From: Glaucostegus cemiculus
Taxonomy: Eukaryota
Length of the DNA stretch: 64,000 nt
NCBI GenBank assembly: GCA_976551045.1
Contig: CDPCPM010000091.1
Span: forward strand, 11,408,001-11,472,000
Direction: 5' to 3'
Shown here: one piece after another, positions 1 through 64,000 of the stretch
How positions within the stretch are numbered: position 1 is the stretch's first letter
How the letters are laid out: every line of letters starts with the position of its first letter
Program-made: the position numbers and the translations under genes
Notes under the pieces: generated by a model
The model's database searches: none
What the model saw: only the letters and a program-made list of their open reading frames with translations
What the model was told of the DNA's origin: nothing

Positions 1-226
1 AATCCTTCAACTGTTAATAGTCCATGAATACCTCACAGGACAAATGCCATTTCCTTGTGTGTCCTATCTGTTGTATTGCAGCTTGTGTGAAATGAACTGC
101 ACTAATCTGAGCCCTGTAAACATTGTACTGCCAAATCCTGATGAATATAAACAGTACAGAAATGTGACCTCAGTTTGAAGCTCCCTAGTAGACAACACAT
201 AAAACAGTTTCAATTCATTTCTTTAG

Positions 227-316
227 GTCTCTGCGTTTTCTACTTGGGAAAAGGAGTTGCACAAAATAGTGTTTGACCCTCGTTATCTCCTTCTAAACCC
301 TGAGGAACGTAAACAG
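227..316 (+). CDS. TCERG1L: TCERG1L internal coding exon (FF-domain region), 90 bp, phase 0-0
   Basis: Acceptor tttctttag and donor gtattt. Translates [30 protein letters not shown], which I recognise as the TCERG1/TCERG1L FF domain. Confidence 0.95.
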
Positions 317-1578
317 GTATTTCTTTTTATTAATATTAAATGCACAGAATATGTTTCAACAAGTGGGATTAATCTTTAATGAGGAAGTAAATATTTTATA
401 ATGGACGTATATCCTTTTGGAGTAAACAAAAGAAGTCCAAGTCGAACAAAGTGTTCACAATGTTCTGAAGTATTTTCTGAAACAGGAAAATGTAAAAATA
501 AATCTTCAACTATCAATGTAGCTGAACAACATTCTGAAAAGAGTATTTTAGTAGTGCCTGTTTTTTTTCAGCTGCTGCCATTACTTATTTTTTTCTCAAA
601 ACATGTTATTGTTTCTTTTAAGCAAGCCAGAGTGCTAAAATTATGTAAACCCTGCGGTTCTCTCTTTTGTTTAACCAAATGCATCTAAAAAGGGGCTTTA
701 AATTATTCAATCCTGTATATAAATCATTCTACGGAAAATGACATGTTAACTCAAGCATTTAGCTCTCAATTAGAAAAGCATAATTTTGAGCAGTCAAGCT
801 GCATGACGCTTAAGCTCAGTTGTGGTGTTCTGGCGCGCTTTATCCTTTTTGCTCAAGCCAAGTGTACCAGATAGATTGCATTGTACAATGAGAGCTTCCC
901 ATCATGAACAAGAAGAGGAGTGGTGTACTTCAATGTGGACCCTTTAAATTGCACTTGCTGTTGTAAGGTACTTGAGTATTATTGATTACAATAGCTAAGG
1001 TAGGTTCATATTGTATCGGCACCGGCACTTCCAACATAGGAGAATGCAGGCCAGCAAGTTTGCATCTTATTTTATGGATAACCCTAGATTTTGAACAGGA
1101 CTTTGAACGGCAAGTTTTGTTATCAGGCACGTGATTTATAGGGAATCTGCACCATGAGCAGAAAAAGCAACAGAAGCCAATGGAGACTGAAGATTTCTTC
1201 TCCCTGCATCTTCCCAGAGAGAAATGGTGTGGAGTAATGGACACGAAACCCAGACATGATAGATTAGCTACAGGATATCCTTTGCTTTTTTTTTCTCCAG
1301 GATTCCCTACTAACTGCCAGCCAGATTGACAGGCAGTCCACCCATCAGGTGCGAGAGCATTTAATGAAAGAATGCAGCAGCACAGCAAGTTGGGAGAGAT
1401 CTCTGCCCGGCCACTAATGTAGGCACGTCAGAGATCATGGGGATTAAACTCAGCAATGGAACATGCTAGGAGAAAGCCAACAGTTGTCCAGTTGCACATG
1501 ATGGTAGGGTATCCAATGCCTGATCCATCTCTACAAGCCAATTGATTTCCTGCCTTTGATCTTAGGGCAACTACTCAT

Positions 1579-1918
1579 GGTGCAGATGGTGTAGCTGACT
1601 CACAGCTCCAGCACCCTGCCTTTGATTCTGACCTCTGGTGTTCTCTATGTGGAATTTGCATGTTCTCCCTCTGACGATGTAGGTGCCCCTGAGATGCTCC
1701 AGTTTCTTCCCACATCTAAAAAAACCTTTCTGGTTGTTAGGTTAATTGGCCACTGTAAATTACTCCTGGTGTAATCCTATAAAATCCCACAGGGTTATTA
1801 ATGGGCATGTGTGAACAACTGGATTAGAAGGAGATAAATTGGTTGATAGTATTGGTCTGAGAGTTCCCTGAGAGTTGATGGGCCAAATGGCCTCATTCTC
1901 TGTTGTCAGGAAATATGA
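1579..1918 (+). mobile_element. Old tRNA-derived V-SINE (HE1-like)
   Basis: Decayed tRNA head, V-domain core tgtggaatttgcatgttctccc...tttcttcccacatc...aggttaattggccactgtaaatt, and CR1-like tail gatgggccaaatggcct. Confidence 0.8.
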
Positions 1919-3493
1919 AAAAAAAATCTTTGTTAAACCTGGATTTATTGTGTGTTGAGCTCCTAGTTCAACCAGAGCAATTTATCCTTGAGGGATAAAC
2001 ATACTACATAAGAATACAAACAATGTATAAAGTAAAGAAATAAAAATAAGAATTAATTGTACATTTACGTACAGAAATAAAGTAGAGGAGAACAGAAAGG
2101 ATAGGAGTGAGAATAAGTGAGAGACATATAGGAGACAGAAAGAAAAAGTTAAAAAAAATATTTTTTCAAAGAAAACTCAACTACTTAAATTCTGAAAATA
2201 TGAGACTTCAGAGCTGTAAAATTAAAATTCAAGGGACCAAGTGATCACTTATTAGTAATTATTATGGAATTAAAAATGGACTAACACCTGAATGCACCAG
2301 CCCTCTGTGTTCTGCCCTCTTCAGTGACTTGCCACCAAGTAAGTCTTGCAACTTTATGCACTTATATGAATTTCAAATCTGTTTATAATGGTGAGTTGTT
2401 GTAACAGCACAGACTATATGGAGGACTCAGTCTGTAACATACAGATTTCAACATTTAGCTTCACACGTGTGAACTCTGGAATTTGCTGTCAATAATAGTA
2501 ATGAGCATTATTAGCCTCATCATTATGCTTATTATTAATTATAAGAGTGCCTTGATTGAACTCAGTTTGTTTGTATTGATTATCTTTCTGCTGTTTTCCT
2601 TCAAAGATGATGAACTGGTACTTTTTCATAAAATTAATTCAGAATCCATCTTGATGTTATTTTTCCAAATATTTTGTTCTTATTGTGTTTATTTATATTT
2701 GCTTGCTATAATTACCCAGTTTTTACTTTGAATTTCTGAATACTTAGTAGCAACTATCTTCCTAATGTTGAATAATGAGATTCTACAACCTAAAGGGAAT
2801 ACTCTTAATACAAAATTCCAACTCCTCTTTCAAAACAGCAATCTTGATGTCAATATAGATACTGCGTTTTGATAATATTTTGTTTGATTTAATTAATTTA
2901 AATTTAATTTTAACCACGAGCACCTAAGAAAATAGTAAACAAAAAGTGTTGTATGCTACACTAACCCACCATGGAGTTACCCATTTCCAATCATTTGTTT
3001 CCTGATGTCTCAATGCCCATGCAGACAGGATACAGTAGTGGATAAAGGCTTATATAATCCAAGCCATCAATGAACATTAAGCCACATTGTAAGCACCATA
3101 TCCATTAATAATGAGTAATGGACAGAACAGTTCATTTTTCCTTATCTGTATATTGTTTTTGGCTTATAACACTTTTATCTCAAATGATTACCTTCATCTT
3201 TTTCCTTTCTTTCTTAGTTTTTATTGCATGGCATCATCAACATACAATGCCTGAACCTTTGAATAAATATAAGATTCAGAGCATTCCAAGAGCTATGAAA
3301 TAAATAGGTTATTTATATTTCCTAATACATAACACAAGTTAAAATTAATTTCTATAACTGGCATAAATGATAAATGATTCTTTTAATGGCAACATAAGTC
3401 ATTAAATTAAAGTTTTCATCTTGAAGTGAATTATAATGCAATTAAGAGCAACCTTTATTAGGCAACTCATGCTACATTGCTTTTAAATTAAAG

Positions 3494-3612
3494 ATTTTTG
3501 AGCAGTTTATCAAAGCAAGAATAAAAGAAGAATATAAAGAGAGAAAGTGTAAACTACTCCAGGCCAAAGAAGAATTTAGGAAACTCCTAGAAGAATCCAA
3601 ACTCACGCCCAG
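3494..3612 (+). CDS. TCERG1L: TCERG1L internal coding exon, 119 bp, ends in phase 2
   Basis: Acceptor ttaaag and donor gtatgt. Translates [39 protein letters not shown](R), in frame with the previous exon. Matches recalled TCERG1L ([16 protein letters not shown]) better than TCERG1 (VFDQYVKTRAEEERRE). Confidence 0.93.
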
Positions 3613-5669
3613 GTATGTCATTTCTAATGATAAAGGCAGACCAAGTCCAGATTTCTATTCAAAAATACATATTGTCTTCATTGTCTTGAATGATGCTATT
3701 TTGTTTTATTAAATTGATTAACAGCTTGATTTAAGAAAGATAAAGTGACATCTGCTTAGATGTATAGCGGAGCAAAGTAGAGATATGTATACACATGATC
3801 AAATGCTGTCGGGGACATAATCAGACTTGGTCTGTTGATAATCTGCCAAATATCACATCAAGGAAGATAACAATACTTGGATTTCTGCTGCAGATATCAA
3901 ATTATGGAGTAATATTCGATCAAGCTAGTTCTCATGTTTTTATTTTAATTTTGCTTTCTGCTCCTACTAGCAAGCCTGTGTTTCTGCTAAACAGAAATTT
4001 AACTTTGTATGCTCAATGTCTGAAACAGGAGATCACAGTGTGAACAGGGAACCATGTTACAAATACTGCAGAAGCTGCATGACATATTACTTGTAATTCT
4101 GAACAACTTAAACCAGTCCAACTTTACATACCAAGTCAAAATCTATCTTATTAAAGAAGGAAAATAACTTAGAACATTATTAGATTATCAAATTAGGCAA
4201 TAGGTTATTCTATAGTTTCCAGTGCTGAATAGCTTCAAGATTATGAAAGGCCTTACATTTGTATTTTAATAGTTACATATTTTAAAGGAGTAATCTTGGA
4301 TGCACCAGATTACCCCGTTCAGTGGAGTACTGGGATATGAAGTTCAATTCTGGAATCAGAGAACAAATAAATAATTTCTTGTCTTTTTTCCTGCTTGTGC
4401 TGCATTTTTGATTTAAGAAAGCCAGTGAAAAGAGGCAACCATAGCTCTTCCTGAAATAACTTAGAACCATGTTAATGCCATATGTTTTGGCTTTATTTGT
4501 ATATAGTCCAAATTTGTGTCATTATATGCAGCTTTACATCAAGTTTACAGCAAGTTGGGGAATTAAAAAAAATAGAGCTCGTTTCTCTGTGGTTTGATTT
4601 GAGAAGATGAGAGAAGCCAAACTGAGAAGTCATGGTGCTAGGAAGGAAGATGTAATTACAACATGAATTCTTTGCTAAGGTAGTTGCTACTGTAAGTGCA
4701 AATATAAAATTAGAGCACACAAAGGTGACACAAACCATAACAGAACAGAAGCAAGAATAACATTTTATAGATAGAACAATTTCAAAAATGGTGTCAGGGA
4801 ATATAATGGTAAATTGGTACATATCCTCACTGAAAATTAAGATTACAGCTCAAACACAGCAAAACCATCACCATTTTTGCTGTCAGCAGCAAAATGTCTA
4901 CGTTTGAGAGTGACCTTGAAATAAGCTGTCCACAAAGATCAAGTGATCTCTGTGGCATGGCCTTCCTTTTATCCAACATCACTTGCTTCAGGCAGCAGTT
5001 CCAGATTCTCAAGCCCAGCAGCAATAATCTCCTCAAATTAGTTGAGCAGCCGATCATTTTGAAGGATTCTCACCGACATCAAACCAAAGTAAAATGCACA
5101 ATTTTAAATTAAAATCTTAAGAAACTTTAGGTTCACGTATAATAAATTAAATTTCTTAAAAACAAAATATTAAGTTTTTATTATATTATTAACCATTATA
5201 CATTAAAATATTTTAAAGCAATTATAATTCACACAAACAAAAGTACAGTACATCCTGTTGAAATTGCTGACAATGTTGATGGTGAGCACCAACAGTTTAA
5301 ACAATACTCGAGCTGCAAAATCTGGGCCATTGCCAGACATCATTAGATTAATGGTATTCAGTATGTTATGATTGTGCAAGTATTCATCATATTTGTAAAA
5401 TGGTAATCAATAAACTAATCCCAAACCCCTATTATATCCAACTACATCTAATGCAAAGCTACCAGCTAAGTTGGAGACTTTAGCTGACAAATGCTGTTAC
5501 TCACAGGGAAGATTGTTAATTATTGAAACTAGTTGAAGAAGCACTTTGAACTAATTGCTCCTTGATATGATTTTTATTTACTCTGGATATTTCAAACTCT
5601 TGTCTTTGGGGAAAACAATTAGAATATATATAAAATAATATTTTCCCATGATTGAATGCATAAATTCAT

Positions 5670-7085
5670 GGAATTACAGTATGGTTACAGCACAGAAGGA
5701 GGCCATAAAACCCATCAATTCCAGCCTGTCACCATACAAGAGCAATTCAGCTAGACTACGCCATCACCTTTTCTCCAAGCTACTGCAAATTCTTTCAGAT
5801 ACTTACCTGGATATTTTTTTGAACATTAAAATTGAATTTTCCTCCCTTACTTCTCTGGCAATGTGTTAAAAAAAAACCTTCATGCTACTCTTGAGTATTT
5901 TCCCCATCACTTTCATTCTGTACTCCCTGGTTCTTGATGCCTCCACCAATTGGAACCATTTATCTCTATCGAGAAGCAAAAAAGAAACAACAGATGCAGG
6001 AAATCTGAAATAAAACCAGAGAATGCTGGAAATGCTCAGCAGCATCTGTGAAGAGAGAAACAGACATAATATTTCATGTCAGGGGCACTGTTTCTCTCTG
6101 CACAATGCTGCCTGACAGGTTGGGTAGCTCCAATGTTTTCTGTTTGTATTTCTCTTTGTCTTCCTTTACTTCCATCAAATCTCCATGCGACACCTTCAGT
6201 CCCCACAAGAACAATCCCAGCTTCTCCATTCCATCCACTTAACTCGAGCCATCATCCTTGAAATCATCTTGGTAGATCTCTTCTGCACCCTCTCCAGAAC
6301 CTTGACATCTTTCTTAATCGGTGACAACCAGAACCAGAATGAATATTCCAGCTGCACCCAACCAGTGTTTTAGACAGATTCGTCATGACTTCCTTGCTAT
6401 TGTACTCGACACTTCTATTTTTAAGGTTCAAGATCAGGTATATTTTTGCATATTAATTAGGAGCAATATCATCTCACTTGCACCCTCAAATCAGTCGCAC
6501 TAGTCAATGAGGCTGATCTGATTGTAACTGTAATTCCGGGTTTCTTTGAGCTCCTTTGCATATTAAGAATCTATCTCCCTCTGCTTTAAAAACATTTGAA
6601 GATTCTACTTCCAGCACTCTTTCAGGAAGAGATGATGATTCTCTGAGAGAAAAAAAATACCAAGTTTCTGTCATAAGTGGCCAACGCTTTAATTTTAAAC
6701 AATGACCTCTAATTCTATATTCTCCCACAAGAGGAAACATCCTCTTCACATCCTCCCTAGGAAGGTCCCTCAGTCCTTTTTAACCAAGTCTCTCACCAAT
6801 TTTTTAACCACTTTTTTAACCTGTGACTTTCAACAAATTCTGCACCTGTGACCCAGGTTTCTGTACCCCTTTCAGAATTGTGCCCTTGTCCATATTGTCT
6901 CTTCTAATTCTTCATACCAACATGTAACACATGACAATTCTCAGTACTAAATTTCATTAACCACCTATTCCAACAACCTCTCTATACCCCCTTGAAATCT
7001 GTTACTATTCCTCTTACAGTTCATTATACAGAGTTTTGAGTCAACTGCAAATTTAGAAATTGCACGGAGTCCAAATTCAAGAAGT
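5670..7085 (-). mobile_element. Cluster of decayed CR1 LINE 3' fragments
   Basis: CR1 3' UTR starts at 5670 and ~6490. ORF 6504..6749 reads MFPLVGEYRIRGHCLKL, the CR1 ORF2 C-terminus. Confidence 0.7.
5971..6152. mobile_element. Short fold-back element made of two inverted Penelope-like termini
   Basis: Left arm cagatgcaggaaatctgaaataaaaccagagaatgctgg...cagcatctgtg is mirrored by tttctctctgcacaatgctgcctgac...tgttttctgtttgtatttc. Confidence 0.65.
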
Positions 7086-7195
7086 GGCTCTTTGAACACC
7101 ACATTGAACACCGGTGAACACCACATTACACTTGAAAAACGTGATGATGCTGAAGGAACTCTGCAGACCAGGCAGCATCCGTGGAGAAAAGCAGG

Positions 7196-7233
7196 CGGTC
7201 AATGTTTTGGGTCAGGACCCTTCTTCAGGACTG
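7196..7233 (-). ncRNA. Decayed minimal hammerhead motif
   Basis: Reverse complement reads CAGTC CTGAAGA A GGGT-CCTG-ACCC AAAA CATT GACCG. GAAA and CG appear lost by CpG decay. Confidence 0.6.
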
Positions 7234-8132
7234 AAGATAGGAAAATGGGAGGTGGGGTGGGCACAAGGTGGTGATAGGGAGATGCAGGTAAGAGACAGTG
7301 ATAGGCAGGTGTAGGGGTGGAGGGGAGAGCAGATCCACCAGGAGATGGGTCAAAGGTAAGGAGAGAGAGGAAAAAAAAGGGTAGAAAAAAGAGAGGTAGG
7401 CTAGGAAAGGAAAGAGTAGAAGGAGCATGGTTGGGGGAGGGTGTCTGTGGGGATTAATTAAAGAGGGAGAATTCAATGTTCATGGCTGTTAGGCTGCAAG
7501 GTTCCAAGACAGAAAATGAGGTGCTGTTCCTCCGGTTTGTGCTTGGAACTCTCCTGGCAGTGGAGGAGGCCGAGGACTGACATACAGTATCTGTGATAGC
7601 CAAGTGTGGCCTCTTCTACATTGGGTGAGACCAAACGCAGACTAGGTGACCGTTTTGTGGAACACCTGCGCTCTGTCCGTAACCACGACCTGCATCTCCC
7701 CGTTGCCAGTCGCTTCAACTCCACCACCCCACACTATCACTGGTATGTCAGTCCTGCCAGGAGAATTCCAAGCGCAAACTGGGGGAACAGCACCTCATTT
7801 TCTGTCTTGGAACTTTGCAGCCTAACGGCACGAACATTGAATTCTCCCACTTTAAGTAATCCCCACACTCGCCCACCCCAACCATGCTTTATCTTTTCTC
7901 CCCTTTCCTAGCCTCTCTCTCTTTTTTCTACCCCCATTTTCTTTTCTCTCTTTGCCTTTGACCCATCCCCCAGAGGATCTGCTCTCCCCTCCTCCCCCAC
8001 ACCTGTCTATCACTATCTCTTACCTGCATCTACCTATCACCACCCTGTGCCCACCCCACCTCCCCTCTTTTGTCCATCTATCACTGCTCTGCTTTTCCCT
8101 GCAATATATTGGGCTTCCCCTTTTCCTATCTT

Positions 8133-8170
8133 CAGTCCTGAAGAAAGGTCCTGACCTGAAACGTTGACCA
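8133..8170 (+). ncRNA. Minimal type-I hammerhead ribozyme motif, core intact
   Basis: caGTC CTGAAGA A AGGT-CCTG-ACCT GAAA CGTT GAC: both core boxes, stem II, palindromic stem III (AACGTT), GUU cleavage triplet and 3-bp stem I. Confidence 0.72.
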
Positions 8171-9679
8171 CCTGTTTTTCTCCACGGATGCTGCCTGGCC
8201 TGCTGAGTTCCTCCAGCATCATAATGTTTCTCATTTATATTCCAGCATCTGCAGTCCTTTGTTTCTCCACCACTTTACACTTGCTTCCACTTGGAAAAAC
8301 AGTCCATTACTGCTATTTTCTGTTACCTGAAAATTAGCCTATCCACTTCAGCCACTTTTATTCCATGCCCTTTAAATATATAACTTTATGAAAAATAGTG
8401 ACATTTTTGTACCTGAGGTGTTTGCATATAGGTATCAAGCATCACTTCACTGTGTGAATAATTTGTGCTTAAAGGAACAAGGAAACAACTATATGGATTT
8501 TGTTATGCATTACATATCTTTAAGCCTCAGGGATTAATATCTCTCAATAAAAAATAATCATAAATGCAGAACAGTCATTGAAAAGGAAGAATTTGGTTAG
8601 TTTCCCTTCAGATTTGTTATTACATGATGTAGAAGCAATATTCTTTCAATGTCTGATTGCTGGAATATCCTTGCCTTGCAACAATTTGGCAAGTTCACTT
8701 TTGTTCATCATGCAGTTTGATCTTAGAGTATTTTGCTTGCTGATAAGGAATTCTACAGTACATTATATTCAGAATGTAACTTGGCAAATACTTGTGAGCA
8801 AATCCTGATGGCATGGGAGGTTAATATATTAAACTTTCATCTCTAGTCCTTGCCGTGAACTGAGTTCATGTTAATGGAATGAAATATGTTCTATTGCTGT
8901 AGGGATTGAATATTCATGGCACTTTCTAATTTGCATCCAGTTGTTTAGTGGGTACAGGCCCAGAACAGGAAATCTCATTCTGACATCTGCAAAGTGGCTA
9001 TTTCACAAAATGCAAGATCCATACTGGCTGGAGTTGAAGGAATGCTATTTGTGTTATCTATGGTTTGCAAAGTGCTTTGCAATGTCATGATTTAGCCTAA
9101 GTGGAAAATTTTTCATTTTCCTTTACTCACTGTAGCAAGTAAAACTAAAGAAAGTAAATAAATAATACATTCCTAAATAAAGCAAACTGTATCATGCTGT
9201 AGGTTTGCATAGGGCACCCATGTTTGCAAAACCTTGGTAGCATGCCTACCACTCATACGGCACACAGTATTTATCTGTATAATTAGAATTGACCATTGTA
9301 AAATATTTTGAAAATTAGTCCTGAAAAATTAGCTTTCAGGGATGAACCCCACACTGATTTTCGCTTTGGAAGATATTCTTTTGATTCTTGGCCTGCATTT
9401 TAAGATAGCTTTGGATATTGGATGTTAGATGTTCTCAGGCACATATCACGAAATTGCCGTTGTATTTAGGGCTGCCATATCTTCATCAGGAGCCAAGGGT
9501 AGAATCCAGGGCTGAAGAGAGGTGACCAGAAAGTGGAAATCATTCAGGAGAGAGAATAGAGATAAGAGGGTGCAATTGAAAAAGGGAAACAAATATGTGG
9601 CAGCGACAGATTGGGAAGGATCGCTGCTAAATTTGGCTTAACCACAAATACTACCAGACCCTATTCTGTTCTGCCAAAG

Positions 9680-10000
9680 CTGCTCAATATTCCAAGATCA
9701 TCCTGGAATGCACAGATAACTCATTGCTTCTCTTCCATAGAGTGAATGATCTTTTTAAGCCACATTCTTCCATCTCCCCCAGTCATAAAATAATTACCTA
9801 TATTGAGCCTATCAGTTTAACAGTGTCTGTTACTTCCTTCATTTCCCTTAACCCACCAGGCCAGGAATGTGAGGTTACCCTCAGCTCTAGCTCCAAACTT
9901 ACATAAGTCTACAGTTTCTCTGCTCATCTCCCTCACACCCTCTTTAAGCTTGTTTTGTCCATGAGATACACATCCTGCTTTATCAGCCCAAGAGTGCGAA
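9680..10000 (+). mobile_element. Ancient L2-clade LINE fragment
   Basis: Decayed translation SPHTLFKLVLSMRYTSC resembles the L2 ORF2 linker before the RT domain. Confidence 0.4.
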
Positions 10001-10009
10001 CAGTCAGAT

Positions 10010-10385
10010 ACAGTTTTAGTTAGAATGGGCATGGTTTGTGACAGTGACCAAAAATAATGGTTTTAGTTGTCCCAATATTGTATTAAGGAATTCTCTGTTC
10101 ATTCTGTGCTGTGTGTGGGACAAGCACTCCAGAAATTTAGAGACAGAGGAGGACTCAAGAAAGGTACTGGTGAGACTGAACTGGGTCAACCAAATTATAT
10201 GTGGAAACTTACTGATGATGATGAGGGCTAGCATGTGAAAAAGAAGGAGAGGGATCAGTATTGTTGAGAGGTACAAAAGGTTACAGTGTTAGTAGGGGAA
10301 TAGAAGCCACTGCAGGCGATTCACTGGCTATGACTTGATAGATAAGAATAAAACCAAGCAAGTGTAGTTCCATCCATCCAGTTAG
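10010..10385 (-). mobile_element. Ancient L2-clade LINE RT fragment
   Basis: Minus strand reads GTTLAWFYSYLSSHSQ followed by a decayed VPQ..ILxPLLF segment. Confidence 0.6.
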
Positions 10386-10399
10386 CAATGGAGGGGACT

Positions 10400-10760
10400 T
10401 AGCATTCTCAAAATGTCCCAAAGTATTCAATAGCTAATTATGTACTTTTGAACTGAATCAGTGTTTAAATTTGCACAAGCCAAGAACCTTCAAAGAACAC
10501 TGAGATAAATGACCGAATAATCAGTTTTAATGGCTATGTCTAAATGTTAAGTTACTCCAAAAGACATTCTGTTCTTGATATAATGCCAAGGAATGATTTG
10601 CATCCATCAGAAATGGCTTACAGGTCCTCTCCTAGTACCTCTCACAATTCAACACACTCTCTGCAGTGAAGGGTCAGCATGGGTTTTGTGCTAGAGCCTC
10701 TGGAATGGGGCTTGAACCCTGACACTTCTTTCTCCAAGATAAGAGAGCTCTAAGTAAACA
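10400..10760 (-). mobile_element. Old DeuSINE-like (AmnSINE/SacSINE-type) SINE
   Basis: tRNA-like head on minus strand (ggggcttgaaccc = B box), with a body resembling the Deu domain and similar to 56120-56420. Confidence 0.55.
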
Positions 10761-13700
10761 ATGACAAATGTGTTACAGTTCCTAATACAATTTCCTATTC
10801 CGCTTACCGAGATAAAGTCATTAAAAATCTTTCCCAGTGGATCTGATTTGCCAATTATAAAGGACGTTAGACAAATCTAACAAATTAGGCTTGAACTAAA
10901 ATTCACTTACTCTATAATGGCAAACTAAGTAAATTGTTCACACATTTTATATGGATATTATTATACAAATGTAAAGAATTATCTGATTCTATTCTTTTGG
11001 TTTTAATCAATTGCATGTATTTACTACAATTACCTTACCACTCCAGCAGGTAAGAATATATCTAAATAAATTTCATCGAGCTTTGTACGAGCAATCCATA
11101 TAAACAACAGAGTCTGCATGACACAGAGAGAACTACTGTGGTAATCTGCTCCTGCATAATTATTTTGAAATCGATGCATAAATAACCAGTGGTTAGTACA
11201 AGGCTAGATGACAAAACCAGTGAATACAGGTATATTCATCTTTTAACCCCCATGAATTTCCATATTTCATTTGGCTCAGTAGCCATTAAATTGGGACTGA
11301 AAATGGTGATCAAGTCATTTATTTCTTCAGTTTCCATATATCGTCTCTTTGAGTGTTAAACCTAAATGACAGAATATGACTGAAACGTCAGCTGATGCGT
11401 GATACAAGTAACGAAGTGAAAAATTAATCAAGTTGTTCTGTCATTTTAGTTCAGAATCCCAGTTCAACATCCTGAGAGGCATTATGTTCATTTACTTGAG
11501 CAGTGATCTTGGGTTGTGTGATTAATTTTATGCAAAGGTTTCAATTGTATAACATTGCATTGCATTTACTTATTGTAGAATTGGATTGGAAAAAAATTGT
11601 GATGTTTGTTCTTGTGATCTGAATTTTCTTCCATTTTATTATAAATTCATATTAAAAAAAACTGATGGTTGAATAAACTGATACAATAAGGTTAAGCTGC
11701 AGGGTTCAAACTATGGGAGCTTAGGGATACATTAAAGAGAGCTACGCCTTATAGCTGATCACATTCTACCTGCCCTGTAAGTGTTTCACACTTACACAGG
11801 ATATTAAAATTTCTAGTTTGATCAACACAATGTACCTCTTTGAGATCCAGGTTTAAGGGAATATGCATGGTGAGTAGAAACATAATGGCATGACTGCTCT
11901 TCAGCTTATAGGGAAACTATAATCCTCTGCTGGAGTTGATAACTGCTAGTTGTGTCCTAAAAACTAGGGAAAGTGATCTGGATATTTTATCATGCTGTGC
12001 CCATTTCAATGGCATAATATTGGGGTGCAAGAGTCCAGTATGGAGGATCATGAATTGGCATGTCTCATTCCAAAACAGATGACCTGTCATCTGTCATATT
12101 GGACTAGGCTTCTCACTGGACATCTGAGCTTGTGCCTTTGGACCATTGCTTGTGTACATTCATGACATGGTGAGAAGTTTTGTGTTCAAACAAACTTGAA
12201 GACTCTGCCCCGGCCCCAGGTCTAGCTGGGAATACTGCCGCTTCTCCTAGAAGGAATTTGGAACTTTCCCAACTCATAACTCCATTGGGACGCCGACATC
12301 TGTCGCCAGTAAAACTAATTCTGATGTCCTGTGTGGGAGGATTCAAGCAGGTAGACACATCTGAAGAGAGTGGGACAGCTGTTCCTTCTGGCTCTACCTG
12401 GAACTTTTTATTCTTTTCCTCCAACCTTAATGCTTACTGATCCTGGCAACTGTGCTTGAGTCTGCATCTGAGATAACTGTATTCATTTATAATATTTGCA
12501 CAGACTGTAGCTATGGCCTCAAGGATTGAGAATACAATTTGTACTGCTGGCTATTCTGTTCCTTAGATCCAGTCACTTGTCTGAAGTCGATTTGTTGAGA
12601 CAGTAAATCAACTTTCTACAGTGCTGTGATCCACCTGGCTCATTGTTCCAGCAAACCACACAACTTTTCCATAACAACATGCTTCACCATTCTCAACTGT
12701 AAATGATCTGCCCAATGGTAATACAGAGATAACAGTTGGTGATGTATCTATGCAACAAACCCATAGTCTCAATGAAGATTATTCCAGTTCAGACCCTGAA
12801 TTAATTCACACTACCATCAAAGGATGAGGGTGCTATTCACTGTGAAAGCCATGGCAATTAATCTCCTTGACTTTTGGAAGTGACTTGTGAAAGTGACATT
12901 ATAGATGGCCCACTTCTGATCCATTGGAGCAACAGGGTGTTGCCTTCAGCTGCAAAGGGAGCATAATGGAGAATAAATGACAGCAGTATGCGCTGCAGAT
13001 GACTTGTGATATAGCAAAGTCATTGATATTGAAAGGGTACAGATGATTTGGAAGGTACGGTAGAATGACCATCCTTTTCTCAATCACAATTACCACACAA
13101 ACACAATTTGCTTTGCAGTTGATAAATTTCCCCAATTCTACTGAGCATTGCAGACTCAATTAACTGAAGCATAGATTTTCTTTTCAAGAATTGCAGACAA
13201 TTTCAACTGGAATTTATCATGCCGGTTCATACTCACATCCTTAAGCCTTTTGGCATCTTAAGCAGATTGATGTCATTATATTTGATACGTATTATGGAGC
13301 CTGATTTCACATGCCCATATTTAGTTATGTGTCTACAGCTTTACCTAATTAGTCAAGTCAGACTTATATGACTTTTGCAACCATGTATATATTAACTGAT
13401 GTTCAGCGGTTTTATCAATATATATTGGTTCCATGCATGCAAGAAATATCCAGCTGCCTAATGATGTAGCATTTGTTCATTCATTCATAACTGTAACTCT
13501 GCCTCTTTATGCGGTCTGCCTTTGAGGTGACAGGACCATTAATTCTTCCCCTAAAACATGCCATATTTGGCAGTTAAAGATTGACTAGGATTCAAAATCC
13601 TACTGGTTGAACAAAAAAGAAAGTAATCTTGTTGCTTGATACGGGACATTTAAAAATAAATCTGGGTGGCATTCCCACCGTCACATTCTTTCTGCACTTC

Positions 13701-14099
13701 TTTTATTCTTATTTAAGAATTTCATTGTCATACATGACAGTTTTCTAATTACATCTGGGTCACCTTGCTGATTGATTCTGCAGGCAATATTTGTTTCATT
13801 GTATCCTTGGATTGAGATTTTTTTAAAAACCACTAAACCTTGAGTGATTTTATCAGCTATAGCAGGGGCCCATTTGGCACTCCAGAGCAGTTGCAGTGAT
13901 GAATTTAGCTTTGGGCAGTGAAAAAGTTAATTACAGTGAGGAACTGGAGAGTGATATCTGAGACAAGTTTAAATCAGTAAAGAAAATGAAAATGGCTGTA
14001 TAATGTTTTCCACATTAGGATAGGACCTTTATCCCATCTAGCAGGCTGATTATAAACCCTTTCCAAAGCTTAATTTAAGCAGGAAGTTTAAAGAGCCTG

Positions 14100-15430
14100 C
14101 AACTTGCATTTAATTGGTACTGTTAACAAAGGAAGGTATCCCAAGGTGCTTCACTAGAGCATTATCAATCAAATTCCAACATCAAAGCACACAAGTGTAT
14201 AATGGAACAGAGGTAAGTTTTAAGGAACATCTTGAAGGACGTTCAAATTTTGAGTATGTTCAATTTTGAGATCAGATTTTTGCATACCAAGGTAATGAGA
14301 GATTATGCAGATATGGGGATTAGGTGGGAAAGTGAATGAGGCCCAGCGTCACCCACGAACTTGATGAAGGATGAAGCAGACTCAAGGATTAACGTGACCT
14401 ACTCCTGCTTTTATTTCTTGTTTTCTTGTGTGAGACACAGAGTGGCTTCTAAATTGAATTTCGGGGCTTATGGAAGAGCTAATTGAAGACATGGCAATGA
14501 ATGGCAAAGTGAATAAATTTGGGAAATTCAACAAGCCAGAACTGGAGTCCAAAGATGGTAATGTCTATATGATGGGAGAGGCTACAGAGATCAGAAGAGT
14601 GAGGCAATGAAGGAAAGCAATCTTCATTGCTGGACTGAAACTTGTATAGATTAGCATGCATGTGCTTAATAGATGAACCAGACTTAATGTGTTAGGAAAT
14701 GGACAGCCACATTTTAGACGAGATCAAGTTTATGTGGGATGGGGAACATCACAGGACTCCACTGGAATAGCCAAGGTTACGGACAGCAAGGACATAGATT
14801 AGGGTTTCAGCAGCCGATGTCCTGAGGCAAGACGGAGAATATTAATGAAAAGGGTTTAGTCATGGCATAAATCATGATGTTGATAGCTTATCGAGACCAA
14901 GTTTACAAACTATATGGTTCAATCTCAGACAACGAAAGGCTTGGAGTCAGTGGATAGGGAGCACAGATTCTGGTGAAGAACATGGCTTTAGTTTACCCAA
15001 CATTTAGTTGGAGGGAATTTCTTCTCATCCAGAAATTGATATCAAACAAACATCATGATAAATCAAGCAAAATTAGAGGTATTGCAAGAAGTGATATGAA
15101 TTAGTGTTTAATTTCATCAGATTATTTGTGGAATTTACTGTGATTTTGGTTAATGTCACTGACTATTGACATGAATGTGAAAAATAATCTAGCCAAGACT
15201 TCTTTGGGAGACTAGAAGAAACAACATGGCAGAAGCCAGTGCAGGATTCTTTGACTGCCGTTGGATAGTTGTCAGTGGGACCAAGGAAGGACAGTCTCAC
15301 CTGATACCTAACGGAGCGTGGTGTTCGGGAAGGATAGTGTGTCAACCATATCAAAGTCTTTATTCACATCAAGAAGGATGAGAAAGGTTAGCTTATCACA
15401 GTCATGGTTAAGTAGGATATTACTTCTTTT
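14100..15430 (-). mobile_element. Ancient L2 LINE (3' end plus RT remnants), interrupted by a CR1 tail
   Basis: L2-like 3' end caacttgcatt...ccaaggtgcttcac. ORF 15308..15592 contains LILLDVNKDFDMVD, similar to the RT motif LLDLSAAFDTVD. Confidence 0.6.
14245..14430 (+). mobile_element. CR1 3' end
   Basis: agcagactcaagg...gacctactcctgcttttatttcttgttttcttg tail. Confidence 0.6.
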
Positions 15431-15668
15431 CTCAGACAGTAGTGAGTCTCTGGAATTCCCTGCCCCTGGGGGTGATGGAGGCCAGATCACTAGCGATATT
15501 AAAGGTGGAGATAGATAAATATTTGAAAGATCAAGGAATTGAGGGTTATGGGGAACTGGCACAGAAGAGGAGTTGAGGCCAGCATAGATCAACCTTGATC
15601 ATATTGAATGACAGGCCATCCTTGAGTGTCCTAGTGATCTATTCCTGCTCCTGCTCTTGTGTTCTTAA
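15430..15668 (+). mobile_element. CR1 3' end
   Basis: gtagtgagtctctggaattccctgccc (VVSLWNSLP) followed by a 3' UTR ending tcttgtgttctt. Confidence 0.75.
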
Positions 15669-16764
15669 CTTTGATTAGGCTGCAGAAATGACTGAAATGC
15701 TTAACTTAAGCAAGCATTCAAGGAGTCCTTTTCCTGGCTGTTGGAAATTGGCATCATTTCAGTTGTTCATCGGAGATCCCTGGGTGAAATTGTCACTTTG
15801 GTACCCACTCTGCTGATTGCACTCGGTGCTTTGTGCTTTGGTGGGCAAGGTTTACTGTTTGATTACCTACTAAGCAAATTGGCCAGAGGCCCTGTAAAGC
15901 ATTCCAGCTTAACATTCAGATAAGGTCAAAGACATATGTACATATAAATAACTTATGATCATATCACCAAACTCTCTGATATTAACATACAAATTTTCAT
16001 CTTGTTTGATTGCTACTGACATCCAACGTTAACAATTGCCATCATTAGCCTAACAGTAACCTGTTAAAACCTGAGTGGAGGAGGTTGGTAATGTTATCAA
16101 TAGAAGATACATTTACTTGTCTAATAATGTGAGGTCAATTTTTGCCACTATTAGAAGGATAGGTTCGTGAAAGTTTTCCTTTGTGTTTTGCTAATGTTGA
16201 ACTAATGGTATCTGGGAGAGAACCTCATTGAAAAATAAGGATTTATGCATCATTGGATATATAATGTAGCATTTTGGTTTACTTTAAAAAGATAAATGAT
16301 ATGTTATTTTTTTGAAAAAAGAGCAAAGCTATTGGGAGAGAAAATGTGAAAAGGGAAGTTGGTTTGAAAAAACAAACAAGGTTGTGATTTATGGCTAAAC
16401 AGCCCAGATTTGTTCATTACTAAGCAGTCATTCATTTTAATGTGCTATATGACAAATTCATAGTCATCAGTTCTCAGGATGTGCTGTTAGGTTTGCAATG
16501 TTTACAGCTTATGTACCCAACTAAGCCCCATATGGCATCTGTAAGAATGATACTTTTTAAGTACCATTAAGATCATAGCTAATGCCTCAGTAATTACTTT
16601 GAAATGTCTCCCCTGCAGGATTATTATGGTAATAATGAGCATTGCAGCATATTTTATACCTGAATAAAGGACCTTCAGTTGATTAAAGCACAAGGCCCCC
16701 TATTCTAGCATGAAATATGTTTGAACCTTTATTATACTCATTCATAAATAATGACAATTTTAGA

Positions 16765-17305
16765 AAACATAGAACCATAGAATTATAAATTGGTCACAGC
16801 ACAGAAAGAGACCACTTGGTGCATCATCTCCACGCTGGCTCTCTACCAGAGCAACCCTATTTTTCCAGCTGCCAGTTGTTTCTCCATAGCCTTGCAAGAT
16901 TTTCTCTACCAAATATTTATCCAATTCCCTCTTCAAGGCCACAGTAGAATTTGCCTTCACCACATCTGCAGTATGTGTATTTTTCTCCATATCATTGTTG
17001 ATTCCTTTCCCCTTTTTTATACCTGTGACCTCTAGTCCTCAATCCTTCCACAAATGAGAATGATCTCCCACTCTCCACTCTGTCCAGAATCCTCATCATT
17101 TTTTGTACTTTTATCAAATATCCCCTCAGCCTTCTCTTCTACTAAGAAAATAGCCCCAGCCCCTGTAATCTATCCTTATAACTGTGGCCCTTCATCCCAG
17201 GAACCATTCTTATAACTCTTCACGACCCTCTCAAATGCCTTCACATCGTTCCTATCATATGGCAACCAGAATTGAACCCGACATTCCATCTGAGGCTAGA
17301 CTGGT
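16765..17305 (-). mobile_element. CR1 3' fragment
   Basis: Tail catagaaccatagaa. ORF 16760..16990 contains DVVKANSTVALKRELDKYL. Confidence 0.75.
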
Positions 17306-17814
17306 CTCAGGTATCTAAAATGCTGATTTTAATGGGAAAGAAATTCAACTCACCAATTTTTTGTAATGACAATACCATGACAACTGCATGAGATGCCCAA
17401 ACTGGCTGAAAGGTCATCCATTTAAAAATTACCTTTACAGCAGAACTTGTAGGACAGGTGGAGCAGAGAAGGATCTCCCCCTCTGCTGGATTTACCCTCT
17501 TACCTTTTCCTCCTCTGTCAGGAACCGCAGCCCATACAATAATACCTTAGTGTCATTGAACTGGAATTCGTCCTCTACATCCCTCCTCATGGAGGCAGAC
17601 ATCAGTTGAGTCCTGTTCTCTTCTTTACTCCACCTGATCTGAAGCCAATACCATCAATCAGGCTGACTTCTAGCTGGAGATCTTGGCAAAAAATGTGCAC
17701 AGCGTGGAGTCAAAACCCTGACCTTTTCAAGTCTCCTGTTAGACCTTCGCCCTCTCCTCCCCCCCAACCCCAATACCAACATGGCAAATAGCCCACCACA
17801 TCATGATCAGGACC

Positions 17815-18398
17815 TCTGTGTATTGGCTATTTGATGTCTAGAGGTGTAGCCTGCAAAAGTTTGGAGGTTATGTTGAATCTTTAAGAAGTACTTAGGCCAC
17901 AATTGTCAATTTTACCGCCACACTTTAAGAAGGCTATGAAAGTCACAGAGAAGGTGAAGAAGATATTTACTTGAATAATTACAGAGGTGAGAGATTTCAG
18001 CTACAGAATTAGGTTGGAGAAGCTGAGATTGCTGTTGGAGCAAAGAAAATTGAGAGGAGATTTGAAAGAGATGTACAAGATCATGACAAGTCTAGATAAG
18101 GCAAACAAAAAGAAAGTGTTTCTATCAGCAAATGGTTCATGGGCCAACGAACACACTTAGAGTAGGTGTAAAAGATATCAGAGGAAAGTGTAAATCTTTT
18201 CTGCAGAGAGTGGTGCTGATCTTGAACTCACCACTGCCATGGTTTTCTAAAGAAAATTTGATGGGTACGAGGTAATTTACAGGGTCCTGGGGAAAGAGCA
18301 GGAAATGGCACTGAATGGATTACAGGGAAATTAGTTTGAAGGAAATGGGCTGAATGGATTCATGTGTGCCATAATGATTCGATCATTCTATGATTCCC
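17815..18398 (+). mobile_element. CR1 3' fragment
   Basis: Decayed RLRGDLxEMYKIM segment with tail attcgatcattctatgattc. Confidence 0.7.
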
Positions 18399-19504
18399 AT
18401 GTAGAAAAAGATCCCGAGTTCTAGGTTGTTGAAGTAATGTTGAAGAAATTGAAACCTAATGAACAAGTTGATCCTGAAAGAATGGATGAAACACATGATA
18501 AACAAATATTGGAATAGTGACAAGCATGAAAGGTTGGTCTATCAAATATGACTCCTCATTAAAGAGGTATCTGAAGCAGCATGCAAATAATCATTAAATG
18601 CAGCAAATGCTGAAGGAGGAGATTAGTTATATGTCACACAGTCTAATAACTCTGCCATTACAGCAGATAAGACTAGCATCGATATTGACCAGCACTAGAA
18701 TATGTAATCAATGCCAGAATGTGACCACATTTGCCATTGCTTGCAGAAGTCAGTATGAGACAATACAGATGTACTGAAATGCTGCATCTGCATTTAAGTC
18801 ACTCTCTTATGCAATGATTGGATGCTAGTTAACTGTAAAATAGGTCAGCAACCTATTCCGTTTGTGTTGACAATTTCTCTTTGTGTCTTTCTATGTGGGG
18901 ATTGTTAAAGTAGGTTTGGGTCAGATGTGACGTTAAAATTTTAAAAACCTCAAAACACAGTCACATCTAGTTTTAAACGAGGCTAGCCAAGACTGGGTAA
19001 ACATCACTGCTCCTCGGAGGTAGATCGCTTATTTAATGTTTCATATTTCATCTCTCTCAGGTTTAACCAGTTCACCACTCCCCCATCTTACCCCAAGTAA
19101 ACTCAGCAGCTAAAGGTGGGGTGTGGTGGGAGAGGTAAAGACTACTGCCACACTTTTGGTACACTGCTTGTGAACCTGAATGAGTAGGAGTGCTTTGACT
19201 TGGCCCTCTACCTATCCTGTTTCACTGCCTGCACATTGAGGACCTCTCATCCATGATAACACCCCAACTTGCTACTAGCCCAATGTGATGACCCCCTAAT
19301 CCTTTACACCACTGACCCCAAACCCCTGCAATTTGTACATACTATTTACCTTCTTCAGCAGTCCCCACCCAAAAAGTAAGCTGAAGGACATATCAGTTTC
19401 ATTTCCAGATAGAAACCTGCCTCAGAAGACACGTGCATGTCATGTTGTCAGACTGAACTTTCCTCCCTCCCTCTTGGACATACTCAGTATCAACTGTGGT
19501 TGAT

Positions 19505-19630
19505 GCAAGGGATTGCAGTTACTGGAATCTGGAGCAACCAATCTGCTGGAGGATCCCAGCCGGTTGAGCAGCATCTGTGGAAGGAAAGGAACTGTCGACG
19601 CTTCAGGTCGAAACCCTGCATCAGGACCCC
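19505..19630 (-). mobile_element. Penelope-like terminus with variant hammerhead motif (19593-19628)
   Basis: Reverse complement GTC CTGATGC AGGGT-TTCG-ACCT GAAG CGTC GAC, followed by the terminal hairpin. Confidence 0.7.
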
Positions 19631-19684
19631 TGTGGTCCATGCAGGAAGTTTTGCAAGGTGGGAAGAGAGAACTAAGATGTGGAT

Positions 19685-19939
19685 TGTAACAGCGCCAGCG
19701 ACCCAGGTTCAATTCCGGCCGCTGTCCGTAAGGAGTTTGTACGTTCTGCCTGCATGGGTTTCCTCCGGGTGCTCCAGTTTCCTCCCACATTCCAAAGACA
19801 TATGGGTTAGGAAGTTGTGGGCATGCTATGTTGGTGCTGAAAGCGTGGCGACACTTGCGGGCTGCCCCCAGAACACGCTACGCAAAAGATGCATTTCACT
19901 GTGTGTTTCAACGTACATGTGACAAATAAAGAAATCTTA
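19685..19939 (+). mobile_element. tRNA-derived V-SINE, family B (tail ...tacatgtgacaaataaaga), 5' clipped
   Basis: B box ggttcaattcc and V core. Tail shared with 51702-52001 and 63418-63695. Confidence 0.88.
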
Positions 19940-20234
19940 AGCTTCCTTCACCCAGCAAACAAAAGGTAACAATAGGGAAGATAAAATCAAATCAACCAAC
20001 CATCCATCACATCCCCAGATTGCCCCTGCACAGGTACCTTCTGTAGCTGGAATATGGGCTTGTTTTGTTCTGTAAAACCTGCCAGTAAAAAACGAAGATG
20101 ACCCCAAAAATGTGTCTAACATTATTTTCCATGTTAGGAAGAGCGGGGGGTAATTGTCATTCTGGGAGCAGGTAGTCAGGAATCTTCTCCTCTGGGCTCC
20201 ACGTACAGGCAAGTCTTGATGCCTTCCAAGCCGT

Positions 20235-20430
20235 CAGAGTCATAGAGTAATACAGCATGGAAACTGGCCCTTCAGCCCAACTCATCCATGCCGACCATGG
20301 TGTCCACCAAGCTGGTCCCGTTTGCCTGTGGTCAACCCAAATTTCTCTAAACCCCCTCCTATCCATATATTTACTCAAATATCTTTTGAATGTTGTTATC
20401 ATACCTGCCTCAACCATTTTTCTCTGTTGT
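20235..20430 (-). mobile_element. CR1 3' end
   Basis: ORF 20157..20465 contains MVEAGMITTFKRYLSKYMDRRG. Tail agagtcatagag. Confidence 0.8.
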
Positions 20431-20557
20431 ATCATGAATTGTTGTAACATGAGTTCAATCGACACTAAATGAAGTACCAGATCCTAATGTGGATGCAGTG
20501 CTCTGAGGTTCGTGGTGTGCCACCGCATCTACATGGCCAGTATAATGGGTGGAGCAC

Positions 20558-20815
20558 TTAGAACATAAAACATAGAACAGTACTGCACAGGAACAGGCCC
20601 TTCAGCCCACGATGATTATGCTGACCCACCTGCCTGCACATGATCCATATCCCTCCACTCCCTATATGTTCGCGTGCCTGTCTAAATGCCTCTTAAGTGC
20701 CACTATCATGCCTGCTTGCATCACCACCCCGGCAGTGTAATCCAGGTACCGACCATTACCTGCGTCAAAAAAACCTCACCCCACACATCTCCTTTAAACT
20801 TTACCCCTCTCACCA
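20558..20815 (-). mobile_element. CR1 3' end
   Basis: Tail agaacataaaacatagaaca. ORF reads VRGVKFKGDVWGEVFLTQVMVGTW. Confidence 0.8.
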
Positions 20816-21224
20816 GAAAACTATTGCCTTCTGTCCAGAAATGGGCCTGCTTCCTACCTGTTATGTTGAAAGAATTGCAAGCTGCCTTAGCACCTGATAA
20901 AAGGCTCAATCAACTGAATTTCTAGCCTGAATTGTCCTTTAGTTAATATTTAAGTCCCCACTCCAAACATATTTAAATTGATGACAACCATATTTAGCCA
21001 TTGCCCAAGAGTTTCAAACTAACACTTTGCACTGCATTAATAATTTACTTAATGTCAGAACAAAGCCATTGTTTGCATTTATTCAGCATGTTTAATGTTG
21101 GTATCTAGCGGAAATGGTTTTATTTGGTCTCTGGTGGTGAGGCTCCTGTATTCACTGCACACAAAATCCAAATGTCATGGACAGCAGAATTTCCTTCACT
21201 ATCTCCTGCCTTGACAGAGATCAA

Positions 21225-22400
21225 AGAGGAGGTGAGCTGGGGGAAAAGATTATTGCAGGGAATGTTCAGAGGGAAGAAAGTTAGGTGATGAGTGGGGTAG
21301 TAGGGACAAATGCCCAGGTAGGGATTGGAGGCCTAGGAGGATTACTGAGAGGGGTGTGTGGATCATAAGGGGATCACCAAGAAGGGGGGGGGTATCGTAG
21401 AGAAGATCACTGGGAAAATGGGGATGTCACGGGGAGTTTACCAGGAGATGGGTGAGGTTAGAGGGGAGATGGCTGGGGAAGGGGTGGGATTCAAGGAAGA
21501 GGAAGCAGGTTCAAAACAGAGATAAGGAGGAATTTCTTTAGCCAGAGGGTGGTGAACCTGTGGAATTCCTTACCACAGAAAGCAGTGGAAGCCAGATCAT
21601 TGGGGATATTCAAGAAGGAAATAGATAGATATCTAATTGGTCAAGGTATCAAGGGATATGGAGATAAGGCAGGGATTTGGACTTAGAATAGGTTTTTATT
21701 TTTATTTTTTCTCTTATCCTCTTTTTTCCCCACCCTCCCTTCCCTTTGGAGCAGACTCGATGGGCCGACTGGCCTGCTTCTGCTCCATTATCTTGTGATC
21801 TTGTGAAGATCAATAGATGAGGAGTGAGGCAAAAGGGTTTGGGATGAAGGAAGGATTGATAGCAGAAAGCTGGGGCTCAAGGAGAAAGACACTGGGACAG
21901 TGGTAGTGGTTAGAGACCACTGGGTGAGGAGTGGGGTAAGAGGAGAGATCAGCTGGAGGGTGAGGGGGCCACAGGAAAATCATAGGGCCACAGGAGGATG
22001 GTTAGGAGAGGGACAAGGTCCCAGGGAGGATTGTTGGGAAAGGGGCGGGATCACCGGGAGGATCATTGGGATGGGGCGCAGTCATGAAAAGGGCGGCCAG
22101 GCGGAGGAGGGGGGCTGAGGAGGATAACGCTCAGATGTGGTAGGAGTCAGAGGGAATAATGCCGGGAAAATGGCCGAGAATCATAGGGAAGATCACAGGG
22201 AGAGAGTCGAGATCAGACAGGATCCTTAGCAAAGGGTTGGCAGTTAGAGGGTAGATTGCCATTAATGTCATTTGGCTGTGGTGGGAGATCAGAAAGATTA
22301 CTCATGGGTGGTTAATGTTGAACAGTTATTGGGTGCATGGAGGAGCATATGATGGAGTCCGATGGATGAATGGTGGCTGTTGGGGGTGCTCACAGGGATC
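21225..22400 (+). repeat. G-rich degenerate minisatellite (~30-bp unit like GGGGATCACCGGGGAGGGGTGGGG)
   Basis: Recurrent ggatcac/gatcat motifs separated by G runs, split by a CR1 insertion. Confidence 0.6.
21500..21805 (+). mobile_element. CR1 3' end inserted in the G-rich repeat
   Basis: FKTEIRRNFFSQRVVNLWNSLPQKAVEA, then 3' UTR ending tcttgtgatcttgtga. Confidence 0.88.
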
Positions 22401-22409
22401 ACATGCTTA

Positions 22410-22572
22410 GTAGAGCAACACACACAAAGTGCTGGAGGGACTCAGCAGGTCAGGAGCATCCAATGAGGGAAACAAACAGTCAATGTTATGGGCCAAGAGC
22501 CCTCATCAGGACTGGAAAGAAAGAGGGCAGAAGCCAAAATAAAATGGTGGGGTGAGGAGCACGAGCTGGCGT
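22410..22572 (-). mobile_element. Penelope-like terminus with decayed hammerhead (22477-22514)
   Basis: Reverse complement CAGTC CTGATGA GGGC-TCTTG-GCCC ATAA CATT GACTG. Confidence 0.75.
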
Positions 22573-24859
22573 ATTCAGTAAAAGTTTGTTCAAGTGACAT
22601 CAAACAGGAACTTATATCTTTTGACATCAATGTTGACTCCCAGCAGCCTTGCTCACTGATGTGCCAGCAACAATGTCAACTTGCATTCTACTGATCAAAA
22701 AATGGCCCTTTGAACCCACAAGTTAGGGGGCTCCTATCTTATTCACCTGGCCAGCTGTAAGCATCCAGGTTTACATTATTTTCTCAGTATTCCAGGTCAG
22801 TGAAATGCAGGAACATGTATCTCAGTGATTTTTTTTTCATTTGGGCTTGCAGTAAAAACAATGAAGCTGCCCATCTGTTTCACAACGTTCTCACACATGA
22901 CCTGATGAAACTTTCAGTGTCGTCGTGCTGCATAATAAATTAAGTCTAACCAATGTTAAGCCTGTCGTCTTCTGTGGACTCACTGGCATTTATCTATTTC
23001 TCTCTTCTCTCTTTCTCTCTCTTTTTCCCTAACCATCTGCTTCTGCATTAAGTTCTAATCCCTCTATTCCTGGTGCCCATGCACAAATGTACCCAACAGT
23101 CATTTAAAATCTTGGTTGTAGTCTCCATCAGCCAATAAATTGACTGTAGTCTGTAGTCCCCATCAGCCAATAAATTGCTCCCATGTATTGAGAGAACATA
23201 TACATGACAATGAGACTTAAATTTTTTATGAACAAATACCATCTCACACTTCAGTGAAGATCTGATCATTTTATTTTTGTGCTTCAATTATTTTTCATGC
23301 TTAAAAATGCACACAAAGATTTAAAAGGGCTGAGCAGCAAGTTGACGAACCAATGTACGGTAGCAGTTGTCACTCTTATTGATTAGACTAGTGTGATTCT
23401 TCATCTATAACCAACTGAGAGACTTTGTTTAACATGTGATCAATAAACTGCTTGCTTTTTTCAAAACATTCCAAAGAACAGCAAGTAAAAACTGACAGTT
23501 TATGTTGAATATCCTTTCAGAACATGTTGTCAAATGCTTGATTATTAACAATAATATTCTTTCTCATCTTGGAATATGATTTTTTTATGAGAATGTAAAT
23601 TTAGGAGTCAAAGACCCTACATCACAAGTTTTTGTGCCTCTAGAAGTGTTTTTGTATAGTAATCAAAGGAAATTTTTTTGCTGAGTCCCAGGGTTTTTAC
23701 ATTCTAAGGAAAGTCATCCTTGTCTTTCCAAAATGCAAACTGAGTTTTCCAGCAATGCTCTGAATAGGGGTAGTGTTTTAAAAGAAGGCAACTCACTGTC
23801 ACTTCTTCATGGAAAATTAAGGATGGGTAATAAATCTTACTGGCAACATCTACATTATGGCACTTCCATTCAAATCTACAGCCCTTGGAGCAAAAACAAA
23901 GATTACACAGGGGAGTGGTGAGAATGAGAGAAAGAATTATGGTTTCAAAAGCATTAGGGTTTGAGATGAGGGTTTGGTCAAGTAGGTCAGTGGCTGTAGA
24001 AACGTTATGGAAATGAGAGGGCCAAAGGTCACACTGCTCAAATATTGAAAATGCAGCCTTAAATGAATTGGGCAAGTGCTTCTTCCAGAAATAGACGCAG
24101 AGGAAGTAGGAGAAACAAACATCTTTTTCATGAATACTGATCCTCTTTAAATTATGCTGGAAATATCTATAGATCTGTTGGTTCAATCACTTCCTTAGTA
24201 ACTGGTCTCGGGTCAGGTTGCCCTTGACATGTCACCAGCATTAAATACAAATGCCAATAAATGGCATCAACCTACTGGAAGAATGCTTTGAGTACCATGT
24301 GTACCTCTGTTCAGATATCCTCATGATTGTTCCTTATGATTTTTCCCCAGAAAACACAGACTAAGGCCGATCATAATTTGAAACTGTGTTCTTTAAGCCT
24401 TTAATTATGTTAGATTGTTTAAATAATTCTCCTAAAAGACACCATTTGATACCAGTTCTTGATTTACTAAGATTTATTACTTCTGTTTGTTTATTGGATA
24501 TGGCTTCAATAATGAAATACTGAATTCTAATACAATTGCCATTATGATATGGATCCTTAGTGTAAACATTGTACATTTCATTACTGGTATCACATTGTAA
24601 CTGAGTCTGGTCATATATCGAAATGTCTTAGATATCGACCTTAAATCCAACATATATAGATGTAGAATAATAGTGAGCCACCATCCAATAAATCTCACAA
24701 GGAACTGAACCACCTGTATTTACAAAGAAAAAGAAATTGGGTCTAAAATATTTTTCCAGCTCTTAACTGTGGAATCCAAAATGAGATCTATAATTATAAT
24801 ATAAATGAATAACTATTGTGCAAGATGAAGTATTGTCTCCTTCATAATTATTGAAGATG

Positions 24860-25010
24860 AACAACGTTGCTGGAGGTATGTCTTTCAGGTGGAATAATGA
24901 ACCAAAGCTCCATCTGCTCTCACAGGTGGGTGTAAAACAACCCATTGCACTAGCAGGTGAACCACTCTCTCTGAAACTTCTCTCAGCCAACATTACAAGA
25001 ACAGATTGGG
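24860..25010 (+). mobile_element. DeuSINE-like core fragment
   Basis: ggaggtatgtctttcaggt...ctcacaggtgggtgtaaaacaacccattgcacta resembles the Deu domain of AmnSINE1/SacSINE1 as I recall it. Confidence 0.55.
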
Positions 25011-25149
25011 CCAGTCAGCATTAACAGCAAATCAATGGTTCCCTCAAGAGTCACCAGCCAACTGTTTGAGTCAGTACGTTCTGAAATTCTGAACGGCTAC
25101 CCTCACCTGCGGGCATCTAAGTGGGAGAGATGCAGCAAGAAAGGCAAGA

Positions 25150-25405
25150 GGAACAAAAGCTGCATGCCTTAACATCATTGATTTCAGGAAACTAAGTCCA
25201 GCTGCAAGATTTACTCATCACTGAACACAGGGACTCAAACCACCTGCGACATTGACTCACCAATGTGTCCAGGGGACTGAGTCCAACTGCATCCTCAACT
25301 TATCATTAAATCTAAGGAACTCAGTCCAACTGCAATGTTAACACAAATTGACGGATCATTGGGTCCAACTGCAACCATTGATTCCTCATTGAGTCCAGGG
25401 TGCTC
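25150..25405. repeat. Degenerate tandem repeat, ~6 units of 41-43 bp
   Basis: Units start near 25186, 25229, 25271, 25314 and 25355, with consensus ~AGGGACTGAGTCCAACTGCAACATTGACTCATCATTGAGTCC. Confidence 0.75.
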
Positions 25406-26794
25406 CGTATCATCCTGAGCTTAGGAGCTTCATATCTAGCCCCTCAGTTCTATAGCAGCCATTACTGGCGCATCTGGCATGGCCCCATTAATGTGAATGT
25501 GGTTGGCAACCGTCACAAGAAGGGTAAGTGACGGTAACTGGCTTGCATATTTTTTTTTAATTTTAATTAATAATAATGGTTAACAATTTCTAAAGCTTAG
25601 AGGTATCTTAATTAATGTATTAATTTCATTTTTTGTTAATAAATGTTATTTATTAAATTATTTACGTGTTTCTCCACTACTCCAAATGATCTGACATCCG
25701 GAGCCATTAAAAAACAATGGAAAGGGACTTTGACAGCACAAGTTGACAGAAGGTCATCAGGGCAATGCCTGGGTGTGGCCTTCATTTCTGCTGCCTATGA
25801 CTTAGTTGCTGCCTAGGCCCCCTGTGCTTCCAGGATTGTGGCTGGGAGAAGGTTAAGAGCTACATAATTGCCAAAGTATTGTCTTGGTTAGTAAGTTCTT
25901 CCCCCTGTGACAGGAACACAGATAGCTTATCTTCAACTTACCGTGCCCAACCCCTGCAATTTGCACAATTGAAATCAGGAATGGGAAATGGCAGGTCATA
26001 AAGATGCCCATCAGAATGTCTCAGAAACTTCCCCTGAACAAACTATTGGCTGGAACTTGATGTTGATGACTAAAAGGTACAATCATGGAATTACATCATT
26101 TGACTATGGATCTGGACTAGTCTCATTACTTTCTGAGCCAGTGCAATCAGAGTTGAGATATAACAATCACGTGGCTGTCCCATAGCTCCTCGGCACCTGT
26201 TACACTAGCCAAGTTTGCTGAGAGAAAATTGCATTAATACCAACTTGTCAGAGGTAATCAAAAGGAACTGTGCAAAGTATACAGCCATGTTAAATGTTGA
26301 CTGAATTTGCACTCTGCAATTTTGCAGTGTTATTTCCTCACTATATTTGCAACTAATCTCTACATATCTCTGCAGTTTCAGCAGTTTGCAGCCTTCCTTT
26401 CCAAATGCCATTGGATTTCACCCACCACCTTGCTATTACAGGAGTTCTTGCCATCTCTAAAGTCATGATCACCAATCTGACAAATTCTGATCACTTCTCT
26501 ACTATTTCACAAGGAACTTCCTGAAGAACAAAGTGTCATGTGAGTTTCCCAGATGTAGAACTTAAATCACGTGGAATTTCTAATCAGAGCAACTGAACAT
26601 CTGGGGAGATCCCTTGAGATAGCTTTGAAGCACTGTTTAATATCAGGGGGAAAGCTTGGAATGTTACGTGAGAACAGCACATAATTCTGCAAACCTTCAG
26701 TAAACCTGCAATCCTGGCACATGCAAGTTCTAAACCCTCCTGCTTTCTATTCAGTGAGAGGGAAAGGAATTCACTTCAAGAGGAAAGAGCACAA

Positions 26795-27010
26795 TAGAGT
26801 CAGACAACACTGAAACAGGCCCTTTGCCCATTCAAGTCTGTGTCATCCAACAATAACCCGTTTACACCAATCCCATTTTATACTCCGTACATTCCCATCA
26901 ACTCCCCCCTGGATTCTACCACTTACCTTCACAGCAGAAACAATTTACAATGGCCAATCAACCTACCAACCTGTAAATCTTTGGTTTGTGGGAAGAAACT
27001 GGAGCATCTG
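26795..27010 (-). mobile_element. Old V-SINE (HE1-like), 3' part
   Basis: caatttacaatggccaatcaacctaccaacc...gtgggaagaaactggagca is the reverse complement of the V core. Confidence 0.75.
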
Positions 27011-28489
27011 GTCCACTTGGGAACGGCTTAAGTTCATACGGCAGGGTGATGGGAACTGGAGCAGTCATTCAGCAGGCAGAGTGATTGAGGAGAAGGTAGC
27101 AGTTAAGTCAAGTAAGGCAAATAGTAAAAACAAGCAGGGCCAGGATAATGACTACAGCAGGAATGATGGTCTGATGTGCATTTATTTCAATACAAGGAGT
27201 ATAATGAGTAAGGCAAATAATCTTGGAGCTTTGGTTAGTACCTGGAATTACAATGTTGTAGCCATTATAAAGACCCAGCTGAGAAAAGGACTGGCAACAC
27301 AATACTCCAGGATACAGATGTTTTAGACGTGACAGAGCAGTATGTAAAGGAATGGGGGAAGTACAGTACTGACTAGAGAGGATGTCACATCTGCAGTAAG
27401 AGAGGACATCTTGTTTAAGAAGGGCAACCAGGACAAGCAAGGAAATGATAGGCCGGTGAAACTTACATCAATGACAGATAATTGATTGGCGAAGATTCTT
27501 AGGGACAGGATTTAGTTGCATTTGGAAAGGCATGGACTCTTCAGGAATAGTCGGCATGGCTTTGTGTGGCAAGGTCCTGTCTTGTAAATTTGATTGAGTT
27601 TTTTCAGGAGGTGACACTGATGATTGATGAGGTTTGGATAATGGACGTTGTCAACACGGACTTCAGTAAAGCACTTGGCAAGGTCCCTCATGGTAGGCTG
27701 GTCCAGAAGATTAAGTCACCTGGGATCCATAGTGAGTTGGTAAATTGGATCCAAAATGGGCTTGGTCAGAGAAGACAGAGGGTAGTGGTAGAGGGGAGCT
27801 TTTCTGGTTGAAAGCGTGTGACTAGTGTTCCACAAAGGTCAGTGCTGGGACCTCTGTTGTTTTATACATATATTAATGATTTGGATGAAAATTGATAGAG
27901 TTGTGGATAATGAGGAAGATTGTCAAAGGATACAGTGGGGTATTGATCATTTAGAAATTTGGGCATAGAAAGGGCAGATGAAGCTTAATCAGAAGAAGTA
28001 GACAACCTGCATCACAGGTAGACAGAGTGGTGAAGAAGGCATTTAGCACGCTGGCTTTCATCAGTCAGGACATTGAGAATAGGAGGTGGGATGTTGTGAT
28101 GCAGTCAAATAAGTTGTTGGTGAGGCTGCATTTGGAGGACTGTGTACAGTTTTGGTCATCCTATTATAAGGAAGACATGGTTAAACTGGAAAGAGTGTAG
28201 AAAAGATTTACGAGGATATTGCCAGGACCAGAGGGCCTGAGTTATAGGGAGAGGTTGCCCAGGCTAGGTCTATATTCTTTAGAACATAGGAGAATGAGGG
28301 GCGACCTTATAAAAATGTTTAAAATTATGAGAGGCATCGATAAGGTAGACAGTAAGTCTTTTCCCCAGGGTAGGGAAGTTCAGAACTAGGGGGCATAGAT
28401 TTTGGGTGAGAGTGAAAAGATTTAAGAGAGACCTGAGGGATAACTTTTTCACGTAGGGGATGGTGAGTATGTGGAACGAGCTGCCAGAA

Positions 28490-28744
28490 GGCGGCACGAT
28501 AGCGTAGCGGTTAGCGCGACGCTGTTACAGCGCCAGCGATCGGGGTTCGATTCCCGTCGCTGACTGTAAGCAGTTTGTACGTTCTTCCGTGTCTGCGTGG
28601 GTTTCCTCCGGGTGCTCTGGTTAGAATCCACATTCTAAATACGTACGGATAGGTTAATTTGGGGGTTTAAAATGTGCGGCGCGGACTCGTTGGGCCGAAA
28701 GGGCCTGTTACCGCGCTGTAAATAACATTTAAAGTTTAAATTTA
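28490..28744 (+). mobile_element. Young tRNA-derived V-SINE, family A
   Basis: A box TAGCGTAGCGG (28500-28510), B box GGTTCGATTCC (28544-28554), V core, and CR1-like tail gggccgaaagggcctgttaccgcgctgtaaataa. CpG-rich. Confidence 0.93.
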
Positions 28745-28838
28745 AAGTGGTTGAGGCAGGTTATTATTAATAGTATTATTTAAGAAGCACTTGGATAGGC
28801 ACATGGAGGGGGGGGCTTGGATGGCTATGGGCCAAATA

Positions 28839-29090
28839 ACTTAAATAAATTTTATTTACAGCGTGGTAACAGGCCCTTTCGGCCCAATGAGTCCGCGCTG
28901 CCCATTTTTTAAACCCCCAAATTAGCCTACCCATACATCTTTCAGAATGTGGGAGGAAACCAGAGCACCCGGAGGAAACCCACGCAGACACGGGTGAACA
29001 TACAAACTCCTTACAGTCAGCGACGGGAATCGAACCCCGATCGCTGGCGCTGTAACAGCGTCGCGCTAACCGCTACGCTATCGTGCCGCC
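28839..29090 (-). mobile_element. Young V-SINE, family A
   Basis: Near-identical reverse complement of 28490-28744. Confidence 0.93.
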
Positions 29091-29159
29091 CCCATGCCGG
29101 AACTTGGGATTAGTTGGTGAAGTACCAATGTCAGCATGGACTGGTTGGGCCAAAGGTCA

Positions 29160-29690
29160 GGACCCTCAGGAGTATTGATGTACAGAGGAATCAAGTGGAT
29201 AGGGTGGTGAAGAATGCATATGGCATGCTTACCTTTGTCAGCCAGGACACTAAGTTTAAATAGCAAGTCATGTATCAAACATTGACAGGCCTCATTTGGA
29301 ATACTGAATGCATTTCCAGTCACCACACTACAGGAAGGCTGTGGAGGCTTGGCAGAGGGTGCAGAAGAGATTCACTGGGATGTTACCTGAATTGGAGTGC
29401 AGAGGTTGGACACACTTGAATTGTTTTCTCTGGAGAACTGGAGATTGAGGGACAACCTGATAAAAGTATATACTATTTTGAGAAGCAAGATAGGATAGAT
29501 GATCAGAGTCCTTTTCTCAGGGTGGAAACGGCAAATACCAGTGACGGGGGGGGGAAGATTAAAGGAGAATTGTGAGGCAAGTTTTTTACACAGGAAGTAT
29601 TAGGTGCCTGGAATGCACTGCCATGGGAGGTGGTGAAAGCAGATACAAGAGCGGCGTTTAAGAGACATTTACATAGACATATGTATGTCC
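29160..29690 (+). mobile_element. CR1 3' fragment
   Basis: DRVVKKAYGMLTF..., and ggtgcctggaatgcactgcca (GAWNALP). Confidence 0.78.
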
Positions 29691-31339
29691 TTAATTTTTC
29701 AATCACTTTGTTAAATCAGACATCAATTGCACTCCATGGCACTATTTTAGCTGGTGTCCTGTGAGTGTGCAATACCACTGCCGCTAGTAATGTGGCTTTT
29801 TTTTTTGTTTTTGTTCTTTAGGATTTTTATTTGTAACTTCTGCAATATTATTATCCTGAAGGCCATATGTGATCATCCAAGATAAGTTTCAAATGCCTCC
29901 TGTGTTCTATCATATTTACCAAGTTTCCTAATGGCTACCATTTCAAATTGAGCTGTATTTGCATGTGCCACATCTTACCCCTGTATTGAGGGATCCATCC
30001 TTCTTTTCTGTCATGCTTCTTTCTAAATTGCTGGCTCACCTGTCTCATTTTTATCAATTCAGACACTTACAGTATCCACCCAGATTTCCAGTACGGCGCA
30101 TTTGGGTTTTTATCCTCTACTGTGGGGTATTATATAAACTCACTAGGACAACGAGCATCCAGAAGCAGGTCTTTTTGTTGTGGCAGCCAACTACCAACTG
30201 ACTCAGAAGAAGATGTGCCAAACTACCATGGCATAGTTCTGTAAAAGAAGCAGCTATTACACTTTTATGTACACCAATATAGATGCAACACAAAGTGTAA
30301 GTTGGATAATTAAACCAATGTGATATCAGGTACAGAAAGTGAAGTAAAAGGAAGGGAGAAGGAAGGAATTAAGCAAGTAAAAGTTTTTAAAAAAACTTGA
30401 TCTTTTTAAAACCTCCAGTAATAACAATTCTGAGGAATGAGCCTCCACTCTTAAAAATAGTCATCTTCAATGCCGGGGAGGTTATTTTTAGCAGTAATTA
30501 AAATATATCATATGGTTAAAAAAAATCAGAAGGACTAGCCTTAGTTTTCTCACACGAGTTTAGTTGGTATATTTCACACCCTTCCTTTGAATTTCAGTCC
30601 TGAGTTTAGATATAAGTGTATCACAATCTGGAGGAGCAGGGCAGCTTCCTGACATCCACATCTAAATATTCATCTCCAGTTCCCAGAAATAGCTGGCTGA
30701 TTTATATTTTAATAAGGATGAGTGCTTGACAGTGGTGCTGTTGTTTATGCTGCAAAAACTGGGCCAAAATAAATGTTTAGCCTTTAAATAGATTTTAGTA
30801 TTTAAAACAACTGCGGTCAAAACAGAGACAAAAAGTAACTGGAATCTTAATGTTTATTTGGAGATGGTTTAAGTCTATTCTGCAACATCCATATCTAAGT
30901 TTTGGTTTGATATTGGCTAATGCAAATTGCATCCTGTTTCCCTATTATACTTTGAGGTCATTGATCATATCTTAAGTACCTTCATGTTATTGCGTATCAG
31001 TCGAGAAGTGAAGGTAAATTACTGACTTTTCATTCTGACTGGATATGAGACTTCAAGCTTAATCATTTCAGCAGGGTTACTGAATTCCGAGACAGCAATG
31101 ATTTTGCCCTTTAGACGTATCAGGCTGCAAAGGGAGAAAGTCTGTCAGCTACTAATTGACTGCCATTCTTCCCAACTTCTCACAAACTGAAACTGACATC
31201 ACCATTAATGCCTCCAAACTATCATTATGTTAACTATATTGGATAGCACTGAATCCAGGCACCAGAACTACTGTTATGATTCAAACCTTGGTTACCTCAT
31301 GGTCAATAGCAAAGCCAGCTCACTTCCTCATGTCATTTC

Positions 31340-31462
31340 CTTCAGTCCAGATGAAGGGTCTCGATCCAACTTCCGTTTCCCTGTATAGATGCCACCTGAT
31401 GTGCTGAGTTCCTCCAGCATTTTGTGTGTTGCTCCATATTCCAGCATTTGCAGTCTCTTTTA
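31340..31462 (+). mobile_element. Penelope-like terminus with decayed hammerhead (31343-31372)
   Basis: cagtcCAGATGAagggtctcgatcc then tagatgcc...gctgagttcctccagca...ccagcatttgcagtc. Confidence 0.72.
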
Positions 31463-31784
31463 TTCCAGCTCATTTCCAGTATCAATTACAGTGCATTCTT
31501 GGATTATTACTGCCACAAAATGGCTGACATGTTAATATTGCTTGGGATAAAATCCTACAGAAGATCCACATCAACAAAGTCTATTTTGAGATTATAACCT
31601 TAAGAAACCACTAACCACACCATTTGCTTTGCATTCAGATCAGAATCATGACCGACCTTGGCTTTCAGTGGGACTGCATCTTAAAGGGGCACAAGTGGTG
31701 CTTACGACACTGTGTCTTCTTTTGCAATGTTACCAGAAACTCCGGTACTTTGGCATTATCATGTGGAACATGGCAATAAATTAA

Positions 31785-31915
31785 CTTATGGAGCAAAATA
31801 AGATAGAGGGCTATGGGTAAGCCTAGTAGTTTCTAGTGTAGGGACATGTTCGGCACAGCTTTGTGGGCTGAAGAGCCTGAATTGTGCTGTAGGTGTTCTA
31901 TGTTCTATGTTCTAT
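31785..31915 (+). mobile_element. CR1 extreme 3' end with (TGTTCTA)n tail
   Basis: Same subfamily as 55848-56112. Confidence 0.8.
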
Positions 31916-32859
31916 CACATCCCAAAAAAAAGGAGTGGGAATAGGGCAACCATAGGGTCTGGTCTTCCATTAAATATGAACATGGGTGACGTGATCTCTG
32001 GCCTTAACTCCATATGTTTAATGACTCAGTACTACAAACTCTCTGCAATGAAGAATTACAAAGATTTGCAACTCCCTGAGAGAAAAAAAAAATCCTCCTC
32101 ATCTCACTTAACCCAGTACCCAGTTCATCCAGATCCCAGACATATTTTTGGCCCTTCAGTTGTATCTGCACCTGAATTGCAAAAAGATGCACCAGAGGAG
32201 CCATGAAATTTTGGCTTTATCAAGGAGATAAGGATGATTCCATTTCTTTGGTAGAAATTGTGCTCAGAACAGAGCAGGTGTTGAAGAGAAAACTTGCACA
32301 TTATTGCCCCACTTCTTCAATTTTCAATGGCTAAAAGTCGCATTGTGGAACCATCTCCAATAGATATGTGGGATTTTAAAATGACCTCTATCAAATTGTC
32401 TTGGTATGGTAGTGTACTCAAGGAGCTTGACATTGTTTAATCATTATTAAACAACAGCACATTAATATAGGCATTTGATCTACCAACAAAATACAATTCC
32501 CTGCAGATAAGACAATTGGTTTGTGCTCACTTAGCCTGTTCATTAATCATCCTTCAAGGTTATAGTGAAGTAAAGATAGCACACATCTTGTACAGCAGAA
32601 CAACAGTCTGTGTGATAATTTAGGAATAATATGTTGACATTGTTTTTAGTTCAACCAATTTATTTAAGGAAACCTTCAGTTTAGTTCTTAGTCTCCGATG
32701 AATTGGTTGACTTTAGCCAAGGTGGCGTTAAGGAAAAGGAAATGTCAGGATTCTCATTATCCAATAAGCTTTTGAAAATGCTGGTGTGAAGATGCTTACA
32801 AGCTCAGGATTTGGCACAACTATAATGTTCATGGGGTCAAATAATCTTCTGCCACTCAG

Positions 32860-33922
32860 GAAAATAGACGAGGGAGATTCGGTGGATGTTGTGTACCTCG
32901 ACTTTCAGAAGGCATTTGATAAGGTGCCGCACAGGAGATTGGTGGGTAAAATTAGGGCTCTTGGAATTGGGGGGAGGGTATTAACTTGGATAGAAAACTG
33001 GGTGGCAGATAGGAAACAAAGGGTAGGGGTGAATGGATGTTTCTCAGAATGGCAGGCCGTGACTAGTGGGGTGCCGCAGGGCTCGGTGCTGGGACCGCAG
33101 CTGTTTACGATCTATGTTAATGATTTAGATGAAGGCATTGAGAATAACATTAGCAAGTTTGCTGATGATACAAAGTTGGGTGGCAGTGCGACATGTGTAG
33201 AGGAAGTTAGGAGGAGTCAAGGTGACTTGGATAGGTTGGGTGAGTGGGCAGATACTTGGCAGATGAAGTTTAATGTGGATAAGTGTGAGGTTATCCACTT
33301 TGGGAGCAGGAACAGGAAGGTGGATTATTATCTGAATGGTGTGGAGTTAGGTAAAGGGGAGGTACAAAGGGATCTAGGAGTCCTTGTTCATCAGTCGCTG
33401 AAAGTGAATGAGCAAGTGCAGCAGGCGGTGATGAAGGTTAATGGAATGTTGGCCTGTATTACGAGGGGAATTGAGTACAAGAGCAAAGAGATTCTTTTGC
33501 ATTTGTACAGGGCCCTGGTGAGACCGCTCCTGGAGTATTGCGTACAGTTTTGGTCTCCGGGGTTAAGGGAGGATATCCTGGCTATAGAGGGTGTGCAGCG
33601 TAAGTTTACGAGGTTAATTCCGGGGATGTCGGGACTGTCTTATGCAGAGAGGTTGGATAGACTGGGATTGTACACGCTGGAATTAAGAAGATTGAGAGGG
33701 GATCACATTGAAACATACAAGGTTGTTAAGGGATTGGACAAGATAGAGACAGGAAATATGTTCCAGATGTTGGGGAAGTCCAGGACCAGAGGGCATGATT
33801 TAAGAATAAGGCGTAGGCCATTTAGGACAGAGGTGAGGAAAAACTTCTTCTCCCAGAGGGTTGTGAGTTTGTGGAATGCACTGCCTCAGAGGGCAGTGGA
33901 GGCCAATTCTCTGGGCACTTTC
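32860..33922 (+). mobile_element. Young CR1 ORF2 reverse transcriptase fragment, stop-free, truncated at both ends
   Basis: ORF 32786..34009 has YLDFQKAFDKVPH, GVPQGSVLGP, FADD and QRVVSLWNALP. It lacks the last codons and the 3' UTR. Confidence 0.95.
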
Positions 33923-36649
33923 AGGCCACTTCATAGGAGCATTACTATTCAAAATATTTTTACCAAATATCATAATGACATATTAAAAGAGGTCGTAGGT
34001 AGATCTTAAAGCATGAGCGAGAATCTAGGAGAGTATTCTGTTACTTAAAGCAACGACATCTGAAGGCAGAACAACCAATATTGGGATAATGGGGGTCAGG
34101 GTACCAATTGTTTTGTTCATTCCAGTCAAATAAATAGGTGATGCTTTGGATTTGGGGAGCAGTGAGTAAGAAGGTCTACTTTTAATTCTTTCCAAGGAGC
34201 ACTGGTATATATCTTCCTTTCTCTTTTTAGTCAATAGCCTTGGTGATCCAGAATTAGGATGCTGTTTGTTCTTTTTCAGCTCTTGCTTAGTTGACTACAG
34301 GATAGTAAATCTGTGTCACTTTGCAAAAAAACTTGTATAACAATTTATTTATTGTCACTTCATTGATCAGAATGCCAGATCCCATCAGGAAAGTGCAATG
34401 GTCGACTCTTCATTATGTTTCTTCTAGTTGAAGAATTTTAAGTACTTGAAGAATCTCATTGTTGTTTTAGGACACTTTTATTATATTTGATCCAAATCAA
34501 CCTAGATACCATAAGGTACCTACTGACTCTGGTATTGTACTAGTATCATTGTATTCAGTTTCCGAAACTTCTTGGCATTGCATCCTTGGATGTTACAGGC
34601 ACCATTTCATAGTTTCTATGGCTTAAAATTCCATAATGAAGAAGCCATAGGATCAAATATCCAGCACGCAAGGTCATGGAGGAGGCAGTCAAAATCCTCA
34701 GGAAAATTGATGTAATTGTCCTTTAGAAGAAAAGTGAAGGTTAATACAACAAAATGACCTCGGCTACTTTGCAGAAGCATTATCATTCAAAATATCTTAC
34801 CCAATTACATAATGAGATACTAGGAGAAGCCTAATAATAATCTGCTAATGGAATCATATTCTTAGAAGTTCTTTGTTTCAAAATCATAAGATCCTACAAG
34901 CATAACAGGAGGCCTTCACATTTCCAAAGAGAAGTATTCTTTGTGTTTTAATTCTTTTTAAGTTGCCCATTGAGAAGAGATATAACTTCTCGTTTCTATT
35001 TTTAAAGAATGAGTCTTGATTACAAGTGGATATTGCTCCAATGTTCAGAAAATATTTAAAGTGAATGACAGAAATCATACTAATTCGCCCAACATTTATC
35101 GTGTTATATCTCACAAGATCCTTGTGAAATTATATAATTTATACCAGGATCTACACATTTACTCTCATTATGCTGGAAGAACAAGAGGCACCATGTCATT
35201 GACATTTGTTCAAATTCAGAAAGAGACAAAGAATCAATGAAGCTGCACCATGCAAGGCAAATCTGTCCCCTGTTAACCAAAGATATTGGCATTTTACAAA
35301 TTATCTCTTAATTAAAAATAGATCAGATTCCTGTGGTTGAGCTGAAACTATTGTCAACATATGTCTGATCAATTTTATAGCTTTTTCTAACTTTAACCAC
35401 CATTCAAGTTTGCTGATGTAACTTTTGCTGATGTAAAATCAGTTTTCAGCAGCACCTGAGCTTGATGCCTTTATCCGTGAATGATGTAATAGAAAGATAA
35501 GTCTCCAAACTGTAAAAGGAATAGAACTACTTGTTAACACGAATCAACAAATGCCTTTGGAAGAAAATATGGTAACTATCCAGCCCATAGCCAATATTTA
35601 TTCAGGAATCAAGGATATGCATTGTGTGGATGACTGCCCAGACTTGTGATAACATTGTTTAGAATCTTGCTAAACAGTGTAAGGAAGGGGGAAGTTTAAT
35701 TGTGACATCTTGTTGCAGAGTAAATGGATCTCTCACATCAGCCCAGTCTGCTTGAAACTATCTTGTAATCCATTTTCCGATTCGACAACTTTCCCAATAA
35801 CACTTTGCTTTAAGGAAGATGGTCAATTTTTTAAAAATTTTCAATTTCTTCTAGAACCTTATCAATGCCAAATGGCAAGGACACACAGCATTGCTGATAT
35901 ACTGATGAAGCTAGATCTGGTCTTTCATATATTGCCCCCATTTTCATAGAACTATAACATTTGCAGCCATATTGTGAAGGTATATAGGTATATATGTGAA
36001 GGTATGAAGGTATATAAGTGACATATAAGTGACTATGCACTTACTGAGAACTCCATTAGAATTTCTAATAGGTGAGTGAATGACCACAAATCCAGAGAAG
36101 CCTGGTTCTGCTGTCAAATTCCAACCTGCCCCATCCCCTTAGATTATTTCATTCACTTAATTCTCCCTCAGCACCTCAGTTATTATTCTTCTTCTCCTCT
36201 TGGGACTTTATTTTGATTGATATGCATTCTGTTCCAACACCATTTGCTACTCAAATGTCACAGCTCTGAGTGTGAGGACATAGGTCCTGTGTTCAAAACT
36301 AGATTCTCTGTGAGATTTTTAGAAGTTAACTGCCAAAGAAATCTCATCTGTTATCCCCTTAGACCAACAATTTTGATCAGTGACTGCAGTATGTCCTGCT
36401 TCAGTTATTCTCCAAGTTTCGCAGAATTATGACATACATCAATCCAATGCAATGAACATCCATCTTTGCTCATAACTCTCCTTATTCTGGCTCTGGAATG
36501 ACTAATATTATTCAACTTGACAGTTAAGGTATAAGTATTGATGCCCTTGCTTGCAGATCATATTACACACCAAAACCACAACTCTGTATTTAACAAATCC
36601 CAGTTTTACTGCTGTTTATCCTTAAAACAACATAAGAAGCACAGAGTAA

Positions 36650-38030
36650 ATAGTGACAGATTTCAAGGGGTCACTATTCTGGATACCTTTGTATGCAGTT
36701 GATTGAAAGTTACCATTCAGGTACAGCAAGCAGTCAGGCAAACAATATACTGGCCTTTCTTGCAAGAGGATTTGAGTATAAGAGTAGAGATGTCTTGCTC
36801 TAATTATGCAGGGTAATCATGACACTGCATCTGAAATATTATGTATAGGTCTGATCTTGTTATGTGAGGAAGCATGTACTTCTAGAGAGAGTGTAGTGAA
36901 GGTTCACAAGATTGATTCCTGGTGTAGACAGTTTGTCCTGTGAGGAGGGATTAAATATACTGGGTTTATGTACCTTTGAGTTTAGAAGAATGAGAGTTGA
37001 TACAAAATCTGTACAGGACTTGACGTTGCAGATGCAGTAATGATATTTTTCCCAGCTTGGGTGCCCAGGACTGGAGGTCATAGTCTTTGGGAGGACAAAC
37101 TCCAGGGCAGAGTATGAGGTAAATGGTAAAGTACTTGGCAGTGTAGAGGAGCAGAGGGATCTGGGGGTTCATATCCACAGTTCACTCAAAGTTGCCTCGC
37201 AGGTGGATAGGGCAGTTAAGAAGGCTTATGGGATGTTAGCTTTTATAAATCGTGGGATTGAGTTCAAGAGCAGAGAGGTGATGATGCTGCTTTACAAAAC
37301 TCTAGTTAGGCCGCATTTAGAATATTGTGTTCAGTTCTGGTCGCCGCATTATAGGAAGGCTGTGGAGGCGTTGGAGAGGGTACAGAGGCGATTTACCAGG
37401 ATGATGCCTGGATAAGAGGCTATGGAATATGGGGAGAGGCTTAAGGTATTAGGGCTCTACTCATTGGAGAGGAGGAGGATGAGAGGGGACTTGATAGAGG
37501 TGTATAAGATATTGAGAGGAATAGATAGAGTTGACAGCCAATGCCTCTTTCCCAGAGTGCAGATGCACAAGACGAGAAGGCATGGCTTTAAGATATTGGG
37601 TGGAAAGTTTAGGGGAGATGTCAGAGGGAAGTTTTTCACCCAGATAGTAGTTGGCGCATGGAATGCGCTGCCTGGGGTGATAGTAGAGGCAGGTACGTTG
37701 GACAGGTTCAAGAGATTGTTAGATAGGCACATGGAAGAATGTGGAATAGTAGGATATGTGGGAGGAAAGAGTTAGATTGTGAGACGTTTGAAGGATGACA
37801 CAACTTGGTGGGCCGAAGGGCCTGTTTTGTGCTGTATTGTTCTATGGTTCTATGGTTAAATAAGGGGTTAACCATTTAAGGCAGAGAGGAGAAGAAATCT
37901 CTTCATTAAGAGGTTGGTGAATCTTTGGAAATCTGTACCCGTGGGAGCTGTGGTGGTTCACAATTCAAGACTGAAATTGATAGATTGTTAGATACGAAGG
38001 GCAACAAGTGATATGAGATTAGTGCAGGAG
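36650..38030 (+). mobile_element. Old CR1 3' fragment split by a younger CR1
   Basis: Decayed ORF2 C-terminus. gaggtcatagtc at 37074-37085 resumes as aaataagggg at 37858. Confidence 0.7.
37087..37857 (+). mobile_element. Younger 5'-truncated CR1 with intact 3' UTR
   Basis: ORFs 37203..37415 and 37422..37775 (LVRPHLEYCVQFWSP, RMRGDLIEVYKI) separated by one stop. Tail ttctatggttctatggtt. Confidence 0.93.
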
Positions 38031-39450
38031 GAAGGGACAAAACTAAAAGCTATTGACTTGTTAGCTAAACATCAGTTGTAGGGAAAATGCAGGAACCTAT
38101 AACGAAAGATGTAATAAAAGAACACCTCGAAAAGAATGATAGGATTAAACAGAGTCAGTATGGATTTATGGAAGGGAAATCATGTTTGTCTAATTTATTG
38201 GAGTTCTCTAAGCATATGACTAGTGAGATAGATAAGGAGGAACCAGTTGGTGTGATGCATTTAGATTTTCAGAAGACTTTCAATTAGGTCCCGCAAAAGA
38301 GGTTTGTCAAAAGTTATGAAATCAGGGTAATATACTGGCATGGATTGGGAACTAGTTGGGGGACAGAAAGCAAGGAATGAGAATAAATTGGTGTTTCTCA
38401 GATTAGCAAGCAATGATTAGTGAGGCACCCCATGGCACCTCATGGATCAGTTCTGAAGACACAGCCATTCACAACCTATATCGATAATTTAGTTGAGGGA
38501 TCCAAGTACCATATTTCCCAGTTTGCTGATGATACAGAACTAGATGGGATTATATAGGGAGAAAGGTCCAGAAAGGTGTCAAGGGAATATACTCAAGCAG
38601 GATTAATGGGTGAGAACATGGAAGATGCAGAAGGATATGAGATCATCCACATTGATGCACAAGAATAAAAAAGGGTATTTTTATTAAATATTTACAAATT
38701 GGGAAAATTTGATCTTTGAAAGAATTGAGGTATCCTTGTACACATGCCACTGAAAGTCAACATGTTATTGCAGCAAACATTTAGGAAGGCAAATGGTATG
38801 TTGGTCTTTATTACAAGAGGATTTGAATATTGGTGTATAGATGTCTAACAATACTTAGATAAGATCATGGTGAGACCACGTCTGAACGTGGTCTCACCTT
38901 GTACGATTATGTATAATTTCGGTCTTGTGATTTAAAAAAATTACATTTGCCCTAGAGGAAATGCAGCAAAAATTCAACAGGCTGGTTCCTGGGATAGAGG
39001 AGTTCCACATGAAGGGAGCAAACTAGGTCCTTATCCTTGAAGATTTAAAAAAATGAGAAGGGATGTGGAAACTGCAACATTCTTACTGAGCTCATCAGGG
39101 TGGATATAAGGATCAATCTTCACAGTTGTCCAGCCTCAGAAGGTTGCAGAGGTTCTGCTTTGAGTGAACTCAATGATAGACAACATTCAAAGCAGAGATC
39201 AATAGAGATCAATAGTAAGGGAATCATGAGGTAAGGAGACAGGCAGGGAAATAGTGCTGAGGTAGATGATCAGCCGTAAACTTGATGAATGGCAGAGCAA
39301 GCTTGAAGGGCCCTATTCCTCTGCTCCTAATTATCATATAAAGGTGGTGTAGAATTAAAACAACAGCTATTGTTATATTGAAAGGTGGAACAGGTATGAG
39401 GGGCAGTATGGTCTACTTATACTTCTATTTTTTTATTTTCTTGTGTTCTT
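38030..39450 (+). mobile_element. Old CR1 RT-to-3' fragment(s)
   Basis: GFMEGKSCLSNLLEF, LDFQKTFN, tttgctgatgat (FADD), and two 3' UTR-like ends. Confidence 0.8.
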
Positions 39451-40947
39451 ATGTCAAGTTGTTACTTCACTAGTGAAATCCAATTTTATACTTATGATCA
39501 GATATTGCATTAACAAACTGTTAACATGTCTTGCTAATAAATCACAAAGGATTCAGATTTGCTTTCACAGATTTATCCTAGATTTTCCTACTACCACAAG
39601 AACTAATTGTGACCAAGTGATAATGATTAATATTTAATGGTTGAATGTTATTTTAAACTTGAAAAATTCTTCAAGTGACCCAGTTAATCTGAGGGAAAAT
39701 TGTCATTTTGATAGAATTAATTAATATCCATCTCTCAGGGGAAAATGGGAGTCATGGGCAAAGATCTTTCTGATTAATGTATCTTGCATTGTCATAATGA
39801 TGCTTTCAGACTCTGTGGTGGCTAATATACAGCCGTCATAATCATTATGTTGTAAATGTGAAACTTTTGGGGATTTTCCTTTTTAAAAAATTTGAAATAA
39901 TCTCCATATTGACTATATTACTCCAAAAGTAAACACTCTCTGGATTCCAGGAACCCCATGTAACTGCAAATTCTCAGCAGACAAAGCAGTATTTTCCAAT
40001 AGAAAATAACCAGATGACAACTAGTGGCTGCACTATAAAGTTAACTGTTATTTCACTGCACAAATGAAGCCACATCTGCTGAGTATTTCCAAAATTTTCT
40101 AATTTTGTTTCTTGAATATGTTGGTTGACTGATATTTTATGTATTTGGTCCAGAACCAGGTACATATTCTACCATGTTTAATTGAAAGTATGTTGCTCAT
40201 TATGCAATCAACAATTATTTTGCCTAAATCTCTGAGAATGTAATTAACTATTCCAATCCACGAGCAAACTGAATATAAACCTTGTTACATTCATTAAAGC
40301 TAAGTTAAAAGCATAATTAACTGTAACTACAATTAAACAATATATTTATAGTGTTTTATATCTCCAGACATTACCAATCCCCAAGCAAAATGCTTGAGAT
40401 TTAATTGTAATTAAATTGTAATTGTAAAATTGAATTAATTCATAACATACTTATATAAACCACCCAGTATTAGATTAAAATCTTACTACATTTAATAACA
40501 AAATGCTTAATGAAGCTTTCCTAAGTACAATGTTCAGACAAAACAAGGATAAATTAAAACATAATCGGGATTTAGATAATCATCTTTGTCATCATGAAAA
40601 TGCAAATTGAAATTATGTAAAGTAAATAAAGAATCACATTTAATTATTAGATACACCACTGCTTATTATTACACTAAAACTAAATATAAAATACTTTTTG
40701 ATTTACTTTAGAGGAATTGGTGTGAAGCCCATGGAAGATTCATGGCTGAGCCTTAATTAAATTAAAACTTCTGATGCTAATTGCACTCCTTGAGGGCAGA
40801 TCGGTGATTGGGGGTGGGGTGGAGCATCCAGCAGGTCAGCTGCTACTCAAAGCTTGCAAAATCCAAAAAAGTGATACAGTAAAATTCAACTTTGGTATTG
40901 TAAAATAACAAGCATAGCCTTCCTCATCAAGTCTGGAGTCAGGCTAG

Positions 40948-41262
40948 TTCCCCACCCCAGGAACTGCCCTACCCCAGGTAAATACCACCCTGACCACAGA
41001 CGCTGCCCTCCCCCGGGTAGTTACCCACCCACTCTGTACCCGGGCACTACCACTCCCGGGTACGGCACCAGCCCAGGTCAACACCCGCCCTGACCGCTCA
41101 CTGTATTGCCGCGGCTAACTACCCCCCCCACGCCGCCGGCCGAGCCCAGGTAAACCCCCTTCGTGACCGGGGGGACAGACCCGCCCTGACCCCGGGTACT
41201 GCACTACCCCCCCCACTGACCCCCGAGAACCCCACAACCCGCCCCCCTCCCCCGCAGCCCGG
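40948..41262. repeat. C-rich, CpG-rich degenerate repeat abutting the Tx1 5' end
   Basis: About 8 CCC(A/G)GG motifs, mostly CCCRGGT, and cccgccctgacc twice. Confidence 0.6.
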
Positions 41263-42925
41263 GCCGCTCTCCTTTGTTTTGTTTGTGTGTCGGATAGAAC
41301 CCTTTGCCAAATCCATCAGGAAGGACAAGAGCTTAAGAGGGCTGGCGTTGCCGGGCAGGGGAGGCACCCAGGTCAAAACCTCCCTGTACATGGACAATGT
41401 CGCCGTCTTCGGCTCGGATCCACGGTCAGTTTGCAGATTGATCAGTATCTGTGACCAGTTGGAGTCGGCAGCGGAAGCCAGAGTCAACTGCGTTAAGAGC
41501 GAGGCCACGCTCTTTGGCAACTGGCCCAACCCATCCAACGTCCCGCTCAACCGTCAGGTCTGACGACCTGAAAGTGCTGGGGATCTGGTTCGGAGGGTCT
41601 GAGGTGTGTAACAAGAATTGACTTGAGTGGATTGAGAAGGTCAAGCAAGGAATGGGTCTGTGGAAACAGCGCTCTTTGTCAATAACTGGGAAGAACTTGG
41701 TCAGCAGGTGCGATATGATCTCAGGGCTGTTGTACTCGGCGCAGGTGTGGCCCGTTCCCCGCTCTTCTACCTCGGTAATCACCCAGTCGCCTTCCAGTTT
41801 ATCTGGGGGTCCAAGTGGAGGGAGTCTGACAGATCACGATGCACAAGTCCCCTGAGAATGGGGGCAAAATGGACCAATCATTGCCCTCATTCTGACAACC
41901 GCTGCATCAGACGGTGTGCGGAACCAAAGTACATGGGCACTAAGTGTCACTATGTGTGGAGGTTCTACCTGTCCCCAGTGTTGTGGAAAGTAGGTCTGGC
42001 CCTGTTGCCATGCAACATCCCAGTCAGCTGGACATTGCCGCACTACCTGTCCTTTATGGAAGAGTTCTTCCAAGCAAGCACCTTTGACCACATCCATCAG
42101 GCAATGGTCAGCACGGGACGTCCTGCAGACACTGTGGGACAGCGACCCTATGGATGCTGTGGGATGGTTCCCTGAGCAAACTGTCCAAATCATGTGGCAG
42201 GATGCCTCATCACAATACCTCATCAACAAGCACCAAGACCTCACCTGGCTGGCAGTGAGGTGGGCCCTCCCGGTCAGATCCTTCCTCTTCAGATGACACA
42301 TCATCCCTACCACACGCTATAGTGGGGAAGAGGTGGTCACCCACCTCTTTGCAGACCATGGATTTGCTAAGAAGGTGTGGAGATGGATGCAAGGGTCCAT
42401 GTCCTGGCTCATCCCCAGCAGCTGAGCAACAGAGGACTCTCTGATTTATGGGCTGTTCCCAAGGGAGCACACCAAAACAGACTAACTGCTGCTGGAAGGT
42501 CCTCAACTTGGTGAAAGACACCCTTTGGTCTGCCCAAACTTGTTGCTCTGCCAGCACGGTGAGATGTCCATAGAGGAACGCTGCTGACTGGCACATTCCA
42601 GGCTGCAGGAGTCTGTGCTGAGGGATGCACTGAAGCTCGGTGCAGCCAATGCAAAGGCTCTGCGGGGGAAGGACCAGAGTCTAGATCCCCTCCGCTAATG
42701 CACATGGAGGGACTGAGTCAGGTGGGGAAGCCCCTCAAACAGTGAAATGGTGTATCACCTCAGAGGGCCACAAAAGTGGCAATGGTATGATGGTTTTAAA
42801 AAATAAGTTAACACTACTGTATGTGTTGACCATGAATGTAAAAGTTTTACACTGTTACTTTTGCATATATTTTTATTATGAATGGTTTATTTTTGAAATA
42901 TAGAAAATATAAAAAAACAAACAAA
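41262..42925 (+). mobile_element. 5'-truncated Tx1-group (L1 clade) non-LTR retrotransposon
   Basis: FVCRIEPFAKSIR, SLYMDNV (RT YxDD decayed), ARVNCVKSE, LKVLGIWF, LWKQRSLSITGK, with frameshifts. 3' UTR and A-rich tail near 42900. Confidence 0.87.
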
Positions 42926-43959
42926 TGCCCTCAACAAAGCCCCATATTATTGGATACAATACCAATGCTAATTAACCAAATCAGAAAGTAAAGGATTACT
43001 TCCCTTCCAATAAACAATAGGCAAAATTAATTGTCTGTAGAATAGAAAGGTAGGAGAGAATATATATCTGTCACTGTTATTATTCCCTGGCTTCGAGTGC
43101 ATTGCAGGCAGAAGGTTGGTGACCCTGCTGTTACTGCCGACATAATAGTTCTATTTTCTCCACATAGTGTAAAAGCTAACAATCCTTCCCTTTGCACTCA
43201 AAGGCAGCAGCGAACACTTCTTGCATTTCCTTCTTATTAGTCTCACACTTTCAAAGCATGTCATTGTTCTCACAACTACTTCCCCTTGAACTCATTTGCA
43301 GCATCTTGTTAACATAATGCACCCTCTTTGCAGTGAATGTGGGCAGATAGAACAGACAGAAAAGTAAGAGAACAAGATGAAGCACTGCCTTTATACAAAG
43401 TGTGACACTAAGCAGAACATAGGTAAGAACTTGAGGAACCCAGCCTTTCAAAAGGAAGTTTCCAGTTGCACTAGCAATAACTCAATATATTGGACTGGCT
43501 ACAAAGAGCTATGCTTAATTGTCAGAGTAAGTAGAAGTTCATTACCAATTTTTATGGAGGCTCTGCAACAAAAGTCTATGACCCTAGTAATAACATCTGA
43601 TATACTCATAATGGGACATGCAAACTGTAAGCTCGATCAGACTTGGACTGGCTGGAAGGTAACATGCACAAGAACTTCAGTCAGATCACTGCTATACTAC
43701 AAATTAATGAGTCGTTAATCCACAAGCTGATAACAGGGACAGTCGTGGAAAGGCAATGGAAGATGTCAACACTTCTTTATGATAGCAGCATTTATCAACA
43801 CTATCCTTAACTTGTGCCAACCTTTTTCAGAAAGTCAATGAGACCAGACTATTCCAACAAACACTGAGCTGCTGCTGTTCAGGTCTAGTTCATTCAGGTC
43901 TAATTTGCTCTGAACATCTAAGGCTTTCCACCTGCCTTCCTCAGGAGCAGAGACCTTGT

Positions 43960-46335
43960 AGCAAACTGCTGGAGGAACTCAGCAGATCAGGCAGCATCTG
44001 TAGAGACAGAGGGACTGTTGACATTTCAGTTCAAGATGCTGCATTAGGACAGAGTCCAGAGGGGAGGTGGCCAATATAAAGTAATGGGGGGGAGGGGGGG
44101 AGGGGGGAGGCAGGAGCTGCCATCCGATAGGTGGAATCAGGTGAGGAGAGGAATGAAGGGCAGATGGAGCCAGGGAGGGGAGGGTGGCAGTAGCGATAGA
44201 GGCTGGAAGGTGATAACTGGAGATAACAAACGGCTGCAGATTCTCGAATCTGATGAGGAAGATGCTAAGTGGAATTGGATAAGGGAGGGATGATGGGTAG
44301 ATTGAACCAGTGAAGGAGGGGATAGGAGAATGAGTGGGTTAAGTGTTTGGGTGATGGGTAGTGGAACCAATGAGGGAGGGGGAGAAAACAGCAATAGGGG
44401 TTTGGGGGAGCAGGGTTGTTGGAAAGAAGGGGGTGGGAGAACCTGGGTAGATCAGAAGGAGAGGAAAGGAACACCAGAGGTGCAGGTTACCTGAAATTGG
44501 ATATTTCATTGTGCAAGCGTTGGGTTGTAGACCACTCAGGTGGAATATGAGGTACTGCTCTTCTAGTTTGTGTTTAGCCTCACCCTGGCAGTGGAGAAGG
44601 CTGAGAATAAACAGGTTGGTGTGGGATTACATGCAGCCAAGAGCTCAAGATAGCCATTGCAACAGAATACAAGTGCTCGGCTGAGTGATCGCCTCATCTA
44701 CACTTGGTCTCACCAGTGTAGAGGAGGGCACATCGTAGAAGCACTGAATCTAATAGACAAGGTTGGAGGAGGTGCACACTAATCTCTGCCTCACCTGGAA
44801 GGGCTGTGAAGATCCCTGGATGGAGGTGAGGGAAGGGGGTGCAAGGACAGGTGTTGCATCTCCTACCATTGCAGGGGTAGGTGCCAGGTACGGGGAGAGG
44901 TGGGTGGGAAGGATAAACAAACCAGTAAGTCACAGAGAGAGTGGTCCCTGCAGAAAGCAGGAAGGGGTGGGGAGGGGAAGATGTGACTGGCAATGGGATC
45001 ATGTAGCAGCTGGTGGAACAGGTGAAGAATGACATGCTGGATGCAGAGGCCATTAGGGTGAAGGGTACAGACCAAGGGAACTCTGTCTCTGGGGTGAGAG
45101 CAGAAGTGTGAGAAATGGAGGAAATGTGGGTGAGGACTCCATCAAATACAGGAGAGGGGAAGCTATGTTTCCTGAAAAAGGAGGACGTTTCAGATGTCCT
45201 GCAACAGAAAGCTTCATCTTGAGAACAGATGTGATGGAGACAGAAACTGAGAGAAAGGGATGGTATTCCTACAGGAGGTAGGGTGGGAAGAGGTGCAACT
45301 TAGGTAGCTGTGAGAGTCAGCAGGTTTATAGTAAATGTCACTGATGTCACAATGTTGATTGAAGAGCAAGCTCACAGTGAACCCAAATACAGCACACTGG
45401 TACAAGACTGGAGTCAGGATACTTCCTCTGGACCAAACACAGGCAGCAACTGGAAGGAAATCTTGCCTCAGAGAGCCAAGTAGTAATCCCAACACAAACT
45501 GAATCTTCAAGCAGGACTAGAGAATGCAGAACTGCTCTGAAGTAGACCACTCTAAGCAGCAAGGAACCAAAGTATACCCAACAGTTGACCAATGCTCTGG
45601 CAGCTAGTGCTAGAGAAACCCAGGTACTTATGCTAGGCCCCTGATGGGGCTCAGGTGGGTGTCATTGTGCAATCAGTCCAGCATGGAATCCATGTGCTGT
45701 ACAATGAGGCATCTAAGGAGCCAAATCAAGGGCTAGTACTCAGAATCATGACAGGTGGATAGTTTGTCTCCTGATAGGGGAGAGAGGTGTCAGAAATGTC
45801 CATGTCAATTTGAGGGCAGATTGAAAGTAAGTAGCAAAGTTGATAAAATTGACAAGAACCACATGAGTGCAGAAGGCAGCATCAGTCAGTGATGTAGCAG
45901 AGAAAGAGTTGGGGACCGGTGCAAGAACAATTCGATGTAGCCAATGAAAGGTGGGCATAATGAGGGCCTATGTAAGTCCCCATGGTCACCCTTTTCATTT
46001 GTAAGAAGTGAGAGGAATCAAAGTGAGAGGGATGATGTTCAGGGTAAGAACAAGACAGATGAGAGTGTTAGTAGAGGGGAACCAGTTAGATCTATGTTCT
46101 AGAAAGAAGTGGAGAGCCCTAAGACCTTCCTGATGGGGGGATGGAGATGTACATAGACAGGATATCCATGGTGAAGATGAGGCAATGGGGGCTAGGGAAT
46201 TGGAAGTTGTCAAAATGGTCGAAGGAATGTTGGGTGTCCCAGATGAGGGTGAAAAGGGACTGGGCAAGGGGGAAACAAGATAGAGCTGAGATATGAGGAG
46301 AAAAGATCAGTGAGGCAGGAACCTTGCAGGGTAAG
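43960..46335 (-). mobile_element. Long decayed Penelope-like element (RT + Zn linker + GIY-YIG + terminus with hammerhead remnant 44014-44051)
   Basis: Minus-strand motifs in order: LIFTMDILSMYISIP, STNTLICL, DIYYKPADSHSYL, IPFSQFL, GTYPCNGRRCNTCP, CALLYTGETKCR. Confidence 0.9.
45345..45753. mobile_element. Probable solo LTR (409 bp) inserted in the Penelope RT
   Basis: Starts TGTCACAAT and ends ATCATGACA (TG...CA with short imperfect inverted termini). It splits the PLE motif GDKLST|DIYYKP. Confidence 0.6.
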
Positions 46336-46392
46336 GAGAGTAAGAAGGAGACCACTTAAGAAAGGTACTAGGAACCTTTAGTTTTGAATAAG

Positions 46393-46642
46393 GGTGGCAC
46401 GGTAGCGTAGCGGTTAGCGCTACTCTATTACAGTGCCAGCGATCGGGGTTCGATTCCCGGCGCTGTCTGTAAGGAGTCTGTACATTCTCCCGTGTCTGGG
46501 TGGGTTTCCTCCAGGTGCTCCAGTTTCCTCCCACATTTCAAAAAGATGTACGGGTAGGTTAATTTAGGGGTTTAAAATGGGCGGCGTGGACTCGTTGGGC
46601 CGAAAGGGCCTGTTACCGCGCTGTAAGTAAAACTTAAACTAT
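46393..46642 (+). mobile_element. Young V-SINE, family A
   Basis: Intact A and B boxes, V core and family A tail. Confidence 0.92.
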
Positions 46643-47004
46643 TTATAAACATGTTGTGGTTTTTTTTATGACTGGTATAAGCCAATAAAATACTTTCAAG
46701 TATTTTTATATGCAGGGAGTGTTCTGATAATAATTGGAAACCCTTTGATGTTCATTGACATAAATATTGATGTTGTTCATTGAATATAATTTAATTGAGG
46801 GTTGAAGTATTAGGCAGGTGTTGGACATCACTGTTAAAGTCCAGAGTTAAAGTCCCAGACAGACTGCAGAAGCAAAATTAATTATTGCCAGAAACCTCTC
46901 AATATTCAGAACATTATTTTGTCCCAAAATCATGAATTCATTGTAGGATGTGTATTTTATTTTAATCCCTATGGAGGGTGGTTTTCAAATTGGGACATTC
47001 CACT

Positions 47005-47205
47005 GAACTGGCAGATGAAGTGGTTGAGGTATGTATTATAACAACCTTTAAAAGTCATTTGGATAAGTACATGAATGGGAAGGTTTTAGAGGGAAATTGA
47101 CCAAATACAGACAAATGGGATGAGGTTGGTGGGCACCATGGACGTCGTGGAAAAGTTCAGTTGAAGGGGCTGTTTCCATGCTGTATTACTTCGTGACTCT
47201 AAGAC
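47005..47205 (+). mobile_element. CR1 3' end
   Basis: gaagtggttgagg...tttaaaagtcatttggataagtacatg, tail gactctaagactcta. Confidence 0.78.
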
Positions 47206-48079
47206 TCTAAATTGCTGGGACCGGCCAACTTTTAAGGTCTTACCATTTCTGTCAATGCTGAGTCTCAATGGTAAATGTGGAGAGCAGGAATTCAGAGGGG
47301 AAGGACATGGATTGCCCAAAGTCAAGATGGTGCAGCATAGAAGAAGGACTATCCACTGCTCTAACATCCCCGTATCCCACCAGTTACAGCACATCCTTGG
47401 CTCACAGTGGAATTTATCATAAAACAAAGCTACAGGAACTAAAACAATACTGCCCCAATTATTAAGGATCACGTATTAAATCAGGATAGTTATAACCCCA
47501 ATTCAACAATATGGTGTGTGTGTCAAATGGTTACAGTGAAAATTTAGGGGAGAAATGTTGTTCAGATTATGTATGCCCTTGTGTCTTCCCTCCTTCAACT
47601 TTATTTCATATCTGATTCAATATTGCATGAACTGGGAAAGAAAGTCAAGGTTGCTGCTGATGTAATGCAATAAATTCTTGAAAAGTCTGTGTCTGTGTTT
47701 GCAATAATGAGAGATACTATTTCAATAAAATAATGAACTCACACCTGTAACAGCAGCTAATGATGCTGTCATAATTATCAACATAATATTTCAATATTTA
47801 ACTTATTAGGATGTTCTGCAGCATGTAATTTCTTAGGTCAATAAAAATTGTTATTTTCGTGCCACGGTTAGGCTGTTGCCATTAGTGTAATGCTTATACT
47901 TGCTTAGAATGCAGGGAGACTCTTAAAATAGCAATTTATTCCAGGCTGCTGTTAGTCAACATTGGAATAGACAAAGGCAAGGAAACACTGTCAAATTCTC
48001 TTGGTACCAAATGTGGTAAAATCAAGAATACCTACTGAGTACCTTTATACTTCCTGTCCAGATTTGATTTTACTAAGGA

Positions 48080-48355
48080 AACACAAGAGACTGCAGATGC
48101 TGCAGTCTGGAGCAAAAAGACAACTGCTGGCGGAACCCTGCTGGTCAGGCAGCATCTGCAGAGGTCAAACTTTCAGGTTGAGGCACTGCATCAGGACACT
48201 GCCCTTAAACAGTGACACCATGCAGAACATGGGTAGAAGCACAAAGAAACCAGCCTTTAAAAGAAAGGTCTGATACAGGGTTTCAACATCAATCATCCCT
48301 CTGCCTCCACAGATGCTGTTTGACCCGCTGAGTTCCTCAGGCAGTTTGTTTTTTT
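48080..48355. mobile_element. Fold-back mini element of two inverted PLE termini, each with a hammerhead remnant
   Basis: Left arm 48080-48198 (-) and right arm 48267-48355 (+) around a ~70-bp spacer. Confidence 0.7.
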
Positions 48356-49579
48356 GAATTTAGCCATCTTGCACTGGTACTCTGTTAGATATTCTGCGCA
48401 GCTATGCAGTAGAAATAATTTACATTGATCCAGAGTATGTTTTATCCTGTTGAACTCAAGTCTAAGCTATTATACATTCTGGCTGCGTGTGCTTGTTATA
48501 AGAATAAAATCTGGGTGGTCTCAGTGGGAGGCATGCAGTCAACAAGTAGTATGTTGGGCTTTTCATTCCAAAGATTAAAGTTCGGGATAGGCCAGAGGTG
48601 CATATACAGGCAAATGTGAAATAAATATGAAACTGATACATCCATACACCTATGAGAAGGGAAACAGCCAACAATGGGAGGTTGGAGTGTAGTCTATCCA
48701 TAGTTGAAATGGATGGAAGTTCTAACTGGAGTAGAACATTAGTAGAAAATAAATTAACTTGGCAGTTACCTTTGAAATTCTCTTAATCCTTAGTAACAGT
48801 GCAATCTCTTTATCTCATTGTTCAAATCTCAAGTGCAGCTATTAGATGGCATTTGGGACAAAATGTCAGATTGATTTTTCTTTAAGCTAGAATTATTGGG
48901 CTAAGTCTTGACCATGCGCACATATATAAAGTGGGTGAAAGTGCATCAGCAGCCTATTTTCATACTCACAGCTTTTTATTTTGATTAAAGGTGAGATGTG
49001 AAACAAGTTCCTATTTCATTATCACACATTCTACCCCAATGCAAAATAGACAAAGCATGTTGCTGAATGGTGAAAGATTATGTGTTTCATTTGGAAAATT
49101 ATTAACATTAGAAAATAGCTGAGTTTTTTTCTTGTGTAGGATGTTGGGGGAATTGCTGTGCAAATACAGCATTGCATTTTATCCTTGCTATTGGCAAGAG
49201 AGTCCATAGAAATGAGTGAAATGCTGAGATTCTCAGTTCTGTGACTCCAAGGTCAACTTCCAGAATAGCCTTTCAGATAGCTTTAGGAAATCTTTAAATT
49301 TACAGGAGACCTATTTATCCATTTTCTAGGAGGTGGAATGAAAATAATTCTATTTTTCTGTTGTAAATGTGTTGTTTTGATTACATATTGTTAACTGGTC
49401 TTGTGGGGAAAACTGGTTAAGTATGCAAGGTAGAAATAGAAAGATGGCTAGATAGGAATAAGTGAAGTAGAACTGAAGGAAACCCAAACGGAGTATAAAC
49501 CCTGGCACACAAGGGAAAAAAACAAGCTGAGTTAATATCACAGATGGAGGACTGATAGAGACAGAGAAATCAAGTTGGC

Positions 49580-49882
49580 GTGTTTGCTCCTTTTTCTTTT
49601 TTCTGTCTCTCTGGAAGTGGAGAACATGCCCAGCTTGACCTGCTTTAACAGCTCCCACTCACTCATTGACCAGGCAACTTTGTTAACGGTTTATCTCCAT
49701 CGTCACCCTCGTTTTACCTGTCAGAGACACTCCCCTCCCCCACATTCCCCGCAGTTTAACGAGTTTCTATTAGCTCTTTCCTCGTTCTGACAAAGGATCT
49801 TCAACCTAAAACATTAACTTTGCTTCTCTTCCCACAGATGCAGCCTGACCTGCTGAGTATTTCCAGCATTTTCTGTTTTTAT
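49580..49882 (+). mobile_element. Penelope-like 3' region with hammerhead remnant (49784-49819)
   Basis: gttCTGACAAaggatcttcaacctAAAAcattaac then cagatgcagcctgacctgctgagtatttccagca. Confidence 0.65.
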
Positions 49883-50125
49883 GATAGAATTTTTGAAATA
49901 TAATACATATATGTATGGAAGGTTGAAGAGCATAAAAATGTTACTTGGGTATGAGCTGCACGGCGGTTGTGTAAGAGGTTGAAACTAAGCATAAATTTCA
50001 CGATTTTAAGTATATGTTTGTTAAAGTAAACGAACAATGTTAAAAACATGTTACTTTATATGTCTAGAAATTCATCTCGGTTTGTTGTACAGTGGCAGCA
50101 GTGCATGCACTCTGTATTTTACACA

Positions 50126-50373
50126 TTTATTAAATTTAAATTTTATTTATTTACAGCGTGGTAACAGGCCCAACGAGTCCGTGCCGCCCATTTCAAACCC
50201 CCTAATTAACCTACCCGTACGTCTTTTAGTATGTGGGAGGAAACCGGAGCACCCAGAGGAAACCCACACAGACACAGGGAGGACGTACAAACTCCTTACA
50301 GTCAGCGACGGGAATCGAACCCTGATCGCTGGCGCTGTAACAGCGTCGCGCTAACCGCTACGCTATCGTGCCG
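50126..50373 (-). mobile_element. Young V-SINE, family A
   Basis: Near-identical to 28839-29090 with a short deletion in the tail. Confidence 0.92.
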
Positions 50374-51134
50374 ACTTTGTCAATACCATCCAGAGGTGAA
50401 TTAATAGTGGTCACTGCCACGAGGGTTGACTGTTCTTACTGTTACAGTTTGAGAACATTCAGCATTTACTGTCATACCACCACTGCATAGAGCCGAAGAA
50501 ACTTCAGTGTAGTATCTAGAAACAATTTGGTTTAAAAATATGGGAGTATGCTGCTGAGAATGAAGTAGGTCTTCTGCTCTTACATCTGGCCTGGTCTGGG
50601 CTCCTTCCCAAATCTCAGGACTGGAGTTATTTTAATAACTCATCTGAGTTTAAATTCAATATTCATGGTAGTCCTTGGGCATCTGCTGCCCAAAAGTATC
50701 TTGTCATTCCATTGAAGTGAGCAAGTTGGTTGGGGTAAAACTGTCTCACGTAGAAAGTGCCTGTAAAGGCAGCACATATTGTGATGTTCTACTTCTTTAA
50801 TGGCAATAACTCTCCAAGATCATTTTGTGAAGATGAGACCCACTTGTACCCATTTTATCACAAGCAACTCATAGGCAGAACTGGCAGATTTTAGGGTATA
50901 CTCAACATCCCAACGAACGTGACATTTGAATGAAAAGAAGCAGTCAGAAGCGACTGATTTTGTTGAGATGAGGAAACTGGTGCCAACAGTTGTTGGCACA
51001 GTGTTGCATCAAGTAGAGCAGCTGCCTCATAGCTCTAGGGACCTGGATTCGACCCCAACCTTAGATGCTGTCAGTGTGGAGTTTGCACATTCTCCCTGTA
51101 TCCGCACGGATTTCCCTCCCACATCCCCAAGCCA

Positions 51135-52642
51135 TACAGAGACACAGGAGATTCTGCAGATGCTGGAATCTGGAGCAACACACACAAAGTACTGGAAGAA
51201 CTCAGCAGGTCAGGCAGCATCTATGGAGGGAAATGAACAGTCGACGTTTTGGGTTGAGACCCTTCACCAGGACTGGAAAGGAAGAGGGCAGAAGCCAGAA
51301 TAAGAAGGTCGAGGGAGGGGGAGGAGCACAGGCTGACAGGTGATAGGTGAGTCCAGGTGAGAGGGGGAAGGTAGGAGGGTGGAGAGAGGGGAGATGTAAG
51401 AAGCTGAGGTGATATGTAGAAGAGACTGAAGAAGAAGGAATCTGGAGGGAGAGGGTAGTGGACCATGGAATAAAAGGGAGGAGGTGGGGAATAGATAGGC
51501 ATATGAGGGTGGGGAGGGGAAAGAAAAGGGGTGAGGAGGCCACAGGAATGAGGGAAGGCAAAGGGGGGGTAGAAGGAGGGAGGGGAAAAAGGGGGGGAGG
51601 GAAGAGAAGAGGGGAGAGGTTACCAGAAATCGACATTGAGGCCATTGAGTTGGAGACTACCAAGGTGGAATATGGGGTGCTGTTCCTCCAACCTGCATCC
51701 TGGGGACTGCATGGTAGCATAGTGGTTAGCACAATGCTTTACAGCGCCAGCGACCCAGGTTCAAATCCGGCCACTTCCTGTAAGGAGTTTGTACGGTCTC
51801 CCTGTGTCTGTGTGGGTTTCCTCCGGGTGCTCCAGTTTCCTCCCACTTTCCAAAGACGTACAGGTTAGGAAGTTGTGGGCATGCTAATGTTGGTGCCGGA
51901 AGCGTGGCGACACTTGCGGGCTGCCCCCCCAAAATCAGTATGCAAAAGATGTAGTTCACTGTGTTTCGATGTAGATGTGACTAATAAAGATCTTATCTTA
52001 TCCGACAACGGGGCAGTAGAGGAGGCCATGAATAGACATATCAGTATGGGAGTGGGATGTGGAATTGAAGTGGTTGGCCACCAGGAGATCCTTGCTTTTG
52101 TGGTCGACAGAGCGAAGGTGCTCGACAAAGTGGTCACCCAATCGGGTCTCACCGATGTAGAGGAGGCCGCACCAGGAGCACAGGATGCATAGTCTCCAAC
52201 CCAACACCCTCAACATCGATTTCTATAACTTCTGGTAACCTCTCCCCTCTTCTTCACGCCCACTCCCTTTTTCCTTTCTCCTTCCTTCCTTCCCCCCCCC
52301 TTTGTCTTCCCTCTTCCCTGTGGCCCCCTCACCCTTTCACTTTCCCCTTTCCCCATCCTCATGACTTTCCTATCTATTCCCCACCATCCTTTATTCCATG
52401 GTCCACTGCCCTCTCCTACCGGATTCCTCCTTCTTCAGCCCTTTGCCTCTTCTACATATCACCACTCAGCTTTTTACATCTCCCCCCTCCACCACCCACC
52501 TACCTTCCCCCTCTCACCTGGACTTGCCTGTCACCTCCCGGCCTGTGCTCCACACTCTCCCCTGACCTTCTTGTTCCGGCTTCTGCCCTCTTCCTTTCAG
52601 TCCTGATGAAGGGTCTCGACCCAAATCGCTGACTGTTCATTA
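51135..52642 (-). mobile_element. Penelope-like element with inverted arm, GIY-YIG remnant and hammerhead motifs at 51238-51275 (-) and 52598-52635 (+)
   Basis: ORF 51998..52216 reads CSWCGLLYIGETRLGDHFVEHLRSV. 52190-52640 is the reverse complement of ~51232-51660. Confidence 0.88.
51702..52001 (+). mobile_element. V-SINE family B, full length
   Basis: A box tagcatagtgg, B box ggttcaaatcc, tail gtgactaataaagatcttatctta. Confidence 0.9.
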
Positions 52643-53054
52643 CCCAAAGACATTCGGGTTGGTAGGCTTATTGGCCACTGTAAATTGTCCCCAGGATGTA
52701 GATGAGCAGTAGAATCAAGGGGAAGAGTTAATGATAAAAAGGGAAGAATAAAATGGGACTAGTGCAAGATTAATGTAAAGTGGGTGCTTAACAGTTGGTG
52801 TGGACTCAGTGGACTGAAGGGCCTGTTTCCGTGCTGTATGACTCAAAGACTCTCCATGAGAAACAAAAATAATTTCAGTCCCATATTATCCTCCATTCTT
52901 TCCCTGCAAACAAAGAATTTCTAACTTTTGCATGCAATACAATGTTTGTTGTACATCCATTTGTACCTCAACATTTGCTCATGATATGTCATTTACAGGA
53001 ATACAGTTTGGAGATAAATTTGAAGGGACATAAACCAAAATAATTCATCTTTTT

Positions 53055-53172
53055 CAGGGTCTTAACCCAAAACATCAACTGTCCATTTCCCTCCATAGAT
53101 GCTACCTGACCCATTGAGTTCCTCCAGCAGATTGTTTGTTGTTCCAGATTCCAGCATCTGCAGTCTCCTGTA
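53055..53172 (+). mobile_element. Penelope-like terminus truncated inside the hammerhead
   Basis: agggtcttaacccAAAAcatcaactg followed by the terminal hairpin ending ccagcatctgcagtc. Confidence 0.72.
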
Positions 53173-54009
53173 TTATCATTCATCTTATTATCTACTTAAC
53201 CCATTTATATTCATCATTGTTATCCTTCTCTATCTATTCCATTCCACTAATTCCAGTCAAGGAACAGGAAACAAGAATAAGGAGGATATTGACCACTTGG
53301 ATGACACTTCAGTTATGAGCAGAAGATCATGGACTAAACTCTATTTCTATTACTTCCATGAACATAACAAGCTGGCACACAGAGACATGAATAGCTCATG
53401 TGATGTCATTTGCCATGCCTACCAGACCTGTGAGAACATTAAATTAGTTCTTAAGCAGGCTACACATCTACTTCCATGATAATTCAAAGATTTTGCACTA
53501 CCTGGACCACTGCTGGAGAGTCCATCTTCCTCCAAATGCATGCCATCTTTAACCTACTGTTCTTGATTGCCCTCCCAACCATCTTCCTGACATCCTCCCA
53601 CCGCTGCTACCCACTTCCTAACACAACCCCCATGATCATCTGCCATAATCCTTTCTCTGACCCTGATCCTCAGCAATTCTCTCTCTGAGCACCCCTGATC
53701 CTCCCAGTATGTAATCCTCTCCCTAACTCACTTCCTCCATTATCTTTCCTTCATGAGGTATATCGAGGTCAGGGAAGAAAGGCCTCTTCTACTGTCAAAA
53801 ATGTTTTGTACTTGTATACAACGGAACATCAGCACCTCTTCTTCAGTAACATTTCCCCTTTGTGGCCAAGCCAAAAGTTGTCAGGGGCCAAATTTGGGTG
53901 ACCTGACCTAAATAATTGGAACACAGATATTGTACTTGCTGGAAATGTGAAACAAAAAAAAACAAAAATGCAAGAAGCTATCAGCATATCAAGTAGAGAG
54001 AGAAATAGA

Positions 54010-54145
54010 GTGGAGACACAAGAGACAGCAGATGCTGGAATCTGGAGCAACAAACAAAACGCCAGAGGAACTCAGCAAGTCAGGCAACATCTGTGGAGAG
54101 AAATGGACAGTCGACACTTAGGGTCAAGACCCTTCATCTAGACTA
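54010..54145 (-). mobile_element. Penelope-like terminus with decayed hammerhead (54108-54144)
   Basis: Reverse complement agtc TAGATGA A GGGT-CTTG-ACCC TAAG TGTC GACTG. Confidence 0.72.
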
Positions 54146-54562
54146 ATAGAGTGATGTTTTGGGTGAAGAATCCTTGATCAGAAAGATCTCTGCTCACTGA
54201 CTCAGCACTGACCCAGGAATTTTTTGATATTCTTTCTCACCTAAAGGATTGCTGTCTCCTAATTTCCTATTAGGAAGTGCACATGAAGACCTGACATCAC
54301 ATTTAACTTACAGCAAAGGTGAATCCTATACTCCATGGTACAATGCAATGAAGCTCCAATCCTGTGTGCCCCAAAAGCACCCATTCTGCCTATTCTGAAC
54401 TCACAAATTTTACATTCTAAAAATATCTTCAGTTTGCAGTCATTAGTTAAGATGATTTGAAAGAACATTGATCTTTGGGATAAATACTATTTTTCATCTC
54501 TATGATTATATATTCAAATCTGAACTAAAGCTGCAGTTAGTTTTATTAATTTACTTGGTTTC

Positions 54563-54594
54563 ATATATATATATATTTATATATACAATATATG
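54563..54594. repeat. Imperfect (AT)n microsatellite
   Basis: atatatatatatatttatatatacaatatatg. Confidence 0.7.
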
Positions 54595-55847
54595 TAGATT
54601 TAAATATTACCTTTGATCCTTGAATGGTAATTTGGAACCTAAATATTTTCTATGCATTATAATGATTTCTGTATTAATTTCATATTCTGTTTTATGGTGA
54701 TAATAGCTTTCATGAATCAATTTCCTTGCTAGAGAAGCATACAGATGAGATGGTATTTTATTCTTTTAATCTAACTCTTCATTTGAATTTCAGCCTAAGA
54801 TATCTGTTGCTGCCATTATCTCTATACAAATGGTACAAGTAATCTTAACTCAGCTTCACCAATTTAATATTTAGATATCATTGCTTAGCAATTGGACTTC
54901 AAGCATTTTTGCTGTGCTAAATTAGAACTCACAAAAAAATATCAAAATTGGGACATCTGTGCTTTAAAAAGAATCAACTTCATGCTTTGCTTCTTCTGTG
55001 GCAACTGTGGAGCTGAGAAAGAATGGAACTGTGACAGAGTGGAGGGGAGATGGACGCGGGACAGGGCAAGGAGTGGAGAGCAGTGTTGAACACCCCCTTA
55101 ACAAATGGAGTCAGATGATCACACCCTGTAGCTCTTGCTGGCCCCAAACCCCCATGATTGACAACTGTTATCTCGTCCACACACTGATCTTTTCAGTGGG
55201 TTGTCAGCACTGATTTTTTAAATAAATATTATGGGAGAATTCTTTTTTTATATACAAAATCAGTGTCTTGGTGGAGAGAGGAATGGGGGCAATTTAATGC
55301 ACGCACAGTTCCCTACTTGCAGTGGCACTCTTTACAAAAGTCATAGACCATGACCTTATCAGCCAGTTTCTGTTGGTAAGTAAACACGGACTGACGGTGC
55401 TGTCCAGAGTGCAAAATACAATTTGGGAAATAAGACCTGAACTAAGACAAATTGTGACAGGAAGTGCCTGCTTAATTGCCATATTTGAGTAAATTAAGAG
55501 CATGACCATCAAATTGATGTTAAACGAAGAACTAACAAAAATTTGTTAAAGGTCACGTATCGTCATTTAACTGTAATTTCTGACCTGAAAGATAAATCCT
55601 GCTCAGATTGTAATAACTAATGTTAATGCTTGCCATCGTCAACCTAATCAAAATATTCAATAAGTGCAATTTGTAGGTTATTTATGTGTGTATCAAGAAA
55701 TTCCAAATAAATTTTTACTGTTTGAAGCAATGCAAATACACAAGATTAGTAAAGTTTTTAAAACAATTCACTTCTGGACTGCTGAGATGTTATTACCATA
55801 ACTAAATAGGGATAAAACAAAATGTCTCCCTCTTTCCTGTTTCTTCA

Positions 55848-56112
55848 GAACATAGAACATAGAAAAACTACAGCACAATTCAGGCCCTTCAGCCCACAAA
55901 GCTGTGCCGAACTTGTCCCTACAGTAGAAATTACTGGGCATTCCCATAGCCCTCTATTTTACTTAGCTCCATGTACCTATCTAACAGTCTCTTGAAAGAC
56001 CCTATCGTATCTGCCTCCACCACTGCTTCTGGCAGCCCATTCCATGCACTCACCACTCTCTGAGTAAAAAACTTACCCCTAACATCTCCCCTATATCTTC
56101 CCCCCACAAGCA
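55848..56112 (-). mobile_element. CR1 3' end
   Basis: ORF 55931..56113 reads [25 protein letters not shown]. Tail (AACATAG)n. Confidence 0.9.
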
Positions 56113-56119
56113 CTTAAAA

Positions 56120-56420
56120 ACTTTTACAACCCTTCTAAAGTGCCTTATACAAACATAATTCCTGTCATGATCCAAAGCATATCATAACCAGTGAAGTATT
56201 TTTTAAGTGCAGTCGCTGTGGTAATGTAGGAAACATTGAGCAAGGTTCCCACAGCCAGCAATGAAATGCTGGTAGTGAGGTAACTATTTCCTTATTTTTC
56301 CTTAAAGTTATGTCATTGAATTCTTTTAGGGGTATTTAAAATGGATCTAAAAGAAACATGCATTGTCTGCTCCACTCCACATACAGATTTTGTGTAAAAC
56401 TTAGAGTCTTCTAAATATGA
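56120..56420 (-). mobile_element. Old DeuSINE-like SINE
   Basis: gaagtattttttaagtgcagtcgctgtggtaatgtagg resembles 10400-10760. Confidence 0.5.
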
Positions 56421-56950
56421 TGAATCACAATGCCTGCAGCTTTAAACTATTGCAGGATGACCTCCTCCTTTTCATATCATTCAGATGAAACTGACCACAG
56501 GAATGTGCAGCTGGATCTAAGCGCCATGGATTAGTTAAGTGGCTCTGCTTAGCTGCTGCTGAAGCTTTCATCCAGATAAAAAATACAGACTTTAGCCTCA
56601 CTGAGAGAAAAAGGAAATGAGCTGAGAATGTGCTGGGCAAAATATTCTTGTGCTTTATATCCAAGGCACACTAAATGCCTGCGGGAAAAGAACAAATGGA
56701 CCTATCATGACTTGGCTCCATTCCCTTTTATTACTCTGGGAAGCCTACACATTGCCCGAGATGTGGCCAATGGCAGCTGGCAATCCCAATTGCTGAAGGC
56801 AGTGTATTTTGATCCTACTTCAATCAAAAAGAGAAAAGTAGCAGAAATAAGTCATCCTTTTTCTTTCAGGGACAGGCATCATCACCCAAGATCTCACTGC
56901 TGTTTTTGTATATGACCAGCAGATGCCAAATTTGTCTGCTGTTCTCACAG

Positions 56951-57234
56951 GCTGTGTGGAGTTTGCCTGTTCTCCCTGTGACTGCATTGGTTTCTCCCAG
57001 GTTCTCCAGTTTCCTCCTACTTTCTAAAATCCGCTGGTACATTAGTTGGCCTCAGTAAAATTGCCCCTCATGTTTAGATGAGTGGTAGAGTCTAGGGCAC
57101 AATTATTGAGGATGTGGTGGGAAATACATTGGTTAGGATAGGATTGGTGTTGTAATGGGTGCTTGATGATCAGCATGGACTAAATGGGCCAAGGGGGCCT
57201 GTTTCCACACTGCATCCCTCTGTGACTCTGTAAC
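56951..57234 (+). mobile_element. Old V-SINE lacking head
   Basis: tgtgtggagtttgcctgttctccctgtgactgc core with CR1-like tail gggccaagggggcctgtttcc. Confidence 0.8.
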
Positions 57235-57239
57235 TTACA

Positions 57240-57830
57240 CATAGCTGGCATAGTCTGGGTTTTGGAAAATACCATCTGTAGTATTGAGTCACGGACAGCT
57301 CCTTGTACTGAGACACCCGATGTTTTGGGCAGACCAGAGTGTGTCTTTTACTGATTTGACAGTCTTCTGCAGCTGATGGTGTTTGGCCAAGTGTTTGTCC
57401 ATAGGAACAGCACATAAAAATCTTGGGTCCACAGCATGAACTTTTAACAAGTACCATAGCATTCCTTTACAGACCTTCTATGTACACATACATTCGAGGA
57501 GATAGATTATGGTCTCATCCCCAGTGCACTGCCATGAGGGTAACATGTAGTAGAACTGAGACTCCACTTGCACATGAGGGTCCTGCCCACCACCAGTGAA
57601 ATTAGGTCATGGTACCTACTTGAAAGTTTTGGTGAACAGGCATTCTACCAAATGGCTTTGCCAGTTTATTTGGGGAATCATTGAACAAGCTCTACCATCT
57701 CTTCCCATGGCAATATGGTGGATCCATCCTACTGAGACAGAGAAAAGCGTGGCATGTAGTGATGCTCAGTGTTTGCTGACCTGGGGCCAATGTACAACTT
57801 GATGCAGCCACCCTCAAAGACAGCCATCAG
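57240..57830 (+). mobile_element. Possible highly decayed PIF/Harbinger transposase fossil
   Basis: Frameshifted motifs in the expected order: HIKILGP, FNKYHSIPLQ, PVHCHE (~PGSxHD), IIEQ. Confidence 0.4.
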
Positions 57831-58789
57831 GATAAGGGCCACATTGGATTCATTTAGTCCACCACTCCCACATCCTCTGGATATTTCTACATCGTATCTC
57901 TGTATGGCCATGGCTCCTCTGAACCATATTTCCAGCGTCTTCAAGTAAGTTGACCTGACAACAGAGGAAGCAAAGGATCAGTTAACAAAGAAGTCACCCT
58001 TGCTTCTGCTCTGACTTTCCCTGGCCCCCCCAGGACTGTTCAAATGTGTCTCAGATGCTCATCAGTCTGTGGAGCAACAATGGATCCCAGCAGAAGATGT
58101 CAATCTTCTTGGTGTACGCGGAAGTTTTATTATGTGTGCCTCACTACCTGGGATTATTGCCTCACTTTTACCCATATCCTTCCTGATGGGCTCAGCAAAA
58201 GGCTCAACATACAGCCAAACAGAAGGGGGAGAGCGTGAACATCAAAAGGAAAATTGCAGATGCTATAAGTCTGACACAAAAACAGGAAATGCTGGAAACA
58301 CTCAGCAGGCCAGGCAACCTCTGTGGAAAGTGAAGTGTTGGTTTCCGAGAGGTGGAGTGCATTGGTGCTCTTCTTCCCAACACTTTGTTACCTGTCTCAG
58401 CTCACCTTGCCTGACGTGTAACAGCAGTTTCACACATTTTCCAATGCCCTAATGTTTCTTTTTCTAATTCTCTTGGGTCCTCAGCAGAGGAGAAGTCACC
58501 ATTGTTTAATGGGGACTCACAAGATCTTTAACTTTCTGTGATTCCTTGAACATTGGCATTTCTAGATCTGCAAGCATTCCTCTTTCTCCCATATGTCATG
58601 TAGCCCTTCCCAATCTACAGGCCAAGTGCCATCTCCTCTGCGGTGTCTGCACTGGGCTTGGTGGCAGCTGTCAGCTGTTCACTTCATTCCTCCTCCATGT
58701 TATCCTGTTGCTCTGATATTCACCTCCTGCTTCTTCAAGTGAGCCTCTAATCTGTCTGAATGACCAAGCTGACCAGTGTTGACATTTCT

Positions 58790-59038
58790 TTTTAAATTTT
58801 TAAAATAAATTTTATTTACAGCGCGGTAACAGGCCCTTTCGGCCCTCTGAGTCCACACCGCCCATTTTAAACCCCCAAATTAACCTACCCGTACGTCTTT
58901 CAGAATGTGGGAGGAAACCGGAGCACCCGGAGGAAACCCACGCAGGCACGGGGAAGAACGAACAAACTCCTTACAGTCAGCGACGGGAATCGAACCCCGA
59001 TCGCTGGCGCTGTAACAGCGTCGCGCTAACCGCTACGC
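58790..59038 (-). mobile_element. Young V-SINE, family A
   Basis: Near-identical to the other family A copies, with the first ~10 nt missing. Confidence 0.92.
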
Positions 59039-59109
59039 TTCTAATGTTGGCTGATTGCCTCACTGGCTAGATTACAAAGCAGATGATGTTAAGGTCTTCC
59101 TGTTTTGTT

Positions 59110-60405
59110 ACTGTTTGCTAGTTCAAGACTGTCTATGTGTGTATTGCACAGCCGTGCACAACAACAACATCATTTGAAAGTAAGGCCCTAGAAAATGCGT
59201 ACCACTGCCCATATCTGGAGAGTCATCTCCCTGAAAAGGGAAGCAACAATAATGAAATTCACCATCTCCTCGGTGCACCAGAGCAACCTTTGAAGATCAA
59301 GACTGCAAGTTTGGCACAAAAGTGAATTCTGCCCTTTAAAGACTTGGACTACTTGCAGCAGGCATGTCAAGGCACTGGAGAGATACACGCAATGCTACCT
59401 CTGCAGAGTCCTCCAATCCACTGGAAGGATAAGCAAATCAACATCATGTCTCCTAGGCCAATGTTCTCAACACTGAGGTATTACACTCAGCTGGCTCCTT
59501 TGGGCAGGCAACATCACTCACGTGCCCGACACCAGATTCTGAAACTATCTCTCTCCTTCTGATCCACCCAGGTCCTCCCACACTCACCCTTTTTCCCAAC
59601 CCCCCTCCCCCACACAACCCTCATCACTCAGTTTCTCTTTCCTCCCCCACATGGTTCTATCTGCCTGTTCCCACACAATCAATGCAATGGGTTGCTACCC
59701 CTTCTTGGTACTATTCCCATCTTCCTACCATCCCTCCCTTATCCGGTTCCACTGATCCTTTCTGATTGGAATCTGCAGCCCTCTGTTGTCTTCACATCAC
59801 CTCCCAGCCTGTGGTTATCTCCACCCTTCCCCCACCCACCCACCCACCTGACTCCATCTGCCCGTCAATGCCTCCTCACCTGAATCCACATATCACTTGG
59901 CAGCTCCTGCCTCCCACCCCCTCTTTATAGTGACTATCACCCCTCTCTAATCTCAGGCCTAATACAGGATCTCAACCCAACTCTTTGACTATCCCTCTGC
60001 CTCCACCGATGCTGCTTGACTTGCTGGGTTCCCCCAGCAGCTTGTATTTTGCCTCTTAAACAGATCATCTATTCTGGGCTCTGTCGTGGGAAGAGGCTAC
60101 CACATGGACAGAGATTCAAGGATGTTTTCAAAGCCAACTAAAAAGTGCAACATCCCACTGGCTCCTCAAGATGCCGGGTCCACAGCTGCTCAGCATAAAG
60201 AAGGAATATTCAGAAGGCAATGAGTGTTTCGATCCATGCATTGGGACCACACAGAAGCCCAGTACGACATCACACAGACTATGCACCCACCTGCCCTTAG
60301 GGCAAATCCTGTCCCATCTCTGGAAGGGTCTGTACCTCCCATGTTGGGCTGAAAACCCATAGAATGGAATGGAAACAAGTCATCCTCGATCCTGAAGGGT
60401 AGTCT
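59110..60405 (+). mobile_element. Decayed RTE-clade LINE 3' part, split by a PLE fragment
   Basis: LENAYHCPYLESHL..NEIHHLL, TWTTCSRHVKALERY and IHWKD, resuming after 60055 with RFKDVFKA..KKCNI. Confidence 0.75.
59555..60055 (+). mobile_element. Penelope-like 3' fragment (C-rich UTR, hammerhead remnant 59954-59990)
   Basis: Reverse-complement similarity to 43960-44450. Ends gatgctgcttgacttgctgggttcccccagcag. Confidence 0.72.
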
Positions 60406-60419
60406 GGGTTGGAAAGAAA

Positions 60420-60620
60420 ATCCACAGAAATTTATAGACCCTGGAAATCTGAAAGTAAAACAGAAAATGCTGGAAGCAGCAGGCCAGGCAACATCTATGG
60501 AAAGGAAACCAGAGTCCATAATTCAGGTCAAAGACCTTTTGTCAGAACTGGGAAAGAAAGAAAATGAATTAGTTTTAAGTTGCAGAGAGGTGGATAGAAT
60601 AAAGGAATATGGTGAGGGGT
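60420..60620 (-). mobile_element. Penelope-like terminus with hammerhead remnant (60513-60550)
   Basis: Reverse complement cagtt CTGACAA A AGGT-CTTTG-ACCT GAAT. Confidence 0.65.
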
Positions 60621-61069
60621 TGCTGTATGTTCTCCTGCATCTTTAAATTGTCACTTCAAGAAAATATCTTCATTCTGCTCAGTTATTATCATACAAAAGG
60701 AATCGTAGTGGCGCGGGAGTTTCAGGCTTATTGACATTCTAAAGGATTGGTAAATGGGTTTCATTCAAACAAAGACCTCGATGTTAGCATTTCTAAGACA
60801 TGACTGAAAAGGCAGGGATTTTGTAGGCTCGCTCATTACCTGCTGTCCATATTTGGAAACCTCATTAACGGCCTGATCCCCAAGGTTCAACAGTCAGCTA
60901 ATTTGAACAAACAAATGTTACTGTACGGTGTAATTTAAAAGAAAACTACTTCAAGGATTACGTTACTGGAACAATTTGGAAGATTATAAAGTTGCTCTGC
61001 GAGATGCAATTTGGGATTTAGATGATTCTTATGCACTGTGAAGTGTCCCTACAATCTCTATGTACATAC

Positions 61070-61590
61070 GTTAGTAAGAAGTAAATGCAGAAGTTGACCA
61101 TATGGCCCCCATGAGCCTTCTTTACTGTTCAATAAACTCATGACTAATCTTGTACTACAAGTCCACTTTCCCACCTGATTACTATTCAGTGATTTCTTCA
61201 GTGTCCAAAAGTCTATCAATCTCGGCTTTAAATCTATTGAAAGGCTGAGCATCTACAGACCTCTAGGGAGAAAATTGTCAAGATTTATGCCCCTCTGAAT
61301 AAAGAAGTTTCTCCTCAGCTGAGCTGTAAACAGCTGATATTGTGCCATCTCAGTTTAGATTCTCCACTTGAGGGAAAGCCCTTTCAGCATCCACCCTCCC
61401 CACCCCTGTTGGGGTTTAGCATCAATGAGATCAACTCTCATTCTTCTGAACTCCGGCTGATTCAATCCATTATTAATTTACCTCTCCCCAAAAGACAGCC
61501 TTTCCAGAATGACACCAGTAAGTTTACACTGCTGTGTCTCAAAGGCAAGTGTATTTTTACATATTGTTCATCACACTACTTAGCCAGGGC
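61070..61590 (-). mobile_element. Old CR1 3' fragment
   Basis: CR1 3' UTR (catatggcccc...) and decayed C-terminus. Confidence 0.65.
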
Positions 61591-61719
61591 CATTTAATCC
61601 TTGGGTACATTATTACGTTGTGTGCAGCTATATATTATTCTTGAACAATCCAGGCTGTAATTTTTATAAAATCAGATTGTGTTGAAATTGGAGTTGTTAA
61701 AACGACCGTGCATTATTCC

Positions 61720-62612
61720 AAAGCAGAAACAGAAAATGCTGGAAGCGCTCAGCAGGTCAAGCAGCATCAGTCAAGACCAGATCTGGATTGGATGACCTTT
61801 CATCAGAACTGGAACGTGAGAGAACAGGCATGTCTAAGTTACAGAAAAGAGGAGAGATGGCGAGAACAGTGGGAATGTCTGTAACAGGGTGCTGGCCAAT
61901 GTTGTCAAGGCAACAATTACTTTAAAACAAAATGGCAGTGGGAGACAGATGAGAAAAAAAAGAAACACGTTAAAATAGAAGGGTACAGTAACATTTGTGG
62001 ATAGGGAGAGAAAAAGGGAGTGGATACCTGAAATTGTGAATTCAGTATTAAGTCCTGAAGGCTGCAAAGTACTCAGACAGAACAGAAAGAACTGTTTCAA
62101 GAGCTTACTTTGGCCATGTGGAATAACATTCATTCATTCATTCATTCATTTATTTATTTATTTACCTGCAGCGTGGTAACAGGCCCTTTTGGCCCAACAA
62201 GTCCGCGCCGCCCATTTTAAACACCCCAAATTAACCTACCTGTACGTCTTTAGAATGTGAGAGGAAACTGGAGCACCCGGAGGAAACCCACGCAGACACG
62301 GGAGAACGTACAAACTCCTTACAGTCAGCGACGGGAATTGAACCCCGATCGCTGGTGCTGTAACAGTGTCGCACTAACCGCTTCGCTATCGTGCCATTTT
62401 GAGGCTAGCAGTACATAGGAGGCTGAAGGCAGAGACGTCAGAGTGGGAGTGGGATGGAGGATTAAAGTGACAGACAACTGGAAGCTCAAGTTCAGGTTGT
62501 GGATTGAACGAAGGCTTTCTGTAAGTCGGTCACCCAATCTGCATTTGGCTTCACCGATGTAAAAGAGATCACATCGAGAGCACCAAATGCAAGATACTAA
62601 ATTGGAACAAGT
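61720..62612 (-). mobile_element. Penelope-like 3' part (GIY-YIG remnant, half hammerhead 61786-61811) with SINE insertion
   Basis: Minus strand reads YIGEAKCRLGDRLTE..., then LSTLQPSGLNTEF. Reverse complement cagttCTGATGAaaggtc. Confidence 0.8.
62128..62395 (-). mobile_element. Young V-SINE family A with (TAAA)n(TGAA)n tail
   Basis: Family A body. Tail expanded into cattcattcatt/tatttatt. Confidence 0.92.
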
Positions 62613-62720
62613 GCTTTGGCTTGAAATAACAACTTAATTTCTCTCCATATTTACACCATCTGTCGATTTTTTTTTGCATTATTGCATTTCTTTATGAGAT
62701 ATTTCCCTGATGATATCTCC

Positions 62721-63181
62721 GGGAACCGGAGGAGTAGGTCGGAGGAAGAAGGGGATGGGGTAAAGTTAGATCAAGCAGGTAGAGAGGCTTTGGGGAAGGA
62801 GAAGCAGAGTACAGGCTATAAAAGTAGTAAGGTGGATGGACTAAAGTGCATTTACTTAAATGCAAGAAGCATCAGGAATAAGGGAGATGAACTGAGGGCT
62901 TGGATAAGTATGGGGGACTATGATATTGTGGTTATTACTGAGACATGGCTGACGTCAGGGCAGGAGCGGATATTGAATATTCCTGGTTTTCAGTGTTTTA
63001 AAAGGGATAGGGAAGGGGGAGAAGAGGAGGAGGGGTGATGATATTGGTCAGGGACGATGTTACGGCTGAGGAAAGGGTGGATTTTGCAGAAGGATCCTCT
63101 CTAGAGTCAATATGGGTGGAAGTAAGAAACAAGAAAGGAGCAGTTACTCTACTAGGAGTATTCTATAGGCCCCCCGGTAGC
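62721..63181 (+). mobile_element. CR1 ORF2 N-terminal APE endonuclease fragment, both ends truncated
   Basis: GLKCIYLNARSIRNK, ITETWL, ESIWVEV, GVFYRPP, with one frameshift near 63020. Confidence 0.9.
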
Positions 63182-63417
63182 CATGTGCACAATGACGTGC
63201 ATTATGAGGGCTCAGGACTTTTAGCACACTGGGAGTTACAGTTCTGCTCTATATGTAATATCATGATTGGACCAACACCATAAAGATCTGCTTGAAAATA
63301 AGACCATCTTCCATGTACCTATCACATTCAGATAATCAATACAAAATGGCACAGAAATTTACGTATTGATCCATATCATTGAACTTTGTTCCAGGTAATA
63401 TTATTAACAGTATTTTA

Positions 63418-63695
63418 CTTTATCTTTATTAGTCACATGTACATCAAAGCACACAGTGAAATGCATCTTTTGCGTAGAGTGTTCTGTGGGGCAGCCCGCA
63501 AGTGTCACTTTGCTTCCGGCGCCAACATAGCACGCCCACAACTTCCTAACCCGTACGCCTTTGGAATGTGGGAGGAAACCAGAGCTCCCGGAGGAAACCC
63601 ACGCAGACACGGGTAGAACGCACAAACTCCTTACAGACAGCAGCTGGAATTGAACCCAGATCGCTGGCGCTGTAAAACGTTACGCTAACCGCTAC
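63418..63695 (-). mobile_element. V-SINE family B
   Basis: Reverse complement of the family B consensus seen at 19685 and 51702. Confidence 0.9.
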
Positions 63696-64000
63696 AACTA
63701 TTTTTGATGCACTAAAATATTTACGATTGAAACTTTGCTTAGATTCTGTAACACAGATAAGTGAGTTCCCATATTTTTGCAAATCACTTTGCTTTTGTAG
63801 ACAATACCTGAGCACCAAGTTAAACCATTCCCAAAACAATTTACAAATTTGATTAAACCCAAACTGAAACATCATAAGGATGACTTAAAAGAAGCATTAA
63901 CATGTGACCTGTGCATTTCCCGATGTGCCTACACTCAGTTTAGCACAGCTGCAGCAATGATGGTAGGATGTCACCGTCTTAAAGGCACACTCTACTTGGT

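Follow-up and report, generated by a model that had tools for sequence, protein, structure and literature searches.

The recurrent motifs in the window (the whole 64,000-nt stretch of DNA analysed) are, with a probability that we put at about 90%, decayed minimal type I hammerhead ribozymes situated in the 3' terminal repeat of Penelope-like retrotransposons (PLEs) of the Neptune type from a probable shark or ray, likely left by reverse transcription that began ~70-105 nt downstream of the uncut ribozyme and usually stopped early. The kind is already published (PMC4209133), and the window copies are ordinary relics plus one testable core variant. With them, the published class of PLE minimal hammerheads reaches into cartilaginous fish, which the founding survey lacked, and does so at very high copy number; they also supply clean cases of inverted arms, one-sided tails and target site duplications (TSDs). 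As the copies are decayed, they carry little weight for host biology.

Copy number and decay of the motif family

All 16 positions named in the preliminary description as recurring motifs were found to be copies of one repeat family (nhmmer, E <= 1.2e-16 each in the last round), and four extra copies, shorter or more decayed, passed E < 1e-3, bringing the family total in the window to 20 (Table 1). Dinucleotide shuffles of the window, 20 in all, yielded no match at E < 1e-3 (best 0.0025). The 16 motifs are thus all real, but represent ~13 independent insertions because three head-to-head pairs are, or likely are, single events. The claim of very high copy number also held, but the spacing of about one motif per 4 kb is not to be extrapolated, the copy density from read depth in a related species being at least one per about 54 kb, a lower bound. 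Read-based counts and majorities here and below come from related species, not from the window's own genome, and the runs share 0.15-0.30 of words.

Table 1. Hammerhead copies and associated features in the window
Feature	Position	Strand	Remarks
Additional head-to-head pair	5984..6173	5984-6096 -, 6073-6173 +	Junction inside hammerhead; tail on - arm only
Locus A, one insertion	7119..8283	both	+ arm ~7600-8268: GIY-YIG remnant, 3' UTR, hammerhead, tail
Locus A inverted shorter arm	~7600 to 7135	-	No tail
Locus A TSD	7119-7134 / 8268-8283		16 bp, 15/16 matching
Hammerhead relic, A subfamily	7196..7233	-	CUGAAGA; G12>A
GIY-YIG C-terminal half	7599..7859	+	Frameshifted; stop 274 nt 5' of hammerhead; 79% identity over 34 aa to whale-shark PLE protein P0005 (tblastn)
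Hammerhead	8133..8170	+	The one copy to keep each of the 11 invariant core letters; stem I of 3 bp, A10.1-U11.1, GUU site
Hammerhead relic, C9 subfamily	19592..19629	-	Short insertion 19503-19629 with tail; flush 7-bp direct repeat, alone not significant
Hammerhead relic, B subfamily	22477..22514	-	Within 22410-22566, tail absent
Hammerhead relic, B subfamily	31343..31371	+	3' half partly deleted; insertion 31328-31464, 13-bp TSD (12/13)
Additional decayed copy	40028..40130	+	
Locus C, longest element	43960..46328	-	Decayed RT, Zn-finger linker (C-NGRR-C-NT-C), GIY-YIG, 3' UTR, hammerhead; interrupted by ~435 bp of other DNA (45345-45780)
Hammerhead relic, C9 subfamily	44015..44052	-	In locus C; also G5>A
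Locus E, two short head-to-head arms, both C9	48063..48362	both	Only - arm with tail; outer 10-bp direct repeat, 9/10 matching, reached by 4% of random pairs
Hammerhead relic, C9 subfamily	48165..48199	-	Locus E
Hammerhead relic, C9 subfamily	48265..48295	+	Locus E; stem II 3' strand deleted
Hammerhead relic, GTT/AAC subfamily	49782..49820	+	
Locus B	51138..52645		- arm 52201 to 51138 (GIY-YIG remnant, UTR, hammerhead, tail) and inverted arm 52190-52645, truncated past the hammerhead; remnant split by younger SINE-like insert 51701-51995, 75% aa identity to stingray PLE protein P0002 (tblastn)
Hammerhead relic, B subfamily	51238..51275	-	A6>G, G12>A; both letters restored by reads
Hammerhead relic, B subfamily	52598..52635	+	Locus B inverted arm
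Hammerhead 3' part	53055..53081	+	Insertion starts at C before AGGGT; 12-bp TSD (11/12)
Hammerhead relic, B subfamily	54108..54145	-	Insertion 54013-54144, exact 9-bp TSD
Additional copy	58250..58346	-	Starts near hammerhead 3' half
Locus D, 3' UTR of locus C type	59551..60050	+	Contains C9 hammerhead, decayed (59954-59991); 79% identity with locus C across 472 columns
Hammerhead relic, GTT/AAC subfamily	60512..60550	-	
GIY-YIG remnant and UTR	61697..62627	-	Remnant split by SINE-like insert; hammerhead relic 61785-61811, 3' half deleted

The 38-nt motif quoted in the preliminary description is fully intact in none of the window copies. All 11 invariant core letters are kept in only one of the 16 named copies (8133, + strand), two have a single core change, and the other 13 carry 2-6 changes or deletions; nearly all window copies are dead relics, ordinary decayed end-pieces. 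CpG decay, which had been proposed for many of the inactivating changes, was borne out by identity to the majority letter, which is 57% (49/86) at the six CpG columns versus 82% (125/153) at non-CpG core columns, and by transitions at each CpG letter in 21-33% of reads from related genomes, rising to 44-52% at the C11.1-G12 pair if the copies used for reading had themselves decayed at this pair. An Rfam scan of the window, even at E <= 5, returned four weak snoRNA matches and no hammerhead, and a tRNA scan gave no matches. A strict regular expression requiring G at 10.1 also had no matches, a pattern that overlooks the copy at 8133 (A-U there), and a pattern scan of metagenome contigs for intact motifs with an A9 or C9 core found none.

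Consensus and structure of the hammerhead

The majority of B-subfamily reads from related genomes has an intact CUGAUGA-A core with GAAA, in agreement with the predicted CUGANGA/GAAA consensus. On the 51275 copy A6 was restored in 18661/20512 reads and G12 in 17809/31549, and on the 19629 copy GAAA was restored in 8684/9721; among the window copies themselves the CUGANGA core (with an optional extra base) is intact in 6 of 16. GAAA-C-G-U-C is the read majority in both subfamilies examined by reads, with 15.2-16.2 palindromic and helix III absent; a palindromic ACGU where stem III would be is supported. The majority motif fits the consensus and descriptor of PMC4209133, and the assignment to minimal type I hammerheads in Penelope-like terminal repeats is supported. 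Several ribozyme-bearing subfamilies, also anticipated, could be distinguished (A, B, C9 and GTT/AAC types).

Helices I and II comprise 5 and 4 bp in the B subfamily and 3 and 4 bp in C9, helix II being closed by G10.1-C11.1, and the pair probabilities of both stems in the folded 38-mer are 0.85-1.0. The stems had been described as covarying, which is only partly borne out. Pairing is indeed kept (78.4% of 134 cells, versus 19-41% with slid partners); the covariation score is 0.134, a value that 2 of 500 shuffles matched, and related sequences may exceed this control even when they have no structure. The GTT/AAC variant of stem I looks subfamily-level, but the other two examples are weak, as AGGT/ACCT at 8133 differs from the GGGT/ACCC of its sister arm (7233) in the same insertion and GGGC/GCCC comes from a single decayed copy.

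When dimers were folded, the ACGU helix had a duplex energy of -1.7 kcal/mol versus -7.5 for the overlapping GUCGAC palindrome and was not favoured, but the thermodynamic model cannot judge the catalytic fold. An unusually stable structure in the 105 nt past the cleavage site was sought in eight sequences and rejected (z +0.02 to -1.91); two helices in this segment are 88% paired, with covariation reached by 36/500 shuffles.

The family occurs in RNA reads on both strands, and in three RNA runs, chosen by species label and a weak test of cleavage, RNA ends did not accumulate at the cleavage site. An RNA-only joint, 51252/51275, seen in 212 and 110 RNA reads and in 1 DNA read, was set aside, the RNA and DNA being from different species. 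Opposite-strand joints in reads cluster at the 5' edge of the hammerhead; they were given no weight, as homology to the reference stretch ends or changes at that edge.

The host element

ORF remnants (RT/GIY-YIG) lie on the same strand as, and upstream of, five motifs, and a short ORF end precedes a sixth; the hammerhead is on the sense strand, 270-440 nt past the GIY-YIG stop, in the 3' terminal repeat. At locus C, colinear, frameshifted matches to RT and then GIY-YIG run from 46328 to 44501. The best-named protein relatives of the remnants (tblastn) are from sharks and rays. Homologues carry RT, a CX2-5CxxC linker and GIY-YIG, the signature given for Neptune/Nematis in PMC8557442, the linker being present in 10 of 16 homologues checked and the other six cut short or changed at that point. 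Nine single-frame readings of the ORF remnants had no Pfam match, and the window holds no full-length element with two terminal repeats. Vertebrate PLEs are described as Neptune or Poseidon (bioRxiv 10.64898/2026.07.22.740005), and domain order and the linker common to Neptune and Nematis point to an endonuclease-bearing Neptune-type PLE as the probable host element.

Insertion structure

The two arms at locus A are 88.2% identical over 450 columns, compared with 65-75% to other loci, and those at locus B 86.7% over 427 columns, compared with at most 76%. As the arms at each locus are each other's closest relatives, both loci were counted among the single-event head-to-head pairs; the 12-13% difference between arms consists mostly of transitions (36/53 and 39/57). 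A 35-40-nt tail is found on one arm only in all three informative pairs. Of 16 units tested, five (A, 31343, 53055, 54145 and E) have recognisable TSDs, 9-16 bp long, and the other 11 have none beyond chance; about 0.2% of 400 random pairs did as well as each of those at A, 31343 and 53055, and for 54145 and E the figure is about 4%. All named copies but one (15 of 16) keep the 5' half of the motif and the exception begins at core position 9, indicating that the templates were uncut at the hammerhead.

Following what is described for the Anolis element (PMC11167929) and in PMC4209133, the RT-endonuclease of the element would nick the target, internal priming at one of two sites would give insertions with or without a tail, and RNA uncleaved at the hammerhead would serve as the template, an inverted copy sometimes being added. 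Internal priming is demonstrated in PMC11167929 for a Poseidon element, not for Neptune. While the master elements were active, their hammerhead probably cleaved tandem transcripts, at a slow rate and after GUC or GUU, either as a dimer via the ACGU palindrome or helped by the element protein. The dispersed copies are probably neutral remains. A subfamily tied to the RT-EN element of locus C amplified with C at core position 9.

The C9 subfamily and alternative readings

Position 9 of the core, normally A, is C in 6 of the 16 window copies, a subfamily that went unnoticed in the preliminary description. At position 19618 no letter other than C reaches 15% of reads in any of four runs. The subfamily reads CUGAUG-C-A, not CUGANGA-H, and so departs from the CUGANGA core. 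At high copy number and overlooked by the published descriptor, it appears to be what is new here. The searchable literature contained no paper with both 'hammerhead' and 'CUGAUGC', and among the papers listed none dealt with shark PLE ribozymes; Lunse, Weinberg and Breaker (2017), on PLE hammerhead variants, may already cover the C9 core.

The C9 core may represent either an insertion that the ribozyme tolerates or the loss of its activity. The chances are about even that, in this subfamily only, the change killed the ribozyme in a master element that was still mobile since insertion needs no cleavage. A9 and G12 form a sheared pair (PMC11300833), the descriptor of PMC4209133 allows only A at position 9, stem I of the C9 read majority has only 3 bp, and hammerhead mutants of the Anolis element are reported as unimpaired in insertion in vitro (PMC11167929). 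However, the C9 majority keeps every other core letter and both stems, G10.1 still has an A before it, and a sharp turn of the backbone lies between G8 and A9 (PMC11300833), where an extra base might be tolerated. A shark or ray Neptune subfamily of at least ten thousand copies with a working hammerhead, in which the extra base lies between G8 and A9 (CUGAUG-C-A-G) instead of after A9, is a tentative proposal that we regard as rather doubtful; if it were true, the A adjoining G10.1 could serve as A9, and the C9 core would escape CUGANGA-based searches, so that PLE hammerheads would be undercounted. A dead C9 ribozyme would bear on the open question of the purpose of PLE hammerheads. The subfamily is thus a point of leverage, having amplified either with a dead ribozyme, which would make hammerheads dispensable, or with a new tolerated core.

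It is improbable that the short copies form a SINE- or retrozyme-like non-autonomous family with a mobility of its own as ribozyme-processed or circular RNA. Three copies (31343, 53055 and 54145), each a complete insertion of 120-150 bp with a separate TSD, start within 15 nt of the hammerhead 5' edge, read depth drops about five-fold upstream of the hammerhead, and retrozymes have been proposed as PLE terminal-repeat derivatives and reported in one chondrichthyan (bioRxiv 10.64898/2026.07.22.740005), all of which would suit such a family. However, 5' ends lie anywhere between the interior of the ribozyme and a point in RT 2.3 kb upstream, wherever a subfamily has short copies long ones that include ORF or UTR occur too, the cleavage site is spanned by the copies and is not their start, the window has no tandem arrays, and RNA ends do not pile up in the three RNA runs. 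The last result also argues against functional dispersed hammerheads in host transcripts (co-opted cleavage or regulation), a reading that covariation, the complete core at 8133 and the RNA reads on both strands would favour but that is very unlikely indeed, given the core changes in 15 of 16 copies, the mostly transitional divergence between arms of single insertions and the inactivity of minimal hammerheads as monomers stated in PMC4209133; moreover, head-to-head arms would pair mutually and not form a parallel dimer.

Comparison with known systems

Non-LTR retrozymes, as described in bioRxiv 10.64898/2026.07.22.740005, share the type I hammerhead, the PLE relation and occurrence in a chondrichthyan, but form head-to-tail tandem arrays, whereas the window copies are single or inverted stumps without tandem units. 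The Poseidon element PAc of Anolis carolinensis (Frangieh et al. 2024, PMC11167929) is described with insertions that likewise end at two positions, ~70-105 nt beyond the cleavage site, the same uncut template and the same lack of RNA ends at the cleavage site. However, PAc belongs to a different clade and its ORF starts inside the hammerhead, whereas the ATG frame within the motif here meets a stop after 21 codons.

Neptune EN+ PLEs, as presented by Craig et al. (2021, PMC8557442), have the same RT, CX2-5CxxC linker and C-terminal GIY-YIG, and the same 5' truncation, inverted 5' copy, 30-40-bp tail at one end and hammerhead in the pLTR; unlike in those elements, microsatellite targeting was not seen here, and TSDs of 9-16 bp occur in 5/16 units. 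The minimal hammerheads described by Cervera and de la Pena (2014, PMC4209133) have in common with those in the window a U-rich leader, a 3-5-bp helix I, CUGANGA plus one extra base, G10.1-C11.1, GAAA-C-G-U-H and the absence of loop 3, and likewise occur as thousands of single dispersed copies and as head-to-head pairs 100-700 bp apart. The 56 motifs from 40 species in that survey include no chondrichthyans, unlike here, and the CUGAUG-C-A of the C9 subfamily fails its '^cuganga' descriptor, but the window motif is very similar to the Acropora Neptune row given there.

A decayed hammerhead family

The 16 hammerhead motifs that the preliminary description had placed at Penelope-like element (PLE) termini were all found to belong to one repeat family. 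A profile built from nine seeds and then iterated identified 20 copies in the window at E < 1e-3, with the named copies at E ≤ 1.2e-16, and 0 of 20 shuffled windows contained a match at E < 1e-3. The named motifs are thus real, though of an already known kind, and the quoted 38-nt motif is a consensus. All 11 invariant core letters were intact only in the 8133 copy (8133..8170, +), and two copies had one change and 13 had two to six. The window is CpG-poor (observed/expected 0.26), and Rfam gave no hammerhead in it at E ≤ 5.

In a 21-row alignment, stems I and II were 78.4% paired versus 19-41% for slid controls, and 2 of 500 shuffles equalled their covariation score; kinship alone can beat this control. 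The individual pair changes reported earlier fared differently, and the proposed covariation is supported in part. GTT/AAC is probably real, as GTT is present in 3/3 copies of one subfamily and reads have AAC opposite (loose-end consensus, ~3,400 reads), but GGGC/GCCC is a single decayed copy. AGGT/ACCT in the 8133 copy most likely arose after insertion, as the other arm of this insertion has GGGT/ACCC and C11.1 is a CpG position. Copies 60550 and 61811 carry AGGT as well, and it may be characteristic of that subfamily.

Family majority and copy number in relatives

Reads were from related species (runs sharing 0.15-0.30 of the words), and the counts and majorities are therefore those of the relatives, not of the window genome. 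At the 51275 copy (51238..51275, -; B subfamily), DNA reads restored A6 (18661/20512) and G12 (17809/31549), and the CpG at 15.2-16.2 had 29% and 28% transitions, among the differences listed. The read majority is hence an intact minimal hammerhead. Its stems folded with pair probabilities of 0.85-1.0, and it fits both the consensus and the descriptor that Cervera and de la Peña published (PMC4209133).

A depth of ~35,900 over the motif 3' half in 1922.5 million letters corresponds to one copy per ~54 kb at 80% likeness to the decayed 51275 copy. As batoid genomes are 2.2-4.0 Gb (bioRxiv 10.64898/2026.10.27.761883), that relative has at least 40,000-75,000 copies of the family. The rate of one per 4 kb is that of the window, obtained with a more sensitive profile, and may not hold genome-wide, the relative's lower bound being one per ~54 kb.

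RNA reads from another relative covered both strands of the family and had no site where many molecules start or stop, standard libraries being a weak test of ribozyme ends. An opposite-strand joint, 51252/51275, was found in 212 and 110 RNA reads versus 1 DNA read, and probably reflects transcription of a locus that has an inverted pair in the species sampled for RNA.

A variant core

Six window copies (19629, 44052, 48199, 48265, 53055 and 59954) have C at the place of A9, followed by A and then G10.1. For the 19629 copy (19592..19629, -), where all read differences ≥15% were listed, none was present at 19617-19619 in 4/4 runs (DNA depth ~8,600). GAAA was restored in 8684/9721 reads, and the remaining large motif differences were mostly at CpGs. 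Recruitment of these reads depended on their resemblance to the query, and they may be cut short toward its end (depth falls to ~7,100 in the following bin). On the upstream side they extend into UTR sequence of loci C (43960..46328, -) and D (59551..60050, +), which ties the variant to the element encoding reverse transcriptase (RT) and GIY-YIG endonuclease. The density, one per ~220 kb in reads, indicates at least 10,000-18,000 copies.

The published PLE hammerhead descriptor demands CUGANGA (PMC4209133) and would therefore miss this core. The accessible text of Perreault et al. 2011 (PMC3088659) does not have it in its set of core variants, and searchable literature did not yield it; Lünse et al. 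2017 or supplement figures may hold it, and chondrichthyan PLE hammerheads or this variant may already be recorded in supplement figures or bioRxiv supplements. It is the one item of the family worth a bench test.

Penelope-like context and host

Searches with tblastn, using 16 of 120 homologous proteins as queries, identified ORF remnants upstream of five motifs (see table), and a short ORF end lies before motif 52598. At loci A (7119..8283), B (51138..52645) and C, the hammerhead has sense orientation and follows the GIY-YIG stop by 274, 345 and 436 nt. At locus C, RT, CX2-5CxxC linker and GIY-YIG succeed one another as PMC8557442 describes for Neptune and Nematis elements; the RT there is split by unrelated DNA of ~435 bp (45345-45780).

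Protein-coding remnants and SINE-like repeats in the window
Feature	Coordinates	Strand	Basis
ORF remnant	7583-7488	-	tblastn
ORF remnant	7599-7865	+	tblastn
ORF remnant (locus C)	46328-44501	-	tblastn
ORF remnant	52201-51626	-	tblastn
ORF remnant	62627-62035	-	tblastn
CR1-type LINE RT remnants	32768-34006 and 37044-37772	+	protein likeness for the first
SINE-like repeat	19685-19939		
SINE-like repeat	28417-28746		
SINE-like repeat	28838-29094		
SINE-like repeat	46392-46638		
SINE-like repeat	50127-50377		
SINE-like repeat	51701-51995		
SINE-like repeat	58789-59039		
SINE-like repeat	62153-62396		
SINE-like repeat	63422-63695		

Mobula, Hypanus, Rhincodon and Chiloscyllium provide the best-named relatives of the PLE ORF, and the first CR1-type remnant has an open frame of 413 codons that shares 76-85% identity with proteins of Chiloscyllium and Hypanus; the host is thus likely a shark or ray. 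The whale shark is known to have Penelope elements (PMC8455134). Proteins P0001, P0002 and P0119 are annotation chimeras, in which PLE ORFs are fused into NCBI gene models; host gene names on such models are chitinase domain protein 1, divergent protein kinase 1C and XIAP.

Another LINE type has left decayed, RT-like frames at 41021-42680 (weak RVT_1, E 0.032). The SINE-like repeats (~250 bp, 77-92% pairwise identity) include an inverted pair at 28417-29094, and two copies have inserted into Penelope remnants, so this repeat is the younger.

Downstream of the hammerhead (51138-51215, -, and equivalents), 35 nt from a near-invariant ATG are 88% conserved across subfamilies versus 82% for the non-CpG core. 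These nucleotides can fold into two helices, of which one involves the tail (88% paired, covariation not significant), and are a candidate protein-binding or priming signal. Pyrimidine tracts ending CAG or TAG at the helix I 5' end (51273-51290, -) and just before the ATG (51221-51237, -) resemble splice acceptors and bring to mind the Penelope intron of Drosophila, which ends at helix I (PMC4209133).

Insertion anatomy and proposed mechanism

At loci A and B, an inverted shorter arm faces a longer arm, with arm-to-arm identities of 88.2% and 86.7% versus ≤76% to other loci. Among 16 units tested for target duplications against 400 random pairs, those of A (15/16), 31343 (12/13) and 53055 (11/12) were each equalled by ~0.2% of random pairs and those of 54145 (9/9) and pair E (48063..48362; 9/10) by ~4%; the other 11 had nothing beyond chance. 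From the paired arms and duplications, the 16 motifs amount to about 13 insertions. In pairs A, E and F, a single arm has a 35-40-nt tail. Inverted arms, target duplications and one-sided tails are all listed PLE features (PMC8557442).

The anatomy, majority and decay of the family are direct observations, and its copies likely arose when the RT-GIY-YIG protein of the element carried out target-primed reverse transcription, priming internally at either of two sites that lie 70-105 nt beyond the cleavage site, ending the copying early and adding a second, inverted copy. The hammerhead of active elements likely cut tandem transcripts slowly, as an ACGU dimer or aided by protein; in vitro, monomers were inactive and dimers weak (PMC4209133; review PMC6765202). 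The dispersed copies are likely neutral. As 15 named copies retain the motif 5' half and the sixteenth begins at position 9, the copied RNA was uncut at the hammerhead site, the same as for the Anolis element, in which insertion did not need cleavage (PMC11167929).
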